Shown: one piece after another, positions 1 through 64,000 of the stretch
How positions within the stretch are numbered: position 1 is the stretch's first letter
Layout: each line of letters starts with the position of its first letter
NCBI RefSeq assembly: GCF_000315625.1
Contig: NW_005434609.1
Span: 62,001 to 126,000 of the forward strand
Reading direction: 5' to 3'
DNA: 64,000 nt
DNA from: Guillardia theta CCMP2712
Taxonomy: Eukaryota > Protista > Cryptophyta
Made by a program: the position numbers and the translations under genes
The notes under the pieces: model-generated
What the model saw: only the letters and a program-made list of their open reading frames with translations
The model's database searches: none
Told to the model about the DNA's origin: nothing

Positions 1-3000
1 GCTCACCTGCATCATCTGCCCGAAGCCGTAGCTCGTGTTGAGCGCAACCTCGCACACTGAGAAGTCTGCATACTGCGAGCTCGCGACGAGCTCTGGGGCA
101 GGCTGGGTCAGGAGGCGCTGACTCAGCACCGGTCTCACCTTGGCAGGTGACCTGGAGCTCCGACTCGCTCAGCCTCCACTCCATGCTGGCGACGAGCTTC
201 CCTCCGTACCAGAAGCCCAACGCGTAGACCCAGTACTGCACCGCCTGCGAGCACCCGAAGGCACCGCCGGCCAGGTTGGCCTTGCGGATGCCGCGGCGGA
301 GGGAGGCGGAGAGACTCTCCTCGTAGCGCTTCATGAAGCTCTTCTCCAGGGTGAAGGCTGCAATCGTCCTACGATTCTCAAGGGTTTCACTCAGCACCTG
401 AAACTAGGTCATGGCGCAAGAAGAGTGAAGAATTTAGTAGGACCGAGGCCGAGGAGTCATCCTTGGTGTCTTCAAGTCCGTGCATCATGAGGGTCTGCTC
501 CACGAGAACTCCCAAGGTCATGATGGGCAGGCAGGCGATGACAACCAGCGACAACTTCCAGCCCGCGACTAGTCCGACGACGATGCCTGATGCATGCCAT
601 GAGCGAGCAAGGGGGAGGAGTCAGGGAGGAGGGAAAGTCTGAGGAGGAGGAAGAAAGGAGGAAGAAGGGGAGGAGGAAGAAGGGGAGGAGGAAAAAAGAG
701 GAAGAAGGGAGGAGAATTCAGTAGAGGACCGGAAACGAGCGTGACAAGGTTGCCGAAGAAGAGTCCTAACTTCTCTGCGCATGCTCCCTTCACCTGTCCA
801 AGGGATCAGACAAAACCTCAGCCGCCATCCAGCAGACCTCGTTGGCTTCTACAGCAAGTCTGGAGCAGAGAGCTCCGCTGCTGTTCTTGAGCTCGTCAAA
901 GTAGGCGATCTTGAGCGTTAGCATCTGCGATGCGTGTGAAGGAGGAGGAACAAGAAGAGTCCTGCTTGATGAGACAAGGACGACGAAGATGATGATGAGG
1001 CAGAAGCAGAGGGAAACGAAGTCTGAGAGACATGCGGGAGAGTGTCGAGCAGGGAGGGAAGGGGGGGGGGGGGGGAGGATGATGATGGTGATGGTGGTGG
1101 TGGTGGTGGTGATGATGATGATGACGACGACGACGATCAACAATGAATACGATTATGATCTTGATGATGGTGATGATGATGCTGAGGAGCAAGAGTTCAG
1201 ACATTACCTTCCTGAAGCTCGCATCCCTTAATCTTCTCGTGAGTCGTTCGCCAACAACAGAGAAGAGAGCGAGTTGTCCTACTTTACAGCAGCCTGCAGT
1301 GATCCCAAGAATCGCGAGCGCGATGGCTGAAGCTGATACGTTCGAACTAACCTGTTCCACGTTCCTTCATCTCCTCCTCCTCCTCCTCCTCCTCCTCCTC
1401 CTCCTCCCTCCTTTCTCTTCCTCCTGTACCTTGCTAGTTCCTTCAGCTCCTTGAAGTCCCGTCATGGCACGAGAAAAGAACAAGGCAAAGATGGGATATG
1501 CGCAACCATAACCGCCCGCAAAGAGGATGCCAAGAATGACAATCTGACGAGTTTTCAGACCCACTACCTCTTCTGACCTCTCCTCCTGTCCTATATTATC
1601 CTTCTCTCCCTCTACCCTCCCCGTACCTAATCCCCTGCTTCCTGTTCCTCCTCCGCCGCCCCTCCACTCCTTCGATCTTCTCGCCTCTCCCGCCTCTCCC
1701 TCTTACCCCCATCTCAGGACGATTATACGACAACAGTCGCCACGTGCCCACAGAAGGACCTGATGGTAGACAAAATGCGTCAAGTGGCGAAGAAAATGGC
1801 AAGAGCGATGAAAGAGGAGGAGAGAGAAGAGGAGAGAGAGAGAGAGTGAGCAAACATCGTAAAGAAGCTCTCGATCTGTTCGGGCTGACCTTCGGATCTT
1901 GTCTCTTCCAGGTTCTCCTCTTCCTTGTTCTCCTTCTGCAGCGCGGCAAACGACTCGCTTGCTATCTCGTCGAGCTCAGTCACATTCTCGCCACAGGTCT
2001 GGATCTCAGACTCTTCTGCCTGGGTGGAAGCAACCGAACCCAAGCTGAAGACTGAGTCTTTCCTCGCATCTCCTGCAGCTGCTGCCTGTGAAATGCACGT
2101 CACTTGCAAGCAAAGCAAACCCGCACTTCCTCCCCGCACATGGCCTCATCGTTCCTCGCTTCCTCCTTCTCCTCCTCCTCTGTCTCTTCTCACTTCCTTC
2201 TCATCCCTTCCTTAATTGCCTCCTCCTCTCCTCCCTCTCTCTCCACCTGTCTCTGGCACATCTGAGCATAGAGCCTGTCGAGCTCCAGAAGCTCCGCGTG
2301 CTGTCCGATCTCCACGACCCTTCCAAGCTGAACCACAGCTATCTGATCGGCATCGCGGATGGTGGAGAGTCGGTGAGCGATCACCAGCGTCGTCCTGCCA
2401 TGGGCCGCGCGATCTGCGAGGAGGTCAGAGAAAAGGAAAGGAGCTTCCCTGCTCACCCAGCGCCTGCTGCACGACTTTCTCACTCGCCCCATCCAAGGCA
2501 GAGGTCGCCTCGTCGAGCAGGAGGACCTTGGCTCCTCTCACGATCGCTCGAGCTATGGCGATCCTCTGCTTCTGCCCCCCGCTCAGCTTCGCTCCCCTCT
2601 CTCCGCAGGGAGTGTCGTATCCTTGGGGGAGCTTCATGATGAATCGATGCGCGTTAGCATCTCGAGCAGCGGCCTTGACATGCAAGTAACTTGAGGGCGA
2701 GAAGAACAGAACCAAGTGCAAGGGACGAGCAAGACTGAGGCTGAGGATGTAAAAACGAATGATGGGAAGAATATTGAGGCGAATGAGTATGAGCATGATT
2801 ATGAGTATGAGTATGAGTATGAGTATGAGTATGATTATGAGGGGGGGATATTCGCTTATTACCTCAACCATCTCTCTGCTGACGGCTCCTCCTTGCTTAC
2901 CCATGGCGATGTTGTCCAGGATAGAGCAGGCGAAGAGCACAGGCTCCTGTTCAAAGTCAAGAGACAGAACTTGGGAGGGAGGTAGAAGGAAAGGAGGGAG

Positions 3001-4505
3001 GGAGGGGAGGGGAGAAGGTGAGAATGGAAGGAAGGGGAGGGAAGGGGGGCGGGGGGGGGGGGGGGCGGAACCTGTGAGACAAGGCCTATTTGCTTCCTGA
3101 GCCACTCGATGTTGAGCGAGGAGATATCAACTCCGTCAAGCTCGATCCTCCCCGCTGTGGGCTCGTAGAACCGCTCGATCAGCTGGATCACGGTGCTCTT
3201 TCCGCTCCCGCTCTCCCCCACCAGCGCCGTCGTCTTGCCCGCGGGGATTTCGAGGGAGAAGTCGTTGAGAACCATCACCTCCTTCCTCGAGGGGTAGCAG
3301 AACGCGACGCCCTTGAACGACAGATGCCCTTCCAGCTTCTCCAGCTCCTTTCCCTCCTTTGAGAGCACGTTGCTCTCCGATCGCCGGGCAAGCATGTCGA
3401 AGATGTTCCTTGCGGCTGCTCGGCCGAGAAGGATGGCGGTGACGGGAGCCTGCACTTGCCCCAGACTCATCGCTCCCAGCAGGAGAGCGAAGGTGACAGT
3501 GATGACGTCACCAGCGTTCCAGGGTTGGCCTGTGTAGGTAGCCTTGACCTGGTTGGCAATGAGATAGCCTCCGAACCACATGGTGAAACCGAAGAAGGCA
3601 AAGATGATTCCCGTCGACAGGCCGAAGCCGATGCCGTTCATCAGCCCTCCTTTGATCCCGGACTTCTCTGCCGTCACGAGCGACTCCCCGTACTGGCGGC
3701 CCACGACCGTCCCGATCCCCAGCTGCTTCACCGTCCGGATGTTGCTCAGAGACTCTTGGGAGACGACGGCAGCGGCCGAATATGCGGCCAGGGCGCTCGT
3801 CTGCGCCCTCCGCATCATGATGTCCTGGAAGACGAAGGCTCCTATCAGCACCGGCAGGCTTCCAAGGATGAACAGCGAGAGCTGCCATCCCATGACAAAG
3901 CTGAGGATGAGAGCGGAAATGAAGGTGACGCTGTAGTGCACAGTCTTCCCCACGTTCTCACCCATCGAGCTCTGCATCTGCTGGGTCTCCATGGTGATCT
4001 TTCCTGACAGGGCTGACATGTCATGCTCGTCGAAGTAGCCTATGCTCTGACTCAGAATCGCTCGCAGGTACGCGCCCTTGACCCGAGTTGCTTGCCGGAA
4101 CCCCGAGGCGCTCCACCACCCCACCTCCACGTAGGAACAGAAGAACGCTGCCAGGCCCACCAGAGCGAACTGAATCGCGACCGTGTTGACTCGCTCCGAG
4201 AGACTGCGCTGGATGCTCTCGGACGAGGAGGCATATTGACTGCCCGACAGGACCTGTACCAGATCTCCCAAGAAGAAGGAGAACATGGTGAGCAAACAAC
4301 CATTCGCAATGGCACCCAGAGTCCCCAAGGACATCAGCAGCATGTCGACCATGTCAGCATACTTGAACAGCTCCATGAAGGACGCTTTTTCGACCACCGG
4401 ATCACCAGCTTCAGCCAACTTCTCCACCTTGACATCGTGATGATCTTGCATGCTCGTCATTTCCAGGTCGTCCTGAGCGGAGAACACGATAGTCGCTCCT
4501 GACAT
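1..4505 (-). CDS. ABCB1/P-glycoprotein-type full ABC transporter, multi-exon; C-terminal part runs off the window
   Basis: ORF 2859-4691 gives TMD1 and Walker A GESGSGKS; later exons give Q-loop [33 protein letters not shown] and IAHRLSTI; TMD2 exons at 140-1750 ([20 protein letters not shown]). Likely start MSGATIVF at 4505. Confidence 0.93.
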
Positions 4506-6071
4506 CGCTCTATCGCCCTGCTTCTCCCTCTCTTCCCTCCCTCTCTCCCTCGCTCCCTCCCTCAAGTACTTCCCTCTAACAACTCTTGCCCCTTTTAAAT
4601 GTTTTTTCCCCAAGTTTGCACGATTTGCACGGGGCTGTAAAACAAAAAAAATATTTTCCCCTTGTACCATTATTATTTTAATAATCAACAATAACTCTAA
4701 AAATTATTTTATCATTATTGTGATTATTATTATTGATACAACGATGGTAAAGATCATATTGAACAATGAGTAAAATATCAGAGCTTACAGTACAGTTTTT
4801 TTGTACCATTAAACGCCAGGCTGTCCACAATTTCAACATGGTCCTACAAGATTTGTAATCTACATTGAACTCAGATCAAAATTTGACAATTATTGACGAA
4901 ATTTGGGGACAAAAATTGAAATGTAGTACCGAGCCCCCCTCAATTCGAGCAAGTGCAAGTTGAGTTATAAAAAATCGGGCCCAACTGTGACTCCGACGGT
5001 CATGTCCCGGGTACGAGGCAACGCCCGGACCAACAGGTAGAGATCTGACAGTGGGGTGGGGGTGGGGGGTGGTCGAATCAGGTAGGCTCTGGTAGGGTTC
5101 TCCATGGGGGGTAGTGAGAAGGTGTAGTTTGGGAATGAACGGGGTGGAAGGTTTGCGATCTGGGGGTGGGTGACAAACGAGGGTGGTATGTGGTGGTGGT
5201 CGGGGTCATTTTGAATGGCAGGGTGGGTGGTCCGGTAGATAATGCACGGGAATGGTAAGGTGATTTTGGGGAAAGGTACCGGTGGTACTCGAGTTTCTGA
5301 GGTTGCGGAGGAATGAAATTCTCTAACAGGGTGGGGGTACTGCAGTTTGTGCTAAAGGTGAGGAAGAAGTCAGGAAAAAAGGGGGTAGGGGTGGGTATAC
5401 GTCGTGATATGGAGGGGTAAGGGTATATGTTGCAGGAGAAAGAGTGGGTAGTTGCAAGGAGATTCAAGGGGAAAACTTGGGGGTGGGGGTGGTTTTCAAA
5501 AAACCCTGGAACACAGGGGGTTGGGTAGGAATTTGGGTAGGAGGAATGGGGCGCTGAGAGACGAGGATGGGGGAGCTCAACGGGGAAAAGATGCAGGGGA
5601 GGAGAGAGAGAGGATTGGGAGGAGGATGTTATGCGGTTGAAATGATGAGAAAGTGAGTAGACGATGACAAGAGGATACATGAAGGGTAACGGGAAGGAAG
5701 AACACGAGAAAGTTACCTCGAGTACCAGAATCGTGGTTGAGCAATTCGCGAGAGATAGATAGGAGGAGAGAAACTGAGACGAGAGGCGTGAAACAAGGGC
5801 AAAGGAAAGGAAGACGCTGCCTCAGAGAGCATGAGAGGGCTGACAAGGAGGGAGGTTGGGAGGGAGGTTGGGTGGTGAGTAGAAGAATGGGGGATGAAGG
5901 GGACAATTTAGTATAAGAAATACAGCAACTGTGTTTGAGATATGTTGCTCTACCAGATCATGTGATTGTACTTATGGTGTTGAAACAAACAGTCTGCTTC
6001 TCTAGCTGCTTCTGTAGCTGACATGCGTGGCTGATGGCTAACCACCTCTTTTGAGCAGAAGTTGCAGCGGG

Positions 6072-9000
6072 ATGAGCTCGCTTCACCTGGCCCACCTCAT
6101 GCTCATGCTGTTTGTAGCCCAGATAGACTTTGGGCAGAGCTGGCTGATGATGACGAGTGGAGGATCCTGCCGTGTGTTGTCAGGTTTCTGCTTGGCTTCC
6201 AAACCTCCTCTGCTCCATATGAATCATGTAAGGCGTTCATGGACCTCTTCAGGCAGAGCTTCGCTTCAAGTGGTGAGAAACCCGCGCCTACGAGGAGGAA
6301 CGGTCGAGGTTTCCTCGAAAGGCAGCAAGCTCCTTGCAAGCGCATCCGACTCTTCGGAGCCAGAGGAGATCGTACGGATTCATGAAAGCAACGAGCTTGA
6401 GGACTATCCCACAAGTGAGAACATTGCTTCAGAGCCGCTTCCCTTCTACTCCCCCGAGAGCGACGAGTGGCCGATGGACTACTTCGGAGAGAGCACGCGA
6501 GGAGACCTCCTTCCCTCGGAAAACTTCTTGAAACCGGAGATGATCATGTCTAAGGACGAAATCATCAACATATGTCAAGATCTTGGATTGGACAGGGTGA
6601 GCTCCTACATCAAGCATCCTCTCTCTTCTTGTTCCTCCGCCCTTGCAACCAACATTGACCATGATCTCATCCTCTTTGCGTCTGCCCCCCCATTCCGCAT
6701 GCCCTGACGTTACCTGCTGCGTTGGCTCACTCTTCCTTGCAGTGGGGTACACCTAAAACCTGGGGTCTCCCAGCTCAGCCCCAACGATCCATTTTTTGCA
6801 GCCGAACGCTCAATCTTCGCAGCATCCGATGCATCGGCTACGACATGGACTACACGCTGATCCACTACAAGGTGACCGAGTGGGAAGGGCGAGCTTACCA
6901 CTACGCCAAGGAGAACCTGAAGCAGGTTGGCTTCCCGGTCGATGACCTTCACTTCAACCCGGAGCTCGTCTGCCGAGGTCTCATAATCGACAAGTCCCTC
7001 GGCAACATGGTCAAGGTTGACCGGTTCGGGTACGTGAGGCGAGCAATGCACGGGACCCGCCGACTGTCTCACCGGGAGACGCATGAGATCTATGGGAGGC
7101 AGCTGGTGGACCTGCGGGAAAAGCGATGGCTGTTCCTCAACACGCTCTTCTCTGTATCGGAAGGATGCTTGTATGCACAGCTGGTGGAGATGCTGGACTC
7201 GGGGGGACTGAAGATCCCGACGGAGTCAGGCGACTACATGCAGCTCTCCTACGAGCAGCTCTTCAACGCTGTGTCCAAGGCCCTGTTCAAGGCGCACGTG
7301 GAAGGGAGGCTCAAGGCTGACGTTATGAGAGACCCTGAGAAGTACGTGGAGTTTGACAGGGAAGTGGCTCTCACTCTCCTGGATCAGAGGGAGGCAGGCA
7401 AGAAGCTAGCGCTCATCACGAACTCGGACTGGGAGTACACCAAGGTGATGATGGCGCAAGTGATAGATCGGTTTCTTCCCAAGGGCATGACGTGGAGGGA
7501 GATTTTTCACGTCATCATCGTGTCTGCGCGCAAGCCCGCGTTCTTCTCTCAGAGCATGCCCCTATACGAGATCGTGACGGAGGATGGGATGATGAGGGAG
7601 AAGTTCAGGATGAAAGAGGGGAGGATCTACTCGGGGGGAAGCGCGAGCATGGTTGAGAAGCTGTTCAACTGTGAGAGGGACGACATCATGTACATCGGCG
7701 ATCACATCTTCACGGACGTCAACGTTGCGAAGCTCTATATGCGATGGAGGACGGCTCTTATCGTCCGTGAGGTGGAGGAGGAGGTGGTCGCGATGGATCG
7801 CGGAAGGCAACACACCCAGGAGCTGCACAGTCTGATCAAGAGCAAGGAGCAATGCGCCAACATCCTCAACCACATCCGTACTGAGCTCCACCGATACCGC
7901 GGGCTAGGACTCAAGTCCTCCCTGTTCAATGCCTCCTCGGAGAAGGTCAGCCTCCCCCTTAGCCTTCCCCCTCCCTTCCCATCCGTCTCTTTGACGTCTC
8001 CAATCTGACAAGTCTGCTGGGCAGGAGCTGTACGAGACCATGGGGAGGCTGCTGGGGACGATGGTGGAGTATGACAACAAGATTGCGCCCATGTTGTATC
8101 AGGAAGGGTCTCACTTCAACCCCTACTGGGGCTACATCAGCCGAGCTGGTTATGCCGACAAGTCGCACCTGATGCGGCAGATCGAGAAGTACGCTGACGT
8201 CTACACGTCTCGCGTCTCAAACTTCCTCCGGTAGAACCTTCTTCACTACTAAGTCCTCCCATCCCCTCCCTCCCTTCCATCCTCCCTCTCCTGCCTCTTC
8301 TCTTCTACTTCCCGTCCCTTCCACTTGCCTGCCCCTCGTTGTTTATCTGACTTCTGACCTTCACTGCAGCTACACGCCCTACATGTACTTCCGGGCTTCG
8401 AAGCAATCCCTTGCTCATCATCGCAACTTGGATCAGTACCGGCAAGAGGTGAAAACTTTTCCCGCTCTCACGTTATGCTTCCTCCTTCCATACTGTCTTC
8501 ACTTCTCCTCCTTCAACAGTCCTCACTGTCTCCTCCTGCTGGCAGTGCACTCCCTCGGGTTTCTCACTCCCTCCCCACTTCCATTCTCTCCACACTCTCC
8601 CATTCCTCATCCTCCCCTTCTTTTCACGAGAGCTGCCACAGGTCCCCGCAAGCGTGCTTGAGCGCATCGACATCTACCCAGAGGAGAGGAGGGAGCGAGC
8701 GCGACTTGCCGAGGGAGTTCTTGACGAAGTTCCATCGGCTGACTCTAGAGCATCGGACTCGCGCGAGGGCTACGTGGACCCAATCTGCCGGGAGATGCCC
8801 CCAGCATACCCCGGGCAGACCTCGGGGTCAGCAGTGGTGGTGGTGGAGGGGTCGGACGGGAGCACGGGGATGTGGGAGATGTCCAACACAGAGTTCGGGC
8901 ATCAGATCGAGAGATCGGGGATCCCGTCGCTAGACAACGTGGCAGGAGGAGCAGTGAGGGAGCAAGAGCCGGAGGTAGAGAACTCCTACTGGAAGCGGAG

Positions 9001-9076
9001 GCAGGGGAGCAACTCTAACGACGAGTTCGACGACTGGGATCTTAACAAGTCGGTGGATCCGATTCAACCAAGATGA
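6072..9076 (+). CDS. HAD-superfamily IG 5'-nucleotidase (cN-II-like) with N-terminal bipartite presequence, multi-exon
   Basis: Motif I GYDMDYTL, LITNSDWEYT, YIGDHIFTDV, FNPYWG, QIEKYADVYTSRVSN; hydrophobic N-terminus MSSLHLAHLMLMLFVAQ followed by an S/R-rich stretch and RLRGG. Confidence 0.9.
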
Positions 9077-9405
9077 GTTGCAGCCCAGGTTGTGCATGTG
9101 TATTAAAGTCATGAGACGAGACCCTTGGGCCCGCCCCCGACCCCTTTCACTTGTTAGAAAGGTGCTTCACTTTCATGCAAGGAAAAACTTGAAACCTTAA
9201 GGCGGTGTTTGTAGTGTCAGCCATCCCTTCCCACTCTCCTCTCGTTCTCTCCAGTGTTCCTTCTGTCCTCCTCTGTCCTCCCTCCTCCTGCGCTCACTCC
9301 CTCACTTCTTGCTTAACAAACTTCCTCGTGCTTTTCTTCTGTCTTGCTCCTCTCCTGTATTCAAGTCTGTTGCGAGTTCCACCGCCCCATCGGATGCAGA
9401 CTTTT

Positions 9406-11306
9406 TCATTGATCCGATGGAGAATCAGCGGGCAATTCATCGCTCGACTGTGAACCTGCAAGAGGAGTCGTGAGACTGCGTGCTGAATGAATGTCCCTCT
9501 CACCTTGAAGCCGAATGTCCAGAATCTCAAAGTCGTACGAGACAATCTTCTGCTTCATGTAGGAGTAGCTGGCTCAAAAGTAAGCATGTGCGAGAGGAGG
9601 GAGGAGGGAGGAGGGAGGAGGAAAGAGAAGGAAGATGGTGCAAATGTGCAAAAATGGGGAAGATAGGGAGACAGGACGAAGGAGAGCAAACACACAGACA
9701 CATCAAGATGAAAGAAGCAAACTGAGGGGTCGAATCAGACAAGGCAGGACAGAGAGGAAGGAGGCGTGCCATCCATGAAACTCTCCACCTGTTGTCCAGG
9801 GTCATGTAGACTGTTCCGTCCTCGACACACTGGAGACTTCCCCTCTGCCAGTCAACAGTTGAGCTCACGATACGATGAACTCCCACCTTCACAAACCTGT
9901 AGCGCCGCTACCCTCTCGCTCCCCGACTCAAAGAGGATCTCTGACTTGGAGCTTGCAGCAGCAACGAACTTCACTTGCAGCCCGACGTCCAACGCATCGG
10001 GACAAGCACACCTTCACTAGACGTCATGCTCTCAGGAGCGAAGTAATCACTTGGTCTACCATAACAGAGTCTGCCCAGCCCTGACTGTAGCCTGCACAAC
10101 TTTCTTGTCTCTGGCTGGGACGGTGACCTGCTCAAGGATCAGAGCGGGCTGGATAGAGGGTTCTACTTCAGCGCCTCACCTTTGCCCACTTCTCCATCTC
10201 ATCTTCTCCTCCTTCTAATCCTTCAGGCAACGCCCCTCCGAACAGGCAAGCGTGGTACTGCCTCAACGGTCAACGGGTGCCCTCCCCAAGCAGCCATCAC
10301 CAACCTGATCTTTATCGGCATGGTTGACGAGGATTGCTTCATACTCTTCCCTCGATCCGAGAACTGCAAGCTTGTGCTGGGATCGTGCTGGAACCACTGC
10401 AACCACCCGGTCAGTCTCCTGGCCCCCAAGAGCTCGCAGCCATACCTTGACGCAAGACTCCTCTCACGACTGTGGCGAACGGGCAGTTGAGGATGAGAAC
10501 TTTGTCTGCCATCTCCACGTAGTTTGCTGACACCTCACGGACCACCTTCATCCGTGTCACAACCTTATCCCCCAACCGAAGACAACCTTGCGCAGCATCC
10601 CAATGGGCCCTGTGGCAAGGTGATGCATCCCCAGCCCCTAGAAACGAGTCACTCTCCTGCTGCTCGCACGCTCAAGGCACCTTGAGATCATGGATCTCCA
10701 GCGCACGGAACATGATGCCGGTCTCCGCCGTCAGCTGCGACAGCGTAATGAGCTTGTGCTCCATCTCGTATATGATGTAGAGCCGAATCTCTTCCAGGGT
10801 CACGGCCTGCAACGCAAGTCTGTGAGCCACCACAGGCAACTTCGATCTAACTGAACCTTGACAAGCTTTGCAGGATCAATCAGGCCCGTCAGCGTGATCA
10901 TGATGGGGCTGCCGTTCTTGTCTTTCCCTGTCTTCAGCAGCGGGTAAAATCGACGAACAGTCTCGTAGCGGGGGAACTGCTCTGGTTTCAACCCTCCCAT
11001 TATCTTCTTTCGGATATCGTTGATGTTGTTCTTGGTACGCCAGTCAAGCATCTCTATCACAGCATCTGCTGCGGTTTGAGGGTTCTTCTTGAACCCTATG
11101 AAGAACCGAAGCAACAGAGCGTCCTCCCAGTCCTCTGGCACGCTCTCGCGATCCATGGTCACTCCCTTGTTGGCGATGATCTCACGTATCTTGTCGATAG
11201 ACTGCTGGCCTGTCATCCCGTTCTCCCATGTTCTGGTCAGCAGGTTTTCCAGCTTGAAGTCAACAGCATGATTCTGGTGCGGAACCAAAGGGTTGGGATT
11301 CGCCAT
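9406..11306 (-). CDS. Sec14/CRAL-TRIO lipid-binding protein with C-terminal GOLD-like domain, multi-exon
   Basis: EDALLLRFF...MLDWR, GKDKNGSPI, EIHDLK, ILNCPF, VTVPARDK and YMTLDN exons joined by GT-AG introns; stop near 9406. Confidence 0.8.
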
Positions 11307-12494
11307 GTTGGATTTGTTCAGTACCTTTTAGCACATAATATCACAACCCTGAAATTTCAGGTCTCTCAAAAGGTCTTACCTACTGCTCGTGTCTGCAACC
11401 AGCGGCTAAACTGTTGTCAGGATTGAAGTTCCTGCGCCACCAGCACCTGCTCTGATTGACGGGGAGGTGTGAGGTGCGGTACGTGTGTTGGGATGATCTA
11501 AAGGCTTCCACCGAGTGTTAGCACATATACTCAAGTGAGAGCAAACAAGATCAGAGAACGAGATGCTCGAAGAACGAAGGTGAGTGGGACAAAGTCAATG
11601 CCGGAATCGAGGTACGCCAGTTGTTGCAGTAATGCAGCAAGGCCAATTCCAGTCGCTGCTGGCTGGTTCGATCCAAGGAACCAGGAGGAGAGGACGTCGA
11701 TGAGATAGGAAGGCGGGGAGGAGAAGGAAGCAACAGGAGGAGGAGGAGGAGAAGGGGGAGGAGGAGGAGGAGGAGGAGGAGGAGGTGGAGGAGGAGGAAC
11801 GGGGGCGGAGGGGGGCGGTGGGGGTTTGGAGGATGGAGGAAGCCAGCGGTGCACGGGAGAACTTCATCAATATGGGGTAGGGGTAGTGAAAACTAGGGGT
11901 AATGATTTTTGAATGGAGGTAGGGGTGATTCAGACAGTGGGTAGGGTACTGAAATTTTACCCAGAGATGGGGTTAAAGATCTTTTGAAAAATCAAGGTAG
12001 GGGTACAAGACTGAGACAGTAGGGTGTATTCATAACGGGTAGAATGTACAACATGTATGGTGGGTACATCAAACAAGGGGGTAGGGTATTCTTTGATATA
12101 TGTAGCGATTGAGCGATTCGGTGGGGTAGTCGAATGACTTAGTAGGGGGGTGATAGGGTATAGCACTCAGTCTAAGTACGGGTGGCAAAAACTAAGTACG
12201 GGTAGTTAGCACAAATTCACAGGACATTTGAGAGGCAGGTAAGCATGATGTTGAAAATTTCATTGAGCCTGAAAGGAAATTATTGGATGTAGGGTTGCTC
12301 CATTCGACTCCACAAAGTCAGGGTCCTTTCAAGGGGGTATGAAGTGTGAATCACCTCTAGGGTAGTGCATCCATACAAAGGGGGTGGTAAAGCGGAAGAA
12401 GAGGGTGGGCTGCATTTGAGTAAACATGAATCCAAGTAAACAAGGAAGACAGAACCTTTCCACCCTATAGCTCTCATTGCTGCCCTTCCTGTCC

Positions 12495-13560
12495 ACTCGG
12501 ACTGCCGCGCGACTCGCCGGTCACACGGTCGGATCATCGGATCAGTCGGACGGTGGCGGCAGTGGCCCGATCGGACGGAGCCTCCGTGAGTCGGACCCGG
12601 TCACCCGCCAGTCGGACCGCGGCCCCGGCCCCGGCCCGGCCGGGCCAGGCCCGTTCGGGTGTCCGATCATGGCGGAATACTAGACTCCCGCACACCGGAC
12701 CCCGGGGCTTAGGTGGCCGCCGCGACCGTACCTTCCGAGTTCTTTACTGGCAGTACTCAAAGTTAAGTTAAGCCGACCGTCCGATCCTGGCACGGTGCCG
12801 CCACGGTGATCACCCGGCTTGCAACGGCGTCTCAGGTGATCCGACCGTACTTGCAACTTGTGACGCATCCGCCGCCGGGGTGAGGGCCAGGATCCGAGCC
12901 GAGGCCCCGCTGAGGCTTTCGCCGAGTCAGCTCAATGGCATCCCTGTCCGGGCCGAGGCTGAATCCGGGCCATCATCATGCCATGATGGCCGCGATGATG
13001 GGCACGGTTCCAGAGTGCCATCCGATCGGATCATGATCCGATGATCGCGGCCCGGGTCACCCGGTGCCTTCCGGTACTACTAGGCTACCGTACGGTCACG
13101 ATGCACGGTGCGCACGGTCTCACTGACAGTGATTCCTTCGGCGCCGCGGCCACAGTGATCATGATGTACGGTACGGTCGGGCCCGGCTGGCATGGCAGTG
13201 GCGCGGGGGAATTGTCAGTCCTGCGCTTTTCTCTCCTCGCCGTTTGGCCATTGCGACAGGCACGGTCCCCGGGTCACCGTCAGGGTCAAGCCTCCGACTC
13301 CTCGACTGTCCATGTAACTTAACTTTGAGTCACAGTAATGAAGAGTTGTGATCGGACTCAGACCCGTTCAACCGTTGAACGGTTCTCACGCGGCCCCGGC
13401 GCCGCCGGGTCGGCCCGAACACTGGCCCGCCGTCGGAGCTCGGAGTCCCGGCCGACTGATGGCATGGCTCATGCGCTCGCCCGGCACTGGGCAGCCCCCG
13501 CCGCGCCGTCGGCGGTCACTTCCGGGAAAAGGGCTCATGTAGGCCTCTTTCCGGAAAAGG
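12495..13560. other. GC-rich palindrome-dense intergenic island
   Basis: Dense CCGG/GGCC/GATC/TGAC micro-palindromes; perfect 18-bp palindrome ATCGGATCATGATCCGAT at 13025-13042; no credible ORF. Similar islands at 18210-18660, 54725-54938, 57940-58325, 60785-60960, 62850-62925, 63140-63250. Confidence 0.75.
13221..13330 (+). mobile_element. Degenerate 3'-terminal copy interrupted by GC-rich insertions
   Basis: TTTTCTCTCCTCGCCGTTTGGCC..GCGACAG[insert]GTCAGGGTCAAGCCTC..TAACTTAACTTTGAGT. Confidence 0.75.
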
Positions 13561-14946
13561 TTACTCAACTTTTTTATAGTACATTTTAATACGTTTTATA
13601 ACATCTTTGTACCATTACAATGTTTTACATTGCTAAAAGAATTATACATCCTCGTCGTCAGTAAAGCACGTAGAAGTTGGCCCGTGACTCTCGTGTCACG
13701 GTTGTCAGCAAGCTCTTACGTTCCGACACAAGATATCCCATATTTTCAAATCTTTCACTTAATATTGAAATATTTCAAAGAATATTTCAGAAATTTCTCG
13801 GTATCGTGATCTGGTCCAGGAAGATTGCTGATCTCCAGGTAGGGTTGTAAAATCAAGGGTACATCCATAGGAAGCGACCACTCATTTAGAGGGTGGGGTA
13901 GTACCCACAAGGGGTTGAAGAAACGTGGAGTCAGGCCCGGTCAGCAAGATCTTCAGCAAATCCACTACCCCTCCCTGAGTACCCCACCCACCATGTGTTG
14001 CCCTCTTCAGGAAAAAAAAATTTAGTACCCCACCCCGTGAACACGTTCTCATTCAACCCGGTACTCATAGCAGTTTAACCTCCAGCAGTGACCACTACCC
14101 ACCCCTCTACGTTCCTCGAACCCTGGAATGACCGACCCCCACAACCCTCATCCCTCGGATGACTTTACGAGTACCCCTTCATTTACCACCATATACCCCC
14201 CTCTGATCAGTACCCTACCCCACTTCCTGATGTGTCGAATTGATCACTCGGTGTTTTCCGACTTTTGCCCCTGTGACCCGATTCACCACCCCACCTTGAT
14301 CCCAATATCTGTACCACCCCTCATGGCAATTCGACCCCACACGAAAACCACCCACCCCTTCAATTACACGTCTTTCGATCGAAACTGGTATGGTGTACCC
14401 ACCCAGCCTCCCTTTACTACCCCGTGAATAGCTAAATGTACCCCACCACATGGACCTGGTCTTCTACCCCTCAATACGAATCCTACCACCCACCCCTTTC
14501 TCCAACCACCATAGGGTCCTCACACAAACTCCCTGCTCATCGCTTTCCCCTGTTTCTCGCTACCCTCGCATCGTCGCTCATCGACTCTCGCCTCCCTCAC
14601 CTCCCTCCCTCCTCTCTCCTCCTCCTCTTCTTGCTCAACCACGTTATCCTCGGTCGTTTCACGTCCGTTTGGCCTTCTCCTCTGCCATCTCGTTGCTTTT
14701 TTTGCCCTGATCGCAGTTCGGTCTTGTAACGACCGCTGTGGCCCTGGTGCCCTCTCGTCTCCTGCCGCATTCTTTCCCTGTTCAATTCAGAAGTAGCCCT
14801 TTTTTCAGTTTACACAGACATCCTTGTGAACAAGGTTTGAGCTCATTCCACCACTCTTGAGAACTTGTGTTCGAATGTTCAAACGTTGACAGTCAACTGG
14901 ATCAAATTGTGCGTATTTCTCGTCCCTCTGTTCGATCCCAGTCAAA

Positions 14947-16548
14947 ATGCGCTTATCGCTGCTGAATCCCATTTCCCTGTCATCCTCAAATGAGGTGTTC
15001 GGTAGGGCCATTCTGTTTGCTGGAGGGGTCATTCTCAGTGGGCTTCTCCCCGACCTCTATCGGGCCATTCGTGACGGCAAATTCAGCGACTTGAAAGAAC
15101 TCTTCCACATAGATTTCTCTTCACAATTCTACACTTGTGTCTGCAATTCGATCTATAGCAGGGAGATCGTGGAAACAAAATGCATGATTCTGAAAGAAGT
15201 CATCAATGCAGCCAAGTCCCTGTCTGATGATGGCGAAAAGCTCGGATACGTGATTAGCAAGGGTACCCAGCTCGAAATTCTTCATACGAATTCCGTTTTC
15301 AGGGAACTTCTAGAATGGCCAAAGGAGGAAGACAAGCACCCGAAGGCCATCCACGACATTCTTCCTCTCGAGATTCGCAACTATCATCGAGCATGGGTGC
15401 AGCGAGTCAAGAAAACAGGATCTCTACCTGGGTCGCTTATGCACCCTCTCAGAAATATCACCCTCCGAAGGTGTACGGGAAAACCACTTCATGTGAACCT
15501 CGTGCTGAGAACTCTAGGTTATGACGTAGACTTGCGTGCTGAAGACTGTGTCATATACGCCATTATCACGTCGACTGGGGCGATTGAAGACGACAGCAGC
15601 GATGTCAGAAATGATGATGAGAATGGAATATGGAGTCTTGCTGCAGAAGGCATGTATGGTTCAAATGCTGGTCAGATGGTAGCTTCTGGTCAAGTTCCGG
15701 AGCCAGAGGCTTATCCAGTTGCGACAGTTCTCTACCTGGACATCGTGGGGTATACCAAGAGATGTACTGGCATGTCACCCAAGGAGATTGCAGATTGGAT
15801 GTCGCAAGTGCATGCTGACGTCGAGCAGCTCCTGAGCAAGCACTTCATTCGCAAGATAGAGACTCGGGGTGATTGCTACGTTTGCGTCTCAGGTACCAAC
15901 ACTGTGGATGGAGATCGAGACCAGAACCAGATGAGCAGGATGGTCGCTTTTGCTCTTGACGTTGCCGTCGCTTTGCACACAAATCACGATACACAAATCC
16001 GCGTGGGGATAGATATCGGGCCGTTGACCATAACCTATATTGATAGTAACCATTATGCTCCTACTGTCTGTGCATTTGGGGACCCGATGGTCGTTGCAGG
16101 GAAGCTAGAGCAGTGTGGGTCCCCAAGCATGATCAGGCTGTCGGAAGTGGCTGCCTTGTACTTGCGCGATGAACATGACTCGCTGGTTGTGGTGGACCAT
16201 GAGAACAACTCGGTGGACTTTTCCGTCGATCCGTCATGGGAGACTGTATTCGTGAAGGGAGTCGGCGACATCAAGAGCGCTTGGATAGATTGCAGGACTC
16301 GACAGTTCGTTTCTTTCGGCAAACAGGAGTTGAATCCCGACACGAAGTCGGAATCGAGTGCTGCCTCACGGGCTGCATCTGAACGGGATATTCTGTCGAG
16401 TGCCAATACTCCTGATGAAATGAAGATTGACAATTACAGGATCTCGCCGAATAACTCTGAGGATTTCAGCGGGTTGCTCAATCCAACCAGCCAGAATGAT
16501 TCATCATTTGACTTCGCTACCCTACCTTCCATAGATAATTCCTACTGA
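14947..16548 (+). CDS. Class III nucleotidyl (guanylyl-type) cyclase-domain protein with N-terminal TM segment and PAS-like domain; intronless
   Basis: 533-aa ORF with VLYLDIVGYT, KIETRGDCY, RVGIDIGP, CAFGDP; PAS-like TNSVFRELLEW...IHDILP. Confidence 0.85.
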   Translation: MRLSLLNPISLSSSNEVFGRAILFAGGVILSGLLPDLYRAIRDGKFSDLKELFHIDFSSQFYTCVCNSIYSREIVETKCMILKEVINAAKSLSDDGEKLGYVISKGTQLEILHTNSVFRELLEWPKEEDKHPKAIHDILPLEIRNYHRAWVQRVKKTGSLPGSLMHPLRNITLRRCTGKPLHVNLVLRTLGYDVDLRAEDCVIYAIITSTGAIEDDSSDVRNDDENGIWSLAAEGMYGSNAGQMVASGQVPEPEAYPVATVLYLDIVGYTKRCTGMSPKEIADWMSQVHADVEQLLSKHFIRKIETRGDCYVCVSGTNTVDGDRDQNQMSRMVAFALDVAVALHTNHDTQIRVGIDIGPLTITYIDSNHYAPTVCAFGDPMVVAGKLEQCGSPSMIRLSEVAALYLRDEHDSLVVVDHENNSVDFSVDPSWETVFVKGVGDIKSAWIDCRTRQFVSFGKQELNPDTKSESSAASRAASERDILSSANTPDEMKIDNYRISPNNSEDFSGLLNPTSQNDSSFDFATLPSIDNSY

Positions 16549-16784
16549 ATCCAGAAATATGGACAGCTTGTTAATTCTAGACAGCTTGGCAACGAGCCTC
16601 AAAAATCTCAACTGTACTTTTGTAAATGTTTTTTCAGTATGCTACCTGAAAAACTAGAGTATTGTTTTTAGAATGTGCTTGAATAATGAATGGTTTGATG
16701 GAAATGCACGGTGGACTTTCTTTGTCATTCACTGATTCGGCAAAGAGTGAAATTTGTTTTAGTCCTCTTTAATCCATGCACATT

Positions 16785-17634
16785 CATGTGTTTGCAGTTG
16801 GATTGAGCTCCTGCTGCTCCTGTACAAGGCGGTGCTGCGCCATGTGAAGAGTTTCTTTCATGTACAAGTCTTTATCATTCAGCCAAAGGAAAATCAACAA
16901 AATTGTTACAGCAACTCTTAATTAGGTTGGAATTGGTAGTCTATTCTGCTATCACTAGCAGTCGTCAGGATCTGACATTAGAACGTCAAGGATACCACTG
17001 TCAAGATCGCTCAGTCAGGGGTATAACTGAGGAATCGTATCACCGCAGTTGCTCAGAACATGTACACCATCGTGATCTTGGAATCATCCTTGACCTCTTG
17101 GGAGGACATACTTCGAGCTCGCCATGAAGCCATCATTGCCCTGCTCTCCCACTCGTGTAGCGCAGCTGAAGTGCTACTGCCTTCGTCACTCTTACTATGT
17201 AACTCTCCCTGAGCCGCTGGCTGATCTTCGCTATCCGCCTTGCTTCTTGCCGTACCAAGAAGCTCTTCGAATGCAGCGTCCCATATCCCAGTAAAGTCTA
17301 TGCTGGGCTCATTATGTTCTGGAGTGTGCTTTCTGAGGTGACCTGTTTCAGCCTTGGGCTTCTCGCTCCAGCTGAAATGAAAGTTGAGCAGCGACGACAA
17401 TGCTGCCTCAGAGCCTGCATGCTCTCTCGGGCTTATGGTAAGGGTGTCGGTCTTTGACTCTGCGCTGGAATTCGCTCCCTTGTCAAGATGATGATGCCTG
17501 TCTGCCGACGGCTTTGCTCTCTTGTCAGGGATGACGCTTTGTGCGTGTAAGTATCGTTTCTCCGACTCGAGCCACTCGCTGACCTTGATGACTGAGTTGT
17601 GCTCTTCCGGGGAGAGGTAGTAATTGTTGTGCAT
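16785..17634 (-). CDS. Hypothetical protein
   Basis: 193-aa ORF 17053-17634 with coding-like composition, plus a probable terminal exon near 16785-16890; no recognised domain. Confidence 0.4.
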
Positions 17635-17676
17635 GCTTAGCGCTCGAGGAAGGATTCAGGACGACGGGAGGTGTGT

Positions 17677-17766
17677 GTGTATGAAGGAGATAGATGTGCT
17701 TCAGGATGTGTATGAAGGAGGTAGATGTGCTTCAGGATGTGTATGAAGGAGATAGATGTGCTTCAG
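17677..17766. repeat. 31-bp minisatellite, about 3 copies
   Basis: GTGTATGAAGGAG(A/G)TAGATGTGCTTCAGGAT repeated. Confidence 0.9.
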
Positions 17767-19049
17767 AGGTTGGTTCAGCAGGAAGATCCCAGGAGGATTC
17801 TGCTTGCAGTCAAGGAAGACAAAGACAGGCCCTCTTCCTCTCTTTATATACGTGTGAACCGATAAGGTCGACGGTTATCCTGCATTGGGGGGAGTCTTGA
17901 AGAGACCTAAATATTTTCGCTCATTTAGGGGGGTAGGGGTACTGGAAAGAGTGTATACATCTTGAGATACAGCTCTTTTGGTAAAGCTGACCGTCAGCAT
18001 TTCGGTGAAACGTTGTCTGATCGGAGATAAGGAGGCTCGCCCCTCCTCCCCCGCTCCTATATTCGTTGCAAATCTTTTCGCCGTTGCCATGGATCAGCCT
18101 CACTGAGTCAGTACAAGCTGAGCCGCGACCATGACGAGGAGACGAGCAGGAGAAAAATGAAAGCTCTGTCGCCAACAGCTCACTGACCTTGCCTGTGTTC
18201 AATGGGCAATCCGATCCGATCGGATCATCGCGGCGAGCCGAGCGACCGTCACGCGGCGGCCCCCGCCACCGCCGCCGGGGCCCGGCCGCGGTTACCGGCG
18301 GGCCGGGCGCGGCTGATCATAACCCGGCGGGACCGTGCTAACAGTGTTAGGCTGTGCAGCACCCCCGGGTCACTGAGCGGCCAGGCCGCGGCGGTCCGAG
18401 TCACGCTAACTTCAGTGCGGCGGCGGCGGCGCTCAGCTGGAGGTCCGGTTTCCGAACTCGGAGTTCCGAACTGAGGAAGTTCGGAAGTTTGTGCCGAAGT
18501 TGACTTGAACAGTGGCCGGCGGCCGGGCCGGGCTGCCGCGTGCGTGACTCTGACCATGCGGCCGGACTCCCGGATCGGACCGTGGGTGTCCGGACACTCG
18601 GGCCCCCGGCGGGACACTGACCTAACTCCAAGTCACGAGTCGGCCTGGCCCGGCCCGTGGAGTGTCATGTAACGGTATTAACGGCGTCCAACGAAAGACT
18701 TGCCCGCCAACGGAAGTCGAGATGCTGGGATGGGCAGCTGAAGAGGAAGGCAGGCGAGAAGGACAGAGAACTGGAACGACGAGAGAGAAGGGGAGGAAAG
18801 CAGGATGACAAGGAAGAGAGGGAGAGGAAGAGGAAGAGGAAGAGGGTAGATGGAGAAGGAAGGGAAGCGATGGTTGGTAGCGCGAAGGAGCCTTGGGCGA
18901 AGAGAAAGGAAAAGGTCTGCACCATTTGAAAGTTTCAGGAAAGATACAAAATTTATTGATCTGTCTCTTATATTTGGAAACGCTGATTGATTTCAAACTC
19001 CCCAAGTGCAAGAGGTTCTGACTTTCTGCTCTTTCGCTCAGCATCTTCA

Positions 19050-21114
19050 ATGGGTTCACGGGCAAGGAGTGGGCATCTGGCCCCTGATTTTATGATTCTC
19101 AACCGACGGAAGGCTGAGGATCAGCGAAGAGTGTTTGACGAGAAGTGTAAATCTGATGCTTCTGTTGAACGGTTCGCGCACTGGGAGCACAAGACCGCAG
19201 GGAAGATTGAGAGGAACACGGTCACCAGGAAGGTGGAAACTATGAAGCAGGACATGAAGGAAGAGCTGAATGAGCGGCGATCCAAACTTGCTGCTCTGCT
19301 GGCAGAAGAAGATGCAAGATACACTGCGGAGTTGAGTTCGTTTGAAGAGACCCCAGAAATGAGAAGAGATCGGCTGAAAGCTCGGGCACGAGAGTTGATG
19401 CGCCGACGAGAGCAGGAGAAGCGCGAGTTTGCTGTGCTCATGAGGGAGCGGCAGGTAACCATCGAAGTTTGGCTCTCCCTGCTTCGGCTGATTGTAATCT
19501 CTTCACGTAGTTTCGGGAATCTTGCGACGCTTTTCGTGAGCATGATGGAGAACAATTGCTCCATGAATGCGTGGTACGTGGAGCCAATGATGTGAATGTT
19601 TGAATTGTTTGACGTTTGGTTCAAGGTTGCGCGCGAGAGAGCGTTGGAAGAGAAGGAGGAGAACAAGCAGAGGCAAAAAGAAGAGAATGAAATGTGGCAT
19701 AACAAGCTGCTCGATCTTGTACGCAAATCAGAAGAGAGGGAGATGAACGACAAGAATCGACAGGTTCAACCAAACATTGTCGCTCTTCGGTTCTCTCTTA
19801 CCTTGTGATCAAGATGGAACTCCGGTCAGAGATGCTTCATACATTGCAAGAACAGGTAGCGATTTGTCTCCTGCTGAGCTTGTGATGTTGATATCTCCTT
19901 TAGATCCAGGAGCTACAAGCGAGAAGAGACGAAGACGAGAGGCTGAAGCAAGAAGAAGCAAGACTCATGAGAGAACGATTCGAGCTTGACCTCGCGGAGG
20001 CCAAGAGGAAAGAGCATGAACGAGCAGAGATGCAGGCAGAAAAGAAGCTGGCAGTCGCCAGGTACAACCTGTGCAAAGAGGATTTCCTGGTTGCTGAACT
20101 GCTTGATGGTAGACACAACGCTCTACTGCGAGCTGAGAAGGACGCAGAAATCAGACGCCAACAGGAAGAAGACTTGAAATTGCTTAATGTAAATGTTCCC
20201 TGCTGCTCTCTTGGCCACTTAAGATCTCTTCAGGCCATGCTGGACAAAGAAAGGCGTGCAGAGGAGGCCGAGTTGCAGTACAAGGCGCAGCTGCGTCAGC
20301 AAGCCCGGGAGTACCAGGTCAGAGTGTCGGATGGAAGCGACAAGGCTGATGTTTTGTCGACTTCAGGCGCAGCTCATTGAACTTATGAAGAAAGAAGCCG
20401 TGGATGAGGCGGCAAGCGAGGCGATCAGAAAGGCAGAGCAAGAGAAGGCCTGGCGCAAACGCGAGGAGGTCCTTGGATGCGTGTCGTGCTAGCAAACTGC
20501 TCTGACATCATGGTGCATAGGTGTGGGAGAAAGAGAGGGCGGCACGCGAGAAGTTGATGAAGGAGGTGCTTCAAACGCGTCGTGAACAATTGCAACAAAG
20601 AATCGAGCAGAACAGGAGAGAACGAGAGGTGAAAGTCAAATCCTCACACCTCTGTCTTGTTGAGGCTGAGTCTCTCCAGTTCGCTATGGAGGAGAAGGAG
20701 CGTATGGTGAGAGAAGTCGACGATATAGAGCAGCAGAACGCGCTGCAGGTGGGACTTGAAGGCTCAAATACTGATAGGCTGACCGTCTGCATGTCTCCAG
20801 GCTGAGATCCGCAAGAGGATCGCAAAGGAGCATCAGCGGGACATCCTGACCCAGATCGAGGTGACTTGCTGTATCCCATGTCAACCTGCCTTCACCCGGG
20901 TGCCTTCCAGGAAGCCAAGAACGCGATGCGAAGAGAGATGGAGATCGCGGCCCTGGAGCTTGAGGCTTCCCGGAGGGAGGAAGCTGCATACCAGGTCTGT
21001 CTCTTCTCTTGCTCCCCTCGCACCTCACGCTCTACGAAGGCAAAACTGGCCAAGGAGATGCTGGTGCAGAAGCCACTGAAGAATCATGGACTAAAGAGCA
21101 CGGGACTCTTCTAA
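19050..21114 (+). CDS. CFAP53: Cilia- and flagella-associated protein 53 (CCDC11), multi-exon coiled coil
   Basis: WEHKT...ELNERRSKLAALLAEEDARYTAEL..EETPEMRRDRLK..RERQ/FRESCD matches the CFAP53 pattern (EERRNKLRELLALEE..QFRERC); E/K/R-rich exons with short introns. Confidence 0.8.
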
Positions 21115-21243
21115 TACTGCATTCGCTCCTACCTCGTTTATGCACTTGAGACATTTGATTGTTTGAGTTGGTTTACATCCCCTTGGAAACAAAGACGAGT
21201 CCTTTCCCATCTAGTTGCTCCTCTCCCCTCCTCTCCTCCGCTG

Positions 21244-22086
21244 CTATGCAATCATCGAACAAGCGCACATGTCGATGCCGTTAGGGTCAGCATTGCTCAC
21301 GACCTTCTCTTCAACGCATTTCATGTACTTCTCGTAGAACGCTTTCTTGTCTGCGTGACACTCTAGGTATGTGCAAACTCCGTTCCTCTTCGACAGCTTG
21401 ATCACTGTCATCAGTAACGAAGATCCTACCCCCTTGCCCTGCGCGTCTGGATGCGCCCCTAGCATGTACACGTACCAATGTCTCCCTGCCGCATGTGTAC
21501 GATGCATCCTCTCCATCATGCGCTGAGCACGCAGCGCTCTTTCCTTGGCAAACTTCCCGTACCTCTTGGTGTTCCGCTCTAGCGGAGGACCTCTTGCCTT
21601 CCACCCCAAGTTCATCATGCGCAGCACAGTTAGCACGTTGCCATTCTTGACCGTCCCAGGAGGCATTATGAGGGCGACGCCCAGCAATTTGCCGCTGTCA
21701 GCATCTCTATACCCGAGCACGCACCCGTAGTCGAAGCAACAGTTCGTACACCATGTTGCGTACCATCGCGTTCCTTGCACAAACCTCTCACACTCTTGCG
21801 GTTTCCCCGTCACATTTTCGGGACCAAAGATCCAGCGGACTTTCCCTTCTCCCGGCGATCGATCAGTCCCAACAAACGCTGCAGTGCAGACCTCTATCAC
21901 TTCTTGGTAATCGTTCTGAGACAAGAAAGAGATGTGCGTGTCCACACTATCCAGCTCCTTGAGCGTCTTGTTCCATTGCTCAGCACAGCCTTTCTTTCTA
22001 GCGCCAAACATCCTGATCAGCATGTCAGAGCACTGAAGCTCAAAGTTGCAAGACGGTCCTTGAGCTGATTCTCCCTCTAGCTCCAT
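21244..22086 (-). CDS. GNAT-family N-acetyltransferase, apparently intronless
   Basis: HWYVYMLGAHPDAQGKGVGSSLL (acetyl-CoA motif A), TYLEC, KAFYEK; start uncertain. Confidence 0.85.
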   Translation of the reverse strand: MELEGESAQGPSCNFELQCSDMLIRMFGARKKGCAEQWNKTLKELDSVDTHISFLSQNDYQEVIEVCTAAFVGTDRSPGEGKVRWIFGPENVTGKPQECERFVQGTRWYATWCTNCCFDYGCVLGYRDADSGKLLGVALIMPPGTVKNGNVLTVLRMMNLGWKARGPPLERNTKRYGKFAKERALRAQRMMERMHRTHAAGRHWYVYMLGAHPDAQGKGVGSSLLMTVIKLSKRNGVCTYLECHADKKAFYEKYMKCVEEKVVSNADPNGIDMCACSMIA

Positions 22087-23158
22087 CCCTGACCTTCCTC
22101 TCCCTCTCTTGTCCTCCTCTTCTCCTGCCTGCTCCCCCCTCCTCCGCCATGTCATGCCATGCCCCAATCCTTCGCTTCCCTGTTTCGCTCTATCGACATG
22201 AATTCAGACCCTTCGGAAGGGACGCTTTACGGCAATGTGCATAACCGAACCTCACAGCTAGCAAAAGGACAGAGATTGTAGTTTACCCGTTTTCACCCTT
22301 CAAAATTGCTGCCCTCCACCGCATGGATCCGACCATGTGCGCCATGTCGCCCTGCTCCTACTTTCCCCGCCAGCCCCCGCCAGCCCCCGCCCTCCTCTCT
22401 CCTCCTCTCTCCTCCTCCTCTCCTCCTCGTTCTCTTCTCTCTCCCTCTCCTCCCTCCCTCTTGTCCCTCTCCCCTCTCCCGCCCTCTTGTTCCCTGCCCC
22501 CCTTTTCTATTCGTTCCCATTTTTCGAGGTTACCCCGATTTTTCCTTCACAGACCCTCTCCGCTTCTTTCCCTGTCTCCTGCTGCCTGTTCTCTTCACTG
22601 AATACCATCATGAACATTGATTCTCCCTTCAGCAACAAAATGTCCTCGATGAGTCTCCCTCCTTCTCCCGCATGCTCTTGATCGTGTGGAGCCTGTATCT
22701 CAGGCTTAATGACGACCTGGTCATGTAATGCCGGACGGATGGCGCGGCTCTGCTGTCTCTAATGGTTTGTGTGCCAACGTCAGGCGCTCTCCACTCCCCT
22801 TGAACTCTTGTGGCTAGGATTCGTGCCCTCCCAGAATGTTGTAACTCAAGATCCCTTTTCTGTATCTTTGTCTTCCTGCATGATGAAACATGGATTGAGC
22901 GTCGATTCTGAACCTCACACACCCCTTAAACGATAGTATCTGTCTTTCTCAATCCGATAGCATCAAGGATTTTTGAATATCACGCATGACTGAGCTCTTG
23001 GTTTTGTACTCCAGGTGCCTGGTGGTAATGTCCTTGCATTAGATGCAGGGCATCATACACGACATGCATGAGGTCGTAGAGCAGGGAGCGCGATCCTGAT
23101 CCTAGTGGTCTTATGGGATCCGAACAAGGCCTCCTTTGGCTCGCCCTTACTTAGAACG

Positions 23159-26100
23159 ATGAAGTTCAGCCTGTCCGCCGTGCTGATTTTGCTACAATTC
23201 TCGGCTCTCCGTTGCAACACGCATCAGGTCAAACCTGCACTCTGTCAGCAGCCTCGCACCTCGACCGGTGACCTGGTGCGGTCGCCTCTGAGGTTGAGAG
23301 GAGGGAGTCAGAATGGCGATGTGGGAGTCGGGGAGATCAAATTTCAGAACATCTTGCTGGCCTTGGAAGTGCTCCACAACCCTTCAGAGACAAAGGAGCG
23401 GAGGGACGAGGCCCTTTCCCTCTGCCAAGGGGTGAAGGAGCGGAACTCGGAGTGCAGACTTTATGCTGAGAAGCTGATGCTCTTCACTTTGCCCGATCCC
23501 GTCCGGCACTTTGGTCTACAGCTCTACGAGCACTTGGTCACAGTGCGCTGGAAACAACTGCCTGCCACGATGCGAGAAGAACTGAAAGTCAACGTAATGA
23601 CCCTCCTGTACAATGGGACAAAGAGCATCCAGGAAGAATCGAACTACATCAAGGGCAAGATCGTGCAGGTTGTGGTGAAGATCGCGCTGCAAGAGTGGCC
23701 GCGCAGTTGGCCGAATCTGCTGTCTGACCTCCACTTGCTCGCTGGTGTCGGGGAGACGCAATGCGAGCTGGCGGTTATGGTGTGGCGAGCGCTACCTGAG
23801 GAGTTCATGCTGTCTCCGCTGTCGATCGTGGAACGCAATCAAATGATTCAAACATGGCGGGGGGACTTGGAGAGAGTTGTCTCGTCCCTTCGGCAACTCT
23901 TGATTTCAACCTTCACGAGAAGGAGCCTGGTAAGAGAGGAGCGGTGAAGGTGGACTGGGCGCTGAACCTGATCTGCAAAGGACGCTCAGACAATCAGGAT
24001 GGTGCAGGAGATCGTCCGTTGCATTGAGGTTCAAGTCGGTTTCACGACCTTGCAGATGCTGGCTGAAAAGGAATTCGACTCGCTCCTCCTCCCTCTGCTC
24101 GACAACCGCTTCCTACGTGACAGGTAACATAGGCCATGACTGCGACGTGACGATGAGAGTAAGTGACGTCAATTCTGTAGTGTGTTGGACGTTGTATCCG
24201 CTCTGATCAACAAGAACAACCGAGGAATCTACTATGACAGTCCGGAGCAAGTCTTCTTGTGGAGCATCATGTGACCCTTTGCTTGTCCCCGTCGCTCGGG
24301 CTCATCAGCGGCTGACGCAGGAGGGGGATGATGCGGTCTTGCCACTTTGCGATGCAGGCCAGCAGCGAAGCCGAACCGAAAATGGACGACTATGAGTTTC
24401 TGAAGCACATAGCGCAGGTTTCGACCTCTCCCCTCTCCCCTCCACCTCTTGACATGAAGGTCCTCCTGCCAGATTTTCTGCGAATTTGGTGTGAACTTCT
24501 GGCCGGTGAATATCGTCTTGACCTCATACGGAGGGAGAGTCTGACATATGGTGGCGGCAGCTGCTGGAGCGGAAGGAGGCAGAGTTCGAGCAGTTCACCA
24601 GCGTCATTCTCACCCTCTCGCACGTGAAGAGCCTCAACGTCCTGTCCTTGACACTGTCGTACTGGGGAGCATTCATCGAGAGGAAGAGGAGCGGGGAGAA
24701 CGCGACGAGCTTGTCCAACAAGGATGAAATGCTGCTGTTCTCCTTCGGCAAGGTAGATGTGCCCGTGAAGTTGAAGATGCTGATGATGGTGTAGATCCTT
24801 GAGATCACCGTCGACAACGCGTTTGGGAGTAATGGAATGAGCAAGCTGGACGAGCAGGACTTTGTCGAGGAGGATGAGTTTGTGCAGGTACGAGAAGAAA
24901 ACCTTTCCTCCCCTCCCCTCTCCTCTCCTCTCCAGAACCTCTTTCTCCTTTCCACAGATCTCCTCTCCTCACCTCTGATCTCAGCTCCCTTCCTCGCTTC
25001 CTTCTAGTCACTTCTTACAGGCATGGTTCAACCTTCGATCACGCATCCTCGACTTCGTGCGCAAGATGTCGATCCTCTATCCGAGCCAGCTCTTCCTCTT
25101 CACCTCGGAGAACTGGAAGCGGACACTGAGCTTGAGATCAAGCATGCAACAACCAGGTGACAACCTTCATGACGGAGAGCGTCTGACGGATGCTCGTCAG
25201 TGGCCTCCCTAGACGGCAAGGCAGATGCATGGTACCGCCTGCTGGAGAAGGTAGTCGAGTCGCTCCCTCAAGATGCGTTGGCGGCAGGTGGAGCAGAAGA
25301 GAGGGAGGAGAGACTGGTGCGGCTGAGACGAGGAGCAGACAGCAGTTGCTACAAAATGTGCGCGGAGCTGGTGGAAAGTTTGACCGACGTCATCCCACAC
25401 GCCATAGAGGCCGTTGTGAGTAGAAGATGGTCAGGTTTGCTACAGCAGGCAAGTGACTTCCTCGCAGACTTGCTCCATCCTCCGGGTCCTCGGCATCTTC
25501 CAACAGGTTTGACTTGCAACAACTGCCGTTTCCCTGACCCCGATGCCCTCGTAGCTGTATATCAATGCTCCGGAATCCGTTATCGTCCACGTCACCAAGA
25601 AGGCCAGTGGAGGAGGAAAGGAAAACTGTGAGAAGTCATTACAAGCGCAGGTCTTGCAGCTGCTGGCGCTACCGGGCTACGTCGACAATCATTTTGTATG
25701 TCATTTAGGTTGCTCATTCACTCGTTGATGTTGTCACGTGCAGATAAAATCCATCACGCTCACAAGTCCAGAAGTCAACTCAGATCAGAACATACAACGA
25801 ACTGCCCTAGCAGTGCTTGTTAAGATTGGTACTTTTGGTTTCTTGCTCTGGGAGTGCAATAACAACATTCTCGTTTTTCTTCTCCTCAAGGCACTCATTG
25901 TGCATCTAAGGTAACGAGTCTGTTCATGACGCTGTTTCCTGAAACTTGATTTCCCCAGCTCACTCCACACCTGCAAAGTCTGATTGAAGCAGTTCAAGGC
26001 CTGGCAGAACAAATAGAGTCAGAAGGACAGGTGACATCGATGCCTTTCAAACTTTTCTGCCTGTCTGTGATGAATCATCAACAGGGACATCTGATTGAGT

Positions 26101-28717
26101 TCTTGCTTCTCGTCACTACTCAACTTGACTCGCCGTATGAAAAGTCAACCATCATGGGTCTGTTTCACATTTCATCACATTACACCACATCATATCACAT
26201 GACACCACATTTCATCACATCACATCACATCGTTCAGTGTTTCGTGATCACTCTTTCTTCTCCACCTCCATTCCTCTCCTTTCCACTTATCTCTTCTTCT
26301 TCGTCTCTGCCTCACATCTGAGCACTTTCGCAGGACACCTTCTGGGCCCTCTCGTCCAAGAGTGGGAAACCCTCACTAGTTTACAGGTATACTGTTGGTT
26401 ATTCCAGCAGCTTCGCACCCTCAATGACTTTCCCCGCAGGATTATTCCCAAAACTTCCTCTCGTTGTGCTTCGAGGCTGAGGCAACTACACTGACCGAAC
26501 TCGTTGGACGTGTCTCATTACCCCCTGCAGGTATCAGAACAGTGCGCAAGACCCAAATATATCGAGGAGGAGAAGAGAAGATTGAGGGTATTGCACGCCT
26601 GTCCTGTCCTGTCCTGCCCTGCCCTGCCCTGCTCTGCCCTGCCCTGCCCTGCCCTGCCCTGCCCTGCCCTGTCCTTTCATCTCATCTCGCTGCAGATTCA
26701 TGCGATACTGCACACCTTCAACCTCATCCTCAGACGATTGGTAGAGAGCGAAGGGCACTTCGCCTATCGAGCAGAGGAGGCAGCCAAGTCTGCAAACATC
26801 GAAGAGAAGGAGACTCTCCTGATGACAAGGCTCATGTCCCCTTACATCTGGCGCTTGCTCCCGAACCTCATGCTCGCCATACAAGGTCCCTCATAGTTGC
26901 TGACTGCCTGTCTTTGCCGCTCTTTTCCCTTTTCGCTCACTCCTCTCCTTCCCTCCCTCCCTCCCTCCCTCCCTCCCTCCCTCCCTCCCTCCCTCCCTCC
27001 CTCCCTCCTCTCGTTCTCAATTAATCTCCAGGCCTCCACAATTTGTGGGCACCGGAGCTGAGGAGCAAGGTGCTGAGCATGTGGAAGGGAATCTACTTCC
27101 CCCTCGAGCTCCTCGTGTCTGTCGATCCCAACTACAAGAATCGAGAGAGCCATTGCGGCACGACCGTCGTAAGCTACGTGAGAGTCTCCTAGCAGCTTCT
27201 CCTGCTCAATGACGTCATCACCTGCAGCTGTGTGGGTGGATCAGGATGCAGAGGGACTTGCTGTACGAGATTCTGATGAATATCCTCTACCTCGGCGCTG
27301 TGACTGGAATCCACGAGCACCTTGCTGGCGACGTCAGCATCTTGCAGCAAGTGAGTGTTCTTGCCTTGCTGCAAAACGTCAGCAGCCGTTGACTTTTGAT
27401 CCGATCTCAAGGCATTTCACAACTCAATCAACATAGAGAACCGACACATAAGGTCTCTGGTGAGATCCGTCCTGTTGCCCATCCTCAAGAGCTGCAATTC
27501 GAGGTACCTCGAAAGGATCTTGGTAAATCTCTTGTATCGGAGGGTTTCAACTGAAGTTTGTGAACTCACATCAGAGTCCCATCCTCCCTCCTCTACTCAA
27601 CCATTTCCTGCATCGTCTCAGCACGGCAAGTCCCGTGGTTTGACGTCAAGGGCATGAGTTGACGGCTGTTCGCAGGGTTACGAGGCAATCGTCTACGAGA
27701 AACCAGCAGAACAGTTCATGGATGATGACGTTGTGATGCGGGTCTTCGGAGAAGAGATGATTTACGTCGTTCGAGAAAACTCGCTACGGCATCTACACCG
27801 AGACATCTGCGACTTGGCGTTGACGATCTGCAACATGGCCATGCAAAGTGCGATGCTCGAGACAGGAGGAGGAGTGGAAAGCTCCAGCTCCAGCGTCCCA
27901 GCAGCAGAAGTTGTCTTGCGGATGCATGGCGCCATGGCGGTACTGCTGAACATCCTGTCGAATAGTCTGGTATGCCAACGTGGTCAGTCAGGATGTGCCG
28001 CAAAACTGATCACGAGGGAGTAGGTGTGGGAAGACAGTATGGCAGGTCTGAAAGCCATCGAAGCTCTTCAGAGGATGATGCCGAAGCTCAGCGACAATGC
28101 CAAGTGCTTCTGATCGATCCCACAGCCTCTGAGACTGCTAACGGCCTTGTCGCTTCAGGTACCGCGACTTCTACGTGAAACAGTGTCTTCAACAGGCGCT
28201 GCACTGCCTGAAGAAGTACACGTGCCGTAGAGCGCAGGAGAAAGGAGGCATCACGTTGATAGAGGGGAAAGATGACGGAAACACGTTGGGCCCGCTGCTC
28301 GCACTGATCACCGACATTTATGTCAGTTCTTCGGGGAATCCAGCAGTACATGAGGTGATCCAAACAAGCGCGTGAACATCACTGAACCCACAACCTTGCG
28401 CAGCCCTTCATGGTTGAGCTTGGGATGAATAGCGCGGATGTGATACTGTTCGATGTGTGCCGTTTCCCTATGACAGTCCTCGACAGGTTCAGGAGCTTCA
28501 CTTTCTGGTCTGTGAACAAGTGAGAAGTTTTTTTCTGTCATTTTGATTTGTGACTCACGAATGTTCAGGCGAGGAACGAGAAGCAGAAACGACTGCAGAT
28601 GCGCGGTGAGCCAGCCTCCTGTCGGTGATGCTTCTCGCCCCTGACTTCACCTCCGACGCAGCCAAACTCCTCAAGTACATCGAGCAGAATCTCCCGAAAT
28701 TCAGATCCACGAGATGA
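23159..28717 (+). CDS. Exportin-5-like karyopherin with N-terminal signal peptide and LRLRGG, multi-exon
   Basis: IBN_N/Xpo1-type motifs VRHFGLQLYEHLVTVRW, YIKGKIVQVVVKIALQEWPRSWPNLL, DDYEFLKHIAQ, SHVKSLNVLSLTLSYW; many short introns; stop at 28715-28717. Confidence 0.82.
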
Positions 28718-29689
28718 TTGTGTGTCGAGGCCGACTGTATCCTCCTCCCTTCCTCCTCACCCTCCCTTCTCTCGACTCACTCTCTCACTCCCTCATCTCC
28801 CCTCTCCTCTGCTCTTCCTCCCTCCCTCCCTCCCTCCCTCCCTCCCTCCTTCCCTCCCTTCCTCCCTCCTGCTTGTACTTGTCAATCCTTGTCAAATTCT
28901 CCTACCCCACCCACCCCTTCATTCATCACTCATATAAAACCCACCCCTCAAATGTCTTTGTGAGATAAAACTCCGAAAATACCCCTGCACTTACACCTGC
29001 ACATTCCCTACCCCACATGTTATTATTACCACCGGTACCATTATAGGTTGAAATCAAGGAAAATACGGGTTGGCTTGACAACCCCACCCCTATTTTTAAT
29101 GACCCCACCCCCACGGAAGTATAAAGTACCCACCATACCTTTCGGGATCCAGTGAATCCAACTGACCATGTAGGTCTACATAGGACGAGGATTTACTAAT
29201 TGAAGCCCTAATACAAAATGAGAAAGTATCCTACTCCTGGGGTCAAGATTTGGACTTGTGAGCTAGAAGGTGGGGGGGGGAACGGGGGGGTGAGGAACAG
29301 AATTGGACGAAAAATGGGAGCGCAAGGATCCGTGTGCTGTGGGCCACCGGAGTTGAAGGAGGAGAGGAGGAGAGGAGGAGAGGAGAGGCAAGAGGCAGGA
29401 TGGACTGATGTGCTCGAGACGAAGAGGCAAGTGGGAAGAGGAACTACTGTGAGGACTGGAGCCAGCATTCCTGTCTCGCTGGCTCCTTCGAGGAGGAGGT
29501 CAAATCTGAGGTCAGACAAGAACTTCTTCTTGATTTTCGTTTCCTTGCTTCCCTTCCTTCCTATCATCCCTTTCTCCTCCTTGTCTTTCTTCTCCTTGCT
29601 TTTCTGCTTCCCCTTGCTCCGATTCTTCTGCATGTCTACATTTGCGGCCTCTTTGCTGACATATTGCTAGATATCCGCGTTTGACTGCG

Positions 29690-30052
29690 ATGGAGGCTAC
29701 CAATGACTCGCGATTTCATGCCATTGAGGCCAGCAACAATCCTCCGTCAAGGAAAATGTCGACAGGGAGCGATACGAGTCAAATGTCAATCCAGTCTTCC
29801 AGGTCTTCGTCGTCGCTCCTCTTGACCCAGAGGAAGGCAGTCAATGACATGACTCCGGCTGAGCACGCGTTCACCATCTTGCATCAAGTCCAAGTGCAAC
29901 ATGGCATCGAGTCGTTCGCCAAGGTCCATGAGGTGACGATGCTGCTGTCGGTAGAGGTGTGAAGGTAGCTGATCGAAGCTTTCTTGCAGTCTCCGAGTGC
30001 GATTGTTGAAAACAAAGAGTATGCAAAAGTTCGATTCGAGGACAACAGATAG
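29690..30052 (+). CDS. Small hypothetical protein (~100 aa, 2 exons)
   Basis: MEATNDSR...KVHE joined by a GT-AG intron to SPSAIVENKEYAKVRFEDNR*. Confidence 0.45.
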
Positions 30053-30269
30053 GACTTGGAGGAGTGCTGCTGTTTATACTGAGCATCTCATCTCAGACTG
30101 CGGTCTGTTTGTATCTCTTGCCTGCTCCTCTTCCTCGCTGCCTCTTTCAAACATGTCAACCAGCTCTGATTCACTTAAAACTTGTTCATTATCTGCTGCT
30201 AGAGTTCCACACAAAATATACAGATGAAACAAAAACTGAAGGAACGGAAAGAATACAACATGGCTAATA

Positions 30270-33200
30270 TTACATCCGCTGTAAGCTGATCGTAGTCTTC
30301 TCGGCTACTGTCACTTCCTGCCTGTTCAGAGGGGAGAGCAGTGCAAGCTTTCGCCTCCTGTGCGTCAACCAGAACCGGACCTGCTGGAGGGTCAGCTGGG
30401 GAGGACAGGCGAGCAGCGACTCACGAAGCTCTTGATGCGAGCAAGGAGAGCAGAGTCCTGCTTGAACTTCTGCCTGTGTGCCTTCGTGTCGTCGTCTCCC
30501 TGTGTCACCTTGCGGCCAAGTCAGCTGCTGGGCAAGGCGAGGGCAAGAAAACCATGTGGGGCAGCAGCCAGCTCCGCATGATTGATCCCGGCACAAGATG
30601 TCTTGACAGGTACTCCCTCGCAGACCTTCACGCCATCAGTGGCTCCTCGCCTCCTCCCTCCTCCCTCCTCCCTTCTCTGCCTCGTCCTTTCTCGTCCTCC
30701 CTGCTCTCGCTCATGCTCACCTCGCTCCGCTCGCGTAAAGTTTGGCCTGCATGGCATGGTCGAGGCGGAAGGTTGAGATGGGAATCTCAGGGGCCTGGAC
30801 CCACAGCACTCTAGAGTCAGTCTTGTACTGTTCCTGTAGGAAACGATCAGAACATGGGAGGGAGGAAAGAGTGAATTGCCTTCTGCTGCCTCTGCAACGT
30901 GTAGAGGATAAGATCTCCCACCCTCACGCAGTAACTTTGTAGGGTACGAGGAGCAGCCTGATGATAACGAAGAGGGAAAAAGTCAGGAAGGGGGGAGAAG
31001 AAGGAAAGGGGCGCAAGAGCGCAGAAGCAGGAGGAGGAGGAGGAGGAGGAGGAGCAGCAGCAGCAGCAGCAGGCACAATTAGCATGAGAGCAAAAGTTCC
31101 TTTACCTGCTGCGGATCTCGACCAGTCGCTATCCAGAACGCGAGGGTCTTCTGGTTCTCAAGGGTTGCTGACCTGCTCCTCGTGCTGTTGTCGTCCTCGT
31201 CGAAGCACCAGACAGGGCAGTTGTCGATCACCGCTCCATCCACCAGCCTGTCTCCCTCCTTCGTCCAGACCTGCCGACATCACGTCATCGCCTCCTTCCT
31301 CCGTTTGGCTGCCTCACAGCGTCGAAGAGGAAGGGAACGCTCATGGAGCACCTCGCTGCCATGGCCACCTGAAGGGAGTCAGAGGGATGAAGTAGACGGA
31401 GGAGAGGAGATGGGAGGAGGAGATGGGAGGAGGAGATGGGAGGAGGAGATGGGAGGAGGAGATGGGAGGAGGAGATGGGAGGAGGAGATGGGAGGAGGAG
31501 ATGGGAGGAGGATATGGGAGGAGGAGATGGGAGGAGATGGGAGGAGGAGGAGGAGGAAGCCACTGCACCTGATCGTTGGGAGTCCTGCTCGCAGAAAACT
31601 CGATCAGGTCGCCACTTCGCAGGGAAGTCGCAAAAATCTTGAGGAGTATTCCCTGCGAACGAATGGCGAGGCATGAGCCCAACAACGACAACTCGACAGA
31701 TAGCGATCAGATGAAGAGGAGGAGGAGGAGGAGGAGGAAGGAGTTTGAGGAGAGGATGAACGAGAGCAGCCCGTTATCGTTGACGATGAGAAAGGCTACG
31801 ATAACAGGGGTAGGGGGAACGGTTTCCACAGCTCACAGTGTGGTCATAGAGCTGCTTGAAAGTAGCCCCGGACAAGCCCGTGTAGCGATGGATGATCTCA
31901 TCTACCTAGAGAACTAGCCGTCAGCTTACATCCCTCGGACCTCCTTACCATGGCCTACTTTCTGCGCGAGAATCTCTCCATTGACAGCGCCGAAGTCGTT
32001 GAGCAAGCTGCAGGAGGTCGAGTCAGAGACTTCGGCAGGGCCTTCGCTGCTGACCGCGAAAGCGTCGAGGGCGTCTGAAGGATCGCAGTCGCTCGTTCAG
32101 TCTCGTCTGCGATATCTTCCCAGCACATCTGAATCAGCCAAGAGGCAATAAGTTCAAACTTCCATCCTACCGGTAAAATCGAAGGACAGTGCCGTCTCCT
32201 TCACGTCCTGCACGGAACAGCCGCAGGCGATCGCTACGGCCACCACACTGCCTCCTGACACTCCAGCAACTCTCTTGACCCATCGCAAGTCACTCCCCTT
32301 CTGACGAACCACCATGTCAGTCATGCCCTTGCTCCTGCTCCTGCTTGTCCTACAAAATCACCCTCCTCCTCCTCCTCCTCCTCCTCCTCCTCCTCCTCCT
32401 CCTCCTCCTCCTCCTCCTCCTCCTCCTCCTCCTCCTCCTCCTCCTGATGCTCCTTCATAAACTCTCTACCTGATCTCCGAAGCAGTTGGCGATCACAGCA
32501 AGAGCAGGGGGGAAGGCCAAGACCTGCATACGAGTCAGGAGAGGAGAAGAAAGAGGGACGAGACGGGGGACCTTGACGCCTCCTCCGCTGAAGACGAGGT
32601 TCTCCCACTGAGGAGTTGACATGCGATGTTTGCGCGAACGCCAGAGGTGGAAGGAGGAAGAGGAGGATTCTTCCTGCTCGTTGACAGCGAAGACGTTGAC
32701 AGGAAGGAAGGAGGAAACAGGCTGGGGGATCCTTGAGACAATACAGGGAGCGCGGAAGGAGGGGACTGTTCTGCGGAGGAAGTCAAGGTAGGACCAGTCA
32801 ACCGGTCGCTGAGGCGGGTCTTCGTCCTCCTCCCTGTTGGCTCGGTCGGTGAAGGAGAGGAGAGACGGAAAAGAGCCAACGACTTTGACCAGCCGTCTGA
32901 CCATGTCCCAGTCCAGGCATGACGTCACCTGCTCCCTCCCGGCGGCCAGGTGCATCTGACTCTCCATGATGGTCACCCTCCGCTGCCTCTCCTTCTCCTC
33001 GTTCTGCCAGGTCTGGGAGGAGGTCAGCGCCTGCAGCCATTCGTCGCGCTCCTTCATGGTGTCGAAGAGCAGAAAGGACCTCCTGTCCTTCTCCATCACG
33101 ATCTCGATGCTCTTCCCAGCTCTCTTCTTGTCACAGGGAGCGATCCTGACAACCTCAAGGTCCCACTCCTCCACAGGCTTCTTCCCGCTCGTGAACTCTC

Positions 33201-34933
33201 GCTCGCTGCCGTACCCAATCAGGTTGTTGTCCACCAGCGCCAGGTACCTCGACTCCCATATCTTCATCTTCTTGATGCCCCAAGTCGCCTGCCGCATCGC
33301 GAACCCGTACTTGGTGAACGGGTTGTGCTTCAGAGAGAGCAGCCTCTCTACTCTCGGGACGCCCTGTACCAAGAACCGCTGCACGTCGACAAGCTCTGGA
33401 GTGCAGAAGTCATGGGCCATGAACGCGTACTCCTTGTACTCCACGTTCAGCCCGAAGCTCGTCAGCCTCATGCTGGCCTCCTTCCCCTCCTTGCAAGGAA
33501 CGATCGAATCCCCCAGCCCATGGCACACCAGCGTCGGCGTGCGACGGGAGGTCGGGGAGAGCGTCAGCCCTTGAATGCTGAACCCATCGCTGAGTCCTGC
33601 TAGGAACTTGGGGAACCAGGAGCTGAGGACGACCAGCCCTCCCACCTGCTGCCGGCAGGTCAAGGCCGCGAGCATGGCAACGATTCCCCCATGCCCGAAC
33701 CCAACCAGACAGATCCTCTTGGAAGGAACTCCTCCTTTGCCGCTGCCAGGCGGTCAGAGCGGAACGAGCGAGCGGACTGGGCGATGGAAGGGGAAGAGGA
33801 GGAGAGTAACTTACGAGGTCTGCTCGCGGATCAGGCGATGGACCAACGTCACGCTCCTCTGCAGACCCTCCACCTGGCATGCAGGTGAGACTCTGCTGGG
33901 TCCGTGCTGCTCCTTACCTCCCCCAGATGGTCGAACTTGAGGTCGCCTTCGAACCACCTGCCTTCCTGCGACTTTCCTCCCTTCCTCTGATCCTCCTGCG
34001 GCTGAGGAGCATGAGGGAAGATGAAGCGACACCTTGAGAGGTGAGCGCATGTCAACTTCATGTCAACGGCTTGTCAAGGCAAACTACCAAGGGACGTCCA
34101 GAGCACAGGGCAAGTCGCCGTCAACAAAATCTTGAGCTTCGTGACCCTGCACACGCGTCACGCTGATGAGAAAGGAGGACTCGGAGTCTTCTTCACCATC
34201 CCATGCAGCCAGATGATCGTTCCAGTATGCTCCTCCTGCGGATCCACCTGTTTGCTACCTCAACATGTTGAAGTGAACAATCGACCTTAGCCTCTCACCA
34301 CTGTCACTCTCAGCGTGTCATTCTCCCCCAGAGTGTCTGCCATGGGCACGTGGGAACGCGCAGGAGAGCCCTTGAACAGATCATCAGCACATCACCGCCT
34401 CTGCGGCACAAGACATGCTACTCACTTCCTGCACGTCCGACCTCGGAGACGACTGCGACCGGGAGTCTTGCTCGGGGCTTCGAAGTAGATCTCTGCCGTC
34501 GAGGGTTCAGCGATCCCTCGGAGGAAGAGGACTTGAAGGAGACTCACCGTGAGTCAGGAGGAGGAGACGGAGAAAAGCTCCTGCTGGTGTAGGGCTGGGC
34601 CGAGAAAGAGGCGTTGCTAACGTTTCCCAGGATGGCAGTGCTTGAGAGGTTGGGAGACAGGAAGGAAACATTCTCCTGGACCAGCTCGTTCGCACTCGTT
34701 AGATTCAAAGTTGTCTTCTGAGGACTGCGGAGTATCCAACTCCTCGCTCCTCCTCGCAATGCGAGCTTGCTGAACTGTGCCGAGACTCCGCCCTGATCCT
34801 GCCGCAGCCCCAGAGCACTCCAACTGCCCTCTCCAACTTCACCGAAGACGCTCCTGTCGCTTGTAGGGATGCAGCTGCCTTTCAGCTCAAGGAAGAGGAT
34901 CAGAGTCAAGGCATGATAGTGAGAAAGCCTCAT
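30270..34933 (-). CDS. Fusion protein: presequence + phospholipase/carboxylesterase (LYPLA-like) + PH domain + patatin-like phospholipase
   Basis: IIWLHG, FIFPHAP, ICLVGFGHGG, LVCHGLGDSIVP, MAHDF; PH domain (WESRYLALVD...ERDEWLQAL); patatin LVFSGGGVK, AGVSGGS, CSMSVPFLF, LVDGAVIDNCP. 3' end approximate. Confidence 0.78.
31405..31560. repeat. Intronic 13-bp tandem repeat (GGAGGAGGAGATG)n
   Basis: About 11 copies inside an intron of the patatin fusion gene. Confidence 0.9.
32362..32444. repeat. Intronic (TCC)n microsatellite
   Basis: Pure run; similar intronic SSRs at 1080-1180, 1370-1405, 2784-2840 (GAGTAT), 26601-26672 (CCCTG) and 26950-27007 (CCCT). Confidence 0.92.
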
Positions 34934-35233
34934 GTTCGATCATTCGATGCCTGCTCGATGTTGGTCAAGCATGCATGCGGGAAGGAGCGCCTGCCAGGCG
35001 AATGGTAGTCAGGTAGGGGAATGATCCGCACTGAAGAGCTGAAACATGATGGGAGGTAGAAGAGCAGGACTTAGTCAGGAGGTTTTTGTAGGAGGGACCA
35101 CGACCAAAGAACGATCCATGAGGAGGGGAGGGCAGGAGGAGCGCAAAGAACGGAAGAAAATAGGGATTAAGGTTTGAGGAGAAGATTTGAGATGGAAAAG
35201 AAGGTTGTTGGGAGAAAAGGAAACAAGCGGCTC

Positions 35234-35333
35234 NNNNNNNNNNNNNNNNNNNNNNNNNNNNNNNNNNNNNNNNNNNNNNNNNNNNNNNNNNNNNNNNNNN
35301 NNNNNNNNNNNNNNNNNNNNNNNNNNNNNNNNN
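35234..35333. other. Assembly gap (100 N)
   Basis: Run of N. Confidence 1.
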
Positions 35334-35816
35334 GAGAGAGGAGAGAGGAGAGAGCAGAGAGAAGAGGGGAGAGGAGAGAGCAGAGAGGAGAGAGGAGAGA
35401 GGAGGGGGCGGTAGGAAGGAAGATGTGCGGAGGAGGGGATGTATCTTGCCAGCCATGGCTCGGCGAGAAGGGAGATCGACAATCAAATGGGGGCTGTGGT
35501 ATCTTTGGGGTGGGGGGTGGAAATTGGCTACATAGTACCCATACTTTTCACTGTATCAATAGGGGTATTCGGTAGTAAGGAGTAATTGGCAGGGAGGGGG
35601 TACGGAGGGAATTTGAGAGATGCTCTTTTAAGAGCGAAAAACAGGAGGGGAGGAGGGGGGGGGGGGGAGGCGAGGGAGGAGAGAGACGTTGATGAGAAGG
35701 CTGATGTGAGAGCACACGATGAGGTGAGAGAAGTGGAGAGTCTGTCAAGCTCTGAGAGCAACAAGGCAAGAGCGAGGTAGAGGGAGTGTTTCGACTGCAT
35801 GCCATGCTTGCGTTAA

Positions 35817-38800
35817 CTAAGGGGGAGGAGGAGGGGGAGGGGGGGGAGAGATGGGTGGCTGTTGGTTCAACTTGGCGATCGATACTCCTCTTTCCTGAAA
35901 CAAACTCAGCGAAGAGATCAATTCAGGCTTCAGCTTCATGAGCACCTTCGTGTCCTGTTGACTCAAGGCCGGCAGCCATTCCTTGGGATCCTGTTCACAC
36001 CATGAGAAATCCCCGGCATACCATTGCAGAGAAGGCCATACCCGGATAAACAGCAGAGAACCTTCTCGAATGTTCTCTCCTACCCCAGCGGCCATGTCCA
36101 AGACCTGTCCCTCGGACGCGCGCCAAGCGAGCTTGGCGACGGAAAGAGCGTCCATGGGAGTACCCCAAGGCACTCGGATGATGGCGAGGTCGCGGGGAGG
36201 ACAAGACAGAGAGAAGACCTGATAGGATGAAGTGAGGAGAGGGGAGAGGGGAGGAGAAAGAGTGCAGATGAAGGGGAGCAGAAGAAGGATCAGGGAGGGA
36301 GGGAGGATTCGGAGCAAGGAGGAAAGCAAGGAGGAGAAGAGAAGAATAAAAGGAAGTGGGAGGAACAGAAGAAGGTCTACTGGTAGCACATACTTGAACG
36401 AGTCTCGCGGCAGCTTGCTCGATGCTCCAGCTCTTGTGGATAGGGACATGGCAGCAGGGACTGAGGCGACCTTTCCATGCCTTGCTGCCGTCACTTCCAT
36501 GGTCTCCTGCGTCCGTCTCCAGTCTCCTTACATACACGAACAACACATCAGTCGACTTGTCTTCACTCAACTTCTCCTCCTGCACCTGTTGGAAGCATCA
36601 GTGAGGAGAACAAGCTCTGACCTGTCGCTCTCTCCCCCCTCTGCACTTACATGCACGATCAGACGGTTGCTCGCTGGCAGACGTTCGAGCTTGTGCTCGT
36701 CAAGGAGTATCGAGCTGAGCGACCCACCAGTGTCCTTGTCGTCAACGTCAGCCAGCAGCAGCAGGGCGGGAGTGAGGGAGGCGGGTGGGGGAAGGGCGAG
36801 GAGGAAGGAGGGCGAGAGGCGGGGAGAGAGAAGGAGGTAGCGGGGGGGAGAGAGTAGGTGGAGCGGAGGACAAGACGTACCCTGCGCATGCACACTTGTG
36901 CCGTCGGGATGTTGAGCATGTGGGCTACCTTGTCTCTTAAGGAGGAGGTCTGAGCAGATCGAGGGAAGTCGACAAGTCCCTTGTAAGCTTGCGAGCAGTC
37001 GGAAAGAGACATCTGAAACACTTCGAAACGGATGTGGTTGCAAACGCTGGAGGTTCCGTCGACAACCCTTAGCGCTTCTCCCGCTGAGATTTCGCAATCC
37101 TGACATGTTCAGTTCAGCTCGCCACAAGTCGTAGGTTTGCGTTTGCTCACCTTAAGTTTCTTCTCTTCCTCTGCGAGAGCCTTCCCGTCTGGCAGCAAGA
37201 GGTGAAAGCTTTGCTGCGATTTCTCAATCCTCGCCGACAGTTGTTCCTTCAGCTGCTTCACTGTCCATCTTACATCTAGAGCAAAGATCTTGCAAGAAAG
37301 CATCACAACAAACAGCTCATCGCCCCGTTCTTCCTCTCACTGTTTCTTCGGTGGCTCCAACACCGTTTTCCCATTGTACTTTGACTGATGTTGTGAAGAA
37401 CATGTCTTCTACCATCTGCCAACAAGTCACAACAGACAGCAAGTCAGCCGTGCTATCACAGTGAATTACTTGTTTGTGCTGGTTGCCCTGCAGATGACTG
37501 TCGGTTTGTCCGAGGTAGATGGTAGTTCCATGTACCACGTTGATATCTCGCAACTTGCAGCGGGTCAAGACGGGCTGGCAGCAAGCTCAGGACTCACTGT
37601 CTTGTCTGCCAGCGCCGAGGGGAACGACTGCACAACATTGTCGTCGGCTACAACCAGCCATTCTTGACTCGCTGTTGGCACTCCGACGAACGCCTTTGAC
37701 AGGTCCCGTCAAAGACAGTGGGCTCGGCGGTGTAGTACAACCTCAACATCGTTGGCCAGCTGCAGGCAAGACGACTCCTTGTCTATGGAGAGAAAGACTG
37801 ATTCAGATGGCTGTTTGGTGGTTTCCTGCAACTGATGCCAGCAAACGTCAACGTGGAGGTCGGAACAATCCTTAGTGCTACCTTGCAGACCCTGATTGTC
37901 AGGCCACGGGGAGGAAGAGAGATAGGTGGAAACTCTGCGTTTGCAGGCTTCTCTTCAAGGAAAAATTCTACGTTTGCACCTCCTAGCCAGAAAGCATCTC
38001 AACACGACCTTCTCATCACGACAAGTTCTAGAAACCTTCCATCATCTCCATCAGAGCCTTGTTAGCAAGGTCGTCAGACTCGTCGAACGTCCACGGGATA
38101 TGAAGCTGGGGGACTAGAGCAGCCTCGTCCCATCGCCTCAGCCTGACAGTCTCTTGGAGACTCTCCATATTGTCAAAGATGTTTGCTGTGCAAGAGTCAA
38201 GATGGAACAAGTCGTCAGATGGAAGAAGACTAACCTGTGTCTGCAAGAACATCTCTTGCTATCGTCTGAGAACAGATTTCATCATGAGAAGTATTGCTGA
38301 CGTAATGAGTACCGTGGAGGTTGTTCTAAGTGACATTTTCTTCGACAACTGCACTTTTCGATCGATGTCTATTCCTTTCACCTTGCCCCTGACCTGTTTC
38401 TCACAATATCATCTCTATCGTCATCAGCATCCTCGTCGTCAACATCATCGTCACCACAAGCACCATCATCGTCATCATGTCCACTATCTCCATCAACAAC
38501 GTTTTTTCTTCACCGTGCAGAATACTGTGTTTTTCTTTTCTTCCTCAGCAAGTTTCGCCTCTTTCAGCTAAAGACAGGATCGTCAATCTGATTTCTTCAT
38601 AGCGAAAAACTTGAACACCTTGGAGTTCTCAAGGTCGATCCGTTCTCTCACCATCTCCGGTACTTTTACATCATTCTCATCCCTGGCATCTTCTCTGCCG
38701 TATACCAACATGTACGCCGTTGCTGCCTTCAGCCTCTTCACAGCTCCTGCAACTTCAACATCAGGGCAGGGAGAGGAAGGTTCACTGAAAAGCTCCCGTA

Positions 38801-40869
38801 CCAACTCCTGCATCACAGCCACACGTGCTGAGGACTGTCTGTTGAGAGACCTGACAACATCCCATCAAGACCGTTGCTCTTCTACCTTCTTTCTCCTTCT
38901 TCACCTCTTTGATATCAGCGTCGTTGAACTCGAACCAGCCATCCTTAACGCGGATATAGGCGAAGTAGTGGCCACCCTGAGCGCCTCCTGTTGTCAATGC
39001 TGAGGAGCATGAAACAGAGCCTCTCGTGTTCGTGTACCAACATGCACCAATACAGCGTGTAGGTAATATCCCGAGAACTGACTGGTTGGCAGACCCTCCT
39101 CTGACCTGGTGACTGAGGTAAGATAATGAGGTATTACTGTTCGCCATGATGATGATGATGAGGAGGAGGAGGAGGAGGAAGAGGAAGAAGAGGAAGAGGG
39201 AGAGGAGGAGATTGTAGCTGTTGTCTTCTTCTAACAACACAGACCATGACAGAATTTCAACAAGGATATCTGACAACGGACCTGCCGGCCTTCATGACTG
39301 AATTGACATCTTCAGATGTAATTCTTGACGGAAACTCCAGCTTGTCGCAAAGCTACATTAAAGTGAGATGGAAGAATTTGAAATCGATGAAAAAGTTCTT
39401 GATGAAATGAAATCTTCGAGTCTGAAATGAAATGCTCTATACCTTGATTCGAGTGTCCGTCTCCCAATCCCAAACAAACCTCTGAAGGTGCAGAAGAAGA
39501 ACTAAAGGCATTACAAGTCAAATTCCTTGTCTGACGCAAGACGTTCTACCTTGTGGCAGTTGAGAGAAAAAACTTCCTTTCACTGTGAAGAATTCTTAAG
39601 ATGCAACAAGCAAGAGAAAACCGTCAGTGTTCACGGTAATACCTGCATCACGAAGAACTCCGTCTTCGCATTTCAATCTGCACTCACACCAAGTATCATG
39701 ACAAGACATCATGACATCAAGTGTAGACCTGTTATCTCCTGTGAGATGCACCACCTCGTGATACTGCTTCAAAGCATCTGCAAGCAAGCATCACAACCAA
39801 AGACTTCTTACCAGAGTAAAACACCAAAGATGTTCGAGTTGCCGTTGAGATTGAGAGAGATGTCAACAAAGGACGAGCTTGTCTTCGATTCATACCTGCA
39901 GTGCCCCATGTCAACTTTCCTTCAATGCCGAAAGGAAGATTCATATACCCGATCTCCTCACACCTCACAAAGTTGACAACCTCCCCTTGAAACAAGTCGT
40001 GCAACTTGATCCAGGCACCTTCACGAGATGACAGGTTTGTATTCTGCCGCTCATCTTCCTCCATGGTGTTCAACAGGACCTGAAGGTCGTCACCTCCCAC
40101 AAACAGCAGGAGACGCTTCACAACGTACATGAAAGAACTCTTGTACATCCTGCTGTTCGAACGTATCTGCTGACGTCCAACCAAAGCTGAACTCCATCAC
40201 ATCACTTGCAAGGTTTCCTTGCGTTCCTCTCTCACCTGTTGGTGAGGCTCTTGGTAGACAGCGCAGCCATGTCGGACAGCTGCAAGCCTGCAAACAAGAG
40301 TTGCAGCTGATGGAGATAACACCTGTTTTCTTCCCCGTGGATGCTCTGATCGTAGCTGAAGCTGTAAACCCGCCTCCGGACCTCAGGCAGGAAGTAGAGC
40401 GCTTGCAGGAGGGAGTTGAGATAGCAGGTAGCACCCAAGTTGTGCAAGCCGGTGAAACCTGAAGCTCTCTCAGGGTGATGTAATGGCAAGGCGAGCAGGT
40501 AGACCTGTAGAGGACTTCTCGCTCTTGTCCAAGGAGATACTACAGGAGGATCAGGTGGAGTGAGGGCGAGGAGGAGGAGGACAGAAAGAAGGACGAGGGG
40601 GAGGGGAACCTGGTGCTTTGATTCACGATAGATGACTTCAACCCACCAAGTCTGGTAGAGGCTTTGACGGAGCCAGGAGGAGGTGGGGGTGGAGCTTTCA
40701 GGCTGCCCGATGGAGGTGGTGGGGGAGGAGGAAGTGCTTTACCGGGTGGGGGGGCGGGAGGGGGAGGGGCATGAGTAGGCGGTGGAGCAGAACAGGGAGC
40801 AGAGAGTGGAGGAGGGGGAGGAGGAGCTGGGGCAGAGGAAGCCATAGGAGGCGGAGGCGGAGGATTCAT
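35817..40869 (-). CDS. Ubiquitin C-terminal hydrolase (USP47/USP40-like) with Ubl domains and polyproline termini, multi-exon
   Basis: Cys box GLHNLGATCYLNSLLQ, FGW...EQQDVQEF, His box GGHYFAYI..WFEFND, TAYMLVY; Ubl-like WTVKQLKEQL. Confidence 0.88.
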
Positions 40870-41215
40870 GCTTTCTGCAAACAAATCCCCTGAGTGTCGC
40901 CTCAACATAGACTGGGGTCATGTTCCGGAATATTAGCAGTGACCCTCATATTGCAATCGAACTAAACACTTGTTTTGACGCGAACGGTGTGAAACAACTT
41001 CGCAATGTCTTATCTCCCCTCACTCGCATTCGGTCGTCAGCTGCTAGGTCATATTCTTTGTTTCTCCTGGGATCCCTACACCAACCCCACCAACACCTCT
41101 GACACCTCATCATTAGCAGCAGCAGCAGCAGCAGCAGCACCACCACCACCACCACCACCACCACCAGCATCCAAATCCCGATCCTCATCCCCACCATCCT
41201 CTGTCCTCGTCCTCT

Positions 41216-41257
<42 letters not shown>

Positions 41258-41754
41258 TCTGCCACTACCCTCACGGGAACCGTTCACAACTGCGATGGAG
41301 CATTTTCGCTGTTGTCTCTCCGATTTTCGGTCAGACATCTTCTGTGGTTACTTGATACCATGCTAGGAAGCAAGGGGTGGGTGTCCAAAGGAAACGTGTA
41401 GGGTACTTAGAGGTCAATAGAGGGGGTGCACGAGATAGGATGTACCGAGCAGGGGAATTAGGGGGTGGGGTAATAGATGTAAGAGAAGACGAAACGAGAA
41501 AAGGAGCAAATGGGACAGGGGAGAGAGGAGGGGAGAGGAGGGGAGAGAAGAGGGGAGAGAAGAGGGGAGGAGCAAGGATTATCTCTTAGATGAGAGAAAA
41601 GAAGGAAGAGAACAGGTCACAGAAGATAACAAGGGACGCGGCTGGCAAAGCTTACAGAACAGAAGAGATATCGAAAAAAGAGGACGCGATAGCCCGAAAA
41701 GAAAACGATGACCAAAGTTGTGAAGGAGCTGACATTTTGTAAGCCAGATCAACC

Positions 41755-43124
41755 ATGAGCGGTAAAATCGCCTACGTCATCCTGGGAGCTACAGGCAATC
41801 AAGGTAGCCATGTGGTGAAGTACCTATACTCTTGTAGCATCAAAGACATCTACGTGGTGACACGCGGTGAACCATGAAATCGCGCTTCTTGCCCCTTGCT
41901 GACCTCAGATTGTAGATGTGAACAATCCGAGGTCGAAGCAGTTCGAGCAGGTGATGTTCATGGGGAGGAGGGACGAGGATGTGTGCGGTGTGTTGGGTTT
42001 TGCTCACAAGTCGCAGGTGTTTCCAGGAGTGAAGGTGATCGCTGGTGACCTAGAGAACAAGTCTTCACTTGTCGAAGCGTTTAAGACTCCAATGAAGGAC
42101 AATGAGTCCTACAAAGTCGTCGTGTTCGCCATGTCGACGCCATCGCTCGCGTCCAATGGATACGCCATCAGTGCTGAAGTGGAGGAGCAGTCAGGAAGGA
42201 TCATTGTGGAGGCGGCGGAAGAAGCTAAAGTTACCCATATCGTCTACAGCTCAGTGGCTAATTGCGACAAGGAGAACCGGCCCAAGTATCACAGATCGAA
42301 GAAGAACATCGAAGACTGTCTCAAGGCGTCCAAGAACTCCTGGACCATCCTGCGGCCTGTAAGCTTCTACGAGACTTGGGCCAGGTTCAGCAAGGTCAAG
42401 TCAGGCTGCATGACGGGGCTCGTGAAGCCCGACGTGAAGCAGCAGTGGGTCTCACTGCACGACTTGGGGGCGTCAGCTGCCACGGTGCTGAGGAAGTACG
42501 AGCAGTACAAGGCTCGTACCATCGACCTCGTTGCGGACGAGCTAAGCGGGAACGAGATGGCAGAGAAACTTACACAGATCAGGAAGCAGGAGACGTTCAG
42601 GTACTCCATCGCCTGGTTCATGCGGCTGCTGCTGTGGGTCGCCGCACACGACATCTACGAGGAGCGAGTGACTTTCCCTGAGAAGGAAGGAGGGTACAAG
42701 GCGAACAAGCAGGACCTTCTGGAGCTGTCCAAGACGTTCTCGGAGGAGGAGTTCAAACGGAAAGGGCTCGTGAACTTCGAAAGGGTTGTCATGTTGAACG
42801 GATGGCACCAGGGTCCGCTAGCCTCCTCCTGGGGTATCGGAGACTACGCCATCTACGGTCTCGGCTTCCTCGGGGCCTGCTTTGCCACCATGGCTTACTT
42901 GCTGCCCGAGAGCGTCTGGACGGAGATCAAGAAGAGGTGGGCTTTCTACGGTAAGAGAGAGAGGAGAGAGAAGTCCTCTGGACGGTCAGTGACAAGTCGT
43001 ACAGGCCTGATGCTGCTGTTCGTCCTCAACCTGCTTATTCGAGTTGCCGGGCTGCTTCGGAAGAAGGACAAGTAAACGTTGACCCTGCCATGTTTCCAGG
43101 TTCTTATTATTCAAAAATACATGA
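41755..43124 (+). CDS. NmrA-like atypical SDR (NAD(P)-binding) with C-terminal TM helices
   Basis: VILGATGNQG, HIVYSSV, HRSKKNIE, WTILRPVSFYE; hydrophobic C-terminal segments. Confidence 0.87.
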
Positions 43125-43164
43125 GGACGAGTGCGCGAGTCTCGGGTACCAGACCCTCGTCAAG

Positions 43165-44642
43165 TTAGAACTTGGGCCCACGTCTGCGCGCTGTGTACTT
43201 GCTATCCTCGGGTACCGCCTGAGAAAGAATATGAGATGTCCCAGCAAGGCTTCCAACCCCTGCCTTACCTTGCCCTGGGCCCTCTGTCTCTGTTTCTTGT
43301 TCTTGACCCACTCCTTCTTGCTGATGTCTTCTCTCCCTCTCTTCCCCTTGTGCGCTCTGCATCAACAGCGTCAGTCGCAGCAGCTACCTTCCACTACATA
43401 TACCTATCACGCTTGTTCTCAAAACGTGCTTCGTTCTGCGCGTCTTCCGTTCCCAGAGCCTGTGCAAGTCAGCGTCGCGGCACAGCCATGGAAGGAAGAA
43501 CCTTGGGCGCCTTGTGGATCTGACCATCTCGCTGGCCAGCGTAGATGACGAGGAAATACTTCTTTGCTCGAGTGGAGTGTGGGTAGTCGACTAGCAGACC
43601 TCCTCCAAACCCTTCGATCGGTATGAGGAGGGGACGATAACGAAGGACGAATGAATAAGGGATGGGATTTGGGGAAGCGACAAGAGATCGAGGCATACAA
43701 AGTCGAGAAGAGGAGCAGGGAGGAGAGAGACTTACCACATCGCATGGCACAAGATGTCACCAACTCCATCTGCTGAGGGTTTTCGGGGTACCACTGCAGA
43801 ACTGCACGACCTCCTTGGACGAGCGAACGATAGAGGGAAGTAAAGAACGTCAGCAGCCTCCTGCCACCCCTTGTCAGGAAGCTCAGGGATGTCGATCGAG
43901 CATGCCTGTAAGGATTCGATGTGCTTGTCTCTGCGTTGCAGAGCCACTGAATGGCTGAGATGCTAACACACCCATCGAAGGTTCCTGGACGGAAGGGAAG
44001 ACCCTGGACCATCATGTCAGACCCAAGGACGAGTAAGGACGAGCGTCCGTCCTCAGACGAGTAAGGACGAGCGTCCGTCCTCGTCAGGAACTCACTTGGC
44101 CCATGTCGTTTAGGATCACGTCCCCCTCTACCTCCTGCTCCTTGGAAACTTCTGCAAGACCGTTGGCGTCAGCAACTTGGTAACTCTGCTCAGCTAGGCA
44201 AGACCGAGCATGTCTTTTGAGATATCACAGCCGACCCATACGTGGCCAGCTTCCTGAAGGTAGAAATGAGAATCAAACAACATAATGATACGGACTACCG
44301 TCAGGCATTCACCGCTGAGACCGCTACCACATCCTATGTCTAACACATAGCTGTTCCACTGTACGTCAAACCCAACGGCTCGCCCAGCACAGCACAAACC
44401 TGTTTTCATCAGGAAGTGCTAACAGCTCGATTGCGCGTTCGGTCAGAGAAGTCTGGATTTCACGCATACGAGAGCTTCCAAGAAAGGTAAGCTGAGGCAA
44501 GCAGATGGTATGAGCCTCACCTTGTTGCATATTTCTTTGCCTCATCTCTCGAGTAGAACTGATTTTGTTTTGTCACGAATGAACGAGGGATTAAAGACAA
44601 AAATACCAACTCTGGGGGAGCAACGTGCTCAGGACGACTCAT
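43165..44642 (-). CDS. BUD23: 18S rRNA (guanine-N7) methyltransferase BUD23/WBSCR22, multi-exon
   Basis: [91 protein letters not shown]. Confidence 0.95.
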
Positions 44643-44930
44643 GATGAAAGAAGATGTTCACTGCTCTTCCTCTTGCTGTCACAAAGTTTCTGTCTTGGAA
44701 TGAAAGTGGTCAGAAACGAAAAGCCAACGACGGGCATACTCGAATAGAAAAACAAGCACAACCGTAGCAAGCTTCTAATATGATATTCCATATCAACAAC
44801 TTTCATCGTTCTCAACTCTCTCTCCCTTCCTCCCTCTCACGCTCAAATCCCTTGCACCCGTCTATGCTCTGTTAGCACTTCGGGCAATGCATTTTGGCAC
44901 GTGCGATCTGGGGGTTGGCCCGTCGGCAAG

Positions 44931-44982
44931 GACTCCTGATAGTAGAGTCCTCGTACTGATTTTTAACTTAACTTTGAGTAAA
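44931..44982 (+). mobile_element. 3'-terminal fragment of the retrotransposon, opposite orientation
   Basis: GTCCTCGTACTGATTTTTAACTTAACTTTGAGTAAA exact, with a degenerate upstream match (GACTCCTGAT). Confidence 0.82.
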
Positions 44983-45971
44983 CTTTCTCTCCCTTTTATT
45001 ATTACTCAAAGTCCATGACCCCATTTAAAATTATTGTTTAAAACGTCGGGAGTCACAGAGCTGTAAAATACATATAAGCCAGCAAATCAACTTCACCGTC
45101 AACTTCCCTTGGCGGCAGCCCCAAGAGATCCAAGGGGAGCTTGCAGGACTGCCTTGCCATGGCGAACATGACTGTGGGGTCATCTACTTATAATATAACT
45201 TCACACAGGTCTCTACGGCTTTAATAAAATACCATTGTACCGGGCCATACAGGCTGCAGCCCGGCATTGAAGCTCCTTGCTCCCTGGCACTGGGCAAGGC
45301 TGTCGTCCTGGAGGCTCGGACGCAAACAGCCCAACTGTCACGGGCGCATGAGCGACGTGTCAGCAGGCCAGGGACCCAGATCGGTTTCCCCTTGGAATCT
45401 TCCGTGGCGATCGTTTTACGCGTCACCAGTCACGTTACCGCTAAGGGCTCGACCCCTCCCATTGCCAGCCTTTCAACCCACCCATGTATTTTACCAGTCA
45501 CGTTATTTGCGGGCACCACCCTACCCTACCCCTCTCCTTCAGTCTCATATATGACTCTTGATCTGTCCCTGATCTCGTGTCCCCTGCTTCCTTGCTCCCA
45601 GGGAATTCCATTGCTTCGGGGAACTTAACTGATATTCCTTTCTTTTTTAACGCAGTATCCTCTAGTTCTCTCGTCCTACAGTCTTGGCGGTTGGAGGGAT
45701 TTAGAGAATTATCATAACTTCGCAACGCTGGGATTTCTTGAGATGACTGCATCATTCATGTCTGATTGCCTACCTGCTTCCTCTCGCACTGCGCACTATG
45801 ACTCTCTGAACTCATAATAGATTGCTGGCCTGCTCTAAGGTCATCGTTTCTCACTTGATATCTGAATCTCTGGGTTCGATATCTGTCAACTCCTACGTAC
45901 ATGAGAATGGCCGAAAAATCGAACAGCTCTTGCCAACGCTGGAAACGCATCGGCACGAGGTCTCACACGTG

Positions 45972-46071
45972 NNNNNNNNNNNNNNNNNNNNNNNNNNNNN
46001 NNNNNNNNNNNNNNNNNNNNNNNNNNNNNNNNNNNNNNNNNNNNNNNNNNNNNNNNNNNNNNNNNNNNNNN
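45972..46071. other. Assembly gap (100 N)
   Basis: Run of N. Confidence 1.
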
Positions 46072-46139
46072 TCTCCGTCGTCCCTCGCTCCTCGTCTCCC
46101 CCCGCCCCCCCCTCTTCTTGCTCCTCCTCCCGCCCTCTC

Positions 46140-46469
46140 ATGGCCCTCTCGTCTTCCTCCCCCCCTCCTCCCCTCCTCGTCCTCGTCGCCTGCCTCGACC
46201 CCTCTGGTGTCCCTCTCCTCTCCCTTCCCTTCTACTTCTCCTACCCCCTCCCAACCCTTCCCGACCTCCTCTGCTCCGTGCACGCTGCCGTCGCCCAGCG
46301 CTGCCCGGCCCTCCGGACAGCCTCGCCTGGCTCCTTGACCTACATTGACGAGGACAACGACGAGATCCTCGTCACTTCCGACCACGAGCTCGCCGTTGCT
46401 ATACGCCACCTCGCCAGCCGGCCCCGCGTCTGCTTGCTCTACAGGCCTCCTGGTGAGGGCCAGCGATAG
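46140..46469 (+). CDS. PB1-domain protein or exon, copy 1
   Basis: OPCA motif LTYIDEDNDEILVTSDHEL; may splice onward at GTGAG ~46453. Confidence 0.6.
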   Translation: MALSSSSPPPPLLVLVACLDPSGVPLLSLPFYFSYPLPTLPDLLCSVHAAVAQRCPALRTASPGSLTYIDEDNDEILVTSDHELAVAIRHLASRPRVCLLYRPPGEGQR

Positions 46470-47633
46470 CCCGAGGATGCGCGGGAGGAGAAGCAAGACG
46501 AGCACAAGGCATACGTGCTAGGCTCAGGCAGCCCCGGCCGGTCGCCCGAGCTTGCCCCCATCAATTCAGGTAACAGGCCATGAAGTTGTCTCGGCTGCTT
46601 GCATCAGCAACACAGCGGCTCACACGAGCATGACGGGCATGCAAGGAGATACAGGTATCAAGACTGCCTCGGCTGCACAAGGACAGCACACCCGTCGATG
46701 TTGGAACAGACTAGGTAGGGTCCGTGTATCGTCATCTGTTTAAAAGAGAATCCTTGTCTCAGCCCATACGTCTTCCGTCACGACCGAGGCCTTGCGAGGC
46801 TTGAGACCCGGCAGATGTTCTGCTTGCCTGCACCGCCCACCATGCCCTCCTACCTGACAGCCCTTGTGCCTCTGCCCCGGCTGCACCCAACGAAGCTGTC
46901 ATTGGTGAGGTTCGCTGTCGGGAGGTCAATTCGTACAGGCCGGAGGCTCCCAATTCTGCATAGTAGGAGCGAGGCGGACGTGGAGGCTTGATACGACCAA
47001 CAAGTTGCGTCCAGTGCTTGACGATGGCAACAGAGCCTTGAGCTTGACGAAGGCATAAGGGCACGTTTTCCTCCTGGTCTCAATGGAGAATGCGTGGTGT
47101 TGGTTAGTCAAACCCGCTGGTGAGACCCATGGTGGTATGTGCTGAGACAAGGCGGTGAGTTTACAGTGATGTTTGCATAGGAAGGAAGAGCTATTAGGCA
47201 AGATCTGCTTCAATGTCTCTCTCCCTCTCCCTCCCTCCTTCCCTCCCTCTTCCTCGACTCTTGTGTGGCTGAGAGACGTTGAATGGAAGGCAGTGATGGA
47301 AGTCAATGATGACCCGGAAGTCTTGTGCCTATTTAGCTCTAAGCACTATCGACTACTACCAATTTAGTCAAAGTTAAGTTGAATCATAACAAGAACTAGC
47401 ACCTCAGACGATGCGAGGCTGCTGATGGCGTGACTATAGGACTATGAGTACCCCCATCATCCTCTAGAAGTGCCTTGTTCTTCCGTCGGATCCCTCCTCG
47501 TGCCCTCAGAGTTAACACACCCGTTCTGCATGCAGCTGCTCAGCTCCACGCGTATCTCCTTGCATGCCCGTCATGCTCGTGTTGCATGCCGGGCATGTTC
47601 CTCGTCTTGCTTCTCCTCCCGCGCATCCTCGGG

Positions 47634-47963
47634 CTATCGCTGGCCCTCACCAGGAGGCCTGTAGAGCAAGCAGACGCGGGGCCGGCCGGCGAGGTGGCGT
47701 ATAGCAACGGCGAGCTCGTGGTCGGAAGTGACGAGGATCTCGTCGTTGTCTTCGTCGATGTAGGTCAAGGAGCCAGGCGAGGCTGTCCGGAGGGCCGTGC
47801 AGCGCTGGGCGACGGCAGCGTGCACGGAGCAGAGGAGGTCGGGGAAGGTTGGGAGGGGGTAGGAGAAGTAGAAGGGAAGGGAGAGGAGAGGGACACCAGA
47901 GGGGTCGAGGCAGGCGACGAGGACGAGGAGGGGAGGAGGGGGGGAGGAAGACGAGAGGGCCAT
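47634..47963 (-). CDS. PB1-domain protein or exon, copy 2 (inverted)
   Basis: Near-identical to copy 1 with a few substitutions (L/F, P/T, S/G and synonymous changes). Confidence 0.6.
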   Translation of the reverse strand: MALSSSSPPPPLLVLVACLDPSGVPLLSLPFYFSYPLPTFPDLLCSVHAAVAQRCTALRTASPGSLTYIDEDNDEILVTSDHELAVAIRHLAGRPRVCLLYRPPGEGQR

Positions 47964-48680
47964 GAGAGGGCGGGAGGAGGAGCAAGGAAGGGGGGGAGGA
48001 GTCGTTAGTCATGTATGAGAGTGAAGGAGAGGGGTAGGGTAGGGTGGTGCCCGCAAATAACGTGATTGGTCTTAGCGGTAACGTGACCAGTGGAGAGCCT
48101 TTTAAAATACATATATCTGTGAAGAATCAAGGCTTGCCTGATAGCTCTTCCTCTCACCGCCTTGTCTCAGCACATACCACCATGGGTCTCACCAGCGGGT
48201 TTGACTAACCAACACCACGCATTCTCCATTGAGACCAGGAGGAAAACGTGCCCTCATGCCTTCGCCAAGCTCAAGGCTCTGTTGCCATCGTCAAGCACCG
48301 GACGCAACTTGTTGGTCGTATCAACCTTTCATGTCCGCCTCGGCCCGCTCTTGTGCATCGTGCGGTCTGCTGTCTTGGTTGCCATCGTCTTTGCCTGGAA
48401 CTTGTTTCATGCTGCATCTTCATTGCCAACATGTCACGGGAAGAAGACGATATGTGGCGATCGACTGGTGATGACTGCCGTTGCTTTGAAGGCTTCCTGG
48501 GAGAATCTTCCTTCTTTTCTTGTCGATCTACAGTAGTAGCTTTGTCAGAGGATGGAGATGCTCTGAGCCGCAAGTGACTTGCGACGCCCATTCGTCACCC
48601 TCAGGGTTTCTGAACGTGAGGAGATACTCAAGAACTTGGATGTCCATCTGAGGAAGAGACTTCAGAGGAGGAGGTTGTTT

Positions 48681-51170
48681 TCACAGGCCTAGTGCGGTGT
48701 CAAAGATCATGGCAAGGACAGTCCTCAAGAAGTTATGCTTCCTCTCGGGTTTTAGGAGGGACAACCTCACTCTCAACTCTTTGGTCTTGACAGCTGTCAA
48801 TAGGCTCCGATAGGCTTTATTCGGCCACTCAGTTATCTGCGGAGTCTTTGCGAGCGAGTGAAACATCGAGGGTTATAAATGTCTGTTCCAACAAGCTGCT
48901 CTGGTGCCCCAGATCTCCCAGCAGCCGGAACGTTTCCTCCCTCCCAGATCAACGTCTCAGCACCGGACCCCACCAGTTCTGACGCTTTCGCAGAGCTGAT
49001 TATGATCCGTCAAGTCCGTCAAGTCTATCCGATCTGCTCTGCTGCAGCAAAGCCTGGGGGGAAGGGAAGAAGGTTGACACATGTACCGCGGAGCAGGACG
49101 ACTTGATGCTGATATTCGTGTAGGGAGTTCGCTCGACCCTCGTTAAGAAAATCAGAAGGAAATCCAAGAGCTTGAGTATCGCCTCACAAGCTGAGCACAG
49201 ACTCGTTCCCTCTTCCTCTTCCTCTATCTTGCGCTCTCGCGTCCATGCCTGTGCCCTAGCCATACCTGACTTCAAAGTCCAACGTGATATTGACGAATGA
49301 CGTCATCCGAGCGCCACGAGGTCTTCAGTCCCGACATGTTGTTGATGTCTGTCTCGCCATGAAACGGAAGATTGAGAGCAAAGATGAGCCCGTCGCTCTC
49401 GTGATGACTGCAAGTAACACTTGCCTCGTGGCAGAACGATGTAGTTGGGGAGGAGGACCGTTTCAGAGCAGGGCAAGGCCGGCCGTCGCTTCCCCGCTCG
49501 AGGCACACTCGATCGGGCCCTTGGAAGGAGTTGTGCTCGATGACTAACCTGAGATGGTCAGGGCGACTGAGGACACGGAGAGGGGAGCTGGTGACATGGA
49601 TGAACTGATCAGCGGGATACCAGCACTACATCGGTATGAGAGACAAGATTGTCCGAGCAGGAGGAAGAAGAAACCTTCATTACAATCGGCTATCATCTTC
49701 ATTCTCACATGGACTCCCTGCTCGCCTGAGGCCAAAAACAACTCATGCAACATCCCAGTGGAAACAGCAGCTTCACCTGTAGAGGCCAGGTACTTGAAGT
49801 ACTTGGAGGAGATGAAGTCCTGCGGTTCAAACACTCTTTGAGCTCATCCCTGACCATCGATCGCTGCTGGCAGCACAGGCGTCAGGAGCCACTTGTCAGA
49901 GCAACAGGTCTCACCAAGAAAGGGTGTCGAAGACAATGAAGATGTCTTGCTTCCAGCTTCGGTTGCGCACAATCGGACGAGGTGGATCAGAGGTGGGAAA
50001 GAGACGAGAGGAGAAAATCAGGGTGCACGGAGAGCAGGGGAGAGAGACAGGGAAAGGAGAAAACCAAGTGACCATGGAGGAGGATTGCGACAACAAGAGC
50101 TGCTGCTGTCCCCTCCCTCCCCTCCTGCATCGCCCTCTCACTACAAAACCCTTGTTCTCCTTCAGCATCCATCATTGTCAAGGCTTTGAGGTCAAGCAGG
50201 AGGTTTTCCAGATTCTGATTGCAATAAATCAGCGAGGAAACGTGATCATAAACGTGAGCTCCACCTGATGCAGCCAGAGGGAGGGAAGAGCGAATCAGCC
50301 CGTCCTGTCCTCTAGGAATCATCTGGCTAACACAATTCCACAGATCTCTAGCGATGTCGCCGGTCTGATCTCTAGCGATGTCGCCGGACGTTAGAATCCA
50401 TCATCTTGCAAGCAGCAACTCCTTGTGCGTCGCATCTTCAGCATCGATCGATTGAATCCATGCTTCGCATTCCTCAGTCTTTCACACTTTGTGCTCACGA
50501 CGAGACAGGCAACTCTCCTTCTCACCTTGAGCTTCACCTCGAGGGTCTTCTCACCTCAGAGTCTCGCGTCACTGTGATTGCGACACGTGTAGGACCTGCC
50601 TGCCCTTGCGACACTTTGGAGAGTGCCTTCTTTCCTTCCCAGCAGCCCGGGCTTGTCGTTTTACTCCAAGGGCTTCTCGATAGCCACAGTGATCCGACAA
50701 CCGTCTTGTTGGGTTACTCGTTAGCACTTCCGGCACAGAAAAACCACCTGTTGGCCTCAGCAAGGCTTCGCATATCCTGCAGTTTCCTGAAATTGTCAAA
50801 TCTCTTCTGATATACGAACTTGGGCAGCAATTCGATTGCCCCGGCACCCGGAGGGAACGATCTCATCCCGCCACAGTATGCGAGGCGACTATCAGACCCA
50901 GCTGCACTTCTATCTCCACGTTGCACGTTCCCGTGTCACCGTGATAAGCAAGAAAGCATCACATACAAAGGCAGCGTCTTCCAGCCATTGATGCACTCAA
51001 CCACCTGTGGAAGTCGTTCCTGATATCTTTCAGTGTCTTGAAGGATCAGCCCGCATGTTTCTCTCTGCATAGCGCGGCTTCATGCTCTGCCAACGCATGA
51101 CGGTCACTGAGCTGCCGCTGGATCATTCCCAACAAGCCTTGAGAAGCGTCAGCTTTCTCGTCTCTGCCAT
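48681..51170 (-). CDS. Probable multi-exon hypothetical gene
   Basis: Series of short minus-strand coding-like segments with splice-like borders (e.g. FEPQDFISSKYFKYLAS, ELLPKFVYQKRFDNFRKL); no recognised domain and structure unresolved. Confidence 0.3.
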
Positions 51171-51341
51171 GGCGTGTGGAGGTGTGGCTCTCAATGAGTT
51201 TCAACCTCCAGACCTGCATCAGACAAGCGATGGAAGCCGGCGCGATCCTTTGATGCTTGTTGGGTGGCAGGGATCGGAGTTGTTCTGTTACAAGTCTGAA
51301 GGAGCTACTAACGGATTGTAACCACTTTATTGTGCAACGCG

Positions 51342-54227
51342 TTAGCGGCAGGTGAAGTAATCGGAGTCAAACATCGCGAATGCGTTCTTGCCGTACTCCT
51401 TGAAGATGTACTCGGACCTCATCGAGATGGGATTCCTCTGGTTGGAGCAATAGCCCTGCTCTGTGGGATAGATCGCCACGTTCCAAGTTTTAGACGCCCA
51501 CAAGAGGTTCACGCTTGCCTGAAACTCGTACCGATGCCCCATCTTCATCTTCTGTCCTGATCGCTGACGGGAGCCGCATCTGAACCCTAGGTAAGCGTAT
51601 CCCTTCAAGAGGAAGTAAACCGACGCCCAGTAGGGTCCGACTGACAGCCCTGCCACGCCGGATATCAGCGGGTTGGGCCCGATCCGTCCGACAGAGCACG
51701 TGAGGTACTCCTGTAGCGTGACCGCTGAGTTGATGGACATGCCGGCGCTCAAGACAGGACAGAAGGCAGCGAGGGGGAGAGGAAGCCTCAGTGGAGGACA
51801 GCGGCAAGGGTTGATGCTGACGAAGATGCTTCCTGCTGCACGTATGCTGGGCCGATTAGAGCTCAGTCCTTTGATCTCGAGATCTATCTCCCCTCCGAAG
51901 CTGGGGCAGCCGAAGCCGATCTCCGGCTTGATGTACATGGCAACGTTGTCCCTGCATAACTCGAAGACAAACCCGAGACCGATCGATCCTGATCCGATGC
52001 TCTGGCTCGCGGATTGCTTGGCAGCGCTAATGCTGCTGAAGGTACCGTAGACCTGCGGCGAGTATCCCATGGAGGAGCAGAAGGACCTCAAAGAGACGTT
52101 CCCGCTCTTTGGATCAAGTGCCGGATCTCCGGCCATAGATCGCCGATGATCCTCCTTGACGAAGTTCCAAGAAATTTCTCTCTCGTCCTCGTCCCTGTCA
52201 TAGAGCAGCCTGCGGGAAACATTCGAACCGACGGAGAAGAAGGAGTCTCCGTCTGCCGTTGAGTTCGAGTTCATTCCTTGTCCCCAAGAAGGATCAGGGA
52301 GCATGATATCGGTCACTGACCCTTCCACCAGTCTCATCGGCGGGATGACATCCTTCGGATTGCACGCTTGCTGAATGACCTGCATGTCCAGCTGCTCCAG
52401 CGGAAACGGGTTGGATGCTTCTGATTCGATTGGTTGCAGGATCTCAAACCTCCAACGAAGGTTCCCACGGACGAACTGGTACAGCCGTTTCCTCTGGTAG
52501 TCTTCGTACACATGGAACACCTCGCTATCTCCGTCCTTGCTTGCCTGGATCTCGAAGTGCTTGCAGTAGACTCCGTTCACTGTCTGGAACCCTCTGAAGG
52601 TTACTTCAAAGTCGGATGCCGTCGCAGGGTTGACGAGCGCCCTCCTGTTGTTGACTGTTGCTGCTAGAGACCGATCTTCCGTGATCTCACAAAAGTATGA
52701 ATTTCCCTTGTAGACCTGGTAAGTCAGCTTGTGTGTCTCATTTTGAATCTTGATCAGCTGCTGCTCTGGCCATTGCGCCTTCGACTGAATCGTCTTAGCC
52801 CAGTGCCTGCCATTGAACATCAGACTGTACTGATCTTCTTCTAGCCTCAACCCCCTTCTGTTGGTATCTTCATTCGTCACCCAGTTCACTGTCGTCCCCG
52901 AACCACCTTCACACGAGTAGGTCGATGTCCCGTCCTCGTTCTCGCAGAACTCTACTTCAACAACATGTGCCGTGTACTGCATGGGAGGGAACGCCGGAAG
53001 CTGATCCGGCATGGCACCATCTGTATTGTTTTGTCTGATTGCAATCTTGATAACATTGAACATTCCAAGGATCTCCACCACTCCGAGAAGCCTCCGACCA
53101 TGAGAGTCTACCTTGAACCCGGCTCTTGTAAACGCTCCTTCCACCGATTCATGGAAGAAAATTGCTTCGCCATCGAGAGTTATTTCGCCTAAATGCGTAA
53201 AGATTACCACCACACTGCCGTGCCTGCTCCAGACCTCCTCGTACCGTGCCACAGCAAAGATTTGAAAGTGTATAAATGAATTTCCTTGTACTATCTTCAT
53301 AGCCTTCAGCTCGATGAGCTGGTCATCGCCGAGCAGCGAAGTCAGCTTCGCCGGGATTGTAGATTGAGCTGTCTGGATGGGGTTAGCCGTACACGTGCCA
53401 TTATTCGTACAGGATGTGTTAATTGACGTCCTTGATGTCAAAATGCCATCTTTGACCTCGAATTCCGTCGAGGCAACGCGGACAGGCTCGTTTGTTCCCT
53501 TCACCGTCATAACTCCCCCTGGATGCACTTCACTTTCCTTGGTGATTTCCACCACCGCATACGTCAGACCAAACACTGCCCCCAGAGTGAGAAGAGAGAG
53601 GATGCTAAGGATGATGAGGAAGTTGGAATACAGCCTTGACTTTGCTCTCTCGCTCTTCAGCGCGGCTACACCAGCGAGGATCTCGTTGGAGTCAAGGGCT
53701 CCGTCCCCATTGATGTCGATCATTTGGAGCTGCTGCTGCGCACTAGCAGGGAAGGCATCGAAGGGGATCTGCCCTCTTGTTTTCATTGTCAAGAATCTGC
53801 TGTAAGCCTCGAAAGCATCCGCAACCTCTTGCGCATTCACTACTCGATCTCCGTCTTTGATTTCATATGCCTCACCCGAAGCTCCTCTTTTCTCAATGGT
53901 TGCAGATGAGGTGGAGATGACTCTTTGTATCTCCACAGGCAACACTGATAGCGGAATTCTTCCTGCTTCTAGGTTCTGAAGGACGAGAGAAATCTCCTGG
54001 ATCTCTTGACCACTCAGCTTGCCATCGTTGTTGCTGTCAAATCGCTTCAGGGCCTGCGAAAGCTCTAGAGGCAGCGACGACAGGAGCAGTTCCTCTGTGC
54101 GGGAAGCAAGAGCTGTCTCCTTGTCAACTTCAAAAGCAGGGTTCATGTTGTTTCCGTCCTCGTCGGACATCGTCAGATCCGCTGCCCCCATATTCGGCTC
54201 AGGTACGATCGCCATACCACGCGGCAT
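51342..54227 (-). CDS. EF-hand type II membrane protein with large Cys-containing ectodomain; intronless
   Basis: 961-aa ORF; EF loops DSNNDGKLSGQE and DINGDGALDSNE; TM FLIILSILSLLTLGAVFGLTYAVV; dibasic RRLL/RRAL motifs; N-glycosylation sequons. Confidence 0.8.
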   Translation of the reverse strand: MPRGMAIVPEPNMGAADLTMSDEDGNNMNPAFEVDKETALASRTEELLLSSLPLELSQALKRFDSNNDGKLSGQEIQEISLVLQNLEAGRIPLSVLPVEIQRVISTSSATIEKRGASGEAYEIKDGDRVVNAQEVADAFEAYSRFLTMKTRGQIPFDAFPASAQQQLQMIDINGDGALDSNEILAGVAALKSERAKSRLYSNFLIILSILSLLTLGAVFGLTYAVVEITKESEVHPGGVMTVKGTNEPVRVASTEFEVKDGILTSRTSINTSCTNNGTCTANPIQTAQSTIPAKLTSLLGDDQLIELKAMKIVQGNSFIHFQIFAVARYEEVWSRHGSVVVIFTHLGEITLDGEAIFFHESVEGAFTRAGFKVDSHGRRLLGVVEILGMFNVIKIAIRQNNTDGAMPDQLPAFPPMQYTAHVVEVEFCENEDGTSTYSCEGGSGTTVNWVTNEDTNRRGLRLEEDQYSLMFNGRHWAKTIQSKAQWPEQQLIKIQNETHKLTYQVYKGNSYFCEITEDRSLAATVNNRRALVNPATASDFEVTFRGFQTVNGVYCKHFEIQASKDGDSEVFHVYEDYQRKRLYQFVRGNLRWRFEILQPIESEASNPFPLEQLDMQVIQQACNPKDVIPPMRLVEGSVTDIMLPDPSWGQGMNSNSTADGDSFFSVGSNVSRRLLYDRDEDEREISWNFVKEDHRRSMAGDPALDPKSGNVSLRSFCSSMGYSPQVYGTFSSISAAKQSASQSIGSGSIGLGFVFELCRDNVAMYIKPEIGFGCPSFGGEIDLEIKGLSSNRPSIRAAGSIFVSINPCRCPPLRLPLPLAAFCPVLSAGMSINSAVTLQEYLTCSVGRIGPNPLISGVAGLSVGPYWASVYFLLKGYAYLGFRCGSRQRSGQKMKMGHRYEFQASVNLLWASKTWNVAIYPTEQGYCSNQRNPISMRSEYIFKEYGKNAFAMFDSDYFTCR

Positions 54228-54628
54228 TGTCCAAGCTTGACAGTTCCGAGTTGCCGGGTGTTGTCAATGTATCGGGGTGACAGGGGGTGGGTGGTGAAGG
54301 GAACTTCAGCAACCCCCCACTCGTGGCCTTGTACTAAGGAATGAGCATAAGGGGGTGGGGTCCAAGGCGAGACCGCCACAGGCTACAACAGCCATAGGGT
54401 CCGGGGTCCGGGAGATCGGACCAGGGGAATATTATTACAATCTCACGGGGAGATACCATTCAATAGATTTTAAAGCATATTCCCCTCTGTCACAACGGGT
54501 CAACACAACCAAATTTCATCTAGAGAGGGTGGGTACTTTCGGAGGCTGGCACAAAAATCAGCCGCTCATTCCGAGTCGGAGGCTGGTTTTGAGCCTGGGA
54601 GCTTGTCACATTCCTTTTTGACACGGCC

Positions 54629-54716
54629 TTTACTCTAGGCTAAGTTAAGTTAAAAATCTTTACTCTAAGTTAAGTTAAACTTGATCAGAACGAGGACACT
54701 GCCAGGAGAGTCGAGG
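54629..54716 (-). mobile_element. Two adjacent degenerate 3'-terminal fragments
   Basis: TTTACTCT..AAGTTAAGTTAAAAATC followed by TTTACTCTAAGTTAAGTTAAA..CGAGGACA..CAGGAGAGTCGAGG. Confidence 0.65.
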
Positions 54717-54938
54717 TTAAAAATACCGTAGCCCGGGCAGCCACCGTCTGAGCAGGATCCGATGATCCGATGCATGATGGCGCAGCCGGCCCCCGGCCCG
54801 GCGGGCGGACCCGGGGTTCCGACTCAGTCGTTCAAACAGCGGCACGCCGCCGCGTTCAACTGAGTTGCCAGTTCAAGTCAGTTGGTTCACCGTGGCGCGG
54901 CCGCGCCAGTGCGGCTGAGTCACCGTACGGTCACGAAC

Positions 54939-57936
54939 TTTACTCAAAGTTAAGTTAAAAATCAGTACGAGGACAATCAGGAGAGTCGAGGAGGCTTGAC
55001 CCTGACACTGTCGCACAGGCCAAACGGCGAGAAGAGAAAAGACAGCGAGAACCAAACCTAAACCTGCCGACTGCTGTCCCCCAAACTTAACTGATACCTT
55101 CACTTAACGGCGCGCAGGACAAGTCCCCCGCGCGGCCATGCCAGCGATGTCGCGGTGGCCGCCGCCGAAGGAATGAGACGCATACCGGGATGCACCCGCG
55201 ATGATGGCAGCGTAGGACAGGGAGGCCTTGAGCTGACGGAAGATCCTGGACCGAATGCGTTTGCAAGTCGGATCACCTGAAACATCTTGCGAGGCCGAGA
55301 GACCATCCAGCGCTGCCGTTTCCTTGTTCGCCGAGCGATCCGCCAGCCACCACAGAAAGCGCAACGCATCGTCCTGCAAGAGGCCATCAGTGCTGGCGAT
55401 GATGGGAAGAAAGGCCTTTGGCGGGACGTGCTGAGCATATGCATTACGATGCCCTCGGATCTTCCGCTGTGCTGCCGCTTGCAGTTTGCTCCGAGCGAGG
55501 TCCGGTATTCCATCATTGTCAAAAACATGTGACATGCTGAACTCCAGGATTAACCCATGCCATCCGCCGCCAGTAGCCATCAGTTGTGGAAGTTCAAAGT
55601 CCCCTACATGATGATCTTCAGGGCCATGCTGGGAAACGTTTTGCCTGGTGCCGGGTACGCCTTGCACGTGGACGCGGCATCTCACTCCGGAATCTTTGAT
55701 GAGGGTACTGAGGACGGCATTGCACTTCTCATGCGCATCAGTCCATAACTGGCTGCGGTGCCTGCAGGTTGCCATGTGTGTGGTCCCCCCAGGATGACGG
55801 AGAAGATGATGGCATCGATCGCAGTGCGGCGGGAGGTCAACCGGCAATCCATGAAGAAACTTGTCAGCGGCAGCCACCAAGCTGATGGGCTGCTGCTCAA
55901 AGATCCCAAGGTTTGTACTTTCCATAGTCGAGTGCCAAATCGTGCGCTGAGGGGTAAACTGAGACAGAAGTTCATCAACCGGGTGGCCTGGTACTCGAAG
56001 GGGAGTAGAGAAGCTGGAGTGGTGTGCCAACAAAGATCTCTGGCGCTCTGAAAGGTGAGCCCGAATACTGCGGAACCGAGGAAACTCCGAGAGGAACTGA
56101 GCCGTGAGCTCCCGCTGGGCGGGGATGAAAAGCGCACTGCCCGACGTCCCAAATAATTCAGGCGAGGGGATCCAGCCATTGTCGCACGCCTGAGGAAGCT
56201 CCGCCAAGGAGGTGTACGCCGAGATGCCCTGCTCCATCAAGTGCCTGTGAGTGTCCAAGAAGGCAGCAAGCATGGGGACAACATCCCCAGCGTCCGCTTG
56301 CTGCGGTTGGCGGATTCGAAGCTCAGTGTCAGAATTGATCCGGTGGAAGAGTGGCGGTGTAGGGAAAGTCCAATGCTGGAAGATGGCAATTTCACCCGCC
56401 CATTTGAGAAACTTGGCAGTCGCCGACCAGAATGCGGTGTAGGCCACGCCCTCCTGCGGGGTGAACCCATCTCCTCCAGCACTATAAGGCAACTGACGTT
56501 TGAAGTAGGCGAACTGAAGGTCAGATGGAGGGGTGCCAGGGGCAGGTTGCAGGACAGATGAACCCTCCTGTGCCTGGTTCTGTGGCCACTGAAACACCTT
56601 CGCCAGGAGACGGAGATTCGCGACGTCAAAGCACTTGCACTGGGCAGCGGTCAAGGCCGGGGAGATTCCACGCAAGAAATATTGGAGGGTGGGAACGTGG
56701 GTCGTTTTCAAGAGATGCTTGAGACCCAACGCAATGGGAAATTGTTCCAACTGGGTCAATTCAGCATTGAGGGCATTCACCTTGGCAGTGATAAACTCTT
56801 GCTGGAAGGACTGAGATCCTATCGGGATACCTCCCAGGATGATCCCCTGGCCGCGGAAGGCAAACTGCTGCAAGCCCGGGTACCTACTGCAAATATGCTC
56901 TTGGATGGCTTGTTGCTGACTAGATTGAAGTTCACACCAGGACGAGGAGAATATCTGCGAATCCCTGGGTTGAATCTCCAATCCTAGCTCTTGTTTTAAA
57001 GTATCAACCAGCGATGCAGTGGCCTGTGCGGCAACTGAGAGCTTTCCAATAACAGCCATGTTATCCGCATAGGCCGGGAAGACACAGTCGGGAAAGGTCT
57101 CTGCGACTTTGACCAGGGAAGGGAAGGTGGTGTGCGCAAAGAGAGCCATCGCCAAGGGGTCCCCCTGAGAAACTCCCGTGGTGGCCGGAAAAGCCCGAGT
57201 CTCGCGCTGATGTTTCAGAAATAACTTACCTTCCTGGCCATAATATTGATGAACATACGGAAGGACTCCTTGGGAAAAGTTCTCACAACGATGCTCGGGA
57301 GCAAGGAGGATGTCAAATAGCCGTTGGCGAGCCTGATCTCATTGAAGGCATTTCTTGCGTCGATCATGATGATTACCGTGGGATCAAAATTATCAGACTC
57401 ACCTTCGCCCTGGTCTGTGAATGGGTTGGCAAAAGAATGGGGTCCTAACAGGCATTCGATGGTCTTGCAGAATTTGAGGCAACCTTCCTCCAGACCCACG
57501 CAAAATTGCAGGACCCGAGAGTGACTGAGGGTGAAGTGGCTCTCCAAAGATTTTCGGTAGAAACGACAGAAGATGCTAGACACAATCCTTCGCTCCAGGT
57601 CCCCTATCACAATAGGTCGGATTCCGCCCTTTTCCACTGACTTGGCAGCAGGAATGAATCGCCCCCCTCTGGTGTATTCCTCGAGGAAAGCGCCCGAAGG
57701 GATTCCCAGCGCGATCGGCTTCAATATGAGGTTAATGTATCGCTGTTTGTGATCATCATGCAGTCTGAGAATGTGTCGCAGGTGCTGGAATGGTCGCCAA
57801 CCAAATTGATCAGGGGATCAGGGGCCGAGGAAGCAGTGAATCGCCGCAGGAATTTCCCTACCTCTCGCTGATCTAAAATCTTGTCAAGCAATGAGGCCGG
57901 TTCATCGGCGATGGCATCGTCGAGCTGAGCACTTAG
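54939..57936 (-). mobile_element. CRE/SLACS-like non-LTR retrotransposon (RT + CCHC + restriction-like endonuclease), 5'-truncated with two frameshifts
   Basis: RT motifs GGIRPIVIG, LQFCVG, IDARNAFNE, GVSQGDPL, YADN; knuckle CDRC..H..TC; RLE-like GDF..LEFSMSH..K..FLPI; 3'UTR ends ...AACTTAACTTTGAGTAAA; CACGAAC flanks both ends (54932-54938, 57937-57943). Confidence 0.88.
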
Positions 57937-58069
57937 CACGAACGGTCACGTAGTAGCCTGAGTCACGTGACTAGTAGAGCCCGGACCCCGGCCCCGGGCC
58001 CGGCCCGGCGGGCAGTCCGGTCCCGCTGGGCCAGGCCTGCGGCCGGACCCGGCGTCCGGGCCAGTGAAC

Positions 58070-58154
58070 TTGATTGGAAAATGATTACTGCAAACTTTCG
58101 TTGATTGGAAAATGATTACTCCAAAAATTTGTTGATTGGAAATTGATGATTGCC
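58070..58154. repeat. 31-bp tandem repeat (~2.7 copies), each with a CCAAT/ATTGG box
   Basis: TTGATTGGAAAATGATTACT... repeated at 58070, 58101 and 58132. Confidence 0.85.
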
Positions 58155-58508
58155 CACTAAACTTGGGCCACAGGGCCGGGCCGGGGGGGGGCGCCGGCCT
58201 TTAAAACCGAACTCGGAAGCCAAGCCTTTGACTCTCATTTCAGCCATGAAGGTTGTCACGGGCTTGAGCTTTGAGCCTGAGCCGGCTGAGACAGTCGGAG
58301 GCCTGAAGTTGGCGCGTCACGTGACGCGTATATATATATTTATATACAAATAAATAAACATAAAACTACTGCATAGAGGTCATCTTTTTTATTTCAGGTA
58401 ATTTTATGGGCTGCAACTGATAGTCCCCTAAATGGGGGATAGCAGTGTTCGCTTCTCGCCGTGTGGCCAGTGAGGGAGTAAAGAAGCCTCGGACTCCGCT
58501 GCTCGGTC

Positions 58509-58549
58509 TTTACTCAAAGTTAAGTTAAAAATCAGTACGAAGACAATCA
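58509..58549 (-). mobile_element. Short 3'-terminal fragment of the retrotransposon
   Basis: TTTACTCAAAGTTAAGTTAAAAATCAGTACGAaGACAATCA, one mismatch. Confidence 0.85.
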
Positions 58550-59274
58550 CGCTGGTAGTCCTACTATGCTTTTAATTGAAAGCGTAAAAAAAAAAAGGCC
58601 CGAGCCGGAGTCGGAATCTGTATGACCCGATGACTACAATTTTTTAGTCTGAATTATAAATGCTCCCCTAGGCCCCCGGTGCTAGAAGATGCCTTAGGGG
58701 GCATAGTCGGGATCTCCGATTATAAGTCTTTATAATTGTTGTTTTACTGGGTGGGGTTTTTGCCAGGGTGGGGTACTTGCGGCATTCGTACCAGGATATG
58801 CAACGATGGGGAAAGAAGGGCAGCACATGTAGTTGGACGTCCCATGTCGATCTAGTTGCCTCCTCCTGTCTCTGTTTCCTTCGTCCTCATCGCTTCAGAC
58901 TGATCAAACCTGTAGAGGGGACTCATCTGTCAACCAGAATTCCAACGCACCGCCCCTTCCCCCCACCTGTAGTGTCTCTTGATGTTTTGAAAGCCACTCC
59001 CTGAGATTCTCAGACGGAAAAACCACTTGAACTTGCTCTTGGCGCATCCATTCAATCTTGTTCTTATGTTTTCTGACTTCTGGGTCGTAACAGGCAACTT
59101 CACATTCTGAATCAGAACTCTTTGATCACCAGTCCCTTCAAAATATCCCTTTGACACATCATGTCAATGCTGGTTGGATCAAAACGTCATATGACTGGTA
59201 TGAGCTGATACATTTTCACTCTCATTGTTCGATGTGTGATGTTTTCTCTAGATTACGACGAGTGGTGTCAGCAG

Positions 59275-60555
59275 ATGGCGGAAAATCTCTCGTGTGTGAA
59301 CCGCTATGCGGCACAAAATCTTGTCACGGATTTCAGCGCAGCGTCAGAAGCTGTGGCCTTACCTATAGTGAAAGCGGAAGGTGCCAGGAGCGATAATGCG
59401 CCTCGCAGCAAAAGATCAAAGTACATCGCCAAGTCGTGTGCGGAATGCAAGTTGAAGAAGCGCAAGTGCAGCGAAGCTCGGCCTTGCGTGATGTGTATCA
59501 TGTCAGGAACGAGCGACAAGTGTCTGACAGAGGCTCGCACTGTCAGCTTGTCCACAAGCATTTGTGATCATCGAGAAGCTTACTTTCAAGACGTCCGTGC
59601 GCAAGAAGCTTCGCTCAACGTGTTGAAGGAAACTTGTGCCTTCAGCGGTGTGAACATCACGCTTGTACGCCCTCTGTGGGAGCTCGGCTTCGACGTCTCA
59701 ATGCTCTTCAAGGCGTTCAAGATCCTTCCCCTGGACCTCAAAGTCGCGGTGGACGAATTGGTTGATCTAATTCGACAGGGTTTGAGCAAGAGCTCCTTGC
59801 GCAACCCTGAATATCTGTCGATTCTGCAGCATCAGAATGAACTGGGACGGTTGAGCAAGTTTCAACATTGTCAGAATGCAAAGAGGTTGGGAAATCAGAT
59901 GGATGAAGAGGATGAAGGCGAGGTACATTTTGATCGCATCGCATGCAACGAACGATGGGGGCATGGGCGATGGTTGTCAGTTGAGTTTGACTCAAGATTG
60001 ATATGCAAGAGAATAAGGATCGGGGATGAGATGTCAAACCTGTTGGGCTGTCATCATACAGAGATCTTGTCTCGCTTCTTTTGTCATGACCTGGTCAAGT
60101 CGATGAGCGAGTATGAACTCTTAGTTGCCTGGACGTCTTCAATCATGTGCTCCTTCGATTCGCAGTCAATATTTTACATCAAGATAATGCGAGGAAGCGT
60201 GCAGGATGGCGACAGGCGTGTGCAGCACCTCAAGTGCTGTTTTCACAAGAACTTCAATGGCGATGGCATACAGATCGGCTACACTATACTCTTCGAACCA
60301 GTCTCATCCGAGATCTACCAGCAGCAAAAGAACAGATTCCTCCCGCCGTCGTATCAGAAGCCGCAACCAGATCGTGACATAGACAAAGAGATCACCAAAG
60401 AGTCGATCGTTTTCATGAGGAAGTTGCGAGTTGTGAGCGAGGACAGGCTTTCGCACCTGGCGGGATTGATCAAGCGCTGGGTGGGGGAGGTGAAAGCTTG
60501 TCATCCGCTGTTTGCGAATAATTCAGAAGCGGAGATTGAGATGATGAGGTCCTAA
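59275..60555 (+). CDS. Zn(II)2Cys6 binuclear-cluster transcription factor
   Basis: SCAECKLKKRKCSEARPCVMCIMSGTSDKC; one long ORF; a possible upstream exon via the acceptor at ~59251. Confidence 0.85.
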   Translation: MAENLSCVNRYAAQNLVTDFSAASEAVALPIVKAEGARSDNAPRSKRSKYIAKSCAECKLKKRKCSEARPCVMCIMSGTSDKCLTEARTVSLSTSICDHREAYFQDVRAQEASLNVLKETCAFSGVNITLVRPLWELGFDVSMLFKAFKILPLDLKVAVDELVDLIRQGLSKSSLRNPEYLSILQHQNELGRLSKFQHCQNAKRLGNQMDEEDEGEVHFDRIACNERWGHGRWLSVEFDSRLICKRIRIGDEMSNLLGCHHTEILSRFFCHDLVKSMSEYELLVAWTSSIMCSFDSQSIFYIKIMRGSVQDGDRRVQHLKCCFHKNFNGDGIQIGYTILFEPVSSEIYQQQKNRFLPPSYQKPQPDRDIDKEITKESIVFMRKLRVVSEDRLSHLAGLIKRWVGEVKACHPLFANNSEAEIEMMRS

Positions 60556-60687
60556 TTGATAAGAATGAAATGCAATGAAACTAATAGCGCCTTACTGATA
60601 CTCAAGTCCCGGATCACTGAGTCAAGTTGCCGGATCACGAATGATGCTTATGGTTGGTTCTCTCTGTCCGAGTTTTCCGAGTACGAG

Positions 60688-60849
60688 TCTCTTCTCGCCG
60701 TATGGCCTGTATGACACTGTCAGGAAGTTTGAGTAAATGTCAGATTCACCAGGTTCACTGAAGCCTCCTCACCTCAGTCTCCTGCCACCGGCGATTGTCC
60801 TCCGGCGTTGCCGGGTACTACGGCCCACTGCTACAAGGCTATGAGTAAA
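60688..60849 (+). mobile_element. Highly degenerate 3'-terminal copy with multiple insertions
   Basis: TCTCTTCTCGCCGTATGGCCTGT..GACACTGTCAGG..AAGCCTCCTC..CTCCTG..GATTGTCCTC..GTACT..TGAGTAAA in consensus order. Confidence 0.6.
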
Positions 60850-60965
60850 GAACAGGCTTGTGACAAGGCTATGATAGTATCGGAGCGCGGCCACACCGAC
60901 CGTAGCCGCGGCGGCGTGACGGACTGACCGTGACACTGAGCGACGGCTAGCACTCCGAGTCGTAG

Positions 60966-61009
60966 TTTACTCAAAGTTAAGTTAAAAATCAGTACGAGGA
61001 CAATCAGGA
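60966..61009 (-). mobile_element. Short 3'-terminal fragment of the retrotransposon
   Basis: TTTACTCAAAGTTAAGTTAAAAATCAGTACGAGGACAATCAGGA, exact match. Confidence 0.85.
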
Positions 61010-61166
61010 ATCAGGCTGAGCCGTTCTTAGCTGCCCTGTACCCGTCGGATGCCCAGGGGAAGATATGGTAGATGAAGGGGTAGGGTCCGGTGGTTGAAGT
61101 TGCGGTACGCTTTTGACTTCTTTGCTCAAAAATAAGTCAAAAATCGGACAATACGGACCCAGTTCC

Positions 61167-61198
61167 TTTACTCAAAGTTAACTTAAAAATCAGTACGA
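61167..61198 (-). mobile_element. Short 3'-terminal fragment of the retrotransposon
   Basis: TTTACTCAAAGTTAAcTTAAAAATCAGTACGA, one mismatch. Confidence 0.8.
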
Positions 61199-61277
61199 CA
61201 CCTTGACTAAGTGGTACCTTTGACCACCCCCCATTTCATCTCCCAGCAGTCACTGCACTGCCAGCTACAAGCTGCTC

Positions 61278-62836
61278 ATGACGGGCTCCGACTCCGCGCG
61301 CCCTCTCGCTTCCCCCGCTCTCCTCACCCTCCTCCTTGGGCTGCTGCTGCTGCTGCTGCTACAAGAAGCTGAAGGTGCGGATGCCATTCCCTACACCCAG
61401 TGTAGGACGCAAGCCAACTGCAAGGACCAGTGTAGGACGCAAGCCAACTGCAAGGACAAAAACTTCCCCATCTGCAAGTACCTCTGAACGATGAGAGCCT
61501 GACTCCTTCATCTTCAACTCCAGCAGCCTTCGAGTACATCGGCGTGTGTGTTCAGTGCGAGAGTGACTGTGACTGTGACTTGGACGAGTACTGCGCGAAT
61601 GACTTCACCCTCTCCAAGCTTGCGTATGCTTTCAGCAACCCCGGCGCGAAGTATGATGAAGAGTCTCAAGCACGAGTGAGGATGTATTACGATGTCTACA
61701 AGGATCTCAAAGTCAAGAGCATCTGCAAGAAACGAGAGCTTCCGGCTGACCAAGAGCTTTGCAGCACCTCCGATCTCATTCGTCAGGATGTAATATCCTA
61801 CACATACAAGTGAGGGCTCCTGCTGGATCTGAGTGTTGAAAGACTTACCCCTGCATCTCGTCAGAGATCAGGTCTACACCAGCTACTTTGAAAGAGATTT
61901 TTATCCATACCGCGAGTACATGATACATGAGACCAACTCAAAACGCTTCTGCGGCAGATTCGACTCAGCTGCCTTCCAGCAGAGTCAGGAGCTCCCGTGC
62001 AAGAACGATGGGTGAAACTCGCTCCCCGTCTTGATTTCCTTCTGACGCCCCTCGGGGTCCGAGCTCAGCACTGCCACGTGCGCCGAGGCGTCCTTGCCCA
62101 TCGGAGCCTTCTACAAGACAGCGTCTGTCTGCATCCCGGTACTTGCCAGCTGACAGTGCGCGAATACAGAGGTGACGGGTATGGATGAATAGCAATTGGA
62201 GAGTAAGTACTTCCAGTCCGTTCAAACCTGCACAGCGGATGGCATGTGGTTGTCAGGCGGAGGGTACTGACAGTATTTCCGAGAGAGTGCGCTGACGCAT
62301 GAAACCTTGACAGCTTCGACTTCTTGACGCATGTGATCGAGTGGCAGGGCTACTGTCAGCAGGGCAAGTGCATGGAGTGAGTGCTAGAGGAGACTGACAG
62401 CTGATAGCGAGCTGAGGGTCTGCGGCAGGTGTCTTCATGGAGAACAAGCTTGCAGATCTTACAGTGCAGAAGGCCGGGGAGTTTTTCAGCGAATATGTGT
62501 AAACGGCAAGGTGTTTAACTTGGAATCATGGCATCAGAAGGGCTGACGTGAACGATGATAGTGGAGGCCATATCCCAATGGAGCAGGTTACGAGAACAGC
62601 TACAGTATGGTGAAGTACAACATCCAGCTGCAAACCCAGGTACGGTACTCCACCGCAGACCGTACAACCCAGTGACAGTTGTGCTGCGGCTGCAGATCGC
62701 AATCACTCTCTTCTCAGCATTGTGCTTCCTAGTGGCTGTGGTTTGCGCTTTGCTCTTGATGCGAAGGCCTCGTGCTGTTGTACCAGGCAGTGGATCGGCT
62801 CTGTCTAAGCTGCCGGGAGCTACTGAGGAGCCCTAG
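61278..62836 (+). CDS. Cys-rich type I membrane/surface protein, multi-exon
   Basis: Signal peptide LLTLLLGLLLLLLLQEAEG; CRTQANC twice, CVQCESDCDCDLDEYC; C-terminal TM IAITLFSALCFLVAVVCALLLMRR. First intron phase unresolved. Confidence 0.62.
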
Positions 62837-62998
62837 CAAACTTGAAACCGGGTCACTCAGCGGGGCGGCCGCTACTCGGAATGATTCCTGACTTTGAACG
62901 GCCGCGCCAGCACCGAGTCAGTCATTCAGTAAACGGTTCAATACGTGACAACTCCTTTGCGGCTCAAACTTGTCACCGTTTTTCTAGATAATCCTTTA

Positions 62999-63117
62999 TT
63001 TACTCAAAGTTAAGTTAAAAATCAGTACGAGGACAATCAGGAGAGTCGAGGAGGCTTGACCCTGACACTGTCGCACAGGCCAAACGGCGAGAAGAGAAAA
63101 GACAGCGAGAACCAAAC
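62999..63117 (-). mobile_element. Solo 3'-terminal copy (119 bp) of the retrotransposon
   Basis: Identical to 54939-55057. Confidence 0.92.
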
Positions 63118-63504
63118 AGCCTGAGTTTGTATCATAGTATGCATGCCGGGACGCGCCGCGCCGGCGCCGCGCCGCGCCGGCCCGGGGCCCACGGTGGCAC
63201 GGCGGGCCACCCGGGCCGGTCCCGCGACCGGGCCTAGTGGCCTGAATCGGCTTTAGGGCTGCGAGATATGGTGTAGCCTCACTACTTGCCGAGGGAGCGA
63301 GCGAGGGATAGAGCGAGGAAGCGAGGGAGCGAGCGAGGGATAGAAGAAGGACGGAGGTAGGGAGAGAAGGACACAAGAAGGGAGGGAGGGTAGTGAGAGA
63401 AAAGGCATATGCAAACAAGTGGTTTGCCAAAAAGTTGCATGGAGCAAACTTGTGTTGCCTTCGTTGTTGGAATGATTCGAAGATTCTAATTTTTTTTAAC
63501 TGCA

Positions 63505-64000
63505 GGAGGAGGAGAAGGATGTGGAAATTCCGAGGCAAGGAGAAGCAAGCATCGGTGAAGGAGGAGAAGAAGGTTGAGATCCCAGCAGAGAAAGAGAAGC
63601 CTGTGAAACAGACAGCAGCGAATGTCAGTCTCCTCTTGATGACGACAACCTCTCGCATGCTCACATGTCTCTCTAGGCCCCTGAAGCTGCGCCAGAAGAA
63701 ATCCCGAAGCCATTGCCGCCTGGTTGGCAGGTGGCAGTGGACCCCAAGTCAGGTCAGTCTGGCGCTGGGGGATGGAGAGGGTTGGTAAAGGATGCTGCTG
63801 CAGGCAAGCAATACTTCTACAACAAGAAGTTGAAGATCAGCCAGTGGGACCGGCCGTGCGAACAAGATGCAGAGATTCAGCCTCCTCCTCCTATCCCATC
63901 CAAGGCAGAGTTGAGGTGATGATGATGAACATAGCCGTGGGTGTTGAAGGATGATGACATTGACAGTGAGCAAGAGTTGAAGGTTCATCAAGTAGTGGAT
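63505..64000 (+). CDS. WW-domain protein, partial
   Basis: PLPPGWQVAVDPKSG / KQYFYNKKLKISQWDRP across an intron. Confidence 0.72.

What the first reader, a model, noticed from the sequence alone, without database searches (positions are those of the whole stretch)
6072..34933. Signal peptide + ubiquitin-tail mimic (xLRGG) presequence on three unrelated proteins
Seen: the 5'-nucleotidase (RLRGG, aa 72-76, nt 6285-6299), the exportin-5-like protein (LRLRGG, aa 44-49, nt 23288-23305) and the esterase-PH-patatin fusion (LALRGG, aa 57-62, nt 34748-34765) all start with a hydrophobic leader, then a linker, then LRGG before the conserved domain. The codons differ, so the motif is not a DNA repeat. 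None of the leaderless genes here has it at the N-terminus. Established: LRLRGG is the ubiquitin C-terminus cleaved by deubiquitinases, and red-lineage complex plastids import proteins with bipartite presequences through ERAD-derived SELMA, which includes ubiquitination and deubiquitination enzymes. Inference: LRGG is a DUB-recognised maturation site (or conjugatable Ub-like tail) that removes the transit peptide of proteins entering the periplastid compartment. I cannot confirm from here whether the motif has already been reported.
Basis: partly seen in the sequence, partly recalled or inferred. Interest (0 to 1): 0.88.

Follow-up and report, generated by a model that had tools for sequence, protein, structure and literature searches.

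The report
Ubiquitin-tail box ends periplastid leaders
In the cryptophyte alga Guillardia theta, three unrelated genes in this window (and roughly 200 genome-wide) start with a signal peptide and a short variable spacer that ends in the last residues of ubiquitin (LRGG) exactly where the working protein begins; this conserved mark, which I could not find described, probably shows a ubiquitin-type protease where to cut the import leader off proteins sent into the remnant cytoplasm of the alga's red-algal endosymbiont.

Summary
The genome is Guillardia theta CCMP2712.

- **Genome-wide:** of the first 26 true LRLRGG sites, taken in contig order, 16 (18 by eye) lie 30-110 aa after a Met plus a hydrophobic leader. 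A scrambled control gave 1 of 30, and bare LRGG sites gave 0 of 22 (p about 3e-6). That extrapolates to about 190 genes.
- **Not a DNA repeat:** the codons differ and the leaders are otherwise unrelated.
- **At the junction:** the box sits exactly where leader meets mature protein. In the periplastid eEF1A paralogue, LRLRGG replaces the initiator Met in 12 of 12 relatives, against 0 of 37 ordinary EF1A.
- **Conserved:** LRGG is invariant in 9 of 9 cryptophyte orthologues of the window's exportin (Hanusia and Baffinella among them), while the rest of the leader cannot be aligned.
- **Cargo:** cytosolic or nuclear types. Four Lhc precursors, which go on to the stroma, lack the box.
- **Expression:** spliced transcripts contain gene 2's leader.

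Cleavage after GG, and a deubiquitinase as the enzyme, remain inference. I found no candidate enzyme and no publication describing the motif. The scan had already flagged this motif on other pieces of the same genome.

The parts
6072..6299 (+). Gene 1 leader: Met, hydrophobic signal-peptide-like core, S/R-rich spacer, ending in RLRGG (aa 1-76)
6285..6299 (+). Gene 1 box RLRGG (Pro at -6)
6300..8008 (+). Gene 1 mature part: a linker, the conserved PFYSP...DYFGESTRGD block, then the cytosolic-type 5'-nucleotidase domain. It spans two ORFs, 6072-6704 and 6722-8008; the splice between them was not mapped.
   Evidence: PF05761, E 1e-118. The orthologues carry the same block contiguous with the domain.
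23159..23305 (+). Gene 2 leader (aa 1-49), ending in LRLRGG
   Evidence: Spliced transcript contigs cover it.
23288..23305 (+). Gene 2 box LRLRGG, identical to the ubiquitin C-terminus
   Evidence: LRGG is invariant in 9 of 9 orthologues.
23306..23928 (+). Rest of gene 2 exon 1: exportin N-terminus (IBN_N and Xpo1). The first intron runs 23929-23979 with GT..AG ends.
34748..34933 (-). Gene 3 leader (aa 1-62), ending in LALRGG, which is the NEDD8-type tail
34748..34765 (-). Gene 3 box LALRGG
32455..34747 (-). Gene 3 mature exons: esterase motifs (IIWLHG, GFGHGG), then the ORF 33675-32455 with the Abhydrolase_2 C-terminal part and a PH domain. That ORF ends in a patatin-like GGG motif. The exon joins were not mapped.

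Best explanation
The xLRGG box is the C-terminal boundary of the bipartite leader (signal peptide plus transit-peptide-like spacer) that cryptophytes place on nucleus-encoded proteins bound for the periplastid compartment and nucleomorph.

Proposed sequence of events:
1. The signal peptide takes the precursor into the ER and is removed there.
2. The S/R-rich spacer carries it across the periplastid membrane through the ERAD-derived SELMA machinery.
3. In the periplastid compartment a peptidase that recognises the ubiquitin tail cuts after Gly-Gly. This releases the cargo with its native N-terminus and discards the spacer, together with any ubiquitin attached to it during translocation.

Proteins that travel on to the stroma must keep their transit peptide, so they lack the box.

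**Shown here:** the motif's position, its enrichment, its conservation, the type of cargo, and transcription of gene 2's leader.
**Inferred:** the periplastid location, the cut itself, and the class of enzyme.
For: **Enrichment.** 16 of 26 true LRLRGG sites, sampled in contig order, have a leader. The scrambled control gave 1 of 30 and bare LRGG sites 0 of 22. Fisher p is 2.9e-6 and 4.4e-6.

**Junction position.**
- The leader of L016 ends in LRLRGG directly before GKEKHH..., the eEF1A N-terminus without its Met.
- All 12 relatives of that paralogue end their leader in LRGG at this point. All 37 ordinary EF1A with N-terminal extra sequence have Met there.
- L028, L006 and L014 have LRLRGG directly before a Met.

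**Conservation.** The 8 exportin relatives closest to gene 2, among them Hanusia phi and Baffinella frigidus, all carry xxLRGG before the conserved domain. L46, R47, G48 and G49 are the only invariant leader columns. The other 142 exportins have no such N-terminal box.

**Protein-level selection.** Codons and flanks are unrelated between genes.

**Cargo.** Cytosolic or nuclear types: cN-II nucleotidase, exportin, eEF1A, an N-terminus that looks Trm112-like by eye, methyltransferase.

**Spacer.** 16% Ser, 9% Arg, and few acidic residues.

**Stromal route.** The junctions of four Lhc precursors lack the box.

**Expression.** Spliced transcript contigs in three runs include gene 2's leader.

**Literature.** An unidentified 'TPL peptidase' is postulated, and the absence of ptDUP from cryptophytes is called a conundrum (PMC5756292; preprint 10.1101/2025.03.31.646294).
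Against: - No mature N-terminus has been measured.
- Known deubiquitinases usually need the ubiquitin fold, which these 15-50 aa spacers cannot supply.
- I found no deubiquitinase with a leader. Two UCH genes, one USP on another contig (C74) and the USP in this window all start without one. The other USP loci could not be read.
- Signal peptides were judged by a hydrophobicity rule, not by SignalP.
- The absence of Phe at +1 was judged by eye.
- The stromal control is only four partly seen Lhc junctions.
- In orthologues of gene 1 the box can drift (RLQGG, ISGG).
Confidence: 0.6

Rival explanations
1. The box is a sorting or retention signal and is not cut. A periplastid factor that reads ubiquitin tails (an E1-like, DUB-like or Cdc48-cofactor receptor) binds it, either to hold the protein in the periplastid compartment or to drive ubiquitin-independent extraction through SELMA.
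For: The box is identical to the ubiquitin and NEDD8 tails, and it is found only on periplastid-type leaders. No cleavage data exist.
Against: A retention signal has no need to sit exactly at the native N-terminus or to replace the initiator Met, as it does in eEF1A in 12 of 12 cases. Leaving 20-50 extra residues on eEF1A or an exportin seems costly.
Confidence: 0.18
2. The box is a cleavage site, but the enzyme is not of a deubiquitinase fold. It could be a dedicated metallo- or serine peptidase for the transit-peptide-like spacer that converged on LRGG.
For: No deubiquitinase with a leader was found, and cryptophytes lack ptDUP. Stromal and mitochondrial leaders are removed by M16 metallopeptidases (general knowledge).
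Against: The match to the six-residue ubiquitin tail and to the NEDD8 variant LALRGG is hard to explain unless an enzyme is involved that already reads that tail. The periplastid compartment has its own ubiquitin system.
Confidence: 0.15
3. The pattern comes from common descent: one leader cassette was copied in front of many genes by duplication or exon shuffling, and the shared motif is inherited, not selected.
For: Many genes share the same six residues.
Against: There are 17 distinct codon strings among 18 sites. The upstream DNA is 26% identical, the random level. Leader and mature N-terminus share one exon. The box is kept in orthologues whose leaders cannot be aligned.
Confidence: 0.02
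4. The pattern is chance, a composition effect, or an artefact of mis-called start codons.
For: Bare LRGG-coding DNA is not enriched genome-wide: 12115 hits against 14038 for the backwards control.
Against: Fisher p is about 3e-6 for the link with leaders. There is cross-species conservation. Transcripts contain gene 2's leader. An annotated G. theta gene model includes such a leader.
Confidence: 0.01

Closest known systems
Bipartite targeting sequences of periplastid-compartment proteins in cryptophytes and diatoms (signal peptide plus transit-peptide-like region without Phe at +1; Gould et al. 2006, as cited)
   Same: There is an N-terminal hydrophobic leader, then an S/R-rich spacer with few acidic residues. 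No aromatic residue follows the likely signal-peptide cut. The cargo is of cytosolic or nuclear type.
   Different: No conserved element at the C-terminal end of the transit-peptide-like region has been described in what I could search. Here a near-invariant [LIV]-x-L-R-G-G box marks that end.
Ubiquitin precursors and ubiquitin fusions (polyubiquitin, Ub-ribosomal protein fusions, the ubiquitin-fusion technique)
   Same: The sequence LRLRGG is followed directly by the N-terminus of the next protein, often Met. A cut after GG would give an exact native N-terminus. No Pro was seen at the residue after GG in the sites examined.
   Different: There is no ubiquitin fold upstream, only a 15-50 aa unconserved spacer. 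The ubiquitin-like part would be thrown away and the downstream protein kept.
Coronavirus papain-like protease sites (LXGG) in viral polyproteins
   Same: A deubiquitinase-fold protease reads a short linear LxGG motif with no ubiquitin domain attached. This shows that such recognition is possible.
   Different: That system is viral, not part of organelle import. No homologue was sought or found here.
PEXEL/TEXEL export motifs of apicomplexans (RxLxE/Q/D, cut by plasmepsin V or ASP5)
   Same: A short conserved motif lies a few tens of residues after a signal peptide, and cleavage there licenses onward trafficking.
   Different: The sequence, the protease class (aspartyl), the compartment (ER) and the destination (host cell) all differ.
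ptDUP, the periplastid deubiquitinase of diatoms (Hempel et al. 2010, as cited)
   Same: It is the postulated step in which ubiquitin is removed from imported precursors in the periplastid compartment.
   Different: The ptDUP clade is reported absent from cryptophytes. It is thought to remove isopeptide-linked ubiquitin, not to cut the precursor chain.

Membership tests
Periplastid-type bipartite targeting sequence (cryptophyte) | N-terminal signal peptide | tested here: met
   A hydrophobic core (Kyte-Doolittle mean of 2.0 or more over 10 aa) lies within the first 35 aa of all three window genes and 16 of 26 sampled sites. This is a heuristic; SignalP was not available.
Periplastid-type bipartite targeting sequence (cryptophyte) | Transit-peptide-like spacer rich in Ser/Thr/Arg and poor in acidic residues | tested here: met
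   Spacer composition is S 16%, R 9%, D 3%, E 5%. Lengths run 5-81 aa with a median near 20.
Periplastid-type bipartite targeting sequence (cryptophyte) | No Phe or other aromatic residue at +1 of the signal-peptide cleavage site | tested here: inconclusive
   By eye none of about 20 leaders has F, Y or W after the likely cut, but no cleavage-site predictor was run.
Periplastid-type bipartite targeting sequence (cryptophyte) | Localisation in the periplastid compartment or nucleomorph | not testable with these tools
   Inferred from the cargo type (exportin, eEF1A, cN-II nucleotidase) and from the closest relatives of the nucleotidase being from plants and green algae.
Ubiquitin / ubiquitin-like modifier precursors | C-terminal tail LRLRGG (Ub) or LALRGG (NEDD8) | tested here: met
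   Gene 2 has LRLRGG and gene 3 has LALRGG. There are 26 true LRLRGG sites in the sample.
Ubiquitin / ubiquitin-like modifier precursors | Beta-grasp ubiquitin fold (about 70 aa) preceding the tail | tested here: not met
   Only 15-50 unconserved, S/R-rich residues lie between the signal peptide and the box, and they do not align between orthologues. No Pfam domain was found in the first exons of genes 1 and 3, which include the leaders.
Ubiquitin / ubiquitin-like modifier precursors | Cleavage after Gly-Gly by a deubiquitinase | not testable with these tools
   This needs N-terminal proteomics or an enzyme assay.
SELMA-associated deubiquitination (ptDUP type) | A USP-family enzyme with a bipartite leader, encoded in the same genome | tested here: inconclusive
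   The genome gives 47 USP exon hits and 3 UCH loci. The four whose starts I could read have no leader. The literature reports no ptDUP clade in cryptophytes.

The most novel reading that the evidence does not exclude
Cryptophytes remove periplastid import leaders with a deubiquitinase-fold protease that reads a bare ubiquitin tail. One cut after LRLRGG would strip the transit-peptide-like spacer and any ubiquitin that SELMA attached to it. That would account both for the never-identified 'TPL peptidase' and for how cryptophytes manage without ptDUP although they have periplastid 26S proteasomes. One candidate is the zinc-finger protein with a Ufm1-peptidase (C78) domain that all four sequenced cryptophyte nucleomorphs encode and whose role is unknown (PMC6559170). 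This would be the first organelle presequence known to be processed by ubiquitin-system machinery.
Probability: 0.4. Interest if true: 0.92.

Novelty: new variant of a known kind. Interest (0 to 1): 0.85.

Why it matters
How the leader is removed from proteins that stay in the periplastid compartment is an open question. Reviews postulate a 'TPL peptidase' that nobody has identified. They also note that cryptophytes lack the diatom periplastid deubiquitinase, although they have periplastid proteasomes that could destroy ubiquitinated imports.

A near-invariant ubiquitin-tail box at the leader/mature junction of about 200 genes makes that question directly testable. It predicts the exact mature N-termini. 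It offers a bait (LRGG-based probes) for finding the enzyme. It gives a simple sequence rule for listing the periplastid and nucleomorph proteome of cryptophytes. If a deubiquitinase-type enzyme is confirmed, it would also show ERAD/ubiquitin machinery being re-used for presequence processing.

Tried and rejected
- **Bare LRGG counts:** 12115 hits against 14038 for the backwards control. None of the first 22 sites on contig 1 has a leader, so the four-residue motif alone is background and only the position after a leader matters.
- **Scrambled control (GGLRLR):** it was dominated by one repeat family, which looks like a retroelement with a reverse-transcriptase-like motif. It is usable but weak, so I added the bare-LRGG control.
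- **Search for a deubiquitinase with a leader:** the USP in the window (38.8-40.5 kb, minus strand), a USP on contig 74 and two UCH genes all start without one. I did not try to obtain those letters another way.
- **Stromal controls:** only about 260 nt per Lhc gene could be fetched. These show the mature junctions but not the whole leaders.
- **L011 methyltransferase:** it has no homologues beyond its own G. theta entry, so it was no use for the conservation test.
- **RNA raw reads (X16):** only 5 reads were laid, so the transcript evidence rests on spliced contigs from runs labelled 'RNA?'.
- **Literature:** searches for LRGG with transit peptide, LRGG with Guillardia, RLRGG with plastid, and nucleomorph with deubiquitinase terms found no description of the motif. 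Stork et al. 2012 is not held.
- **Patatin in gene 3:** no Pfam hit.
- **Not attempted:** structure or complex prediction, because no candidate enzyme sequence was in hand.
Full report
**Observation.**
- Gene 1 (+): ATG 6072, RLRGG at aa 72-76.
- Gene 2 (+): LRLRGG at aa 44-49. Its ATG is at 23159, one base earlier than stated.
- Gene 3 (-): ATG 34933, LALRGG at aa 57-62.

The six frames of the window hold only eight LRGG. No other leader-like ORF in the window has the box.

Pfam confirms a cytosolic-type 5'-nucleotidase in gene 1, IBN_N plus Xpo1 exportin domains in gene 2, and Abhydrolase_2 plus PH in gene 3. The esterase's N-terminal motifs lie between gene 3's leader exon and the large ORF, which ends in a patatin-like GGG motif. 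Patatin itself gave no Pfam hit.

**Organism.** The assembly has 87.1 Mb in 669 contigs. One sampled gene is 100% identical to GUITHDRAFT_99447 of Guillardia theta CCMP2712, and that annotated model includes the leader and box. G. theta is a cryptophyte. It keeps the remnant cytoplasm (the periplastid compartment) and the remnant nucleus (the nucleomorph) of a red-algal endosymbiont.

**Genome-wide test.** A degenerate DNA pattern for LRLRGG has 353 matches in the genome. I took the first 30 in contig order, so the sample is unbiased.
- 26 of them encode true LRLRGG.
- 16 of those (18 by eye) lie 30-110 aa downstream of a Met followed by a hydrophobic core in the same open frame.
- A scrambled motif (GGLRLR) gave 1 of 30, and that one is the same locus read two codons earlier.
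- The first 22 bare LRGG sites on contig 1 gave 0 of 22.
- Fisher p is 2.9e-6 and 4.4e-6.

Scaling 16/30 to 353 gives about 190 genes (95% interval 120-250). Variants such as LALRGG and PRLRGG are not counted.

The motif is not a DNA repeat. There are 17 different codon strings among 18 sites, and the 90 nt upstream are 26% identical, which is the random level.

**Position.** The box sits exactly at the leader/mature boundary.
- In locus L016 it is followed at once by GKEKHH..., the eEF1A N-terminus without its Met.
- In L028, L006 and L014 it is followed by Met.
- The spacer between the hydrophobic core and the box is 5-81 aa (median near 20), with 16% Ser, 9% Arg and few acidic residues.
- No Pro follows GG in the sites seen.

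**Conservation.**
- Gene 2's first exon was searched against 1.8 billion representative proteins. The eight closest of 150 hits all carry xxLRGG just before the conserved exportin domain, and none of the other 142 has an N-terminal box.
- Two of the eight are named: Hanusia phi (VTLRGG) and Baffinella frigidus (LQLRGG).
- In the alignment, L46, R47, G48 and G49 are the only invariant leader columns. Everything upstream cannot be aligned.
- For the eEF1A paralogue, 12 of 12 fragments with its signature (HCSIVVIG) end their leader in LRLRGG or LHLRGG directly before GKEK. All 37 ordinary EF1A with extra N-terminal sequence have Met there.
- Orthologues of gene 1 show RLQGG and, in Geminigera, ISGG at the same point. 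So the box can drift while GG is kept.

**Which route.** The cargo is of cytosolic or nuclear type, and the nucleotidase's closest relatives beyond cryptophytes are from plants and green algae. Both fit the periplastid compartment and nucleomorph. By eye none of the leaders has an aromatic residue after the likely signal-peptide cut. Four Lhc precursors, which continue to the thylakoids, show Ser/Thr-Met-Gln-type junctions and no LRGG. This control is small.

**Expression.** Contigs from three runs lack the GT..AG introns, so they derive from transcripts. They cover 22600 (or 23013) to 23928 without a break and then splice to 23980. Gene 2's leader and box are therefore in the mature mRNA. Raw-read coverage was negligible.

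**Mechanism.** The simplest reading is that the box is the site where the leader is removed in the periplastid compartment, and that an enzyme which already recognises the ubiquitin tail does it. The literature fits this reading.
- Reviews postulate an unidentified 'TPL peptidase' (TPL = transit-peptide-like spacer) and call the absence of ptDUP from cryptophytes a conundrum, given their periplastid proteasomes.
- A 2025 phylogeny again finds no ptDUP clade in cryptophytes and notes that G. theta imports a nuclear-encoded ubiquitin.
- All four sequenced nucleomorphs encode a zinc-finger protein with a Ufm1-peptidase-like domain, a putative deubiquitinase of unknown role.

I could test none of this. 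The deubiquitinase genes whose starts I could read have no leader, and the rest could not be fetched. Cleavage and enzyme class therefore stay inference. A non-cleaved sorting signal, or a protease that is not a deubiquitinase, remain possible.

**Novelty.** Full-text searches combining the motif with plastid, transit peptide or Guillardia found no description of it. Supplements and subscription papers were not covered. Earlier notes of this scan describe the same motif on other pieces of this genome. My counts and conservation tests were made independently and agree with them.

Noticed in passing
window 38782-40489 (-): A USP-family deubiquitinase gene (Cys box GLHNLGATCYLNS; PF00443 exon hits on the window's own contig) lies 4 kb from gene 3. 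Its upstream exons are Pro-rich, with no signal peptide or LRGG, so it looks like a host-cytosol enzyme and its nearness a coincidence.
   Followed up: partly
window 46107-46502 and 47601-47996; also 46970-47159 and 48153-48342: An inverted duplication: the arms are 396 nt (98% complementary) and 190 nt (96%). Each longer arm carries a near-identical 109-aa ORF (starts at 46140 + and 47963 -). A 100-N assembly gap lies next to it at 45972-46071.
   Followed up: partly
L032-L061 (for example L032:1997-2644:+): The scrambled control motif hit one dispersed, clustered repeat family (shared 17-mer GGAGGTCTCCGACTCCG, copies 1-3 kb apart in both orientations on many contigs). One ORF has a reverse-transcriptase-like AYADNVV motif, so it is probably a retroelement.
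   Followed up: partly
P0300 / P0002 (Geminigera cryophila orthologue of gene 1): This orthologue's leader has Phe right after the likely signal-peptide cut (..GTAA|FQS..), and its box has decayed to ISGG. That would fit re-routing to the stroma with loss of the box. It is a single case, judged by eye.
   Followed up: no
window 23113-23154 (+): A 13-codon upstream ORF lies in the 5' leader of gene 2's mRNA, ending 5 nt before the main ATG at 23159.
   Followed up: no
L017:1519-2049:+: A RETICULATA-related membrane protein (PF11891) also carries an LRLRGG leader. The box may therefore also serve membrane proteins that face the periplastid compartment.
   Followed up: no
window 25600-25649 (+): One of gene 2's transcript joints is listed with AG..GC ends, while all the others are GT..AG. 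It may be an alignment offset or a non-canonical intron.
   Followed up: no
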